64,000 nucleotides of DNA, from positions 41,788,001 to 41,852,000 of the forward strand of contig OX597835.1 of assembly GCA_951406725.2 (NCBI GenBank), given 5' to 3'. The stretch comes from Octopus vulgaris. Its lineage: Eukaryota. Below, piece after piece: positions 1 through 64,000 of this stretch. Position 1 is the stretch's first letter, and every line of letters begins with the position of its first letter. The notes under the pieces are model-generated. The model saw nothing but the letters and a program-made list of their open reading frames with translations, had not been told where the DNA came from and ran no database searches. Made by a program: the position numbers and the translations under genes.

Positions 1-301
1 TGTGCACATGTGTGTGTGTATATGTATGTATGTATGTATGTGTGTGTTTCATTGTATGCCCCCCCCCCCTGCCACCGTCACTTGACAATTGGTGTTGGTG
101 TGTTTACATCCCTGTAACTTAACTGATTCTGCAAAAGACAGAAACAGAATAAGGACCAGTCTAAAAAAAACTAAGGACTGGGGTTGATTTTTTCAACCAA
201 ATTTTCTTCCGGACACTGCTCCAGCATAGCCACAGTCTAACGATTGAAACATGTTAAAGATATTAAAAAAAAGGGGGGAGGTATGAAGCTATGTCACTTA
301 C

Positions 302-397
302 CTTGAAGTATACCTCAACACCATAGATGAGGAAGAAGATGACCACCAAAAACATGAGGAATGCAAAAAAGGCATCAAAGATCTTGTTAATCATGTC
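302..397 (-). CDS. EGF/multi-pass membrane protein, coding exon 6 (DMINKIF...FFLIYGVEVYFK; TM5); gene continues left of the window
   Basis: ggcag acceptor, gtaagt donor, 96 nt, phase 0/0, hydrophobic helix. Confidence 0.88.
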
Positions 398-745
398 CTG
401 CCAAGATTAATTAATTAAAACCGTTGAAAATGGCAAAAGTTTCACATCAAACCTTAACATTCATAATGAGAAAAAGTGAAGAGGGTGAGAGAGAGATGTA
501 GAATGTTGATGTAAGTGTTGATAAATTGGCCCTTGATCTTTTAAATCTGACTTGAAAGCAGCCCCTTAAGGAAACAATATTCTTAAAGAATGAATGACTA
601 TATCACCCCCACCCCACTTTCCTTTCGTTTAAGTTTGTTTATGAACCAATTTGAAAACCCTCCAAGTTATAGTAGTCAATTCTTCTTCAAGAAATAGCAG
701 TCAATTCTTCTTCAAATTACTCCCAATGAGAAACTAAGAGTGGTA

Positions 746-1111
746 TCTCTATACATATAAACGGCAAAATGTGTGTGTGTGCATGTCCTTTATACAAATC
801 CACAATTTTTCAGTTAGAGGGCTTGCACTTTCTATGGTCATCCAAAACCATCCAAGGGTGGTCGTGTACATCTTTACATTTCCCCAGTCACCCCGCAAAG
901 CCATTAAAAAAACAATAGAAGTGACTTTTTTGTGAATTTTCTATCCAAAACCCAATCAAAATGCCCGAAACTTGATACGCCAATTGAATGCCAGCTAGCT
1001 GTATGTGATTGGTCGGAGATTTGGACAGTACTCGCGTGTATGTGCGCATGCACGCAGCTGTATATGCATGCTCTAGCACTATGACCTGGCGTTGCTGGGT
1101 CATAGTGCTAG
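746..1111 (+). mobile_element. Non-autonomous Helitron-like element
   Basis: A|TC start, subterminal hairpin atgacc..ggtcat, CTAG|T end. Confidence 0.7.
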
Positions 1112-1495
1112 TGTTACATTAAATTTCTTATGGAGTTTCCTGTCATTAAACAATGGGTGCTAGTTCTGTACTTTCTTTCTGAACAACCATAAAGATTTGT
1201 TTGTGATAAAATGTTTTGTGTTCACATCAGCTCACTTGCTCCCACTGGCAAATCAAAACTGTCTATAAAAGTGCACAAGTGTGACATGTGACAGATGTCA
1301 AAATGATTGCAGAACAAACATGAAATGAAGTGTTTTGCTCAAGGACACAATGCACTGCATGGTCTGGGAATAGAAACCATGATCTCACAATTATGGGTGC
1401 AACACCCTAACCATTAGGCCATGCACCTATATATATGTATATATATAGGTGAATTGAAGAAATGGAGCTGAACGCAGATTGAACAGAAATCGTTT

Positions 1496-1588
1496 TATTT
1501 CATTCTACACGTGTTTCGAAAGGCACAATTTACCAAAATCCGATTGAATAATGAGACCATATTGTGTCTTTCTCTTCAGGAAGAAATA
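1496..1588 (-). ncRNA. Type I hammerhead ribozyme motif in a Penelope-like palindrome (1448-1719)
   Basis: uuc-CUGAAGA-gaaagacacaau..auugugccuuuc-GAAA-cacgug-UA-gaa; arms of about 115 bp, embedded in (TA)n. Confidence 0.8.
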
Positions 1589-1878
1589 GGAAATCCGTTG
1601 GAATTTATGGTCCCATTATTCAATCGGATTTTGGTAAATTGTGCCTTTCGAAACACGTGTAGAATGAAATAAAACGATTTCTGTTCAATCTGCGTTCAAC
1701 TCCATTTCTTCAATTCACCAATAATATTTTAATTTCAATTATCCGCACCAACGCACGGTTGCAACACCATATGGTTGTACCTCCAACCGTGCTGTTTTAC
1801 TGCTGTGATTTTTGCTACCAAGGTATCGGTTAAACTTTTGATTAATCTACTACAAGATTATTCATCTTTCTATTTCAC

Positions 1879-1913
<35 letters not shown>

Positions 1914-1917
<4 letters not shown>

Positions 1918-2218
1918 CGTGACCAACCAGACTATCAGATGTTGCTACACATCGCTGGTCACAATGCGCTTCGCATTGTTTTAGCCTTCAAATGACGCCA
2001 CTCCACTGGCTAAGCAAGCAGGCCAACAGAAGAAAGAGTGAGAGAAAGTTGTGGCGAAAGAGTACAGCAGGGATCGCCACCCCACCACCCTGCTGGAGCC
2101 TCATGGAGCTTTAGGTGTTTTTGCTCAATAAACACTCACAACACCCGGTCTGGGAATTGAAACCGCAATCCTACGACCGCAAGTCCGTTGCCCTAACCAT
2201 TGAGCCATTGCGCCTCCA
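1914..2218 (-). mobile_element. tRNA-derived SINE family C (also 5293-5596 -)
   Basis: Head tggctcaatggttagg..ggtttcaattccc; second near-identical copy. Confidence 0.8.
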
Positions 2219-2448
2219 CATATATATATATATATACACACACACACATAAACAAAAAATTTTATAATTATGAGTTTAATTATATAATTAAGGTCCAGCA
2301 AAAAATTTGCTTTACCACATACTGAAATTTAGAAATAGCAGTTAAAACTAGCTATTTCTCTACCATAAGAAAATCTCCCAGACAACAATACTCAACAACC
2401 CATGCAGGTAAAGAGAAAAAAAATAACGAACCCACCTGGCTTTGATTA

Positions 2449-2523
2449 ACTGTAGACGCGTTTCGGAGTTAGAGAGATGTGAAAAATGCAAAAACCACAT
2501 TTCCACTCCTCTTCAGTACAGTA
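2449..2523 (-). ncRNA. Type I hammerhead ribozyme motif
   Basis: cugua-CUGAAGA-ggag..cucc-GAAA-cgcg-UC-uacag: canonical core, paired stems I and II, palindromic stem III. Confidence 0.85.
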
Positions 2524-2777
2524 ATTCAAGATTTTAAATTTGAGAGCAGTGGGCAAATTAAAACATACTTATCTGACCAAGCGTCATCAGACAACATACA
2601 TCTAACGACTGACCAGTACTTCCGAATTCAAACAGACGAACGAGATCTTGTATTCCCCCCTCACTCACCCACGTGTGCTAATGAGTAAAATTCTACAGAA
2701 AAAAAAACTATGGTTTCATGCTTCAGGAATTTAGGCACAAAGATTTTCTGCAGGCTCTGCAGTTGTTGAAGTTATAA

Positions 2778-2815
<38 letters not shown>

Positions 2816-3116
2816 ATACATGTGTGTGTGTGTGTATACAGGTTTGTGTGTGTGTGTATACAGGTTTGTGTGTGTGTATACAGGTTTGTGTGTGTATACA
2901 GGTTTGTGTGTTTGTATACAGGTTTGTGTGTGTGTGTATACAGGTTTGTGTGTGTGTGTATACAGGTTTGTGTGTGTGTATACAGGTGTGTGTATGTGTG
3001 TATACAGGTTTGTGTGTGTGTGTATACAGGTTTGTGTGTGTGTATACAGGTACAGGTTTGTGTGTGTGTGTGTATACAGGTTTGTGTGTGTGTATACAGG
3101 TGTGTGTGTGTGTGTG
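2778..3116. repeat. Compound (TG)n-TATACAGGTT minisatellite
   Basis: Directly visible. Confidence 0.95.
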
Positions 3117-3131
3117 AAAGTAAATACTTAC

Positions 3132-3278
3132 TGCTTGCTTCTGGTTATTGATGATATCGGTGAGGAAGAACCGAGCGCCAAACAGCATGTATATGAAGAC
3201 ATTGAAGACTATGAACCCAACGAAGGATTTACTCAGGAACCGGGGTTGTTCCACAGGAAGGTTGTTCAAATGGAAAGC
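3132..3278 (-). CDS. EGF/multi-pass membrane protein, coding exon 5 (AFHLNN...PRFLSKSFVGFIVFNV...QKQA; TM4)
   Basis: ctttcag acceptor, gtaagt donor, 147 nt, phase 0/0. Confidence 0.9.
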
Positions 3279-3300
3279 CTGAAAGGAAAAAACTCCACAA

Positions 3301-3595
3301 TTACTATTATTATTAATATTATTATTATTATTATTATTATTATAAGAAGAAGAAGAAGAAAAGGAAGAAGAAGAAGAAGAGAAAAAAGAAAGAAGAAAAA
3401 AGGAAGAAGGAGAAGAGGAAGAAGAAGGAGGAGAAGAAGAAAAGGAAGAAGAAGGAGGAGGAGAATAAAAGGAAGAAGAAGAAGGAGGAGAAGAAGAAGA
3501 AAAGGAAGAAGAAGGAGGAGAAGAAAAGGAAGAAGAAAAGAAGAAGAGAAGAAGAAGGATGAGGAGAAGAAAAGGAAGAAGAGGAGGAGGAGGAG
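3301..3595. repeat. (TAT)n followed by about 250 bp of (GAA/GGA)n polypurine tract
   Basis: Directly visible. Confidence 0.95.
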
Positions 3596-3655
3596 TGTAT
3601 GTATGTGTAACAGGATGATAGTTGTGATGGTAACAGTGATATGAATAAGCCTTAC

Positions 3656-3757
3656 CTCGGCCCAGTAACACACGATGAGTGTGAAACCAGTGAGAAGTAA
3701 AGGGTAATAGGCGCACCACAGGTTTGAAAACATCTGGTCTGGAAGCTGGAGCTGGAA
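3656..3757 (-). CDS. EGF/multi-pass membrane protein, coding exon 4 (FQLQLP...YYPLLLTGFTLIVCYWAE; TM3)
   Basis: cttag acceptor (in-frame alternative CAGs 6 and 12 nt downstream), gtaagg donor; YWAE motif recalls the TOM1/THH1/GPR137-like (DUF1084) FWAE motif. Confidence 0.87.
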
Positions 3758-4468
3758 CTAAGTAAACATGGAAAGAAAGAGAAATAATAGAGGTTCGTTT
3801 ATAAAGCAGAGGTGGGACATGTTGGCTCTGTACAATATCATAATCTTTTTATGGGTGTTCTTTCCATGGCTCAGGTTCAGTCAAGGAGGCAACCTTGAAA
3901 GATAAAAACTAACAACAGTACATGTGTGGTAAGTAGCTTGTTTACCAACCTCATGGTTCCGGGTTCAGTCCCACTGCATGGCACCTTGGGCAAGTGTCTT
4001 CTACTATAGCCTCGGGCCGACCAAAGCCTTGTGAGTGGATTTGGTAGACAGAAACTGAAAAAAAGCCCGTCGTATATATGTATATATATATATATATGCG
4101 TGTGTGTGTTTGTGTGTCTGTGTTTGTCCCCCTAGCATTGCTTGACAACCGATGCTGGTGTGTTTATGTCCCTGTCACATAGCGGTTCGGCAAAAGAGAC
4201 CGATAGAATAAGTACTGGGCTTACAAAAGAATAAGTCCTGGGGTCGAGTTGCTTGATTAAAGGTGGTGCTCCAGCATGGCCGCAGTCAAATGACTGAAAC
4301 AAGTAAAAGAGTAAAGAGAGCTGAATTCTGACTACTTAAATTTTATCGATATCAAAGACACTGTAGATAGACCGAGTCCGTGGAGCATTGGACAGCTGGC
4401 CAAGATGTTGGTCATTTGGTGCTTGTCATTGCTACTGGGTTGTGTACATGCATACATACACATTCATT

Positions 4469-4549
4469 AGCTTACAGCTGTTTCGGCTGTAATAAACTGT
4501 GCACCCAGAGGTGAGTGCCAGAACAACATTTTATGACTTCATCAGAGCC
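4469..4549 (-). ncRNA. Type I hammerhead ribozyme motif (left arm, stem II decayed)
   Basis: ggcu-CUGAUGA..GAAA-cagcug-UA-agcu on the minus strand; mirror of 4570-4643. Confidence 0.6.
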
Positions 4550-4569
4550 TTAGCATGAAGTCATGTTAA

Positions 4570-4643
4570 GGCTCTGATGAAGCTATATCATTCTGGCACT
4601 CACCTCACGTAACAGTTCCTTATAGCTGAAACAGCTGTAAGCC
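4570..4643 (+). ncRNA. Type I hammerhead ribozyme motif (right arm of palindrome 4350-4789)
   Basis: ggcu-CUGAUGA-agcua..uagcu-GAAA-cagcug-UA-agcc. Confidence 0.82.
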
Positions 4644-5687
4644 AATGGATGTGATTATATTACTCCTGTTCTGTTACTCAATAATTAATGTGTTTGGTGT
4701 GTTGTACGTACGTATGTTTATGCACAACTCAGTAGCAAAGACAAAATACAAACGACCAGCCTCCTGGTCTTCCTGCAGTGTCTTTGATAATTATTAAGTT
4801 TAAATAGACAGGGCTCAGCCATGTACTACAGTAGAGACACACACACAAACAGGCTTCTCTCAGTTTCTCTCCATTAAATGGGCTTACAAAGAATAAGTCC
4901 TGGGGTCAATTTCCTCGACTAAAGGCAGTGCTCCAGCATGGCCACAGTCAAATGACTAAAACAAGTAAAAGAGTATATATATATATGTTTATAAGTGTGT
5001 GTGTGTATGTTTAGAAAGAGAGAGAGAGAAGGCATGTGGCCCAGTGGTTAGGGTGTTGCACTCATGATCAGAAGATCTTGGTTTCGATTCCCAGACCAGC
5101 AGTGCATTGTGTGTTCTTGAGTACCTTCATGGTTTGGTCAGCCTGGGGCTATAGTAAAAGACACTTGCCCAAAGTGCCACGCAGTGGAACGGAACCCATT
5201 ATCATGGGGTTCGGAAGCAAACCTTTTAACCAAAACTGCATCCATCTGTTCTCTTTATGTCTGTCCATCTATTAACCTGTTTATCACTATGATCATGGTG
5301 ACCGACCAGGCTATCAGATGTTGCTACATATCGCTGGTCACAGTGCGCTTCGCATTGTTTTAGCCTTCAAACGATGCCACCCCGTTGGCTAAGCGAGCAG
5401 GCCAACAGAAGAAAGAGTGAGAGAAAGTTATGGCGAAAGGGTACAGCAGGGACCGCCTTCACCCCCTGCCGGAGCCTCGTGGAGCTTTCAGGTGTTTTCG
5501 CTCAATAAACACTCACGACGCCTGGCCTGGGAATCGAAACCGCGATCCTCCAAACGCAGGTCCGCTGCCCTAACCACTGGGCCATTGCACCTCCACAACC
5601 TGTTTATATTCATCTTTGCTTCTCCGTTCACGTGCAAACATCTTTAAAGGAGAAAAAGAAAGTGAGAAAACGGAAAGAGTTACATAC

Positions 5688-5825
5688 CTTTGTAAAGAAG
5701 TAGATGGCTCTGATGGCTGTGGCACACAGTGTGAGGGCGTACAACATCTTTTGGGTTGTGATCTTAAAAGCACTCCACAAGGACTGCTTCTGTTCTCGGA
5801 TGTACTGGGACCAAATACAGATGCA
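5688..5825 (-). CDS. EGF/multi-pass membrane protein, coding exon 3 (CICIWSQ...ITTQKMLY...RAIYFFTK; TM2)
   Basis: gccag acceptor, gtatgt donor, 138 nt open, phase 0/0. Confidence 0.88.
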
Positions 5826-6064
5826 CTGGCAAATATGATAGAGAACATTGTGAAACTAATCTGATGATGCTGGAGATTAGTGGTTATTTTACATAGGCAT
5901 ACAGACACACAAATATATACATGCACACACACACAGACGTGTATGTATATATATATATATATATATAGGTAAACAGTAAAAATAATTACAGACATGGACA
6001 AGAACATGAAACACCACAGAGACGACACAAGAACCACAGGACGGGACATTGTAGGACAAGGGTC

Positions 6065-6096
<32 letters not shown>

Positions 6097-6100
6097 CACA

Positions 6101-6512
6101 TAGGAGTGGCTGTGTGGTAAGTAGCTTGCTTACCAACTACATGGTCCTGGGTTCAGTCCCACTGCGTGGCACCTTGGGCAAGTGTCTTCAACTATAGCCT
6201 CGGGTCGACCAAAGCCTTGTGAGTGGATTTGGTAGACGGAAACTGAAAGAAGCCCGTCGTATATATGTATATATATATATATATATGCATGTGTGTGTAT
6301 ATGTTTATGTGTCTGTGTTTGTCCACCCAACATTGCTTGACAACCGATGTTGGTGTGTTTACGTCTCCGTAACTTAGCGGTTTGGCAAAAGAGACCGATA
6401 GAATAAGTACTAGGCTTACAAAGAATAAGTCCTGGGGTCGATTTGCTCGACTAAAGGTGGTGCTCCAGCATGGCCACAGTCAAATGACTAAAACAAGTAA
6501 AAGAGTAAAAGA
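6101..6512 (+). mobile_element. tRNA-derived SINE family A (also 3923-4318 +, 62498-62883 +, 35625-36047 -, many fragments)
   Basis: A/B-box-like head tggctgtgtggtaag..gggttcagtccc, CORE-like ccttgggcaagt, internal (TA/TG)n. Confidence 0.85.
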
Positions 6513-6856
6513 GTATATATATATATGTTTATAAGTGTGTGTGTGTATGTTTAGAAAGAGAGAGAGAGAGGCATGTGGCCCAGTGGTTAGGGTGTTGCAC
6601 TCATGATCAGAAGATCTTGGTTTCGATTCCCAGACCAGCAGTGCATTGTGTGTTCTTGAGCAAAACACCTTCATTTCACATTGCTCCAGGCCACTCAGCT
6701 GTAAATAGATAACCCTGCAATGGACCGGCGTTCCATTCAGGTAGAATGTTCACCTGCCCACCTACCTAGCCAGAGGGTGACATCATTCAAAGTGAGGGAA
6801 AGGAGAATGAGGAGGAGAGAGGTGCTGGTGTTCATGATGATGATGATGATACTTAC

Positions 6857-6958
6857 TAGTTGTACCAAACAAACAAAAGCCAAAACAACGAAGATGGAAC
6901 CAAATGCCAAATAGTAGTCTTTGTTGTTTTCTCTACAGGAACCTCCACGGAATTGTAC
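6857..6958 (-). CDS. EGF/multi-pass membrane protein, coding exon 2 (VQFRGGSC...AFVCLVQL; end of EGF plus TM1)
   Basis: ttccag acceptor, gtaagt donor, 102 nt, phase 0/0, supplies the 6th EGF cysteine. Confidence 0.9.
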
Positions 6959-7807
6959 CTGGAAAAAATACCCCATTAAACAATTTAACAGTGTTGTAAA
7001 AACTACAGGAATTTAGCATCAAGGAACTGGTATTGGCATTGGTAAAGGTGGTACCTCTTACTCCACCACACAGTACCTTTTATCCTACACAATACAGGTA
7101 CCTTTTATCCTAATATATATTTCTTTACTACTCACAAGGGGCTAAACATAGAGGGGACAAACAAGGACAGACAAAGGGATTAAGTCGATTACATCGACCC
7201 CAGTGCGAAACTGGTACTTTATTTATCGACCGCGAAAGGATGAAAGGCAAAGTCGACCTCAGCGGAATTTGAACTCAGAACGTAACGACAGACGAAACTG
7301 GTACTTTATTTATCGACCGCGAAAGGATGAAAGGCAAAGTCAACCTCGGCGGAATTTGAACTCAGAACGTAACGACAGACGAAACTGGTACTTTATTTAT
7401 CGACCGCGAAAGGATGAAAGGCAAAGTCGACCTCGGCGGAATTTGAACTCAGAACGTAACGGCAGACGAAATACGGCTACGCATTTCGCCCGGTGTGCTA
7501 ACGGTTCTGCCAGCTCACTGCCTTATCCCAATATAGAATAACAGGATATGAACTACCAACCGCTTGGCTGGTTGTCTGGTATCTTATCAACTCAGCCATC
7601 TGCATTCTCTAAGACAACACAGACAGGTGACATGAAGTCACTTGCAAAACACACTCCAATTGCTGACCTACTGAAGTCTTGTCTCTTTTCTTTCTCTCTC
7701 ACTTCGTCTATCTTTACTTGTATTGAAGTGACCTGTCTTCCTCAGAGCTCACTCGTCCCCAGCCACACTCACTAAGACACTCACTCATTTGAGTGTCTTA
7801 GTGATGG

Positions 7808-8358
7808 CTTATTGAGGTCTAAATTTCCTTCTAGAGATGTTTCCTTGATTGATTTCTATGTAAAATATATTTTTCCAAGTGGGAAGTATACCAACTTAGT
7901 GAATCATGCAAAAAAGATGGCATCTTTGTTTGGAATCCCTTATTAGTGCAAGCAATTATTTACCAAACTGAAGCAAAGAACAATCTGAGAACAAGATTAA
8001 CTGATAACCAACCATCTTGATAATATTTTGCTCTTGGCATCAGCAAGTTTGAAGCCTAATATTGAGAAGCTTCCAAGGAACAAAAAACATCGAGTTTCCC
8101 ATTAATTTTTTGGCTGCTATGTATTTTTAAGATTTTTTAAATGATTCCAACGATGTCTTAAATTGAATAAATGATATTTTTCCATTACTACATTCATCTG
8201 TAGTTAATACAAATTATTTTAAAGTATAGTCAACATTTGTGATTAATTTTTAGCTTGTGTAATTTTCCTTGATTCTTCTTTTATGGCCTTTGTCCAGCCC
8301 ACTATCTGTCATTAATACTGAATCCGGCCCGTGGAGGCAAAGAAGTTGCCAACCATTG
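7808..8358 (+). mobile_element. hAT (Charlie/GTF2IRD2-like) 3' remnant
   Basis: Degenerate C-terminal dimerisation domain KYTNLVNHAKKMASLFG..LRTRLTD..LKPNIEKL..SH*; terminal aagttgccaaccattg. Confidence 0.8.
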
Positions 8359-9115
8359 ATCTAAAGGGAGTTGTTCTCCAGAGACTAACTCCAACAGCAA
8401 ATAACATTTTCACAGCCAAGCCTACCCGAACAAGTTAGGAACAAATGTAAACATCATTGTTTTCTTTTTATTATTACTGTTTTGTGTATTCATAATAATT
8501 TAAAATATTAATTAATATTGCAATATTGAATATAGATTCCTCTATCAATCTTGCAAACTCTACTTAAAGGTCAGAGGTTAAGAGTTCAGTTCTTCTTTGT
8601 CTAAGTCATAAAAAATATTAAAAAATCAATTTTTAAAAAGTGGTTAAGATGGATAACACCTCTTGCTTATGAAGTAGAAGACATTTGCCCAAGGTGCTTT
8701 GCAGTGGGACTGAACCCAGAACCATGTGGTTGAGAAGCAAACTTCTTAATTACACAACTAAGCCAGCATCTACAGTCATGCCTAAAAGTCTACAGCACAT
8801 CCTTGATGCACCTCAGTGCACTGAGATGCACAATAGAGCATCAAAGTGCACCATATGTGACACATCACTGCACAAATGATTCTGTTCATTCATTTATTTC
8901 ACACAGACATTGATCATAACCCCAACTAATTTCTTATTAGTTGCAGAGTACTTTCATTGAATAATTGTCTGAATTAACAAATCAAGACATGTCTTATGAG
9001 GTTCACCTTTTAAGATATGATAAAGCAAAAAGAAGCTCTGGATATTGTTTGCAATGTGCTGGGTGGTGAGGTAGGGCAAGAAGAAAGGGGTGAAGAGTAT
9101 TTGGAATGAACTTAC

Positions 9116-9250
9116 CAAACAAAGGCATTTGCCATCGTTACAGATTCCATGGCCAGAGCAGTTCAATGGACAATGTACCATGTTGCTCTGGAATGTTGAG
9201 ATGTGATCTCTGATTATACTTGTCCAATGTCGTGTAAGCAGTGACGTCAT
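9116..9250 (-). CDS. EGF-domain multi-pass membrane protein, coding exon 1 (MTSLL...CPLNCSGHGICNDGKCLCL)
   Basis: ATG at 9250 with an upstream in-frame TGA; ttcag acceptor puts the exon start at 9305; gtaagt donor after 9116; tenascin-type EGF motif completed by the next exon. Confidence 0.88.
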
Positions 9251-9818
9251 TGTCTTTACAGCAAGCTACCACCTCTACTTTCAAACAAAGTTTAAGATCG
9301 GAAGTCTGAAATATATGTGAAAATAATAAAAAATAAAAAATTAGTATCTGAAATCAGCAATGTCATTATTTTATTACAGTATTTCTGTTGAAGCAACACA
9401 CAGCTTTTGTTTCACTTTATCCCGAAAACAAAGCAGAATTTAATAAAAACAACTTGGTCATCATTAGGTTGGTGTTTTGGAACATAAATTAATGAGCAAT
9501 TTTGATGGAAGGTTTTAATTTAGAACAATTTAAACTGGAACTTTGTATCACAGAAACAAGGGGCAGTTTCAGGAAGGTTTGTATTAAAAGGGTTAAGGTC
9601 TACTTTTCCATGCTTGTATGCATCAAACAGTATGTCAAGGCAGAATTTTCTATAGCCAGATGTTTTTTCTACCATCAGCTCCAACTTGTTTCCAAGCAAG
9701 GGAATAATCTCCCAGTCCACTCAACAACAAATGACCTGGACAAAATTTCGTTACGGACTCCAGACAACTCCATTGTTTACAACCAGTAAGCACGTGAGGA
9801 GTATGAACCCACATTATA

Positions 9819-10256
9819 CATTGGGTTGTCCAGAAAGTTCATGCTGATTTTTAGTTGTTCATGTTTCAACATGTTAAATTTATCGACACGTATAATATGC
9901 TACACTTCCGGTTAGTGCACACTTCAAATTGTCTCTTGAGAAAGAAAGTTTAAAATTTCTTAATTCGTGTCGATTTTACATCCCAATAAAAATGGAAGAT
10001 TTATAAGGTGCATTTTAGACACTTGATGCTGATTTATTACCATAAAGTCAAAAATGCCTAACAAGCAACAAAAAAGATAAGTGCTGTGTATGGTAACGGT
10101 GCTTTAGTAGACAGAACTGTATGGAAGTGGTTCACTAAGTTTAGAGTTGGTGACTGTAGCCTTATTGATGAAGAATGCTGAAGCAGACTCCCCACTTCAG
10201 ATGACGACCAAATCAAGACACTGATTGAGAATAACTCGCATTGCACAATGCGGGAA
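9819..10256 (+). mobile_element. Mariner 5' fragment (TIR plus HTH region)
   Basis: TIR-like cattgggttgtccagaaagttc; degenerate KVHFRHLML..AVYGNGAL..RTVWKWFTKFRVGD. Confidence 0.8.
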
Positions 10257-11372
10257 TCTGCCATTACGTTCTGAGTTCAAATTCTGCCGTAGTCGACTTT
10301 GCCTTTCATCCTTTCGGGATCGATAAATTAAATACCAGTTACACGCTGGGGGTCGATGTAAGCAACAATCCTTTTATCTGCCTTTGTTTGTCTCCTCTAT
10401 GTTTAGCCCCTTGTGGGCAATAAAGAAATAAGAAGCTTGCTTCCCAACCATATGGTTCCATGTTCAGTACCACTGTGTGGAACCTTGGGTGTCTTCTACT
10501 ATAGCCTCGGGCGAACCAAAGCCTTGTGAGTGGATTTGGAAAACAGAAACTGTAAGAAGCCTGCCACATATATATATATATAATATTCTTGTCATTCACC
10601 CGCGGCCATTCTAGAGCATTACTTTGAAAGAATTTAGTTGAACAAATCAACTTATTTCTTAAGGCTAGTATTTATTGTCTTTTGTTGAACTGCTAAGTTA
10701 CGGGGACGTAAACACTGGCTGTCAAACAGTGATAGGAAATGGGGGACAAACACGGACACTAAGACATACACAGATATATACAAGGTTATTCAAAAAATAT
10801 GAACTGATTTCATTACGCAATGTTTTAATAAGGAAAAGTAATAGAAAACTCCAGCGAAGTCCTGGGGTCACTCCTGTGCCTATGCACACAGTCACTCCTG
10901 CGCCTATATATTTAATTATTTTGTGTATATGTGTGCTTCTTTTTCGGATATATGAACCACTGACGTTATATATGGTGGGGGAGGAGGGTCTTTATGTCTT
11001 TGTTTGTCCCACCCTCACCGCTTAACAACTGGTGTTGATGTGCTTACGTCCCTGCAACTTAACGTTTCGGCAAAAGAAACCGACAGAATTAGTACCAGGC
11101 TTAAAATAAGTACTAGGGGCGATTCATTCGACTAAAAAAAAAAAAAATCAAGGCAGTGCCCAAGCATGATCACAGTTTCCAATAAGGCTTTGGTCAGCCA
11201 GGGGCTATCATAACAGACACTTGCCCAAGTTCCACGCAGTAGGACTGAACCTAAAACTAGAAGCGGCAAATCAGCAGACTCGTTAGGGCAAAGGACAAAA
11301 TACCTAAACAACAAAGGAGCAATTAAAGAAGATATAGAATAAAACAAGAATTTTTTTCAGTTGTAGGGCCTC

Positions 11373-11780
11373 GGATCTTTTCGGTTTGAACGGCAGTTTT
11401 TAAAAATAATTTCCACGTAACTAAACACTTTTAAACTTCGTATACTGGTAGAATGTGTTTATAAAACATCTTTTTCTCTTGGCTTTATTGAGAAAATTCT
11501 ATAGTTTGTAAGATATTTGTTGTTGTTTTTCTTCAGTTTCTCCAATTTCAACCAATCACTGACGTCTATTGAAGTAAAAAAAACATTCTGTGCCGTATGA
11601 ATATGTCCCTCGTTTAAGAAACAGATTGGGTTTATTTACATTTGTGAAGAAAAAAAGATACCCCTAACCCTAACCCTAAAACAGATTGAAATGCAATAGA
11701 TCGATACTAGGGTCATAATTATGGGTGACAATTTCATATGACACCGCTAGAAAAAACTGCCGTTCAAACCGAAAAGATCC
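11373..11780. mobile_element. MITE family M1 (TIR GGATCTTTTCGGTTTGAACGGCAGTTTT, internal TTAGGG repeats)
   Basis: 28-bp TIRs; imperfect 9-bp TSD tagggcctc/tagggccat. Confidence 0.9.
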
Positions 11781-12150
11781 TAGGGCCATTCTGTAAATCA
11801 CAAATTATTATTATTAGCATATTTTTACAGGAAGAAAAGAAAGTAAAAAAACATTAAAAGTATAATAGTTCAAATTGTCGAAAGAGAAAAAAACCCTAAC
11901 TACTTCATCAAAGAAAAAGATGGGGTATGAAACAGAAGATGGAAGGGTGGTTAGGAACAGGTTGTACACCTGAGAACAATTGGCGGATTCAGCCGCACCT
12001 CGCGTATATGATTGCTAAAGGCGTTGCCGCGGAGAATTGCCTAAGACACTCATTGCAACAGCCATCCCACCACATTTCTATAAACTTTAAACTTTATTGT
12101 CGTTATGCACAAGTATTGTTATTTAATTAGCGATGTTAATATACCATATT

Positions 12151-12561
12151 GGATCTTTTCGGTTTGAACGGCAGTTTTTTCTAGCGGTGTCATATGAAAT
12201 TGTCACCCATAATTATGACCCTAGTATCGATCTATTGCATTTCAATCTGTTTTAGGGTTAGGGTTAAGGGTGGGGGGAAGGGTATCTTTTTTTCTTCACA
12301 AATGTAAATAAACCCAATCTGTTTCTTAAACGAGGAACATATTCATACGACACAGAATGTTTTTTTTTACCTCAATAGACGTCAGTGATTGGTTGAAATT
12401 GCAGAAAAAAAACAACAAATATCTTACAAACTATAGAATTTTCTCAATAAAACCAAGAGGAAAAGATGTTTTATAAACACATTCTACCAGTATACGAAGT
12501 TTAAAAGTGTTTAGTTACCAAGAAATTACGTTAAAAACTGCCGTTCAAACCGAAAAAATCC
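12151..12561. mobile_element. MITE M1 copy with 41-bp flanking duplication
   Basis: TIRs; 12110-12150 repeated at 12562-12602. Confidence 0.9.
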
Positions 12562-15004
12562 CAAGTATTGTTATTTAATTAGCGACGTTAATATACCATA
12601 TTTGATGACATAAACCGACGGGTATATAAGTCGTACGCCAATTTCAGCTGCACAAATTAAAAATGAAAAAAGGGCTTTTAGTTCATTAAGGTATGTAATA
12701 TCTAAAACAACTTCGCATTGGGACCTAGGGTAATATTTTTGGAAAAAGTGTCTTATATGTCATCATATACGCTTTGTACATAAAAATTAAGATCGCCAAT
12801 ATGTGACATTGTTTTCCCAAGACATTTTTCGTAACTAAAACTAGCTTTTTCAGAACATTTTTTTACTATTGGTTTTATTTCCGTTCAACTATTCAAGCTA
12901 GACACCAACCACATTTCCTCTAAATACGCATGAAGGGCTCACTAACATTATGGACCCAACCTCTCTTCCTCTCATTAACTTTTCAAATTATCGTAATAAA
13001 GACAGTATAATATTCGTCAATTTTACAGTGTTGTTTATATCAGTGGAATTATGAAAGAGCTAGGCCTCTATGTGGCTGCTGGAATTATTAGAAAAGCAGC
13101 AAAATCTCTCTAAAAGCACAACGCTACGGTCTTGAACAAGTCTGAACACATTATAAAATTGTAGACCTCGATAGACTACATCTGGAAATAAGACTGGAAT
13201 GTCTTTGATGGTAAGTCTACCCATTTAAAGAAGGCTTGCTGTTAAACAACAATCATCTATCTAGAAATAATTATGTCGTCTCAGGCACCAAAAAAGTGAA
13301 ACAGTGATCTTGTTTACCCTCATCTCAAGCTGTCCAAGAGCCCCCTATTGAGGCCTAAATTTACAGCTAGATTTAATACATATGGTTGAATAATATTTAA
13401 GCCGAGGTCGACTTTGCCTTTCATCCTTTCAGGGTCGATAAATTAAGTACCAGTTACGCACTGGGGTCGATGTAATCGACTAAATCCCTTTGTCTGTCCC
13501 CTCTATGTTTAGCCCCTTGTGGGTAGTAAAGAAATATATATTTATTTATCCATAACCCACTCCGTGGAACTTTGATAATTATGAGATTAAGTGTTTTGGC
13601 TCGAGGCCCAAGTTCCGACGAAACACAAATCCTCAGCCCTCAACGTGTAAACAAGGATGTAATAATCCATTTGCTTAAATTTTTTTTCAACAAAACATCA
13701 TTTCTTCGAGAAAAATAATGAAAATAATGTCGTGTAATAGAATGGTTTCGAATTTTGGCACAAGGCCAGCAATTTTACAGGAGGAGTAAATAGATTACAT
13801 CAACTCCAGTGTTCTTCTGGTCCTTATATTATCAACCCTAAAAGGAGGAAAAGCAAAGTCGACCTCAGAGAAATTTAAACTCAAAATATAATGCAGTAGT
13901 AATAATAATAATAATGATTTCTATAAAAAGCATTAACATATTACTCTTTCACTTTCTATAATTATACTAAACAAAAGATTACAGAGCAAAGGTAAAGAAT
14001 ACGTACACCACCTGTTGTTGGTGGTTAGGGATAAGGTTAGGATTAGGTTTAGGGTTACCCCGAAGATGGGTGGTGTGCGTATTCTTTACCTCCGCCAGAT
14101 TGAATTATTAATTAATACATTTCATTAATTTTTTTTTATGATTTATACTTTTCGAAAAATTTTAATAAATACGTATTCAATGTTTTCGTTTCTTTAATTG
14201 CGTAGTGTCTATCCTATTTTATATTTTAAATGCAGGGTGTTTTGTACAAAAGAATGGGTTTGTGGGCCATGAACGCTACACAACAATTACGAGAAACAAT
14301 TGACTTTATGGCTGTTTGTCCAATTCCCTAGTGACCAAACCATTTACACAAACCTCGAACATATATATATATATTTCAAAAATTAAACACACATACACAC
14401 ACACAGACACGCATTAAAGTCTAAGTTTTCATTAAACGAAAAACATTGTAGAAACCTTAACAAAACATGAAACTGAAAGGATTCAACTATAAAGTGGTGT
14501 CCCAGATTGAGAGGAGGGAGAAATTGTTTTAAAAACACAAAAAATATCTTGCCTTATTGTTATATTTGAGCATGTATGGTGCTACTTTCCATGTTAACAA
14601 ATACCTCGGTTTGATAACACTGGATTTATCTGTTTAGATAATTTAAATGTTCTCTACATTTATAAATAGACACGAGGTACAAAGTCCACTAGGCCTTCCA
14701 GCTGGTTTTCCCTTTCTATCTCTCTCTCAAACACACACATCTGTATGTCTGTGTATACAATCACACAATTTATTAAAATAGTTCACGAAAGTTCGAGATT
14801 ACAGCTCAACGAAAAGAGTCAGTCTGTATGTGTGTGTGTTTAGAGTAGAACAAGTGTTTCAATATGCTAAAAGACCTAGAACAACCACAAAGCATAAACA
14901 AACGCATAAAACTGCGAATCCAACTTTCTTGTGGACCTTTTGTGACTGCTTTTCTCTGTTTATGACCCTACACTTTCAGCTAGTGAGGAAAATATTCATG
15001 TATT

Positions 15005-15410
15005 GGATCTTTTCGGTTTGAACGGCAGTTTTTCTAGCGGTGTCATATGAAATTGTCACCCATAATTATGACCCTGGTATCGATCTATTGCATTTCAATC
15101 TGTTTTAGGGTTAGGGGTGGGGGGAAGGGTATCTTTTTTCTTCACAAATGTAAATAAACCCAATCTGTTTCTTAAACGAGGGACATACTCATACGGCACA
15201 GAATGTTTTTTACCTCAATGGACGTCAGTGATTGGTTGAAATTGCAGAAATTGAAGAAAAAAAACAAATATCTTACAAACCATAGAATTTTCTCAATAAA
15301 GCCAAGAGAAAAAGATGTTTTATAAACACATTCTACCAGTATATGAAGTTTAAAATTTTTTAATTACGTGGAAATTATGTTAAAAACTGTCGTTCAAACC
15401 GAAAAGATCT
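15005..15410. mobile_element. MITE M1 copy with 20-bp flanking duplication
   Basis: TIRs; gaggaaaatattcatgtatt on both sides. Confidence 0.9.
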
Positions 15411-15430
15411 GAGGAAAATATTCATGTATT

Positions 15431-16990
15431 TTATGAGGAGCTTAAAAGTATTCTGTCTGTCCCTTTGAATGAGAAGTTGGTTGTGCTAAGTGACCTTAAT
15501 GCACGTGTAGGTAGATACTATGGTGCTTGGAACGTACTTGGGCGTTACAGTATAGGAAAGGTGAACGACAATGGAATGCATCTGCTACAAATGTGCTCTG
15601 AGCTAGGATTGGTTGTTGGGAATACTTTCTTTCATCATAAGTTGAAGCATAAAGTTACCTGGATTCACCCAAGATCAAAACAAGGTCACATGATCGAAGG
15701 CTGACTTACAAGATCTACGCAGTCTCAGCGCATTACGAGGCGTTGATTGTGATACTGATTACAAAATGGTTACGGCCAAGTTCAAGTCCAGGGTCCGCAA
15801 GAAGATTCACAGTGCAGGTGTACGAGTACCAAAGAAAATTGGTGTAGAGCAGGTAGAACAGCCGCTAGTTTTGCGGTTATTTCAGGAGAGATGCAAAGCG
15901 GTTCGCCAAACGTGATCGATAAAATAACTTAGCGGTTCGCCAACGGAGATCGATGAAATAACATTCCATTTTGAAGGTTCGTGGCAATCTTTCCGGTATG
16001 GAATATATAAAATGGGATCAGAGATGTTAGGTTTTAAGAGGAGACAGCACCGAGACTTGTTTGATTCCAATAACACGGTGATAAATGACAACAAAGAGGA
16101 CCACTCATGAAAAACTTCTTGACCCAAACGTTAAGAAAAAAGTGCAACTAGAAAGGTTGTACAAATCTCAGAAAGCAGACTTGCAAAAAGAACTCAGGAG
16201 GCTTAAAGACACTTGGTGGAGAAATTTGTCTGAGGAAGTACAGGCAGCATATGACAGGAAAGACATTGAAAATTTTTATATTTTATTGCAGTAAGCTTTT
16301 GGACCGCAATCTTCATATGTTCCCTTGGAGTCATAAGATGGAAATGAAGTTATTAAAGATCCTACTGGAATAATGAATAGATGGAGAGAACACTTTGCAG
16401 ATCTTTTCCATAATCCGTCCGTAGTGAACATGGATATCATAAACAACATTCCGCAAAGAGAGATGGTGCAACGATACACCTTCCATTGAAGAAGTAAATC
16501 TGGCATTATGTAAACTGAGATCAGGTAAAGCTCGCAGATTGGATGGCATTCCAGATGAAATTCTGAAAGCAGGTGGGGATTGTATTTCATCTGAAATTTA
16601 TAGTCTGATAACTCGAGTTTGGAATGAATCTTCTGTGCCACAGGAATGGATAAAAGGCATTCTAATCTCTCTATACAAGGGTAAGTGCCCAAAAGCAGCG
16701 TGTGGTAATTCTGACGGATAACTCTCCTGCCACATACCGGGAAGATACTTTCAAGGGTCATGTTAGATTGTCTCGTTGAGAATGTATGTCCACATATGAT
16801 TACTGAAGAACAGTGTGGCTTCAGACCTGAGCGAGGAACAATGGACATGATATTTTCTGCGAGGCAGGTTCAGGAGAAATGCTTAGAGGAACAGAGGCCA
16901 CTATACTAGATCTTCATAGATATAACTAAGGCATTTGACACAATAAACAGGGAAGATTGTTTTGTGTAAACTTGGTTGCCCAACATTTTG
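15431..16990 (+). mobile_element. RTE-clade LINE fragment (APE endonuclease to RT), degenerate
   Basis: SDLNARVG, NTFFHHK..VTWIHPRSK, DGIPDEILK, EEQCGFRPERGTMDMIFSARQVQEKC, FIDITKAFDT. Confidence 0.92.
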
Positions 16991-17592
16991 TGAGCATCTT
17001 TAACGTGAAATAACTTCATAAATATAAGTTTTTCTCAAAAATGCTAAGAGTAAAAGATGTTTTATATGACACATTCTACCAGTGTTCGAAGTTTGAAAGT
17101 GTTTAGTTACAAAAAATAATTATTTTAAATCTGTAGGTCAAAAGGTAAAGATCCACGTATAATTCTGCCCTTACGAAAACTGGGCAAATTTTTACAATTT
17201 TAAAGCCTTAAAAAAACAAAAAGAAACCGAGATGCACTTTTAGCCTCCCCTCGTCTTCCCCACTCCCTGCATGCGTCTTCAACAGACATTGTTACTAAAT
17301 ATTATCAAGCAGGACTCCTCCACCACACTCGTCCCTCCGTTCCTTTCAGTTTATCATTTCCGTTTTCGCATTTGAACTGATATGGAAATTACTTCTTGGT
17401 GATACAGAGGCGTAGTGTGGTTTTATGGTCAGAAGCTTGCTTCCCAACCACACGATTCCAGGTTCAGTATAGAAGTATGCGTCTATTCAGCTTGAACATC
17501 CGTGAAATTTCAATTTTCTCGAAGGGTTTACATTTGTAGACCTTGGGATGGTGTGGGCTCAAAAATCGGAAAATTGCAACAGCGTATGCGTT

Positions 17593-18420
17593 CGGTTCGC
17601 CAACAAGATCGATAAAATAACTTAGCGTTTCATCGAAGTAGATCGATAAAATAATCTAGCGGTTCGCCAAAGGAGATCGATGAGATAACTTAGCGGTTCG
17701 CCAAACGTGACCGATAAAATAACTTAGCGGTTCGCCAAAGGGGCTCGATAAAACGGCGGTGCATCAGCATGGCCGCAGCTCTGAGCTGAAACTAGAGAAA
17801 AAAAAATTTGCTTTTACACCATCACATAAGGAAAAAATGCGTTAGTACAGTCTTAACCCCAGGCAGATCTTACGCCAGCTGGTTATAGGTGCAGACTACA
17901 CCCTGTATATATTGCAAGCAGGGAAGCGAACCCCTACCGCCCTCCAGCAGACGACGGAATCACGGAACCGGCTCGGTTTCGGACTATTTCTGCCCATCCT
18001 CTGTCGCTAGGACTCTGGAGCGGACTGTGGCCATTCCTCCAGCGACCGGGTGTTCGCGACTGAGGATGGGCAGAAATAACCCGAAACGGAGTCATCGATA
18101 AAATAACTTAGCGGATCGCCAAAGGCAATCGTTAAAATAACTTAGCAGTTCGCGAAAGCAGATCGATAAAATAACTTAGCGGTTCGCCAAACGCGATCGA
18201 TAAAATATCTTAGCAGTTCGCCAAACGAGATCGATAAAATAAATTAGCGGTTCGCCAAACAAAATCGATAAAATAACTTAGCATTTCATCGAAGTAGATC
18301 GATAAAATAACTTAGCGGTTCGCCAAAAGAGATCGATGAAATAAACTAGCGGTTCGCCAAACGAGATCGATAAAATAACTTAGCGGTTCGCCGGTTGTGA
18401 CCGATAAAATAACAGCGGTT
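17593..18420 (+). repeat. 34-bp minisatellite, two blocks (17593-17755 and 18094-18420)
   Basis: Unit gatcgataaaataacttagcggttcgccaaacga, about 5 plus 10 copies. Confidence 0.9.
18056..18097 (+). ncRNA. Hammerhead-like motif in inverted repeat 17971-18092
   Basis: CUGAGGA-u-ggg..ccc-GAAA-cggag-UC; stem I weak; mirror copy has a mutated core (CAGAGGA). Confidence 0.5.
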
Positions 18421-21400
18421 CTCTCGGACTCTCCCTTGCTCTCTATCTTTCTCCCATTTATAAAAAATTAGATTTCCGCGCCTAAATTATAAATTTCACT
18501 TCCACTTCACCATGTTGAAAATTAGATTGAAATCGGGCAAAATTTGTCCAATGTAGACCCCCAAAAATCAATAAAATCCCCGTTTTCACAGCAAAGCAAC
18601 CACTGTAGTGCCCCAAAATGTTTCCCAATCAATTTCTCACCTCAAGTTACCCACTCCTGTAAATTTTAATCCCCTTCCAGCCCCATTTAGACCCCTTTTT
18701 ACATAAAAATCCAATTTTTATCAACGTTTGTCTTCTTCATTTTACAGAGTAGACATATATACCCGGCCTTGCTCAGGATTAAAATAGTTTATTATTGTTG
18801 TACTTGTTCCGGTATTATAACCCGATTTCATACTAGTCTACGCGTGCCACATTTTAAAAGATGGGGAATTTTGCCCTAGAGGCCTGCATTTTAATTGAGC
18901 AGACTCAAAGCTGCCATGCAAACTCGGCAACCCTTTTAACATAGGTGTGCAATCCGACCACATATGCACACATTATATATATATATATATATACATACGC
19001 ATTAAATATGTACATATATACGCATTATATATACATGTCTACACACACACACACACACATATATATATAAATATATACACACATATATATATGTATACAC
19101 ATATATTTATTTACACACACATATATATAAATTAACACAATATATCTGATTAATAATATCTTTTATGATTGTGCGCTGGTGGTGGACGATAATAATTCGC
19201 CGTTCTAAAAGACCTGTGGCGGGAATACTTAAACTTTTGCGGTTGTCAACACTTTCTCAATATAGATAAAGACAGACGTACAGTGAGAGAGGTGGTGGAA
19301 GAAAGAGTGACAGAGAGACGGCGAAGCTGTCAAACGTCGTTATAGAGAGAAATTGGACGGAAGGGAGGAAAGAGAGAGATCGAGGAAGAGAGGGTGATAT
19401 GCGAAAGAGAGAAACGACAAACACTTGTCAAAGTGTGGGTTTTGTTGCCCTAGTAACCACAGCTTTTGAGATAGGGATTTCTAACCTAGTCCACTCACTT
19501 CCTCGCCTCTTTTTACATGTCCCTGTAAAGTTTGGAGCCAATCCGACCCCATCTAGTGCTCATTAACCCGTTCCATTTGCAAAATCAGACAAACTTTTCG
19601 CATTTCAGCTTTATAGATATTGAATGTATCACACAACTTCAGTTTGTCAATTCATAATAAACCTGTTCTGTGGCAAATAATATAGAAAGCCTACAACTGT
19701 AGACATTGGTATAAAACTGGTCTATGTTTTTGTGAACACATATTATCAGTTTAATTTATAGGAAATTATGATTATTTGTTACCCCGACACTCCTAAATAA
19801 TCATATCTACTTTCACATATCTTTGGGAGGCGAATAAGTGAAATTGGTCCAATCACATTCTGTACTTTTCTATTATATACTTCCTTCTATGCCACACCTC
19901 ACACTCCTCTACCAAGATTTTAAAACAGGTGACTAATCAACAAACCGACATTACACCCTATCACTTATAAGTGTGCGGTTATGCACACCCATCCACCTTT
20001 GTGTACACACACACAAACTTCCTAATTTAGCATACGTTTTTGTTCTTTAATCAAGAATATCCGAATGTTTATGTGCCTGCTTCGTTGTGTGAAGGTGCGT
20101 GGCTTAGTGGCGTATATATATTTACCTCTGGTCCATCACAGGATAACTCATTTTTGCCAGCTGAGTGGACTGGAGCAACATGAAGTGTTTTGCTCAAGAA
20201 CACAACCCGTCGCCCGGTTAAGGAATTGAAACCACAATTTTACGATCAGGAGTCCAACGCCCCTAATCACTAGGCCACATGCCTCTACAGTGTTTGATAT
20301 GATCGACGGAGAACCCATATGTGTGCGCGTGCGCGCGGTTTGTTATCTGTAATCTGTGACAGATGTCGTTTGATTGATGTTTTCTTTGTTTGTGGAATAA
20401 AACAGTTTGCTTAGCAACGAAAGTTCCGACCGCGATACGGCGATAAGCGACATAACATACAATACTGTTCGTTTCTATATTTTCACCCTATAACCCGCTC
20501 GAGTATTTCTATCGTTGTCCCTCGTCAATAAAAGCACTGATGAAAGGGCTTTTCTAAAAGCTACAGTCAGGGTTGATTAAAAAAAAAATCAGGGGTTACT
20601 CAGCAGTGGAGGAACTGGGATCACAAATTTTTACTAATATCAGCCAACAAAAGAGGTTCTAGGAATGGTAGTCAAATCTTCCCCAAATCAAAATCATCAT
20701 CAAAGGCGTTCCAGCCATGACTATTCGATCGATAATGTACTTAGAACTATATAATTCAATCTATTCTTATTTTTAAGACGGTATAATATAATTTAAGAAA
20801 GATTTGGCTGCTATTTCAACCAGTTCTAGTACTCATGTAAAAATTCCCTCAATGGCTTGTATAATTGTTTCGTTTCACCCCAGGTCATCTCTGATCAAAG
20901 GCTTTCCAACCTTGACCATTTTCTATATAAGGAACTACATTAATCAGTGTATTATTCTTTAGTCAACGCAAAAGTTTACTGTGTGTGCAAATTTTAATCT
21001 TTCTTTGCAAAGTGCGCATCGATGAGAGTAACCCTTTTCAATTTGCAGAAATTCTGTTTCATCAGGAAAATCTTGGGTGTGCAATTTCCTTTCTTTGTAC
21101 ACTAGTTGTAAAACGTGTGTGCGCGCAGAGGCGCACAACTTAGAGGAAACCGTGTTCGTGACTAACTTTTTGGTGGGCATCTGTTACATCAACGCAGTCT
21201 GTCGTCACGATATCTTTTATAAGGATTAAATTTATCTTCACCTATTGATGGCTGTTTCCACTGAAACAAGTTCAGGTAAACTCGTGTCTCCCCATCAAGT
21301 TGTGTTCTTGAATATCGAAATTTTCAACATGTCGAACAGGACAGGACCATCTTTGCAGTATTAAAGGACCTTGGGAAAAGTCAATGCACAGAATCCTGTA

Positions 21401-21706
21401 GTATTTATTGTCAGTAAGCCACAGAATACATAGGTCAGAATCGGCCCCCTAAACCGTTCATCCTGCAGGCAGATCAACTGGCTGGACCCCATAGTATTTA
21501 CTTATTGACAGCAAACCACAGCATACATAGATCAGAATCAGGTCCCCTACATATGTTGAACCTATCCATGCCTTAAGATGGTACTGATCCCGCGTACGAT
21601 TTTATGCAGAACAAGCCAATAAAACATTCTTGCTTCTCCACTGCTTACTGAATATTCATATGGCGATTGTCCATTTCCCCCCAAAGAATCTGGAGATGTT
21701 TTTATA

Positions 21707-23230
21707 TCAGGTCATCCTATAAATTCTGTCCGATTTTACCTTTTTAAAAATTGAATGAAATTTAATAGTATTTTAGAATGTCTAATGGAATTAATAATTA
21801 TTTTTATGCATTTGTGTACATTTAAACTAATTAAACATTATTTCACAGAATAACAGAATTAAAATTTCGTTGATTAAAACCATTTCTAACATGGAAGTAT
21901 CCAAAGAGCATTTAAGGCACATAATGCTTTATGAGTAAAAAAAAGGAAACTCTGCAGCCGAAGCGACTTGAAACATACACTCAGCTTATGGGAAAGAATG
22001 CTTGAATGAAAGAACTTGCAGAAGATGGTTTGCAAAATTCAGAAGTGGAGATTTCAGCCTTGAGGATGAAGCTCGAACAGAACGTCCAGTTGAGTTTGAT
22101 GATAAGCTCCTTAAGGCATTACTTTAAGAAAATCCTGCATTATCAGTTGAAGAATTGGCAATAAAGTTTAGTTCAAACCATACAACTGTTTATCGTCATC
22201 TTCAACAACTTGGAAAGGTTCCTCAACTTGGAAAATGAGTGCTTCATGAATTGTCCGAAAGCAACCGCAAATCCTGAGTTGACATTTGCTCTTCTCTCCA
22301 TTCTCACGAACTCATTTCACCCTTTTTGAATAGATTTGTGACTGGTGACAAAAAATGGATCTTCTACCGAAATGTTAAACGTCGTAAACAGTGGCTTGGT
22401 AAAAGGGAAAAGGCTCAACCACAACCGAGACGGGAACTTCATGGGAAAAAGGTTCTTCCCTCTACCTGGTGGGATTGCAAAGGAGTAATTCACTTTGAAT
22501 TGTTACCACTTAATGCAACAATCAATGCTCAAGTCTACTGTCAGTAATTAGAGCGTTTGAGCCAAGCTTTGAAGGAAAAAAGACCCGCTTTAGTGAATCG
22601 AAAAGGAGTGATGTTTCATCAGGACAATGCGCGATCCCACACTGCAAAGATCACATCACAGAAGATCGAAGAGTTTAGTTGGGAAAAAAAATTCTTCATC
22701 CACCTTATTCTCCCGATCTTGCTCCTTCAGACTACCATTTGTTTCGTTGTTTACAGAATCATTTGGGGGACATAACTTTCGCATAACTTTGGTTGAGCTT
22801 TTTTCCTTTTACCAAGCCACTATTTACGACGTTTAACATTTCGATAAAAGATCCATTTTCGTCATCAGTCACAAGTCTATCCAAAAAGGGTGAAATGAGT
22901 TCGCGAGAATGGAGAGAAGAGCAAATGTCAACTCAGGATTTGCAGTTGCTTTCGGACAATTCATGAGGCACTCATTTTCCAAATTTAGGAACCTTTCCAA
23001 GTTGTTGATGATGACGATGAACAGTTGTATGGTTTGAGCTAAACTGATATTTCAGAGTTCTTCGCTTTGAAACCAAAAGAGTTTTACATTGATGGGATTA
23101 AAAGGCTTGTAAGTAGATGGAAGGAAGTCATAGATAATCAGGGAAAGTACATTGATGATTAAATTTCAATTTAATATAACATTTGATCACTTGTTTTCTT
23201 TATTCGAAATTCGGACAGAACTTATGGGAC
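21707..23230 (+). mobile_element. Defective mariner (D,D34D) transposon with an internal inverted duplication
   Basis: TIR TCAGGTCATCCTATAAATTCTGTCCGA after TA with a partial right copy at about 23207-23230; transposase from ATG 21891 with TGDKKW, FHQDNA, YSPDLAPSDYHLF, RWKEVIDNQGKYIDD; several stops and frameshifts. Confidence 0.93.
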
Positions 23231-23483
23231 AGGGATGTTTGTTTTTCCCCCCTCTTCACGACATTATCTCTGGTCTAACGTCACTTGCCAACTACGCTGT
23301 CGATTGGCAACTCATTTCAATAACTCACAACTATCGTCTACTTCACCTCAAAAGTTTACGTCTTCTGATAATTATGGACCTGTCAAAACAGTCTTATCAA
23401 TTTCAGTTTTGACCCTGATTTTAGTTTTGAGTATTAACCTTCAGATAAAAGTATTGTTTGTTATTCAAAGTAATTAGATGTTA

Positions 23484-25426
23484 GGTTAATATAGGGCGTA
23501 ACAAATATCAGAAAATCAAAAAAAAAATGTGTGTAAATAGGTGTAAAACAACTTCCTATGAACGAATATGAAAAAAAAATTCGCGCACGCGAAAGGGGGT
23601 GGGGGAGAGGCCTCGGAAAATTCACATCGGAAAGTTCCGAAAGCGTCTGAGGAGCTGACCCGGGCACCAAAACAAAAAAAAATAGTGTAATATGTGTAAA
23701 ACAACTTGCTCTAAACGAAAATGACAAAAAAAATGCGCTCTCGCGAAAGAGGGGTGGGGGAGAGGCCTCGGAATATTTATATCGGGAATTTCCGAAAGCG
23801 TCTGAACCGGGCACAAAAACAAAAACAAAAACAGCGTAATAGGTGTAAAACAACTTGCTCTAAACGACTATCATGAAAAAAATGCGCGCTCGCGAAAGGG
23901 GGGTGGGGGAGAGGCTTCGGAAATTTCACATCTTCAGTCCACGGCCTTTAAACTAAGAAAAAATAGTGTAATTGGTGTAAAACTACTTGTTCTAAACGAG
24001 TATCAAGAACACACACTCACACATGAATCATAAACTCCGTATTTCGCAAAAAAAAAAAATAAAGAGAAGAAATTCTGGAAAAAGTGAAGAAATGTTGGAT
24101 CTCATTCCTTGGTTAAAGCTATTTTAAACATTAAATTTATGCTTTTCTTTGAAATAGTTCAGATATATGCAATTCTTCTCACTTATTAAGATGCATTTAT
24201 CAGAAAAAAAGAGACAGAAAAAATTATTATTTTGTGTCAATCCTTCCCTAATTATCCTTTATTAATTAGTTTTGGCGTGTATTTTTTTCCCAAATTTATT
24301 TTTTCACCTTTACAACACTGTTTAGTAAAGCAATTAATTATCTTTATAATTTGCATATTTGACTTATTAATCAAAATTCTCTAGATGTAATATATACTAA
24401 GTAATGCATCCTTCATTTATGTGTTCCGTTCTGTATTATGCATGCGTGACTGTTTGTATGTAAGTGTGTTTAACTGTGCACATGAATGTGAATATTAAAG
24501 AACATATTTATTTACTATGATTGTTATTTTCAGAACAAATAAATCTTTTGGCTGTTATGTTATTGATGTTATTATTATTGCTAGTTAAAGGGTGGTGACT
24601 TGGCTGAATATTTTGAGTCTTGTAGTATGTAGTTGTGTTAGTCAATATTCTGAGTTCAAATCCAACTCATTTCTTTATCATCATTATCGATGGACCACTC
24701 AAAGAGGTATGTATACATTATCATTTTCGTAACATAATTTCTGTAGTATTTCAAGATGTTTCTGACACGTATTTTGATTCACATGGCGGAGATCCAACAT
24801 TTCTTCACTTTTTCTAGAATTTCTTCTCTTTATTTTTTTTTTTTTTTATGTACAAAAATACGGAGTTTATGATTCATGTGTGAGTGTGTGTTCTTGATAC
24901 TCGTTTAGAACAAGTAGTTTTACACCAATTACACTATTTTTTCTTAGTTTAAAGGCCGTGGACTGAAGATGTGAAATTTCCGAAGCCTCTCCCCACCCCC
25001 TTTCGCGAGCGCGCATTTTTTTCATGATAGTCGTTTAGAGCAAGTTGTTTTACACCTATTACGCTGTTTTTGTTTTTGTTTTTGTGCCCGGTTCAGACGC
25101 TTTCGGAAATTCCCGATATAAATATTCCGAGGCCTCTCCCCCACCCCTCTTTCTCGAGAGCGCATTTTTCTTTTCATATTCGTTTAGAGCAAGTTGTTTT
25201 ACACATATTACACTATTTTTTTTTTGTTTTGGTGCCCGGGTCAGCCCCTCAGACGCTTTCGGAACTTCCCGATGTGAATTTTCCGAGGCCTCTCCCCCAC
25301 CCCCTTTCGCGTGCGCGAATTTTTTTTTCATATTCGTTCATAGGAAGTTGTTTTACACCTATTACACACATTTTTTTTTTGATTTTCTGATATTTGTTAC
25401 GCCCTATATTAACCCCTATATTAACC
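23484..25426. mobile_element. Foldback-type non-autonomous DNA transposon with about 620-bp modular TIRs
   Basis: Arms 23484-24103 and 24789-25426 are inverted; GG..CC ends; 8-bp TSD AGATGTTA; AT-rich non-coding spacer. Confidence 0.9.
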
Positions 25427-25585
25427 AGATGTTATTTCGTCATCGAATTATGGTTGTGTGCTCTTTTGTTTACTGGGTTATTATTATTATTTTTTTGTTT
25501 TTGTTTTCGTTGTTTGTAATGCAAACGGAAAATCCCTTTTTTTCCCCCGCCCCTTAACAAGCTATCCTATATTGTTAGGCGCAGG

Positions 25586-26018
25586 GGATCTTTTCCGTTT
25601 GAACGGCAGTTTTTAACATAATTTCTAGGTAACTAAAAAATTTTAATCTTCGTATACTGGTAGAATGTGTTTATAAAACATCTTTTTCTCTTGGCTTTCT
25701 TGAGAAAATTCTATAGTTTGTAAGATATCTGTTGTTGTTTTTCTTCAATTTCTGCAATTTCAACCAATCAATGACGTCTATTGAGCTGAAAACATTCTGT
25801 GCCGTATGAATATGTCCCTCGTTTAAGAAACAGATTTGGTTTATTTACATTTGTGAAGAAAAAAATACCCTTCCCCCCAACCCTAACCCTAACTAACCCT
25901 AATTCTAACCCTAACCCTAAAACAGATTTTAATGCAATAGATCGATACTAGGGTCATAATTATGGGTGACAATTTCATATGACTGCTAGAAAAACTGCCG
26001 TTCAAACCGAAAAGATCC
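25586..26018. mobile_element. MITE M1 copy inside a SINE head (target deletion)
   Basis: TIRs, no TSD; part of the host SINE head is missing. Confidence 0.88.
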
Positions 26019-27081
26019 GCGTTTTCTACTAGAGTAGCTTCGAGCTGACTAATGTCTTGCAAGTTAATTTGGTAGACGGAAACTGAGTGGAAGCCAGTCA
26101 CGCGTTTGTATGTGTTTGTCCTCCCACCGCTTGACAACTGGCATTGGTTTGGTTTGTTTACGTTCCCGTAACATAGTGGTTCAGCAAAAGAGACCGATAG
26201 AACAAGGAGTGATTTATTCGACTAAAACCTTTCAAGGCAGTGCCCCAGCATGGTCGCTATGCATTGGCCGAAACAAGTAAAATGTAAAATACAAAAAATT
26301 GCACAGCGAATTTAAAGTCCTCAATTTTGTTGCCCCCTAAAAGTGAATGCAAAACCTACCCCATTGAAACTACATATTGAGGACGTCTTTTGCATGCCGC
26401 TCTATCGATTCTGCTCATACACCACCGATAAATAATATTGATTTTTAATATAGGTACAAAGACTGAAATGTTTGGGACTGATATAGCTGATTAAATCGAT
26501 CACTGTATTTGACCGAAGCTTATTTTATCAACCCCGAAAGGGAAAAAAGGGTAAAGCAGATTTCGACGGGATTTGAACTCGGAACGTAAAAGAGCCGAGC
26601 TAAATACTGCATTGACTTCCAGTTGGTCTCTTCTATTCTTACCACTCGTTTTATTAACAAACATGTATTGTCTGCTTGCCACAAAATGTTTCGTCTGATA
26701 AACTTCGAATCTGTCAAAAATGTATTATCAGAGTTTGGTGACCCTGAACAACAATATATCGTTACGCAAGTTTTGAATGTTAACTAGAGATAAGAATATT
26801 GTTTCTACTATTCGATATAATTAAATGTTACTTCGTCATCCAATGATCGTTTTCTGTTGTATTCAAACGAAAAGGCGCAACCTTGTCCTAAATTAGCTTT
26901 GTGGATAAAAAGAAAACGAATAAACAAACGGTTTATAAATTTTGCCTTATACTTTATTCATCTTTTTCTTTATGTAGCTATTCTGAAATTTATATCGAGA
27001 ATATTTTCAGCTTCTTCCGTTACTGTGCGGTGTCGAAAGTTGTATTTCACTGTAAATAAGTGACAATTTACAAGGTTTTTT

Positions 27082-27506
27082 TGAACTTTTCGGTTTGAAC
27101 GGCAGTTTTTAACATAGTTTCTAGTTAACTAAACACTTTTAAACTTCGTATACTGGTAGAATGTGTTTATAAAACATCTTTTTCTCATGGCTTTATTGAG
27201 AAAATTCTATAGATATTTGTAAGATATTTGTTGTTGTTTTTCTCTTCAATTTCTGCAATTTCAACCAATCACTGATGTCTATCGAGGTAAAAAAAAACAT
27301 TCTGTGCCGTATGAATATGTCCCTCGTTTAAGAAACAGATTGGGTTTATTTACATTTGTGAAGAAAAAAAAGATACCCTTCCCCCACCCCTAACCCTAAC
27401 CGTAAAACAGATTGAAATGCAATAGATCGATACTAGGGTCATAATTATGGGTGACAATTTCATATGACACCGCTAGAAAAAACTGCCGTTCAAACCGAAA
27501 AGATCC
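27082..27506. mobile_element. MITE M1 copy
   Basis: TIRs; TSD of about 9 bp, (a/g)ggtttttt. Confidence 0.88.
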
Positions 27507-27858
27507 GGGTTTTTTTCCTTCTTTTTCTTCTGTAAAAAACTTTCTTTGCAACCCAGTGATAAAGTCATTACACGAGTGATACTGCTGTTGCTGGTACTAA
27601 CAGAAATAGGCTTGCGTCCAGAGAAACACGCATACATACATGCATACACACACGCAAATATTGTTTCTACTAAAGGCACAAGACCTGAAATATGGATGGA
27701 AAGGGCTAAGTTGATTACATATGTCCTAGTGCTTAACTGGGACGTATTTTATCGACCCTGAAAAGATGAAAGGCAAAGTCGACCTCGGGCAGCATTCGAA
27801 CTCAGAATGCTGCCGAGCATTTTGTCGAGTAGGGTTACGATTCAACCAGTTCGCAACC

Positions 27859-27902
<44 letters not shown>

Positions 27903-28117
27903 GTATTGGTCAACCCAATGTGACGTGCAATGGTAAGGAATCCGGAATCATGTGGTCGCAAACCCAACTTCATAACAACACAGCCACGTCTGCATCCAGA
28001 TTGACTATATATTGCTTACGTTGCGGGAACTTAGTTTTATCGACCCTAAAGTGATAAGAAAAACTCTCACCTCTGTCATATTGTGAGCTCAAGACACGAA
28101 GTGTCAAAATAATTCCA

Positions 28118-28548
28118 GGATCATTTCGGTTTGAACGGCAGTTTTTCTAGCGGTGTCATATGAAATCGTCACCCATAATTATGACCTTAGTATCGATCTA
28201 TTGCATTTCAATCTGTTTTAGGATTAGGGTTAGTTAGGGTTAGGGGTGGGGGAAGGGTATCTTTTTTTTCTTCACAAATGTAAAAAAAAACAATTTGTTT
28301 CTTAAACGAGGGACATATTCATACGGCACAGAATGTTTTTTTACCTCAATAGACGTCATTGATTGGTTGAAACTGCAGAAATTGAAGAAAAAAAACAACA
28401 ACAAATATCTTACAAACCATAGAATTTTCTCAATAAAGCCAAGAGAAAATGATGTTTTATAAACACATTCTACCAGTAAACGAAGTTTAAAATTTTTTAG
28501 TTACCTAGAAATTATGTTAAAAAACTGCCGTTCAAACCGAAAAGGTCC
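28118..28548. mobile_element. MITE M1 copy
   Basis: TIRs; 8-bp TSD TAATTCCA. Confidence 0.9.
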
Positions 28549-29033
28549 TAATTCCATCAGCTTCGACGTAGGTGAGAGTTTGGTCGAAATTTTTTTTAAA
28601 ATTGAGTCAGAAGAATAATGGCTGCTAATTGCAACACATCATAATTGGGTGTCGAAATATATGACCTCACGAGTCAAACGTTTGACAGGAATGTCAACTT
28701 AAATAGTTTTTCTAAGTGGACTGCTTGACTTATTATATACACACTTAAATTTCCTACACTGACACTGGCGCGTGCGTGTTCATATATGTTTGTGTATGTG
28801 CACATATTATGTACGCGAGCCGAGAATTTTATTTATAACCGAAATTGTTCCGCGCAAACTCTCACACAGGATACACTCACACGGGCGCGTCACGTACATT
28901 TTATACACACACATACATACAAATCTCACGGCACTGACCAGAGGATTGGATGTTGGTATACATCGCTAGTCATAATATGCTTCGCATTGTTTTAGCTTTC
29001 GAATGATGCCAACCCGCTGGTTAGGCGAGCACA

Positions 29034-29064
<31 letters not shown>

Positions 29065-29070
29065 CATACA

Positions 29071-29125
<55 letters not shown>

Positions 29126-29155
29126 GCGATTTTTTTCCTCTGTCTTTCCTTCTAT

Positions 29156-29190
29156 GTTTCCGACGAAGAGCTCCGCTCGAAACGTTAAAC
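29156..29190 (+). ncRNA. Minimal hammerhead-like motif, variant core CCGACGA
   Basis: guuu-CCGACGA-a-gagc-ucc-gcuc-GAAA-cg-UU-aaac within a (TA)n-flanked repeat 29123-29301. Confidence 0.6.
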
Positions 29191-29321
29191 CCTCCTTCTT
29201 CCCTTCTTTCCTGAGCGTCCAATAATACTTTATTTGTTCCACGTCCTCGCGTTGTTGTGGTTTTTTTGTTTTTGTTTTTGTGTTTTCTTGTTTGGATTAA
29301 CTATATATATATATATATATA

Positions 29322-29507
29322 CTTTATTTAAAGCAGCTGAAAATTCAACAAAACCTGTTACTCTGAGTTTCACATTGCCGTTCGTCGGACAGTTTTTGCA
29401 AGAATAGAACCGATATCGGTTCTATTCTAGCAAAAACTGTCCGACGAACGGCAACGTGAAACTCAGAGTAACAGGTTTTGTTGAATTTTCAGCTGCTTTA
29501 AATAAAG
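29322..29507. ncRNA. Near-perfect 186-bp palindrome carrying hammerhead motifs on both strands (29437-29474 +, 29355-29392 -)
   Basis: cugu-CCGACGA-acg-gcaa-cgu-GAAA-cucagag-UA-acag; centre at 29414/29415 with no spacer. Confidence 0.75.
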
Positions 29508-29591
29508 CATATTACTCTACCACTGGTATTTGAGTACTCTTTTTTCCACCTTGTTTCACATTTATGTGTTTACTCCGGTATATATATATAT

Positions 29592-30076
29592 CACCTTGAG
29601 CGACCAGTCCATCAGGCGTCCATTTGACACCGCTGGTCACAGCACACTGTCCACTCCTCTCTGGATCGCGCCTTTCTCATCCATGTGATCCCAATCTTCC
29701 TCCTGAAATCGTAACTCCACCGTCGTGGAGGCCTTCCAGGTGGTCGTTTCCGCTCGTGCGGGTACCACTCGACAACTGCGCGGGTCCACCGATTATCGGT
29801 GAGCCGGGTGACATGTCTAGCCCATCTAAACTTGCTGCGTGTATATTCTGCAATGACATCTCTCACACCAGACTTCTTTCTGATGATCTCGCTACTGATG
29901 TGCTCTCTCAACAAGATTCCAAGCATTGACCTTTCCATGGCTCTTTGAGCCGTTACCAGTCTCTGCTCTTCTCTCTTTGTTGTAGCCCATGTTTCACTAC
30001 CATATAAAATTGCAGGTAGAACTGTACTGTTGATGAGGTTGGCGCGGGTGGTCCTGTCCAACCTTCCCTTGGGCAC
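29592..30076 (-). mobile_element. RTE-like LINE 3' end
   Basis: LPAILYGSETW, QRAMERSMLG, RWARHVTRLTDNRW, RPPGRPPRRW. Confidence 0.9.
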
Positions 30077-30478
30077 ATATATATATATATTTTTTTTTTA
30101 ACTGAACCGGTTTCAGCTAATGAGCTGTGGCCATGCTGGGGCACCGCCATTTAGTGTTGCTACATAACTCTTACTTTTTACTAATTCCGTTTGGAACTTG
30201 CCATCTGGGGCATAAAGGAGTTCGATCCCGTTGCCCTCATTTGCATTTCCCGCTGTGAAGTTGGTTCATCTGGGACTCTTGACGGTAAAAGATCTAATTT
30301 CATTTTGAAGACACCTACATCCACCCAATGCAGGTCTTTCAGGTTCTTCGGGAGGACATTGAAGAGTTGTGGTCCTTTTAAAAGCCCAGGCTACTAGGCT
30401 GTTATTGAACGTTGATATGCTCGCGTTTTCTTTTTCTTCTTTTTCTCCGGATGTTGCAATATCAGGATTTTAACCTAC

Positions 30479-30696
30479 ATGTTTTTTTTTACCTCAATAG
30501 ACGTCATTGATTGGTTGAAATTGCAGAAATTGAAGAAAAAAAAAAAACAACAAATATCTTAAAAACTATAGAATTTTCTCAATAAAGCCAAGAGAAAAAG
30601 ATGTTTTATAACACATTCTACCAGTATACGAAGTTTAAAAGTGTTTAGTTACGTGGAAATTATTTTTAAAAACTGCCGTTCAAACCGAAAAGATCC
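30479..30696. mobile_element. MITE M1 half copy
   Basis: One TIR plus internal homology to full copies. Confidence 0.85.
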
Positions 30697-30829
30697 GAAA
30701 TTATTTCACAATCGTAATTTCTGTTACATTAAACACGGAAATACTTTTATAAAGAAATAACCCCACCCCTACCCTCATTTGATTCCTTGTCCGTTTCCTT
30801 CCTCGCAAGGAAATGGTAGATATGTTTGT

Positions 30830-31109
30830 TTTTTTTTTCAAACTGCGCGGAAAAATATGGAGATTAACAATATGGCAAAAAATTAAATCAATTTCAAATT
30901 TATATGAAAAACTCTAAATTTGATCCACACACCCCGTTCATTTTCAGTGAACTGTGGAGATTGTTGCTGCACAAGCACCATTTTTGCTGGACGACGAGGG
31001 GTGTGTGGATCAAATTTGGAGTTTTTCGTATAAAATTTAAAATTAATTAATTTTTTGTTTGCCATATTGTTAATCTCCGTATTTTTCGAGGTAGATTGAA
31101 AAAAAAAAA
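30830..31109. mobile_element. Palindromic MITE-like element with arms of about 100 bp
   Basis: ggagattaacaatatggc..gatccacacacccc inverted at about 30997-31080. Confidence 0.7.
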
Positions 31110-31401
31110 TTTCGAAAACAGTTAAAAATTTTAAAAATTGGGGTGGGATTTAAAATTTTGAAAACGCGACTTTTTTCATATTCGGAATCTCCGTCATCGA
31201 AAACCTAGGAATCCACTGAAAAAAAACAAGAAAAATTTCCCAAGCTCCGTTTGTGTATGTGTGTGTGGTGGTGGGGGGTAACTGTCGTACAACTCCACCC
31301 AGTGGGGAGGGGGCTGTCGTAAAGCTCCACCCATGTATACATATATATTTACATATATACCCAACTTTAACACCCTGTCACAAAACTGAAAAAAAAAGTA
31401 A

Positions 31402-31820
31402 GGATCTTTTCGGTTTGAACGGCAGTTTTTAACATAATTAATTTCTAGGTAACTAAACACTTTTAAACTTCGTATACTGGTAGAATGTGTTTATAAAACA
31501 TCTTTTTCTCTTGGCTTTATTGAGAAAATTCTATAGTTTCTAAGATATTTGTTGTTGTTTTTTTCTTCAATTTCAACCAATCAATGACGTCCACTGAGGT
31601 AAAAAAAAAAAACATTCTGTGCCGTATGAATATGTCCCTCGTTTAAGAAACAGATTGGGTTTAATTACATTTGTGAAGGAAAAAAAGATACCCTTCCCCC
31701 TAACTAACCCTAACCCTAAAACAAATTGAAATGCAATAGATCGATACTAGGGTCGTAATTATGGGTGACAATTTCATATGACACCGCTAGAAAAAACTGC
31801 CGCTCAAACCGAAAAGATCC
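31402..31820. mobile_element. MITE M1 copy nested in a fragment of the foldback arm sequence
   Basis: TIRs; 8-bp TSD AAAAGTAA. Confidence 0.9.
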
Positions 31821-32758
31821 AAAAGTAATGTAATATGTGTAAAATAATGTGTTGTAAACGAATATGAAAAAAAAAATGCGCGCTGACGAACGGGGAGTGG
31901 GAGAGGACTCGGAAAATTCACATCGAAAATTTATCGATCACGGAAAGATGAAAGGCAGAGTCGACTCCGGCGGCATTTGAACTCAGAACGTATTTTGTCC
32001 GGCGCAGAAACGATTCTGCTAGCTCGCCACCTTATACGAACTTAATAACGACAGTTTATCTTATGGAATTCATTATTTTCGAAATTGCTGTGATTTGCAA
32101 CAGAAATCTGGTAACAAAAGAGTTAAAGAAGTAAGTTTGAAAGGACAAAAAGAGACGAAGAAAAGCGCTGGAGACGTACCTCGATTATTAGATGCGTTCA
32201 TAGGTAAATCCTTGCATAACAAATAATTTTGATGAGACAGTGTTTAAGATATAAGGTAAGGGTGAATGTCAGCGTGTAAATGAGGAAATGTACTGGCTTG
32301 CGTGAGCGGAGAAGACAAACTATGAAAGAGATAAGAGGAGAGAGGTTGTCATGTGTCAGGAAGTGTGTAAGTGCTATGTGTCAGTAAGGTTGTGTTAGTG
32401 ATGTATGAGGGGAGGGACAGTGTGTGAGTTTGAATGAGAGGAAGAAGGCAAAGAAAATATGTATAAAAATATAGGGGAAATTCCTGGTCTGTCGCGAGCG
32501 CATAGTTGAGGAAAGAAAGGATGTGCTATAAGTGAATGCCTATATACATACCATGCAGCACAGACTTTGTCAGTGAACAGGTCGCGGATTTTAGCGACGA
32601 AAATATTTTGACAAATTAAACTTAAATGTTGAAGTGAATCGAACGGCTTTTGTGTGTTTCTTAAATGGCTTATAAACACCTTCCACGCTGCAATTGTTTT
32701 CGTTTCAGCACACGATCTCAGATCAAATTACTTGCTATGCGAGTACATCTCCGTAAAA

Positions 32759-32875
32759 CCTATATACATAGTTCATATTATACACGCACATAAGCTAGCT
32801 ATACATAGTTCATATTATACACGCACAGAAGCTAGCTATACATAGTTCATATTATACACGCACAGAAGCTAGCTA
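32759..32875. repeat. 37-bp tandem repeat, 3 copies
   Basis: ctatacatagttcatattatacacgcacagaagctag. Confidence 0.9.
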
Positions 32876-33297
32876 GATTCACAAGTTTTGGTAGACCAGA
32901 TTTTTGAATCGTCAAAACATTTTAGATAATCAGGCGAAAGAACAACGACAAACAGGCTGTCACGTGTACGAAGTATTAAGATAAGAGGTCAATGGCCATA
33001 AATCTAGTGAGACTCGAGATCTCCTCATGTATCAGTATGTATGTGGGATCATGTACGCGCGCGCTCGCACATTGTATATACTCGTGTGTGTGTGATAATC
33101 TTTCGGCTTATGATCACAAAGTGAAAGTGTGGTACTATTCAGTGGTAAACTACAGCCTGCATTTTGTGGTTGCCAACGATGTCTGGATGCACTCAAACCC
33201 TTTAGAATGTCACACCTGGACCAAAATGAAAGACAAATATCACACCATGCACGAGATGTGCGGACCACAGAAGACAGCCACTCTAAATACGTTTGTT

Positions 33298-33539
33298 GGA
33301 TCTTTTCGGTTTGAACGGCAGTTTTTTCTAGCGGTGTCATATGAAATTGTCACCCATAATTATGACCCTAGTATCGATCTATTGCATTTCAATCTCTTTT
33401 AGGGTTAGGGTTAGTTAGGAGTGGGGGAAGGGTATCTTTTTTTCTTCAGAAATGTAAATAAACCCAATCTGTTTCTTAAACGAGGGACATATTCATACGG
33501 CACAGAATGTTTTTTTTACGTCAGTGATTGGTTGAAATT
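33298..33539. mobile_element. MITE M1 half copy
   Basis: One TIR plus the TTAGGG-bearing half. Confidence 0.85.
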
Positions 33540-36106
33540 TAGATAATCAGGCGAAAGAACAACTCCTCTCTTTTGCGTGTCCGCGTTCATATTTTCCCGT
33601 TCTACAACTCATATTATTCCCTATACAGTATTAGTGAATGTTTAGATATAGTGATGATGTCTAAGAGGAATATAACACATCAATAAATTGTTTATTGGTC
33701 CTATGTTCCCTTTTCACTTTGGACGCAAGCAGTGAGAGACGGACCTTTTGTACGGACTTAACCATTTCAGAGGTCACCATTTCTAAACTACCCGTTGCTT
33801 TATTTTCTGACTTTAAACTCCTGCGACAAAGGTTCATAATACATCTCTGATATATCTTGAACATAGTCTATTTGTTTTTAAATAGCAATAGGTCATTTTG
33901 ACGTATTTTATTTTCCCCCCACCCAAACGCTAGCAATTTCTCATCTACGTTCCAGATAATCATTATTTGAATACTATATTTTAAGTGTATCAAATCACTT
34001 GTAGGTCTTAAAACTGGTTTATTAGCCGTATCAATGGCATATACTGGAGTTAAGTGCACACTTCTAACAGACTTTGTATTATGGATTCACTGCAAGGCTA
34101 GCAGTAGAACTTGATCTTCCTGTTATTATAAGACTTAACACTGTCGTGTCGCCGTAGTCTGAATGTTTAGATTGTATCAACAAACCTTCTGACTTTCCTT
34201 ATTTTCTATCAGCGAGTCTGCTAAATGCTTTATGGGTTAGAAATGTCGACCATCACAGTTTAACCGTTTTAATCATCTGTAAAATGCTTGAGATCCGTTT
34301 CACTGAGATCTTGTAACAAAATTGTTCACTTAGAGAATTAATTGGTCTCTTTTATTGAGTGCTCCTTCTTAAGAATATGCTGCGGGTTCTTGGTTACTGT
34401 TTATGCATTTGAACAGGACGCTTCAGTTTTTGACCTGCTAACTTAGGCACATAATCAATCTTTGAACAATTATATTTAGAACGAGTCCTTATTTTAAAAT
34501 TTTATTTCCGTTCTCTTCTCGTCTTCGTTCCAATTGCCTGAAAAGAAAAGAAGAAAGAAAGATAGAAAGAAAGCTAGAAAGAAAGAAAGAAAGAAGGAAG
34601 AAAGAAAGAACGAAGGAAAGAAAGAAAGAAACGATCAACTCTGCAATCAAGTTTGTTATCTAATTGCAAATTAAACTTCCTGCCTAACTACCATCTATCT
34701 GACTCAGCGAAAACAATCTAACAAACGCACACACTTTCTCTCTCATCCTGAGCACAAAACTAAGTGTTATTGGTCATTTTCTTATACATCACTTACGAAA
34801 GTTTCCCTTTTTTTATAGAATTGATCTGGGTGAAGAAGCTGTACCCATATTTTTTGTAGGTACTCGGAGAGCGGTAAGATCGATGCGGGTATATGTTCCT
34901 CTTGAACAGTTACAAGTAAAATGGCTGCAGAAAGAAAAATCATGTGTGGTATCTGGGAAGAACGCAATACGCGTGATGAAAAGAGGTAAAAAAAAAAAAC
35001 GGGTATATTAGGGGTGGCTGAGTTGAGATGGCATGAGATCAGCCAACCCAGAGAAGCAGATACGACTGTAGAAGCAGTAAAAGATGGGAGAAAGTATGTC
35101 CTTTAGATTGAGGTTGGATTAGAGTGGGTGGATGAGCGACTACAGACTAATCAGTTTCTCATTACATAGTGTTTGTGTGCGCGCGCGCGTGTTTGTGTGC
35201 ACGCGTGTATAATGAAGGCGCGTAGGTTAGGCGCGTGCTTAGGCAATTCAGCTCATGATCGTTTGGTTGCGAGTTCGATTCCCGGCGGCGTGTTATGTTC
35301 TTGAACAAGACACTTTTATTTCAAGCTGCTCCTTTCAATTCAGTTGGCAAAAATGAGTTGTACCCGTATTTCAAAGGACCAGCTTTGTCACATTCTGTGT
35401 CACAGTGAATCTCCCTGAGAACTATGTTTAGGGTACGCGTGTCTGTGGAGTGCTCAACCACTTGCACGTTAATTTCACGAGCAGGCCGTTCCGTTGATCG
35501 GATCAAGTGGAACACTCGTCGTCGCAACCGACGGAGTGCCATTTGTGTGTGTGTGTGTGTGGTAGCAGCAGCATCCCCGACCCAGATATGGGAGTAGTAT
35601 TCCATTGTGAGTCTTTCCTGAGCTTTACTCTCTTTTACTCTTTTACCTGTTTCAGTCATTTGACTGCGGCCATGCTGGAGCACCGCCTTTAGTCGAGCAA
35701 ATCGACCCCAGGACTTATTCTTTGGAAGCCTAGCACTTACTCTATCGGTCTATTTTGCCGAACCGCTAAGTTACTGGGACGTAAACACACCAGCATCGGT
35801 TATCAAACGATGTTCTAGGAGGGGGGGCAAACACAGACACACAAACATACACACACACACACACACACATATATGTATATACATATATACGACAGGCTTC
35901 TTTCAGTTTCCGTCTACCAAATCCACTTACAAGGCTTTGTTCGGCCCGAGGCTATAGTAGAAGACACTTGTCCAAGGTGCTACGCAGTAGGAATGAACCC
36001 GGAACTATGTGGTTGGTAAGCAAGCTATTTACCACACAGCCACTCCTGAGAGGAAATTGTTTGGGGGGATAAGAGGTGGAGCTTCTAGCTCTGGAAAAGG
36101 AGAACC

Positions 36107-36530
36107 GGATCTTTTCGGTTTGAACGGCAGTTTTTAACATAATTTCTACGTAACTAAAAATTTTTAAACTTCGTATACTGGTAGAATGTGTTTATAAAAC
36201 ATCATTTTCTCTTGGCTTTCTTGAGAAAATTCTGTAGTTTGCAACATAATTCGTGTTTAATTCCTTGCATTTTTGGCGATTTTAACCAATCATTGGCGTC
36301 TATTGAGTCCAAAAACATTCTGTGCCGTATGAATATGTCCCTCCTTTAAGAAACAGATTGGGTTTATTTACATTTGTGAAGAAAAAAGATACCCTTCCCC
36401 CCACCCTAACCCTAACCCTAAATCTAAAATAGATTGAAATGCAATAGATCGATACTAGGGTCGTAATTATGGGTGACAATTTCATATGACACCGCTAGAA
36501 AAAATGGCAGTTTTTTCTAGCGGTGTCATA
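36107..36530. mobile_element. MITE M1 copy with a folded-back right end
   Basis: Left TIR intact; right TIR replaced by an inverted copy of the subterminal sequence. Confidence 0.85.
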
Positions 36531-37575
36531 GAGGAGTAGAGGCCGAAACCGGATGTGGTTCCTCCTGATGATGTCTTGGGCTAACTGGATCCTTTAAAGG
36601 AGCTGTTGTGGTAGCAGACCCCGAAACGCGGTTGTAATTCCTCCTTGAAGTAAATGGATAAAGCGGTCATTATAGACTATATTAACTTTATTAGCAATAA
36701 AGAAAGGGGGAAATACGAGCTGCTTGCAGAGCTTGTGTGCAGCAGAAATGTGTGCGGGAAACTGAACCAGGGGTTGGATTAAATATTGCTGGGGAAGACC
36801 CCTAATGTCGACTCTCAATTGTTGGGTCGATCTCTGTACAGTTGATCATATTCCTTTACATAGGTACTGATCTTTGGATCGATAGGGAGTGGAGGAGGTG
36901 GATAAAGAAGCGTCTGATGTTTAGACATTTCCAAAATATATCAGCAATGTATGAGAGACGAGATATTCTCTACTTGTTGGAATGGGAAAAAAATCCTCTC
37001 TTGCGTCTTCCAAACGTTAACTCGGATTTGTTTCGACCCTTTAGAATTGGAATTTTTGAAAAGTAAAAAAATTGCATTATGTAGCTTGTTATTCTCTTTA
37101 AGCGAACATTTTTCTGGTTGAAATACACCGAAAAATGGCGACATAGCAGTCAAAAAATCGTAAAAAAATCGGGATTTTCATAGAAAAAAAAGCACCTATT
37201 TGATGTAAATAATTTTTGATCTTAACATGGTCCGATTTGAATTTTATCTTCTACGGAATGAAGAGCAAGCCTTCTTCTATCATACTCAGGGTCTCGGAGG
37301 AGATAGTGTTAGTTGAAGGCTACCAAACCTGCCACACACACACACAGACAACTTCAGCTTTATATATATATATGGCGATGCTTCGATATAGGTACACACG
37401 TGACTTTGTTTACATTTCTGAAGATAGCAGAAACCCTTTTCTCCCACCTGAACATGGTCCGATTTGAATTTTATCTTCTAGGGAAGATAACCCCCCCCCC
37501 CCCACATATATAAAAAAAAACCACTTTCTTGAAATGTATCCGATACTTCCACCGGTACATATACCGAAGTTACGC

Positions 37576-37642
<67 letters not shown>

Positions 37643-37777
37643 AATATACAGCTGAAGTTGTCTGTGTGTGTGGCAGGTTTGGTAGCCTTCACCTAGGTAC
37701 ACACGATCTATCAGACGCCATGATAGATCGTTAGCCACTACACACATTTTTTTTCTCTCCTTGTTTTTTCTGTGTCC

Positions 37778-37813
37778 CTTTCTGTAGAAGAGCGTAGGCT
37801 CGAAACGTAAAAG
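37778..37813 (+). ncRNA. Minimal hammerhead-like motif, variant core CUGUAGA
   Basis: cuuu-CUGUAGA-a-gagc-guag-gcuc-GAAA-cg-UA-aaag. Confidence 0.6.
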
Positions 37814-38934
37814 ACTTTTTCTATTCCTTAGCATTATACTAATACATCTATTTGTTTTGTACACCACCTGTCTTCGTCTTTTGTTGCTTTTTTCGTAAAC
37901 TCTCCCTATATATATATATATAGATAGATAGATAGATTTAAATACAAAGTTTGACAAAAGGAGGTTGGGCAAATAGTTATCGTTACCGTACTTCAAAACT
38001 TCAACATTAACAACGATAAGAACATTCTAACAAGTATGACAATACCAATAGTAACAAGAACAGCAACTGGAGATTGAACAACATTTATATAATCTCATTA
38101 ATATTTATCTCCCAAAGGAGTATAATTAACATTTGAAATCACTCAGTATATTCACGTTACGCGTCATCTCAGATAACAACAATTAAGATGAAAGCATTCA
38201 TTTAATATGTAAACAACAATTATCACCACCGCCACCGCCGCCACCCATCTACCGCTCACCACCTTCATCATCATCATCATCATCGTCATTTCCATTAGCC
38301 ACCACTTTCGTTTTTATCTTCCTACAAGCGCCACTAAACATCAGATAATCTAATCCTAGAAACCCTGTGTTTGAATATGTATGTATGTATTTATGTATAT
38401 ATGTATAAATAACCAGGATACCGGATGGCATTTGAGACTAGGTGTGCACGATCGGAACTGATCTGGGGGCCAAAGAACAACAGCAACAAAAATCAACGGT
38501 CAGATGTTCAGAAGACAAACAACTAATCACATGTCTCCTAAAGATAAAAAAAACAAGTTATCAACACTTGATTTTAATTATTTCTTTGAGAGTTTGTTTG
38601 TGTGAGGTGAAATGACAAAAACAAAATAAGAGAGAGAGAGAGAGAGGTCTGACTTCTCTTCACGTGTTTGCTCTTGATATGAAACCTTGTGTTAGAAATG
38701 ATTATTTCTGAACTGATATGTTCGAGTCGTCGTCAAAAGTTACCCGATCAAAGTTGATAATTAGAAGATCAGGAAATGGATCTTTTCTGTTTGTCAGCAC
38801 CTGTGGGAAATTTTGAAATTTGGTGTAATTAATGTAATTTTCCAGCGTTGTTACCAGTTGTGAAGATATGTCCGAGAAGTAGATTTTTTTATAAATTTTA
38901 AAACAATTTGTTTGCCTTTTAAGGCACGAAATGG

Positions 38935-38988
<54 letters not shown>

Positions 38989-40369
38989 GTACATGTTTAA
39001 GTACAGCAAATATTCTGCTCAATACCACAGATTTGCTTGTCAGTTGTTTGACCATAACCAGTTGAGCATGTCCCTTAATGGCTGACGATATGTGCATCTC
39101 TGATCACGAGCAGAAGTAGTGGGGGAGCATCATAGTCCATGTGTTGAGAGGGATTCTTTGGGGTTTGGATAATTCACCTCTGGAAACATGGGTGTTTCGT
39201 TCAACATCCTTAAACAACCCTTATTCGGGGACCTTTTGATAGGGATGGGCTACTCGACCTGAAGAAAATTCTTACTGGGCCCCACCTGCAAGGTCATGTA
39301 CTGTTTATCTTGATATGAGATCACCATGTCGCGCACATGTGGTTGTGATGCATGTGCCTGGTGTCCTCTTATCAGACAGGTATACCGGCCTTCGAGTTAC
39401 TTTGACGGGTATGCACTGCTCTCTCACTCAATAATAATTATCTACTAGCTAGACCCGTGAAAAATTCACAGTAAACATAAAAAATGAAAGCATTTGTAAA
39501 CAGTGTATTGATGCCATGAGAAATGTTTGTATATTATGACCGTTTGAGTTCAAATTCTGCCGAGATCGACTTTGCCTTTCGTCCTTTTGGTGTCGATAAG
39601 TTAAGTATCAGTTATGTACTGGGGGTTAATCTAATCAACTGGCCCCCTCCCCACAAAAAATACGAGGAAAGTATACTGTGACAGTTACAGAATATAGAAA
39701 GTAATGTAACACCAAAGACTATATAATTGAACCAAAATATCTCAGTTACACAAACATAAATGGAATAACTATTTAACCTTAAAATGCATCATACATATTC
39801 AAAGAACCTTAATGTACAAATTGAAATGCAAAAGAACGAAATAATAAATGGATTTATGAATGAAAGTTTGGTAATTGCGTTTATTTCCACTTATTATTGC
39901 AAACGTGTTTTAACTAACCTAGACTATACACACATACAAATATACTCATGTGTGTGTGTGTTTGTGTGTGTGTCATATTCTGTGTGAGGCTGAATCTCCC
40001 TGTGAGTTAATTTTATCCTCGGGTGGTAATGAAAAGTAAAATTGACATCCAATATGTGCTGTGTCTATGTATCTATGTATGAACGATTTATGTATCTGTC
40101 TCTCTCACTTTCTCTTTCACTTCCATTATGTCCCCCCCCTTCTCTCCTGCTTTTGATTTAACAATGTGTATATGTATCTACTCTTGCGATGTGATAAACA
40201 TTTAAAAATACAAACCGAACGCCGTCACCACTCAATGTCTCGTCCACTCTCCCTTTCTCCCTTGTTCTCTTACTTCTTTGTCCTCCTCTCTCTCGCTTTG
40301 TCACTTCTTTGAAGTAAGTGTGACGCACACAACAGGTACGTACAAAAACAAAAAGTTAGCGTATTAATA

Positions 40370-40756
40370 TCTTTATATATAAAAGTGAAGTTGTGTGTCT
40401 GTCTCCTATGATTTAGATTCTTAACTATTCCCACATTTTGTGGTGCAGTTTAACCAAAACCGGGTATCTTATAGTCGTGATTCATATCGAGCCCTTCTGG
40501 GTATTAGCGCGCGTCTACGATGAGTCTACGATTTAAACAAAAATTTACCATCATTTTTTTCCATTTTAATGCATTTTTTTCGCCATTGAAGTAACTCTCT
40601 AAAAATGTCTACGATGAGTCAACGATTTAAAAAAAAATTTACCATCATTTTTTTCCATTTTAATGCATTTTTTTTGCTATTTTTTTGCTATAACTCTCTT
40701 AAAATGCTTATATAGTTTCCCTTACAAACCCGAGCAACGCCGGGCGATACTGTTAG
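40370..40756 (+). mobile_element. Non-autonomous Helitron-like element
   Basis: A|TC start, hairpin cccgagcaacgccggg, TTAG|T end. Confidence 0.7.
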
Positions 40757-41434
40757 TTACTGATATTAATAAAATTGGTTTGGTAAGACTGATGTGTCAG
40801 TCTTCTGTAGTCACTACGTCCTCCTCCCTCAACTCGCCCTACAAAGATTTTAGCGTTCCAATAAATAATAAATAAATGAAAAATATGACGGTGATCGTCT
40901 GCTGATATCTGTGTGCTTGTGTGTGTGCATGTAACTGTATGAGATTGTGTGCTTGCGTGTGTACGCGTAATTGTGTTTGTGTGTGTATGTGTGTGTGTGC
41001 GCGCATAACTCTATGAGACTGCGTTTGTGTGTGTGCGCGTAACGGCATAAGACTACGCGCGTGCGCACCTGTATGAGACTATGTGTGCGCGCACGCGGTA
41101 GAATCGTTAGCACGCCGGACGAAATGCTTAGTGGTATTTCGTCTGCCGCTACGTTCTGAGTTCAAATTCCGCCGAGGTCGACTTTGCCTTTCATCCTTTC
41201 GGGGTCGATTAAATAAGTACCAGTTACGCACTGAGGTCAATATAATCGACTTAATCCGTTTGTCCCCTCTGTGTTTAGCCCCTTGTGGGTAGTAAAGAAA
41301 TAGTAACTGTATGGGACTATGTGATTGCGTGTGCACGTAACTGTATGAAACTGTGTGCACGTAACTGTACCTGTATGAGACTGTATGTTTGTATGTGCGC
41401 CGCGTGACTACGTGAGACTGTGTGTGTGTGTATA

Positions 41435-41866
41435 TCTCTCTCAATATAAAAGGCAGTTTGTCTGTCTGTGTGTCTGTCAGGTTGTACCCTCACCCTGACC
41501 ACGGCTTTCAACCGATTCTGATGAAACTTGACACACACATAGCCCAATGTCATAATTCAAAACTAACGCAGCGAAAATTTTGAAAAGTTCCCCCAGTTCT
41601 GAAAAAAATCGATAAATTCGACATGGGGTCGAGAATCTAAGCTTTTTATATGCAACACATTTTCTGTCTAAGGGGCACAACTCGACCTTTTTATCGCCCA
41701 AAGCGACAGCTAGGAACATCGTGTACACAGAAGTATTCGAGTGAAGAGAAGACATTGCAACCTACACATGCGCCTTCGTTCCCTAGAAGGAAAGGACTAG
41801 ATTTGGATTAGTCGTTGCCTACTAGGGGCTCTTACATACCCGGGCAACGCCGGGCTATGCTGCTAG
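41435..41866 (+). mobile_element. Non-autonomous Helitron-like element
   Basis: A|TC start, hairpin cccgggcaacgccggg, CTAG|T end. Confidence 0.75.
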
Positions 41867-42353
41867 TACGCAATATTAACTGAATGTGTATGTTGGTATC
41901 TGAATATTTAACATACAGACTGCATTTGGAATGTCTGCTGATATGTGAGTGTGTGTGTGCGGATTGTTATCTGTGTACGCTTGTCTAACAATATCAAACT
42001 ATAATTGTCAGCTGATATCTGTGTGTGTTTATATAGGTAAACATGTGAGTGTGTGTACATAACAATATGTGACTGTGTTAGAGTGTGTATGTGCGTGTGT
42101 CGTTATCTGTGTATGTTTGTGTAACGATAGGAGATTATGCAAGTGTCAGCTGGCATCCGCTTGGGCGTGGCTTAAAGGTTAGGGTATTCGGCTCAAGATC
42201 GAGAGTTCGAAAACCAGCGGCGCCTTGTTACACGGTACTCTTCCAGTGCACTCAGCTGGCAAAAGTGAGTTGTACCGTTGTACCTGTAATTCACAAGGGC
42301 CAATCTTGTAAATAAATAAAAATCAAATAATCCATTAAATTGCTTTTTAAGAT

Positions 42354-42402
<49 letters not shown>

Positions 42403-42451
42403 GCGATTTAAGGAAGATTTAACTGCAATTTGTGACATACAGAGAAACTAT

Positions 42452-42868
42452 GGATCTTTTCGGTTTGAACGGCAGTTTTTCTAGCGGTGTCATATGAAAT
42501 TGTCACCCATAATTATGACCCTAGTATCGATCTATTGCATTTCAATCTCTTTTAGGGTTAGGGTTAGGGGTGTGGGGAAGGGTATCTTTTTTCTTCAGAA
42601 ATGTAAATAAACCCAATCTGTTTCTTAAACGAGGGACATATTCATACGGCACAGAATGTTTTTGGATTCAATAGACGCCAGTGATTGGTTGAAATTGCAG
42701 AAATTGAAGAAAAATAAACAATAAATATCTTACAAACCATAGAATTTTCTCAATAAAGCCAAGAGAAAAAGATGTTTTATAAACACATTCTACCAGTATA
42801 CGAAGTTTAAAAGTGTTTAGTTACGTGGAAATTATTTTAAAAAACTGCCGTTCAAACCGAAAAGATCC
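42452..42868. mobile_element. MITE M1 copy
   Basis: TIRs; 8-bp TSD GAAACTAT. Confidence 0.9.
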
Positions 42869-43400
42869 GAAACTATTATAGCTCTGCTCCTCATTTCGCT
42901 CGCGTTGTGTATCAGTGTTCTGGGGGTATTTCGCGGGGCAGGGTTTTCTGCGACAATAAACTGTGCTTCTCACATAGCCAGGTGTAATTTTGTTTCGTTG
43001 AGCAGGTAGTATATGGGAATTACCTGAATACATTCGGTAGTGATACGTAGTACACTGTTGTGTTTTTCTATAGTGTACTTGGAAATGCTCCATAAAGGTC
43101 GAGGGCTCCAGGTAAAAAACTGGCATAATTTCTGATGGATCTAATGTATTACTTGTACATTATTGCTGTCGTTTCTTTCACTTGGTCATCTCTTTCCCCG
43201 AATCAATAAGATCTCCTGACTATTCAAAACAAACTCTGTTATTTTTATATTGTAGAAACGATTCGGTCCCGACAACTCAAACCCTCGACATTGCCTCGAT
43301 TTCTTGAAGGAGTTCGAGAAATCCTTTCGCCGCTAATATCTTTGAGAAAAGCAGGAAGACGATACAGTTTCGTTTCACGCGAGAATATATTGATTTTGAT

Positions 43401-43674
43401 GGTACTACTTGAGAACAGTGCGCGCACTCGCGTACTCGCGCATCCGAGCTAGCCAGTGATGACTAGTCGATCCATACTTTGTTTTTGTGTTATTTACTGT
43501 TTTAAAAATTATTTACTTTGTGTTTTTGTGATTTATTTACTTTGTTTAACAAAAAAAATTATTTATTTTGTGTTTTATTTACTTTGCTAGGTCGTCGTTG
43601 TAGGATCGACTAGTCATGACTAGCTAGCGAGGACGCGAGTGCGCGCACCGGGACCACTGTTCTCAAGTAGCACC
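43401..43674. mobile_element. MITE family M2 upstream of the OGG1 start
   Basis: TIR ggtactacttgagaacagtg / cactgttctcaagtagcacc; 9-bp TSD GATTTTGAT; CpG-rich arms. Confidence 0.88.
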
Positions 43675-43839
43675 GATTTTGATGGTGATATTTTTAAAAA
43701 GTCATTATTAAAAATCACATTATTATTACTATTATTATTGTTATTTTATAGCATATCTAATCACCATAACAACCACAGCGACACATGATTTATTTTCTGT
43801 CTGATGATATAAGCGACTTAAGGTGCGCTGAAGTAAAAC

Positions 43840-43922
43840 ATGGCTAGGCAGTGGCATCGTCTACCTTGTACTAACCTCGAAGTGCAGTTGGATATTGTTT
43901 TAAGCTGCGGACAGTCGTTCAG
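43840..43922 (+). CDS. OGG1: 8-oxoguanine DNA glycosylase, exon 1 (MARQWHRLPCTNLEVQLDIVLSCGQSFR)
   Basis: aaacATGg start context; LxxxLxCGQSFRW N-terminal OGG1 motif split by a phase-2 intron. Confidence 0.93.
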
Positions 43923-44365
43923 GTAGTAAGCCAAGTGGTTTGTAACTCTTAATGTAAATAGGGAAAGAGAGAGATAAGGATCGCAAGGAGAAGTTTCCTT
44001 GTCCGGGTTTTTCCTCGTGCAGTAAACACGTGGGTCAAGGTAGATAACTCCAAGGGTTAAACGCAAACTCGAGTGTGTTGCTTCCACAACCGAACCAAAA
44101 CTAGAATTATTTTTACTTGAGAAAACGAAAGCAAAAGTTATATTTATAGATCGGATGAACAAAAATAACCGTTCACATGCAGCATAAACTTATAATCACG
44201 ACTGTGTTAAATATTGATTTGTATTGGATATTCCCGATAGAGTAAAAGTTTATCTGACGGTTAAACTCTGCAGTACTTCTATATGTATACGTGTGTCTCT
44301 GGAATCGGTTGAGCATCTAAATTTGTATTTAGTTATTGTTCAGTCCAATTTATCACTGATCAAGC

Positions 44366-44656
44366 GTTACTACTAGCGAACAGTGGTCCCGGTGCGCGTA
44401 CTCGCGCATCCGAGCTAGTTAGTCATGACTAGTGGATCCTTACTTTGTGTTGTGTGTTATTTACTTTGTTTAAAAAATTATTTATTTTGTGTTTTTGTGT
44501 TTTACTTACTTTGTTTAACAAAAATTATTTACTTTATGTAAAAAAATTATTTATTTTGTGTTTTATTTACTTTGCTACGTAGTCGTTCTAGGATCGACTA
44601 GTCACGACTAGATTGCGCGAGTGCGCACACCGGGACCACTGTTCGCTAGTAGTACC
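44366..44656. mobile_element. MITE family M2, second copy, OGG1 intron 1
   Basis: TIR tactactagcgaacagtggtcccggtg; decayed 9-bp TSD tgatcaagc/tgatcaaca; same AT-rich core. Confidence 0.88.
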
Positions 44657-45358
44657 TGATCAACAGACACATGATCAAGGACGTTCTAACCGTGGCAAAC
44701 TACATTATTTAATGCAGCCTTTCTTTTTCCAATACAACATAGCTATAGTTTGATGCCCCTATCTTGACTTTGTTTCCTCATAACATTCTTAAAAACACGT
44801 ATTTTTAAAGGAGAATCTTGCAGAGATGGTGTAGACTACAGATTTTTCTTTAAAATCCTAAGTTTTCACAGTTGGGAGAGAGGTTTCGAACGCACATTTT
44901 TGAAAACTTAAATTTTGTTTTCTCGACGCAGTCGTAATCTGCATCTCCGAAAGGTGTCTGCGCAAAATTTCATGAAAAGATTTTCCACTTATGAGAAAGT
45001 CATGAGGAAGCAACGTCGTTGGTGATGCCAAACTGTAGTATAAACCCTAAAGAGCCCCACCCTGAAGGTTTAGTTAAACCAATCAATCTCATTATCTTTT
45101 GTCTTAAAGTCTGGTACTTGTTCTATTGGTCTCTTATGCCAAACCGCCGGATTACAGGAACGTAAACTAGCACGGGCTGTCAGGCGGTGGGGGGGGGGGT
45201 CGAACACAAAAACACACACACACACATTTAACGGACTTCCACAAAGTTTCTGTCTATCAAATTCAGTGACAAGACATTGGTCAGCCCTGGGCTATAGTAG
45301 AAGACTTAGAAGCCTCCCCAGATCATTAAAATACTGAGCCAATATATATACATGTATA

Positions 45359-45557
45359 TACAAGTGGGTGCTGAAAAGTTTCTTACTTTAAGGGTGTCAC
45401 GAAAGGCCTGGTTGAAGGCCCAACCTGAGTTCTTTTACAGGGCTCAGAAGAATTGATGGATTTGCTGCAATAAGTGTGTGAATCTTTGAGGGGAATATGT
45501 TAAATAAAATCATAATTAACTGATTCTCCTGTATTTTTTGCTATCCAAAGCCAGGAA
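45359..45557. mobile_element. Mariner-type MITE (second copy at about 61452-61640)
   Basis: gggtgctgaaaagtt / aatttttcagcactccc TIRs; internal homology between the two copies. Confidence 0.7.
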
Positions 45558-45633
45558 TTTTTCAGCACTCCCTTGCATGTGTGTGTGTGTGTAATTATTA
45601 TTATTTTCCTTTTGTTTCTTGTCCCCTATGTAG

Positions 45634-46228
45634 ATGGAGCAAGACAAGTCCTTCTACATGGACCGGAGTATTTGCCAGCAAACTATGGCACCTTAAACAA
45701 GAAGAAGAAGACAACATAATGTACCAAGCATCGAGTGGAAACCAAAACGACTGTGAGCAAGAATTAAGGAATTATTTTCAACTCCACATTAGTGTGAAAG
45801 ACTTGTATGAGAAATGGCGTGAAGCTGATCCTGTGTTCTGCAAAACGGTTGGAACCAAACTGCAAGGAATACGTGTTCTACGACAGGATCCTGTGGAAAA
45901 CCTCTTCTCCTTCATTTGTTCCTCAAATAACAACATAGAACGAATAACTTTAATGATTGAGAAACTCTGCTGCCATTATGGAGAGGAAATTGGCAGTTTT
46001 GAAGGGAAACCCTATTATGCCTTCCCCACTGTGGATGCAATGTCTGTGGGTGGTGTTGAAGAAAAGTTAAGGGAACTTGGTTTTGGTTATCGAGCTGGTT
46101 ATATCAGTAAAAGTGCTAAATACATTGCTTCTTTGGAAAATGGTGTCAACTGGTTGTATAACCTTCGTAAAGTGTCATATGAGAATGCTAAAGAAGAACT
46201 TCAAAAATTAACAGGTGTTGGTGCCAAG
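45634..46228 (+). CDS. OGG1: OGG1 exon 2
   Basis: GIRVLRQDPVENLFSFICSSNNNIERI, LRELGFGYRA, HhH motif LTGVGAK with catalytic Lys; tag acceptor, gtaatt donor. Confidence 0.97.
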
Positions 46229-47903
46229 GTAATTACAATAATAATTTTTTTTTCCCCCCATTCTTTTTTGTTGTATTTGAGCGATCTAGAGAACTGCTGA
46301 TGGTTGAGTACAGATCTCTGAATTCAAATCTTTCTGAGGTAAACTTTAGCTTTCATCCCTTCAAAGGTGGATTAGTGGTATTATTATCAGGACATCAGAT
46401 TAGACGTCTCGTAGTATTTGATCCAGCTCTTTGCTTTTAAGTTCATAGGTAGTAGAATTAATCCATTGCCCAGCTTAATACTGCCACCTGATTCTTTGGT
46501 ACTTTTAGCGGAATTCACTCTGTTACAAGATTTTGAGCCAAGTCTCCAGTTTGAGGATAACTGCCTCCCTTTCGCCACACCTGTCTTTGAGGCTCTGCAA
46601 GAATAAAAGGGTCAGGGTACTGACCTTCCCCTCTGGCTAAGAGGCAAAATCAAAAATTCATTTTCCTACCAATAAATACTGGAGTTGATCATTGTTCCTA
46701 CGAAGTCTTTTGATTCAGAAAGGTTGAACTTTCTCTTATGAAACATACCTTTCTATAATTCATATTTGTCCTTTAGCTTAATCATTGGATGAAGGGCTGC
46801 ACCTATTAACCTCTTGTTTGCCTTACAGTCTCCAACATCAATGGGAGGAAGTTAGCAGCAGACCAGAGATCTTGGCCAAATACTTGCAACAGGATGGATT
46901 CTCCTAAAGGCACCCAAGATCCAGGTGGTGGTGCTAAACTGGTCCACAGATTAAACCTAAACCATCCATTGGTACAGACAGTGGTCACAACAAAGCAGGA
47001 AAAAAATTAAATAGATTAAACATTCACCAAATAGTATTTGAAACCCTAAGCCGGTGAGCTGGCAGAAACATTAGCACGTTGGGCGAAATGCATAGCCATA
47101 TTTCGTCTGCTGTTATGTTTTGAGTTCAAATTCTGCCGAGGTCAACTTTGCCTTTAATCCTTTCGGGGTCGATAAATTAAGTACCAGTTACGCACTGGGG
47201 TCGATGTAATCAATCCATTTGTCCTTGTTTGTCCCCTTTGTGTTTAGCCCCTTGTGGGTAGTAAAGAAATAGGTGTTTGAAACCCTCATCTCCTTTTACG
47301 TTCTCTGATGTATTTATTAACCATAAACAAAGCTATGAGCTGAAATATTTCCAACCAAAGTACCACCTAGAAAGCATTCCTGCTGGTGTCACATAAAAAG
47401 CACTGGCACCATCAGTATCATCATCATCATTGTTTAACGTCCGCTTTCCATGCTGGCATGGGTTGGACGGTTCGACCGGGGTCTGGGAAGCCAGGAGGCT
47501 GCACCGGGCTCCAGTCTGATCTGGCATTGTTTCTACAGTTGGATGCCCTTCCTAACACCGACCACTCCGTGAGTGTAGTGGATGCTTTTTACGTGCCAGG
47601 CGAGGCTGGCAACGGCCACGATTGGTTGGTGCTTTTTACACGCCACCGGCATGTGCCATGCAAAAGGCACCCAATGCACTCTGTAAAGTGCTTGGTGTTA
47701 GGAAGGGCATCCAGCTGTGGTAACCAAGCCAAAACAGACAACTGGAACCTGGTTCAGCCCCTGGCCTTGCCAACTCCCGTCAAGCTGTCCAACCCATGCC
47801 AGCATGGAAAACAGACGTTAAATGATGATGGTTTCTTTCCCTGCACAAAAGGATCTCCTGAGATGTTGTTCAAGTCTGTTTTGATTTTCTCTTTCTACCA
47901 CAG

Positions 47904-48048
47904 GTTGCTGACTGCGTATGTCTAATGTCTCTGGACAAAACTGGTGCCATTCCAGTGGATACCCATGTTTTACAAATCACTAGTCGAGATTATTTGCCAA
48001 AACTCCAAGGGAAACAAGGACTTTCTACAAAATGCTACAATGAAATAG
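47904..48048 (+). CDS. OGG1: OGG1 exon 3 (VADCVCLMSLDK...PVDTHV...)
   Basis: HhH-GPD PVDTH motif with catalytic Asp; cag acceptor, gttcgt donor, frame consistent. Confidence 0.96.
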
Positions 48049-48550
48049 GTTCGTTCATTATTTTACTTGTTCAATGGGGTGATACCCATATTGTGTGCGA
48101 TGGTGATGTGTTGTTATAAAGGCTCACGTAGAAATTTATGTCATATTCTGTTAGAAGATGTCTGTTAGTTCAGACATCCACAATACCCACAGTAAACTAT
48201 ACAATTGTATACTATGTAAATTTTTATTAAATCTTTATAAGTGTCTGGGGAGAGTCATTTTGTTTTTGCGTCTTATAATATAACATACTCACCGGTAAAA
48301 TTTCTAGTTATTTCTTATTTTTATTGTCCTAAAATTTTCTTTATAAGTGTGTGTATGTATGTGTGTGAGAGAGAGAGGGGGAGAGAGAGAACGTGCACAA
48401 GTGTGTTCAAAGAAAAGAGAAAAATACTAAACTGTATAAAGTAAAACAGACGTAAATACATCTTGTTATTCTCTTGATAAACAAAAATAAGGAGATTATC
48501 TGTTCTGATATTTAGACCAAGTTTGCCTCTTACATTTTTTCCTCTTTCAG

Positions 48551-48600
48551 GTGACCATTTTCGAAATATTTGGGGAGAATATGCTGGATGGGCTCAAACA
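48551..48600 (+). CDS. OGG1: OGG1 exon 4 (GDHFRNIWGEYAGWAQT)
   Basis: Conserved WGxYAGWAQ; ttcag acceptor, gtaaga donor. Confidence 0.96.
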
Positions 48601-49436
48601 GTAAGATTTATATTTTTTCCTGAGTGCCATGTTTTTCCATTGTCTTTTAAGATCCCTCCAGAACCACCTTTGCCTTCAATTCCTCTTGGGTCATTAAAAA
48701 GAAACACCACTCAAATATTGGGGGTTAATTAAATTTCCTACACCCTCTGCCACCTCCTAAGCACCGGAACTCTGTTTCTTAGGATAATGAGGGTTCCAGC
48801 TGATCCGATTAATGGACCAGCCTACTTGTGAAATTAACATGCAAGTGGCTGAATACTCCACAGTTACGTGTACTGTTAATATAGCTCTTGAGAAGATTCA
48901 GTTTGACACAGAGTGTGACAGGGCTGACCCCTTTCAAATACAGGTACTACTCAGTTTTACCATCTGAGAGGACTGAAGTAATGTGAAATAAAGTGTCTTG
49001 CTGAAGGACACAATGTGCTGCTGGGAATTGAAATCATGACCTTACAATCATGAACCAAATACCCTACCCACTGAGCCACGCACCCTCCACCAATATAAAG
49101 ACAATCATTATTACCATCATTGGCTTTGTTGAAACATGATTGTGACACGGTATGTATGAGGCGGCGAGCTGGCATGGAGAGAGGAGGCTGGTACGCATGG
49201 GTGACTGCTGGTCTTCCATAAAACAACTTTACCCGGACTTATGCATTGGAGGGGAACTTTCTAGTTGGAATCCCATGATCAATCATGACTGAAGAGGATC
49301 TTTACTCTTTACCCTATGACAGTATGCTGTGATGTAGTAAGGTGCAGTATGGTGTCATGTAATATGGTGTGATGAGGTGCCGTGGGTTGTAAGATGATGC
49401 AGTGTTATAATTTTGTGTAATTTAGAGATAATTCAT

Positions 49437-49770
49437 CATCATCATCATCATCATCGTCGTCGTTTAACATTTGTCTTCCATGCTAGCATGGGTTGGACGG
49501 TTCGACCAGGGTCTAGGAAGCCAGGAGGCTGCACCAGGCTCCAGTCTGATCTGGCAGTGTTTCTACAGCTGGATGCCCTTCCTAACGCCAACCACTCCGT
49601 GAGTGTAGTGGCTGCTTTTTACGTGCCACTGGCACAGGGGCCAGATGAGGCTGGCAATGGCCACGATTGGTTGGTGCTTTTTATGTGCCACCAGCACGGA
49701 AGCCAGTCAAGGCGGCGCTGGCATCGGCTATGTTTGGATGGTGCTTTTTATGTGCCACCGGCACAGGTAT
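49437..49770 (-). mobile_element. SINE/LINE-tail repeat family D ending in (ATG)n (also about 47420, 53120, 60155, 61000, 62185)
   Basis: Recurrent tttaacgtccgctttccatgctagcatgggttggacgg next to (CAT)n. Confidence 0.75.
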
Positions 49771-49888
49771 CACAACTACAATTTCCATTTGATTTTCATT
49801 TTGATGTTGATGTACTTGACTCATTAGGTCTCCTCAAGCACATTTGAGAATATTAACATCAGTTTATTCTATTTCATCATTACTTTAG

Positions 49889-49933
49889 GTCCTGTTTGCA
49901 TCTGATCTCAGACGATTCAAAGATAAAAATGAG
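49889..49933 (+). CDS. OGG1: OGG1 exon 5 (VLFASDLRRFKDKNE)
   Basis: Conserved VLFxxDL; tttag acceptor, gtgagt donor. Confidence 0.93.
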
Positions 49934-50074
49934 GTGAGTAGCAATTACATATCTATGTATATATATGTCTGTCTATATGTAGACTATACCATACACACAC
50001 ATGCACACACAGAATATTCAAATTACTTCTCCACCACCACACTCATACTCTTGAAAGATTTAGGAATTAAGCTC

Positions 50075-50545
50075 TCCTACACTCCTATTGTTGTTATTGT
50101 CATTCTTCAAAGCCACAGTCGAACCAATTCTACTATATGGCTCAGAAACCTGGACGTTATCAAAGAAGCTTGAGAGGCGGTTGGATGGAACCTACACTCA
50201 CCTCCTTATGAGAGCTCAAAATCTCTCGTGGAAGCGTCATCCAACCAAAGTACAAATATATGGGGAAACTATCACCTGTATCATCTCTTTGAAAGGTAGA
50301 AGAGTCCAGTTTGCTGGACATTGTTGTAGAGGTGAAAACGAGGTAATTTCTTCTCTTCTCCTCTGGAAGCCATCAGCTCGCAATACCAGAGGGTGCACAC
50401 TCTCCTACCCTGATGTAATCTCCAGGAATACAGGCATCCAGCAACAGGACCTCCGTAATGCTATGATGGACTGTGAAGTCTGGCGTAGCATAGTAAATTC
50501 CATTGTTTCGACCACGGTCAAACAATGATGATGATGATGATGTCA
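50075..50545 (+). mobile_element. RTE/RTE-X-like LINE 3' end with (ATG)n tail in OGG1 intron 5
   Basis: FKATVEPILLYGSETWTL, RVQFAGHCCR. Confidence 0.85.
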
Positions 50546-50765
50546 TTGTTGTTGTTGTTGTTATCATTGCTATTGTTGTTTTGGTTTTGTATGTTTATGT
50601 CGTTGTTGTTATAATTGTGTGGGGGATGTTGTGGCTATCATTGTTGCTATTGTTACTCTTGATGTTGTTAACATTAACATTGCTGTTGCTGTTTTTGTTT
50701 TGGTTTTCATAGTGTTTCGTTTTTGGATTTGGTTTGCAAGATTCTTTACATGAGTTCGTGTGTTG

Positions 50766-51014
50766 AAGCATATTCTGTTGTGCCTGGGGAGAGTCATTTT
50801 CTTTTTGCGCCTTATAAAATTCAACACACTCACCAGTAAAATTTCCACTTATTTCTTATTTTTATTGAGTCAAAACTATTGAAAAGGTTGCAAGACACAA
50901 CGAAAATTTTAGGACAACAAAAATAAGAGAAAAAGTGGAAATTTTACCGGTGAGTGTGTTATATTATAAGGTGCAAAAAGAAAATGACTCTCCCCAGACA
51001 CAACAGAATATGTT
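50766..51014. mobile_element. Palindromic MITE in the last OGG1 intron (half copy also at about 48241-48340)
   Basis: catattctgttgtgcctggggagagtc / gactctccccagacacaacagaatatg. Confidence 0.8.
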
Positions 51015-51085
51015 AGTGTTGTTCTTGTTGTTGTATTGGTCCTAGCCTCCATCTTATTTTTAAGAATGTTTCTTTTATTTTTAAG

Positions 51086-51157
51086 GAGCCACAAACAAAA
51101 AAGAAGAAAACTAGCAGCAAGAAGACTGAGAAACATAAGAAAACAAAACAGAAATAA
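51086..51157 (+). CDS. OGG1: OGG1 exon 6, Lys-rich NLS-like tail and stop (EPQTKKKKTSSKKTEKHKKTKQK*)
   Basis: Polypyrimidine tract with aag acceptor, in frame, TAA stop; AATAAA candidates around 52580-52670. Confidence 0.75.
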   Translation, partial: EPQTKKKKTSSKKTEKHKKTKQK

Positions 51158-51337
51158 TTCTTTTATCGAGGATCAGGGTATCATCTAAGCCCCTTCCCTT
51201 CAAACTGCTCGCTTAAATCACAAACAATCATTATTCAATCAAGTTTTTCAGGGGTCAACAAAATCAACTATCCCCACTCTAAAACATTTCTGAACCTCTG
51301 TCTATGTAAGAAATCATCATCGTCATCATCATCATCA

Positions 51338-51369
<32 letters not shown>

Positions 51370-51525
51370 GTGTGAGAGAGCAGTGCATGCCATCAAAGTG
51401 ACACTGGGGTAAAATATACGAAGCCCAGTATACCCATCATGACTACCCGTCTGATAAGGGTACACCAGGTACATGCATCACAACCATATGTACACAACAT
51501 AGTGATCTCATTATTGTTGTTGTTA

Positions 51526-51560
<35 letters not shown>

Positions 51561-52282
51561 GTGGTGAGTTGGCAGAATTTTTAGCATGCTAGGCAACAAG
51601 CTTAGCAGCACTTTACTCGTCCTTATGTTCTGAGTTCAAATTCCGCTGGGGTCGACTTTGCCTTTCATCCTTTTAGGGTCAATAAATAGAGTACCAGTGA
51701 AACCCAGGGGTCAATGTAATCAACTAGTCCCCTCCCCCGAAATTTCAGGTCTTGTGCCTTTAGTAAAAAGGATTATTATTATTGTTGTTAAGGTGTGAGC
51801 CGGCAGAATTGTTAGCATTCCAAACAAAATACGTAACGGCATTTCATCTGTCTTCATATTTTGATTTCAGACTCCACTGTGGTCAACTTTCTCTCAGGGT
51901 CAATGAAATTAGTACCAGCTGAATACTGGGGTTGATATAATCAACTTAGCCTCCTCCCCAATAATTTCAGGCCTTGTGCCTATAGTAGAAAGATATTTTT
52001 CATCATTATCACCATCACCATCATCATCATCATCATCATCATCATTCATTATTATTATTAATATTATTATTATTTTTATTATTAGGATCATTAGCATGCC
52101 AGGCAAAATGCTTAGTGATATTTTGCCTGTCTTTATGTTCTGAGTTCAAATTCTGCCAAGGCTGACTTTGCCTTTCATTCTTTCAGGGTCAATAAATTAA
52201 GTACCAATAAAAATACTGGGGTTGATGCAATTGACCAGTCCCCTCCCCAAAAATTTCATGCCTTGTGCCTTTAGTAGTAAGG

Positions 52283-52338
<56 letters not shown>

Positions 52339-54326
52339 GAGGGTGAAATGTTGACAGAAACAGTGCAGTATTAAACTTAATACTCAACAGTATTGTGCTG
52401 GTTAAATAATGTTATTAGCAAACCAAACCAGGTAATTTAACTTCATGGTTTTCAGCCCCCAGTTCCTCTGTCCCAATCAATATAAGGCTGGATTAGGGTT
52501 TTTTTATTCATACCTGTAAAATATCAATATTATTTTCTTATTACTTTTATATATGTTTATGTTGGTTTTTATATAGTTTTGTAATAAAATCTTTTTAAAA
52601 AATAAAATCATAATTCTTCAATCTGTATTTTTTTTCATTGTATCTATGAAGGGTCATTACACACCAATAAAACCACACACACACTGGTTTAATTTCACTT
52701 CTTTAATTGGTTAGTTAGTTAACCGAGACCAACTATTGATTGCTTACATAATCAGATAGTTAAACACTCAATCAGTTGTCTGTCAAAGTCCTTTCATTGC
52801 TATTCATGACCTCATCAATGACATACCCTCTCTCCTCCAGGTTCAAATCTGTCTCATTTTTTTTTCTTACAAGAAGTCTGGTGCTAAAAATGGTAACAAC
52901 ATGGTTATAAGTTCAAACCTGGCTGTAGTCAGTGTGCTATATTATCTGAGCAAGCAGATAATTATTTCCTCCTATTTGCTTGATTGGCAAAAGTAAAACT
53001 GGTTCTCTTTCTACTTAAGTAGTTTGTGGTATTTATTGACCATTCAGTCGTAAACACAAAAACAATTCCTCCAACATAGTATCATGACCATACATGCAAA
53101 CAAAACTGGATGTTGAGCAGTAATGTGGCACGTAAAAAGCACCAACTGATCGTGGCATTGCCAGCCTCCCCTGGCACCTGTGCTGGTGGCACGTAAAAAG
53201 CACCCACTTTACTCATGGAGTGGTTGGCATTAGGAAGGGCATCCAGCTGTAGAAACACTACCAGATCAGACTGGAGCCTGGTGCAGCCTCCTGGCTTCCC
53301 AGACCCCGGTCGAACCGTCCAACTTGTGCTAGCACAGAAAACGGACGTTAAACGATGATGATGATGATGATGATGATGATTATAAAACCAGCCATTGTTG
53401 TCATCATCATCATCATCATCACCATTCTTATCATCTTTGTTGCCTTTCTAAATATCATATTGTCATCACATTGTCACAATGTGTCATGTCATCATTTCGA
53501 AGCTATCCAACCTAGTTCTGCCTTAATCCACTCTTTCCTCTTCTTCTCATCTTCCTCGGATGCGTCACTCCTTCACGTCATACGAAACATTTTAACGACT
53601 TTGGTCTTAAGCAGCTGCTAGGTTGATAGTGTTTAGCTCCTGCACAGTCTCCATTGCACAGATTTTCAATCAAAGACAGGATGGCCATGCCAACCATGGC
53701 ATGATGTGATTTGAGGGAGATGTGGTTACTATTGCTAGCAGATTGAGAGATTACATAGAAGTCCCTTCATCGGCATACAAGCCACTCATTCAGTTCAGAT
53801 TGCTGTTGTCATAGAGATGGGAAACTGAAGATATAAGTACTGACTCTCCTTAAGTGCCCAGTCTGGTTGGCGTCTCTACTGCAGGTCACCAATACAGGAT
53901 TTACCTTAAATGCCATGTCATGTTAACGTTGCTATAGATACGGCAACTGAAGATGTAGGTCATCAGTAAAGATTTCATGCCGGCCAGTCCCAGTTTCTGC
54001 TCTGTTCTACAAGTTCTTGGTATTTGGCAAGCTTCCTAGATTACGGGTTAATTCAGTGTCATTATTCAATTAATTCAGTGTCGTCAATTCATTATAGGCG
54101 AGTTTGCTGCCATCAATTCACCATGAAGAAAGTTACTGAGAAAATATATCTTTAGTATCTCAGCATTGATAGGTAAAAACTATTTTATTGGGGGAAAAAA
54201 TGGTGAAATGATGTCAGTGAACTTTCTCTGTAATGAACTGATGATGGTAAACTTACTGGACAAGAGCTTCTTTCCAAGAGACTCCTCCATATGTTCTTCC
54301 CAGTAAAGTTTTTAGTAGGAAATGTA

Positions 54327-54817
54327 CCGTAAATCCTCGAGTATAACCCACCCTTGAATATAATACACAGGGGATTTTTAGAGGGCTGTATCTCTGAAAA
54401 ACCTAAACCTTGTGTATAATACGCACCCCTTCTCTAACTTGAGTCAAGGGGGTCTATATAACATCCTTGGTTTGTAAAGATGCATACGGTAACATCCTTT
54501 ATTATTAATGTATATATAACATAATGCAAACCTGTAGCATTTTTGTGCATTTTGTTTGCAGAAAATAAAGAAATAACAGTAATAACATTTAGTAAATGTT
54601 GCTTATTGCAAGTTATGGATGATTCTTTTATGACTTCATTGCTTTCTGGCTTAGCTTAAGGTATTTTCGCACCCGACATCACAAAATGCGTCTGAATAAA
54701 CATTGCCGGACAGCAAATAGAGACTCGGACATTGCTTAGAAAATAATTTTCATTTTTAACCTCGAGTATAATACCTTTAAGTTGGGCGGGGGCCGGATTA
54801 TACTCGGTGATTTATGG
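54327..54817. mobile_element. Tc1/mariner/pogo-type MITE
   Basis: TA-ccgtaaatcctcgagtataa ... ttatactcggtgatttatgg-TA. Confidence 0.75.
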
Positions 54818-55762
54818 TATGCAAAATAAAGGATATTTAACGCCATGATCCTCACATCAAGGAACTTCAATATATCGTGTCCTTTACTTTCCATTGACTA
54901 TAAGGTATGATTTGCGGGAGATTGGATTCTGTTTCTACGGCTACACAGAGTCCTTCCCCATTCCGGTGTTGGCAGAAACGATAAGTTGTTGACGGTGAGC
55001 TTTATATTGTTAAAAGGATTTCTGATAAATCATCGCAGCTCCCCGTCCTGCCCCGTCCCACTATTTGTATTTTTGGTCATTGTATCTAAATACATTAATT
55101 TCCCTTCTTTAATTGGTTAGTTAACCGACCAACTAACGATTGCTTACATAATTAGATAGTTTAACACTCAATCAGTTGTCTGTCAAAGTCCTTTCATTGC
55201 TATTCACAGGAATATTTTATACTTCTTATTTCTTTATTGCCCACAAGGGGCTAAACATAGAGAGGACAGACAAAGGGATTGAGTTGATTACATCGACCCC
55301 AGTGCGTAACTGGTACTTAATTTTTCGACCCCGAAAGGATGAAAGGCAAAGTCGACCTCGGCGGAATTTGAACTCAGAACGTAACGGCAGGCGAAATACG
55401 GCTACGCATTTCGCCCGGCGTGCTAACGGTTCTGCCAGCTCCTCACCTTATACTTCTTGATATATACATTCAACCGCAGAAAGCTTTGTCTCTCAGTAAC
55501 ATACTGGTGTTCAATCAGTTATATTTTGTGACTGCAGCAATATCAATATTGGAAATATTAAAAAATTCGATTAAGCAAGGGAGATAACTCCAATAAGATT
55601 ATCGAAATTTATTTATTTATTTATTTCACATCTGGCCCCAAATGTATTGCCTTTATCTTTTATCTTGTTTCAGTCATTTGACTGCAGCCATACTGGAGCA
55701 CTGCCTTGGAGGGTTTTAGTCAAACAAGTCGACCCCAGGATTTATTATTTGGAAGTCTAGTA

Positions 55763-56061
55763 CAGTGGTTCCCAAACTTTTTTTGACACCCAGACCACAT
55801 TCCCAGCGCCCCCACCCCCAGCTGACCATCACAAACATAGACCCCTTTCTGAAGCAAATTCAAAGCAACCGTATTTCGCAAATAAAACTTAACCTAACGA
55901 ACCCATTATTTTGCTGCTTTTACATGAATCGCTACCCCCATTATTGCCCCCACTTCTTACATGAATCGCTCCCCTATTATCACCCCACTTTCCTTCAATG
56001 CCCCCTTGGAACTTTCCACCACCCCCAGTTGGGGCAATACCGCCCACTTTGGGAACCACTG
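55763..56061. mobile_element. hAT-type MITE inserted in a SINE
   Basis: TIR cagtggttcccaaa / tttgggaaccactg. Confidence 0.8.
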
Positions 56062-56419
56062 ACTTATTCCATCAACCTCTTTTGCCGAACCACTAGGTTA
56101 CGGAGACATAAACACACCAATACCAGTTGAGAAGTGGGGAGAGACAAACACAGACACAAAAGACACACACAAATACATGATGGGCTTCTTTCAGTTTCCA
56201 TCTACCAAATCCATTCACCAGGCTTTGGTTGGCCCAAGGCAACTACAACAGAAGGCACTTGCCCAAGGTGCCACGCACTAGGATTGAACCTAGAACCATG
56301 TGGTTTGGAAGCAAGCTTCTTACCACACACCCATGCCTGCACTTATCATATATATATCATATAATTAAAATATCCCAGAATATTCCCTTGTTTCCATCAC
56401 TGGTAATGCTATTGTAGAT

Positions 56420-56638
56420 AAGGCGGCGAGCTGGCAGAAACGTTAGCACGCCGGGTGAAATGCTTAGTGGTATTTCATCTGCCGTTATGTTCTGAGTTCA
56501 AATTCCGCTGAGGTCGACTTTGCCTTTCATCCTTTCGGGGGTGATTAAATAAGTACCAGTTACGCACTGGAGTTGATGTAATCGACTTAATCCGTTTGTC
56601 TGTCCTTGTTTGTCCCCTTGTAGGCAGTAAAGAAATAG
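56420..56638 (+). mobile_element. tRNA-derived SINE family B (also 7119-7524 -, 41095-41302, 47049-47272, 55227-55450 -, 58589-58822)
   Basis: Dispersed repeat with B box gagttcaaattcc. Confidence 0.85.
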
Positions 56639-57778
56639 GTAATACTATTGTAAGCAAATAGGGATACAAAAGAGTATTTGAAGCCACCAACAATCTGTAA
56701 ATTTATTGGATTTAAGGATTATTTTAAAGGGAAAGGTCTGAGGCCTTCTGAGAACACTTTGTGGATCCATTTGTAGGTCAGAGCCCACCTGTTGCCGACA
56801 CTTGACATTGACAAGCAACGTTTTAAGTGGAGTCTAGTACAAAGCCGTAATGGCTATTTCCTCTCACAGTGAGTGCGCACACGCACGCACACATTCCTTG
56901 CCTCTATTCTGCCAGTTTTTATTGCTAAGTGGAGGCAGTAGGAAATGCTAAGAGAAATCTCAATTCATCACATACTCAAGAAACCATTTCCATCTGCAAA
57001 ACTAAGAGATGCACTTTTTTCCTTTTTACTTCTGTTTTTTTTTTTTTGACAGATCTCAATTCATATTTGTCCCTTCTACTCTCTGTCTTCACCTGGGATG
57101 AAGGAGCAGATGTCATCATTGCTAATTGTAGAAAAGCAGGTGTGCTGGTACAATTGTTCAAGCTTTCAAAGAATTGCTTAGTGGCATCTCTTCCAGCTCT
57201 TTACATTCTGAGTTCAAATCTAGTTGAGGTTAACTTTGCTTTACATCCTTTTGGGGTCATTAAACTTAGTGCCAGGCAAGTATTGGTCCCCTCTTCTCAA
57301 ATCTGCTGACTGTATGCCAAAATTTGAAACCGTCTTTACAAGGTGGAAGAGAAGATGATTCAAATCTGGTAATGAACTCGACAAGGAATGTTTTATTTGG
57401 GTGGAAGCAGGCACCACCTATGGCCTTTTATTTTTAAAGGTTATCTGAGGCTAGTTGGAGGAAAGGAGGAAGTTATTCTCAAACTGGAAACCTAACCTGA
57501 ATATGTTCAGTACATCAGCCATCTCCAACCACTCAGTCGCATAGAATGAATAAAGTTTAAAATTTTATTTCTGTTTTATCAACTGTCGTAGTCTGCAGGG
57601 TGTCTTTGCGTTATATATTTATATTATATATGTAATAATTAAATCATATATTATGCTCTTTATTGAGTTTTATTATGTATGTGATTCCTTGGTCCATGGT
57701 ACAAAAAGGTCGGGCACTGCTGTAATGGAGTGAACTCAACTTATGTTATCTAAGGACTGGATGGTGGTCTGTCTAGAC

Positions 57779-57972
57779 CAGTGGGTATCAACCTTTTTAA
57801 TATCCAGGCTAAATCCAAAACCTGGATTTTTTTAGGGAGCTGCACCCCAAAACAGTAAAATGTATGTCAATTAAAGAAAAATTTATTATATTTATAGAAA
57901 GAAAACTGTCAAGGGCTGCCAGAAGGATGCTTGAGAGATGGATGTGGTCCTTGGAGCTGCAGATAACCACTG
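57779..57972. mobile_element. hAT-type MITE with a diverged tandem copy at about 58035-58245
   Basis: cagtgg..ccactg termini; 8-bp TSD gtctagac/gcctagac. Confidence 0.7.
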
Positions 57973-60523
57973 GCCTAGACATTACTGAATAGTGTCTATA
58001 TTTCCACTTTCAGTTTATCACAATATGCAGGCCAGGCTCAAAACTTGGACATTGGGGGGAGAGGTGGCTGCCCAAAAAATGTAAAACACAAATAGATTAA
58101 AGAAAAATTTATTATATTTATCGAGTGAAGACTATCAAGGGCTGCCGGAATGATGCCTGGTGGTTGCATGCAGCCCTGGGAGCTGCAAATGAGAACTGCT
58201 GGCCCAGGCATTACTGAACAAGGATTATATTTCCACTTTAAACTGAAAGAATGCCTCTTACAAAGATAACGCAATTTCAAAATTCCATGTTTTATTAGGA
58301 TAGGTTTCCCGCTGTCACCAGATTTGTCTATTACATCACTCTTTTTCAGTTAGATATTAAAAATCTAAAAATTAACCTTGGCCACTAATTAGGACATCAG
58401 GTTTACAGAAGAATCTCTTGTTTCACTTTCATTTAGAACTCTGAGAATACAATTAATAAAAAAAAGCCTCGTGCTGTATGGGGATGGTCTATTAATAAAG
58501 TCTTATTGTTGGTTTTCACAAAAAGCCATATCACCGGAATTTTGTGACAACACAAATTATGAGAAATATTCTAGAAATAACTTCCTATAAGGCGGTGAGC
58601 TGGCAGAAACGTTAGCACGCCGGGTGAAATGCGTAGTAGTATTTCGTCTGTTGTTAGGTTCTGAGTTCAAATTCCACCGAGGTCGACTTTGCCTTTCATC
58701 CTTTCAGGGTCGATAAATTAAGCACCTGTTATGCACTGGGGTCGATCTAATTGACTTAATCCCTTTGTCTGTCCTTGTTCGTCCCCTCTATGTTTAGCCT
58801 CTTGTGGGCAATAAAGAAATAAGAAATAACATCCTATGCAGCACATTAAAGATGTTCATTCAAACAATGAAATATATTGTGAAATGAATAAGCACTATTT
58901 ATGAAAATGCTGGTATGTGTGCGCATCCCTGGTAATTTTTTTTTTAAATAGCAAAACAGTAGAAAAACGTAGATTGCAAAGCTTAATTCAATAATGAAGA
59001 AATGACAGGTGTTATAGAACATAACTGATAACCCAGTCACCTGGCAAATTAGAGATAATGGTTTGGGTCCTGTCTGTGAACCTGGTTCATTCACCGGTCC
59101 TAAGGTTATGCTGACACTGTCTGTCATTTTATATTGGAATGTTTTTGCAGTTTATCTATAAAAGTACATGGCCATGATGTTGAGGTGTCATGGGTGTGTG
59201 TGTGTTGTGTGATCATCATCATCATCATTTTAATATACACTTTTATATGCTCGCATGATCTAGATGAAATTTGTCAAGGGAGATTTTAATATAATAATAT
59301 AATGAAATTATTGTATTCAGTGCTCAGGTGCACCACAACTTGTCAAAAAGTGCGTATAAAGCATATGCAGAAATGTACAAATGTCTGGGAAGTGAACAGT
59401 GTATGAGTCAGATACATGCTTGCATGTGTATGGAGGGGAGAAAATCAGGTGTAGTGTTGGCAAATCTCAGGAAGCATGGAAGTTTTGAAGGATGCAGTGC
59501 TCCGACAACTAACAACTGATGCCGGCAGTTTGTTCCATATTTCAGCAACTCTCAGCATGAAAAAATGTTTCCGAAAGTCATGGGAGCTGTGCTGTTTTCT
59601 GACTTTGTAAACATGTCCATGGGTGTTAGAAAAGGTGCTCAGAGTTATTGTTTGTAAGATGGTTAATAATTTTATGGGTGTCTGCCAAGTCAGCTGCCAG
59701 ATGTCGGAGTTTCAATTTTCTACAGCTGGATGCTCTTCCTGTTGCCACACTTCACTTGTTTCCATGTAAGGGTAATATTTTCCTCATGGCTGGATGTGTT
59801 TTAACGGAGGATTGGAAATGAAGGACACCACTTGTATGATGGTGATGTTCATTGGCAACTATCAGGTGATGGCTTAATGGTTAGTGTATTCAGCTTACGG
59901 TTGTATGGTCATGAGTTCAATTCCAGGCAGTGCATTGTGACCTTGAGCAAGACACTTTATTTCACATTGCTCCGGTTCACTCAGCCAGCAAAAAATGAGT
60001 TGTACCAGAAATTCAAAGGGGCCAGCCTTGTCACATTCTGTGTCATGCTGAATCTCCCTGAGAACTACATTATGGGTCACATGTCTGTGGGGTACTCAGC
60101 CACTTGCACGTTAATTTCACAAGAAGGCTGTTCCATTGATCAGATCAACTGGAACATCATCATCTTCGTTTAGCTTCCGCTTTCCATGCTAGCATGGGTT
60201 GGACGGTTCAACTGGGGTCTGGGAAGCCAGAAGGCTGCACCAGGCCCAGTCTGATCCGGCAGTGTTTCTACGGCTAGATGCCCTTCCTAACGCCAACCAC
60301 TCCATGGTTGTAGTGGGTGCTTTTTACGTGCCATCTGCACAGGTGCCAGACGAGGCTGGCAAACGGCGACGATCAGATGGTGTATTTTATGTGCCACCGG
60401 CACGGAGGCCAGTCGAGGCGGTGCTGGCAACGGCCACGTTCGGATGGTTCTCTTACGTGCCATCGGCACTGGTAACACTCATTTACATTAGATGGATATT
60501 TGTCCTCATCTTGTTTGTTGTTA

Positions 60524-60567
60524 ACACAACATTTCAGCTGATATACCCTCCAGCCTTCTTCAGGTGT
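60524..60567 (-). ncRNA. Minimal hammerhead motif in partial palindrome 60481-60640
   Basis: acac-CUGAAGA-a-ggcug..cagcu-GAAA-ug-UU-gugu; CpG-decayed. Confidence 0.6.
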
Positions 60568-63225
60568 CTTGGGGAAATTTTGAAACTGGGTTCTCATTCC
60601 AACAAACAAGTTGAGGACAAATATGCCTCAAATGTAAATAATTCCTCATCTCTTAAATATAGAACTGGAACACTCATTGTTGTAACTGATAAAGTGCTAG
60701 AAAATGTGGTCTTGTCAAGACAAAGACACACAGACAGATAGACACAAGCATACAATGGCCTTCTTTTGCTTCCATCAGCTAAATTCGCAAGGTTTTGGTT
60801 AGCCCAAAGCTTATAGCAGGACACTTGCCTAAGATGCTACCCAAAGGGACCAAACCTGGAACCATGTGTTTGGGAGGCAGTCTAGGGGCATTGTGGGAAG
60901 GAAGGGATCTTTTGTAATGTTTGTTCTGAGTTGTGGAATATATTTTAAAGAGATGAAAGAAAAAGAAACACAAAACCCTCTTCACATTATTTTCTATGTC
61001 ATCATCATCATCGTTTAACGCCCGTTCTCCATGCTAGCATGGGTTGGACGGTTTGACCGGGATCTGGCAAACCAAAGGCTGCACCAGGCTCCAGTCTGAT
61101 CTGGCAGTGTTTCTACAGCTGGATGCCCTTCCTAATGCCAATCACTCAGAGAGTGTAGTGGGTGCTTTTTACAACATGATGCCAGTGATAAGAAATGAGG
61201 TAAGAAAAGCAGTTTCACCAGGTTTGGTTGAAGTTGTGAAATGGTTGCTGTGGACTATTGCTCTGTGTCTGTCGAGAGAGTGAACCTTGCCTTCATTTGG
61301 TTTGCTGATATCACAGGTCATCCCAGATCAATGTTTGTACGTCATGGAATGCCAGGGACATCAATGACTGGTAACAGGGTTGCAATTCTTATCAGACACA
61401 TTCTCAGTTTTTATTATGATATGATTCAAAATAGTACAAAATAAACAAAAAAACAAGGGGGGGTGCTCAAAAGTTCCTGACTTTAAAGGTTATCATAAAA
61501 AGCCTGGTTGGAGGCCCAATCTCCTGAGTTCTTTTACGGGGCTTAGGAAAATTGAAGAACCACTGCAGTAAGTGTGTGAATCTGAGAGGGGAATATCATT
61601 AACCGATCCCCCTGTATTTTCTTTTACTCAAAGCCAGGAACTTCTCAGCAACCCTTCGTATATATATGTGTGTGTGTGTGTGTAGAAACTTCCCCAAGTG
61701 AAAATGAAACTGTCCAGGTTGATTTTAAAAGCTTCCACAGCATACGAGAAGTGATGTAACTGAAATTGAACCAAAATCACTTAAAACTTCAGTCTGCCGG
61801 AAGCTTTTTGTCCCCGGCCACTTCTAAATCAGGAAATGAGTCATTGAAATACATAGTTAGTCATGGTTACAAAGGTTGGTTCAATAACAGATTAGACTGA
61901 CGCCGTTTTATCTATTAATAACTCTGTTACAAATAGCATTTGTTGTCCACAAGATAACAGGTTTCACAAGAGAAATGGTTATCTTCCAGACATCTTCATA
62001 AGTTTTAAAGTACCCAAAGATTTCCTGTTCACTTGGTATAGAATGACCTTCTTGTTCAGATTTATCTATGGGCACAGAGGTGTGGTTAAGAAGTTTGCTT
62101 CTCAACCATGTAGTTTTGTGTTCGTTCCCACAGCATGGTACCTTGGGCAAGTGTCTTCTACTATGGTCTTGGGCCAGCCAAAGCTATCATCATCATCATT
62201 TAACGTCCGCTTTCCATGCTAGCATGGGTTGGATGATTTGACTGAGGTCTGGCGAACCAGACTCCAATCTGATCTGGCAGAGTTTCTACAGCTGGATACC
62301 CTTCCTAATGCCAACCACTCTGAGAGTGTATTGGGTGCTTTTACATGCCACCGGCACGAGGACCAGTTTGGTGGTACTGGCAACGGCCACACCCAAATGG
62401 TGCTTTTTACGTGCCACCTGCACTGGCGACGACCTCGCTCGAATATTTCACATGCTGAATTTTGTAGGCAGAAACTTGAAGAAGCCCATTGTGTGTTAGG
62501 CGCAGGAGTGGCTGTGTGGTAAGTAGCTTGCTAACCAACCACATGGTTCCGGGTTCAGTCCCACTGCGTGGCATCTTGGGCAAGTGTCTTCTGCTATAGC
62601 CCCGGGCCGACCAATGCCTTGTGAGTGGATTTGGTAGACGGAAACTGAAAGAAGCCTGTCGTATATATGTATGTGTGTGTGTGTTTGTGTTTGTCCCCCT
62701 AGCATTGCTTGACAACAGATGCTGGTGTGTTTACGTCCCCGTCACTTAGCGGTTTGGCAAAAGAGACCGATAGAATAAGTACTGGGCTTACAAAGAATAA
62801 GTCCCGGGGTCGATTTGCTCGACTAAAAAAGGCGGTGCTCCAGCATGGCCGCAGTCAAATGACTGAAACAAGTAAAAGAGTAAACAATAAAGACAGAGTA
62901 GTTGGCTTATATACTCTTTTACTTGTTTCAGTCATTTGACTGTGACCATGCTGGAGCACTGCCTTTAGTTGAGCAAATTGACTAAAGGACTTATTCCTTG
63001 TAAGCCTAGTACTTATTCTATTGAATTCTTTTGCCGAAATGAGTGTGTTCATGGAAATTTGGTTGCTTTTTCTTGTAAATCAACGAACAGCATAGAGGTT
63101 TCATTTTGGTTTATCTCGTGCTTTGTCACAATGATTTAGCAAAATTACCCACAGGCATCATTTATATAAAGAAAATATAAGTCACGCTACAGCTGTCATA
63201 TTTAACATAATGAGGAAACCAAATA

Positions 63226-63518
63226 TCTATATATATATATATATATATGAGAGTATGATAGAGGAAGGCCAACTCTTCCTTCCGTAGAAGAAAAAATTCA
63301 AATCGGACCATGCTAACACCAAAAATTATTTACATCAAAAAGGTGCCTTTTTTCTATGAAAATCCCTATTTTTTACAATGTTTTGACTGCTGTGTCGCCA
63401 TTTTTCGGTGTATTTCACTTAAAAAGAATAACAAGCTACATACTGCCAAATTTTTACTTTTCAAAAATTCCAATTCTAAAGGGTCGAAACAAACCGCAAC
63501 GCCGGGCGATACTGCTAG
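63226..63518 (+). mobile_element. Non-autonomous Helitron-like element (inverted relative at about 37017-37285)
   Basis: TC start, gcaacgccgggcgatactgCTAG|T end. Confidence 0.7.
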
Positions 63519-64000
63519 TATTTAATAATACTTAAGCTGTAAGGAGAATAAAACATTTGTGCAATGGTTAATATTAATTTGACTGAAACCCTCTTAAACA
63601 TAGCATACTAATTAAGGAAGCAGTGCTTTTATGCCTGCACCCAATAAAGTTGAGGGTTTTTCACATATCCTTCTTCTGCACAAGTCACATCCAGCTATGA
63701 TCAAATGATAGTGCAGTGGACGTGTGTGTGTGTCTGTGTGTAATTTTATTCTTGTACTTGTTTGAGTCATTTGACTGTGGCCATACTGGGGCACTGCCGT
63801 AAGGGTTTTTTTAGTCAAAGAAATCAACCCTAGAACCTTATTCTTTGTAAGCTTAGTACTTATTCTATGTCCCTTTTGCTGAACTGCTAGGTTACAGGGA
63901 CGTTAACACACCAACATTGGTTGTTAAGTGATGGCTGGGGGGGGGAAGCAAACATAGACACACAAGCATAAATATATATGTATGTATTTTTCAGTTTCCA

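Follow-up and report, generated by a model that had tools for sequence, protein, structure and literature searches.

Minimal type I hammerhead ribozymes (min-HHRs) occur in the pseudo-LTRs of metazoan Penelope-like elements (PLEs), a subject to which the 2017 work of Lunse, Weinberg and Breaker reportedly also belongs. In the text and readable supplement of Cervera and de la Pena (2014, PMC4209133), PLE min-HHRs are mostly solo, form opposite-strand pairs 100–700 bp apart and show extreme variety within a genome; their consensus has an extra base after A9 and a palindrome at 15.2–16.2, and the molluscs Lottia and Crassostrea are among the hosts. PLE insertions, as described by Craig et al. (2021, PMC8557442), have an inverted 5'-truncated copy, a 30–40 bp tail and a bias towards microsatellites, and for an anole PLE Frangieh et al. 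(2024, PMC11167929) report that reverse transcription in vitro starts internally and uses uncut RNA. Non-LTR retrozymes are head-to-tail repeats of 150–450 bp, according to Cervera and de la Pena (2020, PMC7229834) and a preprint by Li et al. (2026). In Octopus vulgaris, 31 PLE families have been active recently (PMC13282606).

The present study focused on 64,000 nt of the O. vulgaris genome (contig OX597835.1, positions 41,788,001 to 41,852,000), referred to below as the window. It carries eight loci, seven clear and one doubtful, of short repeats with a predicted hammerhead fold. The observation is real but mostly known, as the pattern has been described in many animals. The motifs match the PLE consensus as given in PMC4209133, and share with the min-HHRs reported there the type I fold, a short stem I, a palindromic or minimal stem III, the predominance of solo motifs, the opposite-strand pairs and the many unrelated families per genome, and in E, G and H also the extra base after A9. 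Stem II differs, being 45–55 nt long at three octopus loci (A, B and C) compared to the 4–8 bp shown in that paper. The text and readable supplement do not mention cephalopods, and other parts may report octopus or the variant cores discussed below. Truncated head-to-head copies, a tail at a single end (in F) and (TA)n ends (at five of eight loci) are also part of the insertion anatomy described in PMC8557442 and PMC11167929.

Hammerhead folds in the window

A hammerhead-like motif is present at each of the ten coordinates listed in the first-pass annotation, which had counted about nine hammerheads. Seven loci have the full minimal type I fold with a palindromic stem III, while the one at 18056 lacks stem I; complete folds (core, stems I and II, palindromic stem III and UH) are those of A, B, C+, E, F-, F+, G and H. 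With a descriptor composed after the motifs had been seen, and allowing one core mismatch, nine matches were found (two of them weak and absent from the annotation's list), compared to 0.68 +/- 0.68 (maximum 2) in 25 dinucleotide shuffles and one in the reversed window. Without core mismatches there were four against 0.04 in shuffles, and with at least 4 bp required in stems I and II there were four against none. A scored scan gave eight matches at a score of at least 18 compared to 0.5 in eight shuffles, one of the eight being an unlisted and probably false match at 13636. This and the other unlisted matches (16230, 21957 and 23937/24963) were attributed to chance, their stems being weak or their GAAA broken. 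The simple pattern CUGANGA-N6-40-GAAA was uninformative, as only two listed loci were among its seven matches. Rfam misses every hammerhead of the window: at E values up to 1 it returned 25 matches, none to a hammerhead model, and its microRNA matches are artefacts of repeats. The loci amount to about one per 8–9 kb of the window, the first-pass annotation having given roughly one per 7 kb.

Locus A (1439..1727, both strands) is a head-to-head inverted pair with arms 87% alike. Its minus-strand hammerhead (C3 1579, H17 1506) has the core CUGAAGA, a stem II of 55 nt and the stem III ACACGUGU; the right arm begins within stem II, without the core, and the left end adjoins (TA)n. Locus B (2449..2772, minus strand) has a single hammerhead (C3 2516, H17 2455) with core CUGAAGA, a 6 bp stem I and stem III ACGCGU, and extends about 255 nt upstream of it as far as a (TA)n/(TG)n array, its 3' end not being fixed. 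Locus C (4332..4807, both strands) is an old head-to-head pair, 75–78% alike, in which each arm starts 7–10 nt ahead of the core and the ends have no TA run. The plus-strand fold (C3 4574, H17 4639; stem III ACAGCUGU) is intact, and the minus-strand one (C3 4545, H17 4473) has kept its core and stems I and III, with stem II decayed. The doubtful locus D (17970..18093, both strands) is an inverted pair with 72% identity, flanked on both sides by arrays of a 34-nt minisatellite. It has core-like boxes CUGAGGA at 18060 (plus) and CAGAGGA at 18003 (minus), neither arm has a stem I, and stem III is non-palindromic.

The next two loci are close neighbours. Locus E (29122..29302, plus strand) is a 181-nt insert within (TA)n; its hammerhead (29156–29190, C3 29160, H17 the U at 29186) has the core CCGACGA (U4C), an additional A ahead of stem II and stem III ACGU. 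Locus F (29317..29512, both strands) is a near-perfect head-to-head palindrome (97%) with a hammerhead on each strand (F- with C3 29388 and H17 29359; F+ with C3 29441 and H17 29470), both with core CCGACGA, a GNRA loop II and stem III ACUC-A-GAGU. Its right copy has a one-sided 3' extension on the plus strand (29513..29578, about 66 nt) followed by (TA)n. Locus G (37650..37908, plus strand), also an insert within (TA)n, has a hammerhead at 37778–37813 (C3 37782, H17 37809) with the core CUGUAGA (A6U) and with stems II and III like those of E; an inverted, minus-strand copy of its 5' part (37310..37359) is found about 290 nt upstream, beside a TA run. Locus H (60481..60639, both strands) is an old head-to-head pair (69%), with no TA run nearby and a second arm comprising the 3' part only. 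Its minus-strand hammerhead (C3 60563, H17 60528) has core CUGAAGA and two G-U pairs suggestive of CpG decay.

Stem III is self-complementary in nine of the eleven copies examined, the exceptions being both copies of D, and its self-duplex has a predicted energy of -1.7 to -11.1 kcal/mol (+2.6 for the decayed H). E, G and H have an extra base between A9 and G10.1-C11.1, A and B lack it, and for C and F the A is able to form a pair with U11.1. The earlier statement that the stems differ completely and the motifs are unrelated stands in so far as there are several families, but E and G are related by alignment. Likewise, the core was said to be retained, and CUGANGA is exact in A, B, C+, C- and H, but four of the ten listed copies are variant. 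Inverted pairs, described as frequent, occur as a 5'-truncated copy at the 5' end in A, C, F and H (and D), with the second arm of A and H cut short and coreless. Placement in or beside simple repeats applies to the ends of A, E, F and G and the 5' end of B, thus to five of eight loci with (TA)n at an end, but not to C, D or H. For four of eight cleavage sites, a (TA)4+ run is no more than 150 nt away (background 14.6%; P about 0.02). Other palindromes in the window, at 62753, 50769, 30829, 44368 and 43401, have no hammerheads.

Multi-copy families and variant cores

Comparison with sequencing runs placed 17,516 contigs of run X1, 12,700 of X4 and 3,118 of X9 on 29121–29560; the RNA nature of X9 is a guess and it was not counted toward expression. 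The raw-read run X22 gave only eight reads, none on E, which is at odds with a very high copy number. Letters that vary at 5% or more across this region fall at tolerated sites: H17 (U to C 25%, U to A 11%, with no entry for G), N7, the loop (GCAA to GGAA) and the middle of the stem III palindrome, and the G-C pair of stem I has entries for both G>A and C>U. The flank at 29191–29249 has only three variable entries; since the flanks are also nearly invariant, conservation of core versus flank is tested weakly. At least 8 of the 15 joints shown for X1 and X4 connect the left arm of F to the right arm at differing points, several with added letters. At the 3' end, F copies either stop at 29512 before (TA)n or continue through the tail, where family depth runs on.

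In both families depth is lost on the 5' side. Beyond 29151 that of E drops about 15-fold, and ahead of 29421 that of F dwindles to almost nothing; long pieces begin at 29151–29152 and 29432–29438, respectively. The family sequence upstream of E is a shared pyrimidine-rich stretch that differs from the copy in the window; E is therefore possibly a short, discrete element.

The variant cores are CCGACGA in E, F- and F+, and CUGUAGA in G. Most copies of families E and F have C4, which also marks a subfamily of the coral elements described below. CpG decay of C4 was considered as the source of U4 in E and rejected: C>T reaches 36–38%, but the paired G>A has no entry and other CpG sites are below 8%. 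U4C is known from a viroid, being slower in vitro but sufficient in vivo, and A6C from a phage (Perreault et al. 2011, PMC3088659). Those were single rare cases, whereas here C4 predominates in multi-copy families of animals; the text of that paper makes no mention of A6U. The cores listed in the readable parts of PMC4209133 are CUGANGA or U3-A8 and do not include C4 or U6. Since the U4C families obey the NUH rule, they provide natural matched pairs of C4 versus U4.

Relation to Penelope-like elements

No GIY-YIG or PLE domain was found by Pfam in 342 stop-to-stop pieces of at least 55 aa and sufficient complexity. As Pfam missed a true PLE endonuclease, the frame search was repeated with 120 PLE proteins (tblastn) and with a profile built from the longest 27 of them; the best E values were 0.005, in a low-complexity stretch, and 0.13, giving no PLE frame in the window for queries that represent one clade and cover the remaining PLE clades less well. 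The earlier claim that no RT or GIY-YIG ORF lies nearby is supported for PLE frames, but the window does contain remnants of a LINE (16715–16906; RVT_1, E 0.005) and a mariner (22278–22544; Transposase_1). With PLE frames linked to none of the eight loci, and too little upstream sequence in the read data, the connection to PLEs is made through shared build and a coral family.

This build is shared by 120 metagenome loci, and the coral family corresponds to the Acropora PLE motif of Fig. S3 in PMC4209133. Among 94 copies with 300 nt of room, 19 are preceded on the same strand by PLE coding sequence, and relatives of the encoded proteins, coral-named proteins among them, carry RVT_1, PF26215 and GIY-YIG. 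An inverted copy lies just upstream in 45 of 84 short copies, and the 3' ends form two groups, near 60 and near 120 nt. Most copies begin 6–8 nt ahead of the core, at an edge that follows a TATA-like box by about 30 nt; the sequence beyond this edge, the box included, is missing in 84 of 104. The family has no preference for TA runs (4/95). The exact E/G motif was absent from the metagenome contigs, and the general hammerhead motif from the viral contigs.

We consider it probable, at roughly 0.78, that the octopus loci are pseudo-LTR ends of several endonuclease-bearing PLE families, copied by the elements' own reverse transcriptase and now largely inert. The folds, the multi-copy families, the copy-specific head-to-head junctions, the two 3' ends and the TA-run ends (five of eight loci) all point this way, and the first-pass assignment of the motifs to the minimal type I class found in PLE pseudo-LTRs agrees in fold and build. 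The same annotation also proposed a diverse population of non-autonomous retroelements. Several families with a ribozyme fold do exist, but a separate class is not needed, as truncated copies or short by-products of autonomous PLEs suffice.

It is unlikely, although worth weighing, that E/G and F are true non-autonomous elements, that is, short masters with their own promoter mobilised in trans by PLE proteins. The depth profiles and the starts of long pieces in E and F are as expected of such elements, frames are found in none of the eight loci, and non-autonomous PLE derivatives are known (MRC1, in PMC8557442; also bioRxiv 10.64898/2026.07.22.740005). Against this, the coral family, with proven PLE coding, has an equally sharp 5' edge; given its 19 of 94 copies with coding sequence, 0/8 requires no distinct class, and at the coral rate has a probability of 0.16. 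That the palindromes are MITEs or fold-back elements resembling hammerheads by chance is very improbable: the hammerhead-free palindromes noted above would fit, but the shuffle statistics, the unequal arm lengths, the varied junctions and the variation at neutral, NUH-conforming sites, with H17 never G, do not, and this reading may hold for locus D alone. Scarcely credible for the window, and largely refuted there, are non-LTR retrozymes with tandem units releasing circularising monomers, which, as described in PMC7229834 and the Li et al. preprint, resemble the loci in being non-coding, PLE-related, animal and type I (with the weak stem III also fitting), occur in molluscs and might explain one X1 contig joint from 29209 back to 29153, but this joint could arise from two similar pyrimidine tracts, the tandem repeats of the window contain no hammerhead, no head-to-tail hammerhead units exist there, the pairs are inverted, and the stems (I of 3–6 bp, II long or bulged) are of the PLE minimal type.

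Proposed mechanism and significance

Under the PLE interpretation, a PLE protein would nick AT-rich or (TA)n DNA, and reverse transcription would initiate at either of two internal sites situated 40–110 nt past the point of cleavage, which would account for the optional tail. This one-end tail was seen for F, the only locus examined for it, and at about 66 nt (about 60 nt in the coral family) is longer than the 30–40 bp reported in PMC8557442. Because the cleavage site lies inside the copies, they derive from an uncut template, and this RNA would be copied through the ribozyme with an early stop, often a few to tens of bases ahead of the core. The same process on both DNA strands, with joining of the 5' ends, would produce the palindromes. 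Cutting by the predicted ribozyme of the parent element would require a dimer or the aid of a protein, and within the palindromes a long hairpin would keep the ribozyme trapped. Inverted pairs had been suggested as a source of dimers, and this idea was rejected: the ribozymes lie on opposite strands and each pair is predicted to fold as one long hairpin, the probability of stem II pairing being 0.00 when A, C, F and H are folded whole compared to 0.89 (A), 0.30 (C) and 0.15 (F) in isolation, with H at about 0.01 either way.

A sharp 5' edge just before the ribozyme does not appear in the accessible parts of PMC8557442 and PMC11167929. It is possible, and we raise it tentatively, that PLE transcripts start about 7 nt before the core, that reverse transcription initiated at the first internal site runs off this end and yields large numbers of stubs of fixed length and ribozyme size, that octopus is among the most hammerhead-dense animal genomes (about 110–125 loci per Mb if the window is typical), and that the slowed U4C core was adopted independently by amplifying PLE lineages in two phyla.

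As a class, these ribozymes are known and the present results change little. Cephalopods join the animals with PLE hammerheads, no earlier cephalopod report having been found in a literature search, and a small addition to the known picture is that the non-standard U4C is common both here and in the coral family. The uncut template and the U4C families bear on the role of the PLE hammerhead, an open question according to PMC8557442 and PMC11167929. If the sharp 5' edge marks the point where transcription begins, this would account for the great excess of solo stubs over coding copies, and if the reading of run-off and U4C is true, PLEs would have been selected for weak, protein-gated cleavage.

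Hammerhead folds and their setting

The window is animal DNA (38.7% G+C) with many simple and interspersed repeats, and it carries a clear excess of hammerhead folds. A descriptor allowing at most one core mismatch, and specifying stems I and II of at least 3 bp, a palindromic or short stem III and UH, gave nine matches against 0.68 ± 0.68 in 25 dinucleotide shuffles (shuffled per kilobase) and one in the reversed window. It was devised after the motifs had been inspected, and the setting least affected by this, the exact core, gave four matches against 0.04 in shuffles; 4-bp stems gave four against 0. A scored scan allowing G-U pairs found eight matches scoring at least 18, against 0.5 in eight shuffles, and recovered locus H too; its match at 13636, with a broken GAAA, is probably false. 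Rfam detected none of the window's hammerheads.

Checked motif by motif, folds are complete in A, B, C+, E, F-, F+, G and H (letters denote hammerhead-bearing loci, signs the strand of a copy); stem II is decayed in C-, and D lacks stem I in both arms. The core is CCGACGA (U4C) in E, F- and F+, and CUGUAGA (A6U) in G. The hammerheads reported by the first-pass annotation are thus real by shuffle statistics and folding, save for D without its stem I; the CUGANGA core it described is lost in four of the ten copies listed (E, F-, F+, G) and kept in the rest, and the motifs cannot all be called unrelated, since alignment along the length of E and G shows them to be relatives. Seven loci are clear and one is doubtful; the clear ones form about six families, and the density is one per 8–9 kb. 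This corresponds to 110–125 per Mb and about 3 x 10^5 per 2.8-Gb genome (size derived from PMC13282606), extrapolated from one window chosen for richness; about 4,000 hammerheads are given for coelacanth and 9,000 for Xenopus by a stricter descriptor (PMC4209133).

At 36530–36650 (+), two decayed hammerhead-like halves stand in direct order (GAAA-CCGG, then CUGAUGA ... GAAA-CGCG); the first is truncated by the end of another repeat, the stems do not close, and they were left out of the counts. At 37745–37790 (+) a long pyrimidine tract leads into CUGUAG, so that the A6U core of G may resemble a 3' splice site; Drosophila introns of Penelope-like elements (PLEs) end near the ribozyme (PMC4209133).

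Host coding sequence includes a long exon within 45524–46300 (+), coding for OGG1 (DNA glycosylase) at about 45630–46270 and identified by Pfam and protein match; its product is 97% identical to an Octopus vulgaris protein (next best Argonauta, 72%), which marks the host as an Octopus. A tenascin/teneurin-type EGF exon lies at 8957–9265 (-; Pfam). Decayed LINE pieces (endonuclease, RT and C-terminal parts) lie at 15384–16906, with a Pfam-supported RT at 16715–16906, and at 29612–30097 and 50064–50528; a mariner remnant, its inverted repeats 190 nt long, spans 22165–23045 (transposase 22278–22544, Pfam). Pfam found no PLE-type domain among 342 window pieces. As it had overlooked a true PLE endonuclease, a second search used 120 PLE proteins together with a profile built from the longest 27, and nothing credible emerged; the earlier statement that no RT or GIY-YIG frame lies nearby holds for PLE frames of the clade of the searched proteins.

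Locus anatomy and association with TA runs

Five loci are head-to-head pairs with their 3' ends outward: A (1439–1727, arms 87% alike), C (4332–4807, 75–78%), D (17972–18091, 72%), F (29317–29512, 97%) and H (60481–60639, 69%). The second arm begins within stem II in A and behind the cleavage site in H, which indicates that arms are independent 5' truncations. F has 66 nt more on its right side only, followed by (TA)n, while E and G are single inserts within (TA)n. In four of eight loci a (TA)4+ run lies 150 nt or less from the cleavage site, such proximity applying to 14.6% of the window (P about 0.02); at 350 nt or less there are six of eight (P 0.008). The simple-repeat association proposed earlier is partial: ends of A, E, F and G and the 5' end of B abut TA runs, those of C, D and H do not.

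Palindromic repeats without hammerheads occur at 43401–43674, 44368–44654, 30829–31108, 50769–51012, 62753–63038 (these five being local palindromes), 47425–47830 and 23536–25386; they include two MITE-like family copies, other fold-backs and head-to-head common interspersed repeats. A 34-nt minisatellite forms three arrays (15897–15962, 17593–17753, 18094–18421), the third beginning exactly behind the would-be H17 of D, where the sequence resembles its unit; the unit length equals that of the 34-bp Drosophila Penelope terminal repeat, possibly by coincidence.

A coral family of the E/G build, and copies in other individuals

The E/G-build pattern, demanding a whole core and leaving stem I free, was sought in metagenome contigs and found at 120 or more loci. 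Among the matches listed, at least 129 motifs have this build (U4 in 88, C4 in 41), H17 is not G in 128 of 129, and stem I has at least 3 bp in 99 of 126. This family appears in Fig. S3 of PMC4209133 as the Acropora PLE motif, and its upstream coding remnants belong to RT + PF26215 + GIY-YIG proteins, some coral-named, which share the Cys-rich linker given for Neptune and Nematis (PMC8557442). PLE coding is kept in 19 of the 94 listed copies with 300 nt of room (6/28 C4, 13/66 U4); at that rate, itself from the matches listed, none in eight has a probability of 0.16. C4 goes together with a diagnostic letter further downstream (34:1 versus 22:29, P 5e-8, among matches listed) and so marks an amplifying coral subfamily. 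Coral copies favour no TA runs (4/95 of those listed). Nine coral-type PLE copies (L001, L022, L039, L045, L089, L090, L094, L096, L101) are two-ribozyme palindromes like locus F, with 10–45 nt between the cores.

Among the matches listed, 84 of 104 copies of the main coral family start 0–18 nt before C3, 45 of these at 6–8 nt, and an inverted copy stands immediately upstream of 45 of the 84; the whole-core pattern hides shorter copies from this count. Taking one listed copy per locus leaves the mode unchanged, and 12 of 20 long copies listed have a TATA-like word at -38/-39. A mode at 7–8 nt, in place of counts that fall from 0 onwards, suggests a defined edge, which we infer to be a transcription start. 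Long octopus contig pieces start 8–9 nt (E) and 3–9 nt (F) before C3 and both arms of C begin at 7–10 nt, which fits the same edge without proving it; window copies of A, E, F, G and H extend 26–130 nt upstream.

Contigs aligning to 29121–29560, which holds E and F, numbered 17,516, 12,700 and 3,118 in sequencing runs X1, X4 (another organism code) and X9. Summed contig depth is no copy number, yet thousands of variant contigs make both families multi-copy; in a raw-read run (X22), eight reads aligned, none on E, which counts against very high copy number, under an alignment that skips repeats and filters reads. Among the 24 variable rows, the motif of E shows C>U at position 4 (36–38% in all three runs), U>C (4–25%) and U>A (3–11%) with no G row at H17, variation at 16.2 (2–8%) and, within stem I, C>U in up to 13% opposite a G that itself reads A in up to 7%, together with an A>U reaching 13% that would break a pair. 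F varies at N7 (17–64%), in its GNRA loop (GCAA>GGAA, 18–41%), at 11.1 (15–28%) and in the unpaired centre of its stem III palindrome (4–8%); position 4 shows no row there, so copies similar enough to align normally have C4. Such variation is as expected if master copies stayed foldable, judged from sequence, although the core-versus-flank test is weak because flanks also show few variable rows. The joints between left and right arms of F are scattered over many positions, and several include extra letters; some copies stop at 29512 before (TA)n while others continue through the tail.

Origin, activity and significance

We favour production of these loci by PLE retrotransposition (probability about 0.78). 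An intact PLE would be transcribed from its pseudo-LTR, as is known (PMC2377424), and its protein would nick AT-rich DNA on both strands; reverse transcription may begin at two internal sites, leaving the tail. Uncut RNA would be the main template, the ribozyme cutting only with protein; these two traits, and internal initiation of reverse transcription, are found in vitro for an anole PLE (PMC11167929). Short cDNAs of the ribozyme region alone would be inserted singly or, presumably, head to head from both strands. Solo minimal hammerheads are regarded as probable truncated PLEs, and opposite-strand pairs, extreme variety and low dimer activity are described (Cervera and de la Pena 2014, PMC4209133), as are inverted truncated copies, tails and microsatellite bias of PLE insertions (Craig et al. 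2021, PMC8557442). In O. vulgaris, 31 PLE families have been active recently (PMC13282606, whose main text lacks the word 'ribozyme').

That the loci are dedicated non-autonomous short elements is unlikely: the window's lack of PLE coding would suit it, and is also within reach of the coral rate. Chance or a MITE is very improbable beside the shuffle results, and retrozymes can scarcely be entertained, as they require tandem units (PMC7229834; bioRxiv 10.64898/2026.07.22.740005) and no hammerheads lie within head-to-tail arrays in the window.

Inverted pairs cannot supply dimers, since the paired ribozymes lie on opposite strands; the predicted stem II probability is 0.89 (A), 0.30 (C) and 0.15 (F) for the isolated motifs and drops to 0.00 in all three whole palindromes, and monomers have no stable predicted stem III. 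One viroid is known to carry U4C, which slows cleavage in vitro but suffices in vivo (PMC3088659).

The literature search found no report of octopus hammerheads, C4 hammerhead families or a sharp 5' edge, its scope excluding the largest variant survey (Lunse et al. 2017) and the PMC7229834 supplement; PMC6765202 and PMC11014351 contributed nothing more to this picture. The octopus loci are a real feature of a kind already known. That fixed-length run-off stubs, very high density and adoption of U4C in two phyla hold jointly is a tentative and rather doubtful proposal. With dimers precluded, stem II predicted to vanish in palindromes and monomers lacking a stable stem III, the genomic stubs are probably silent as ribozymes, and activity would matter in the parent transcript.
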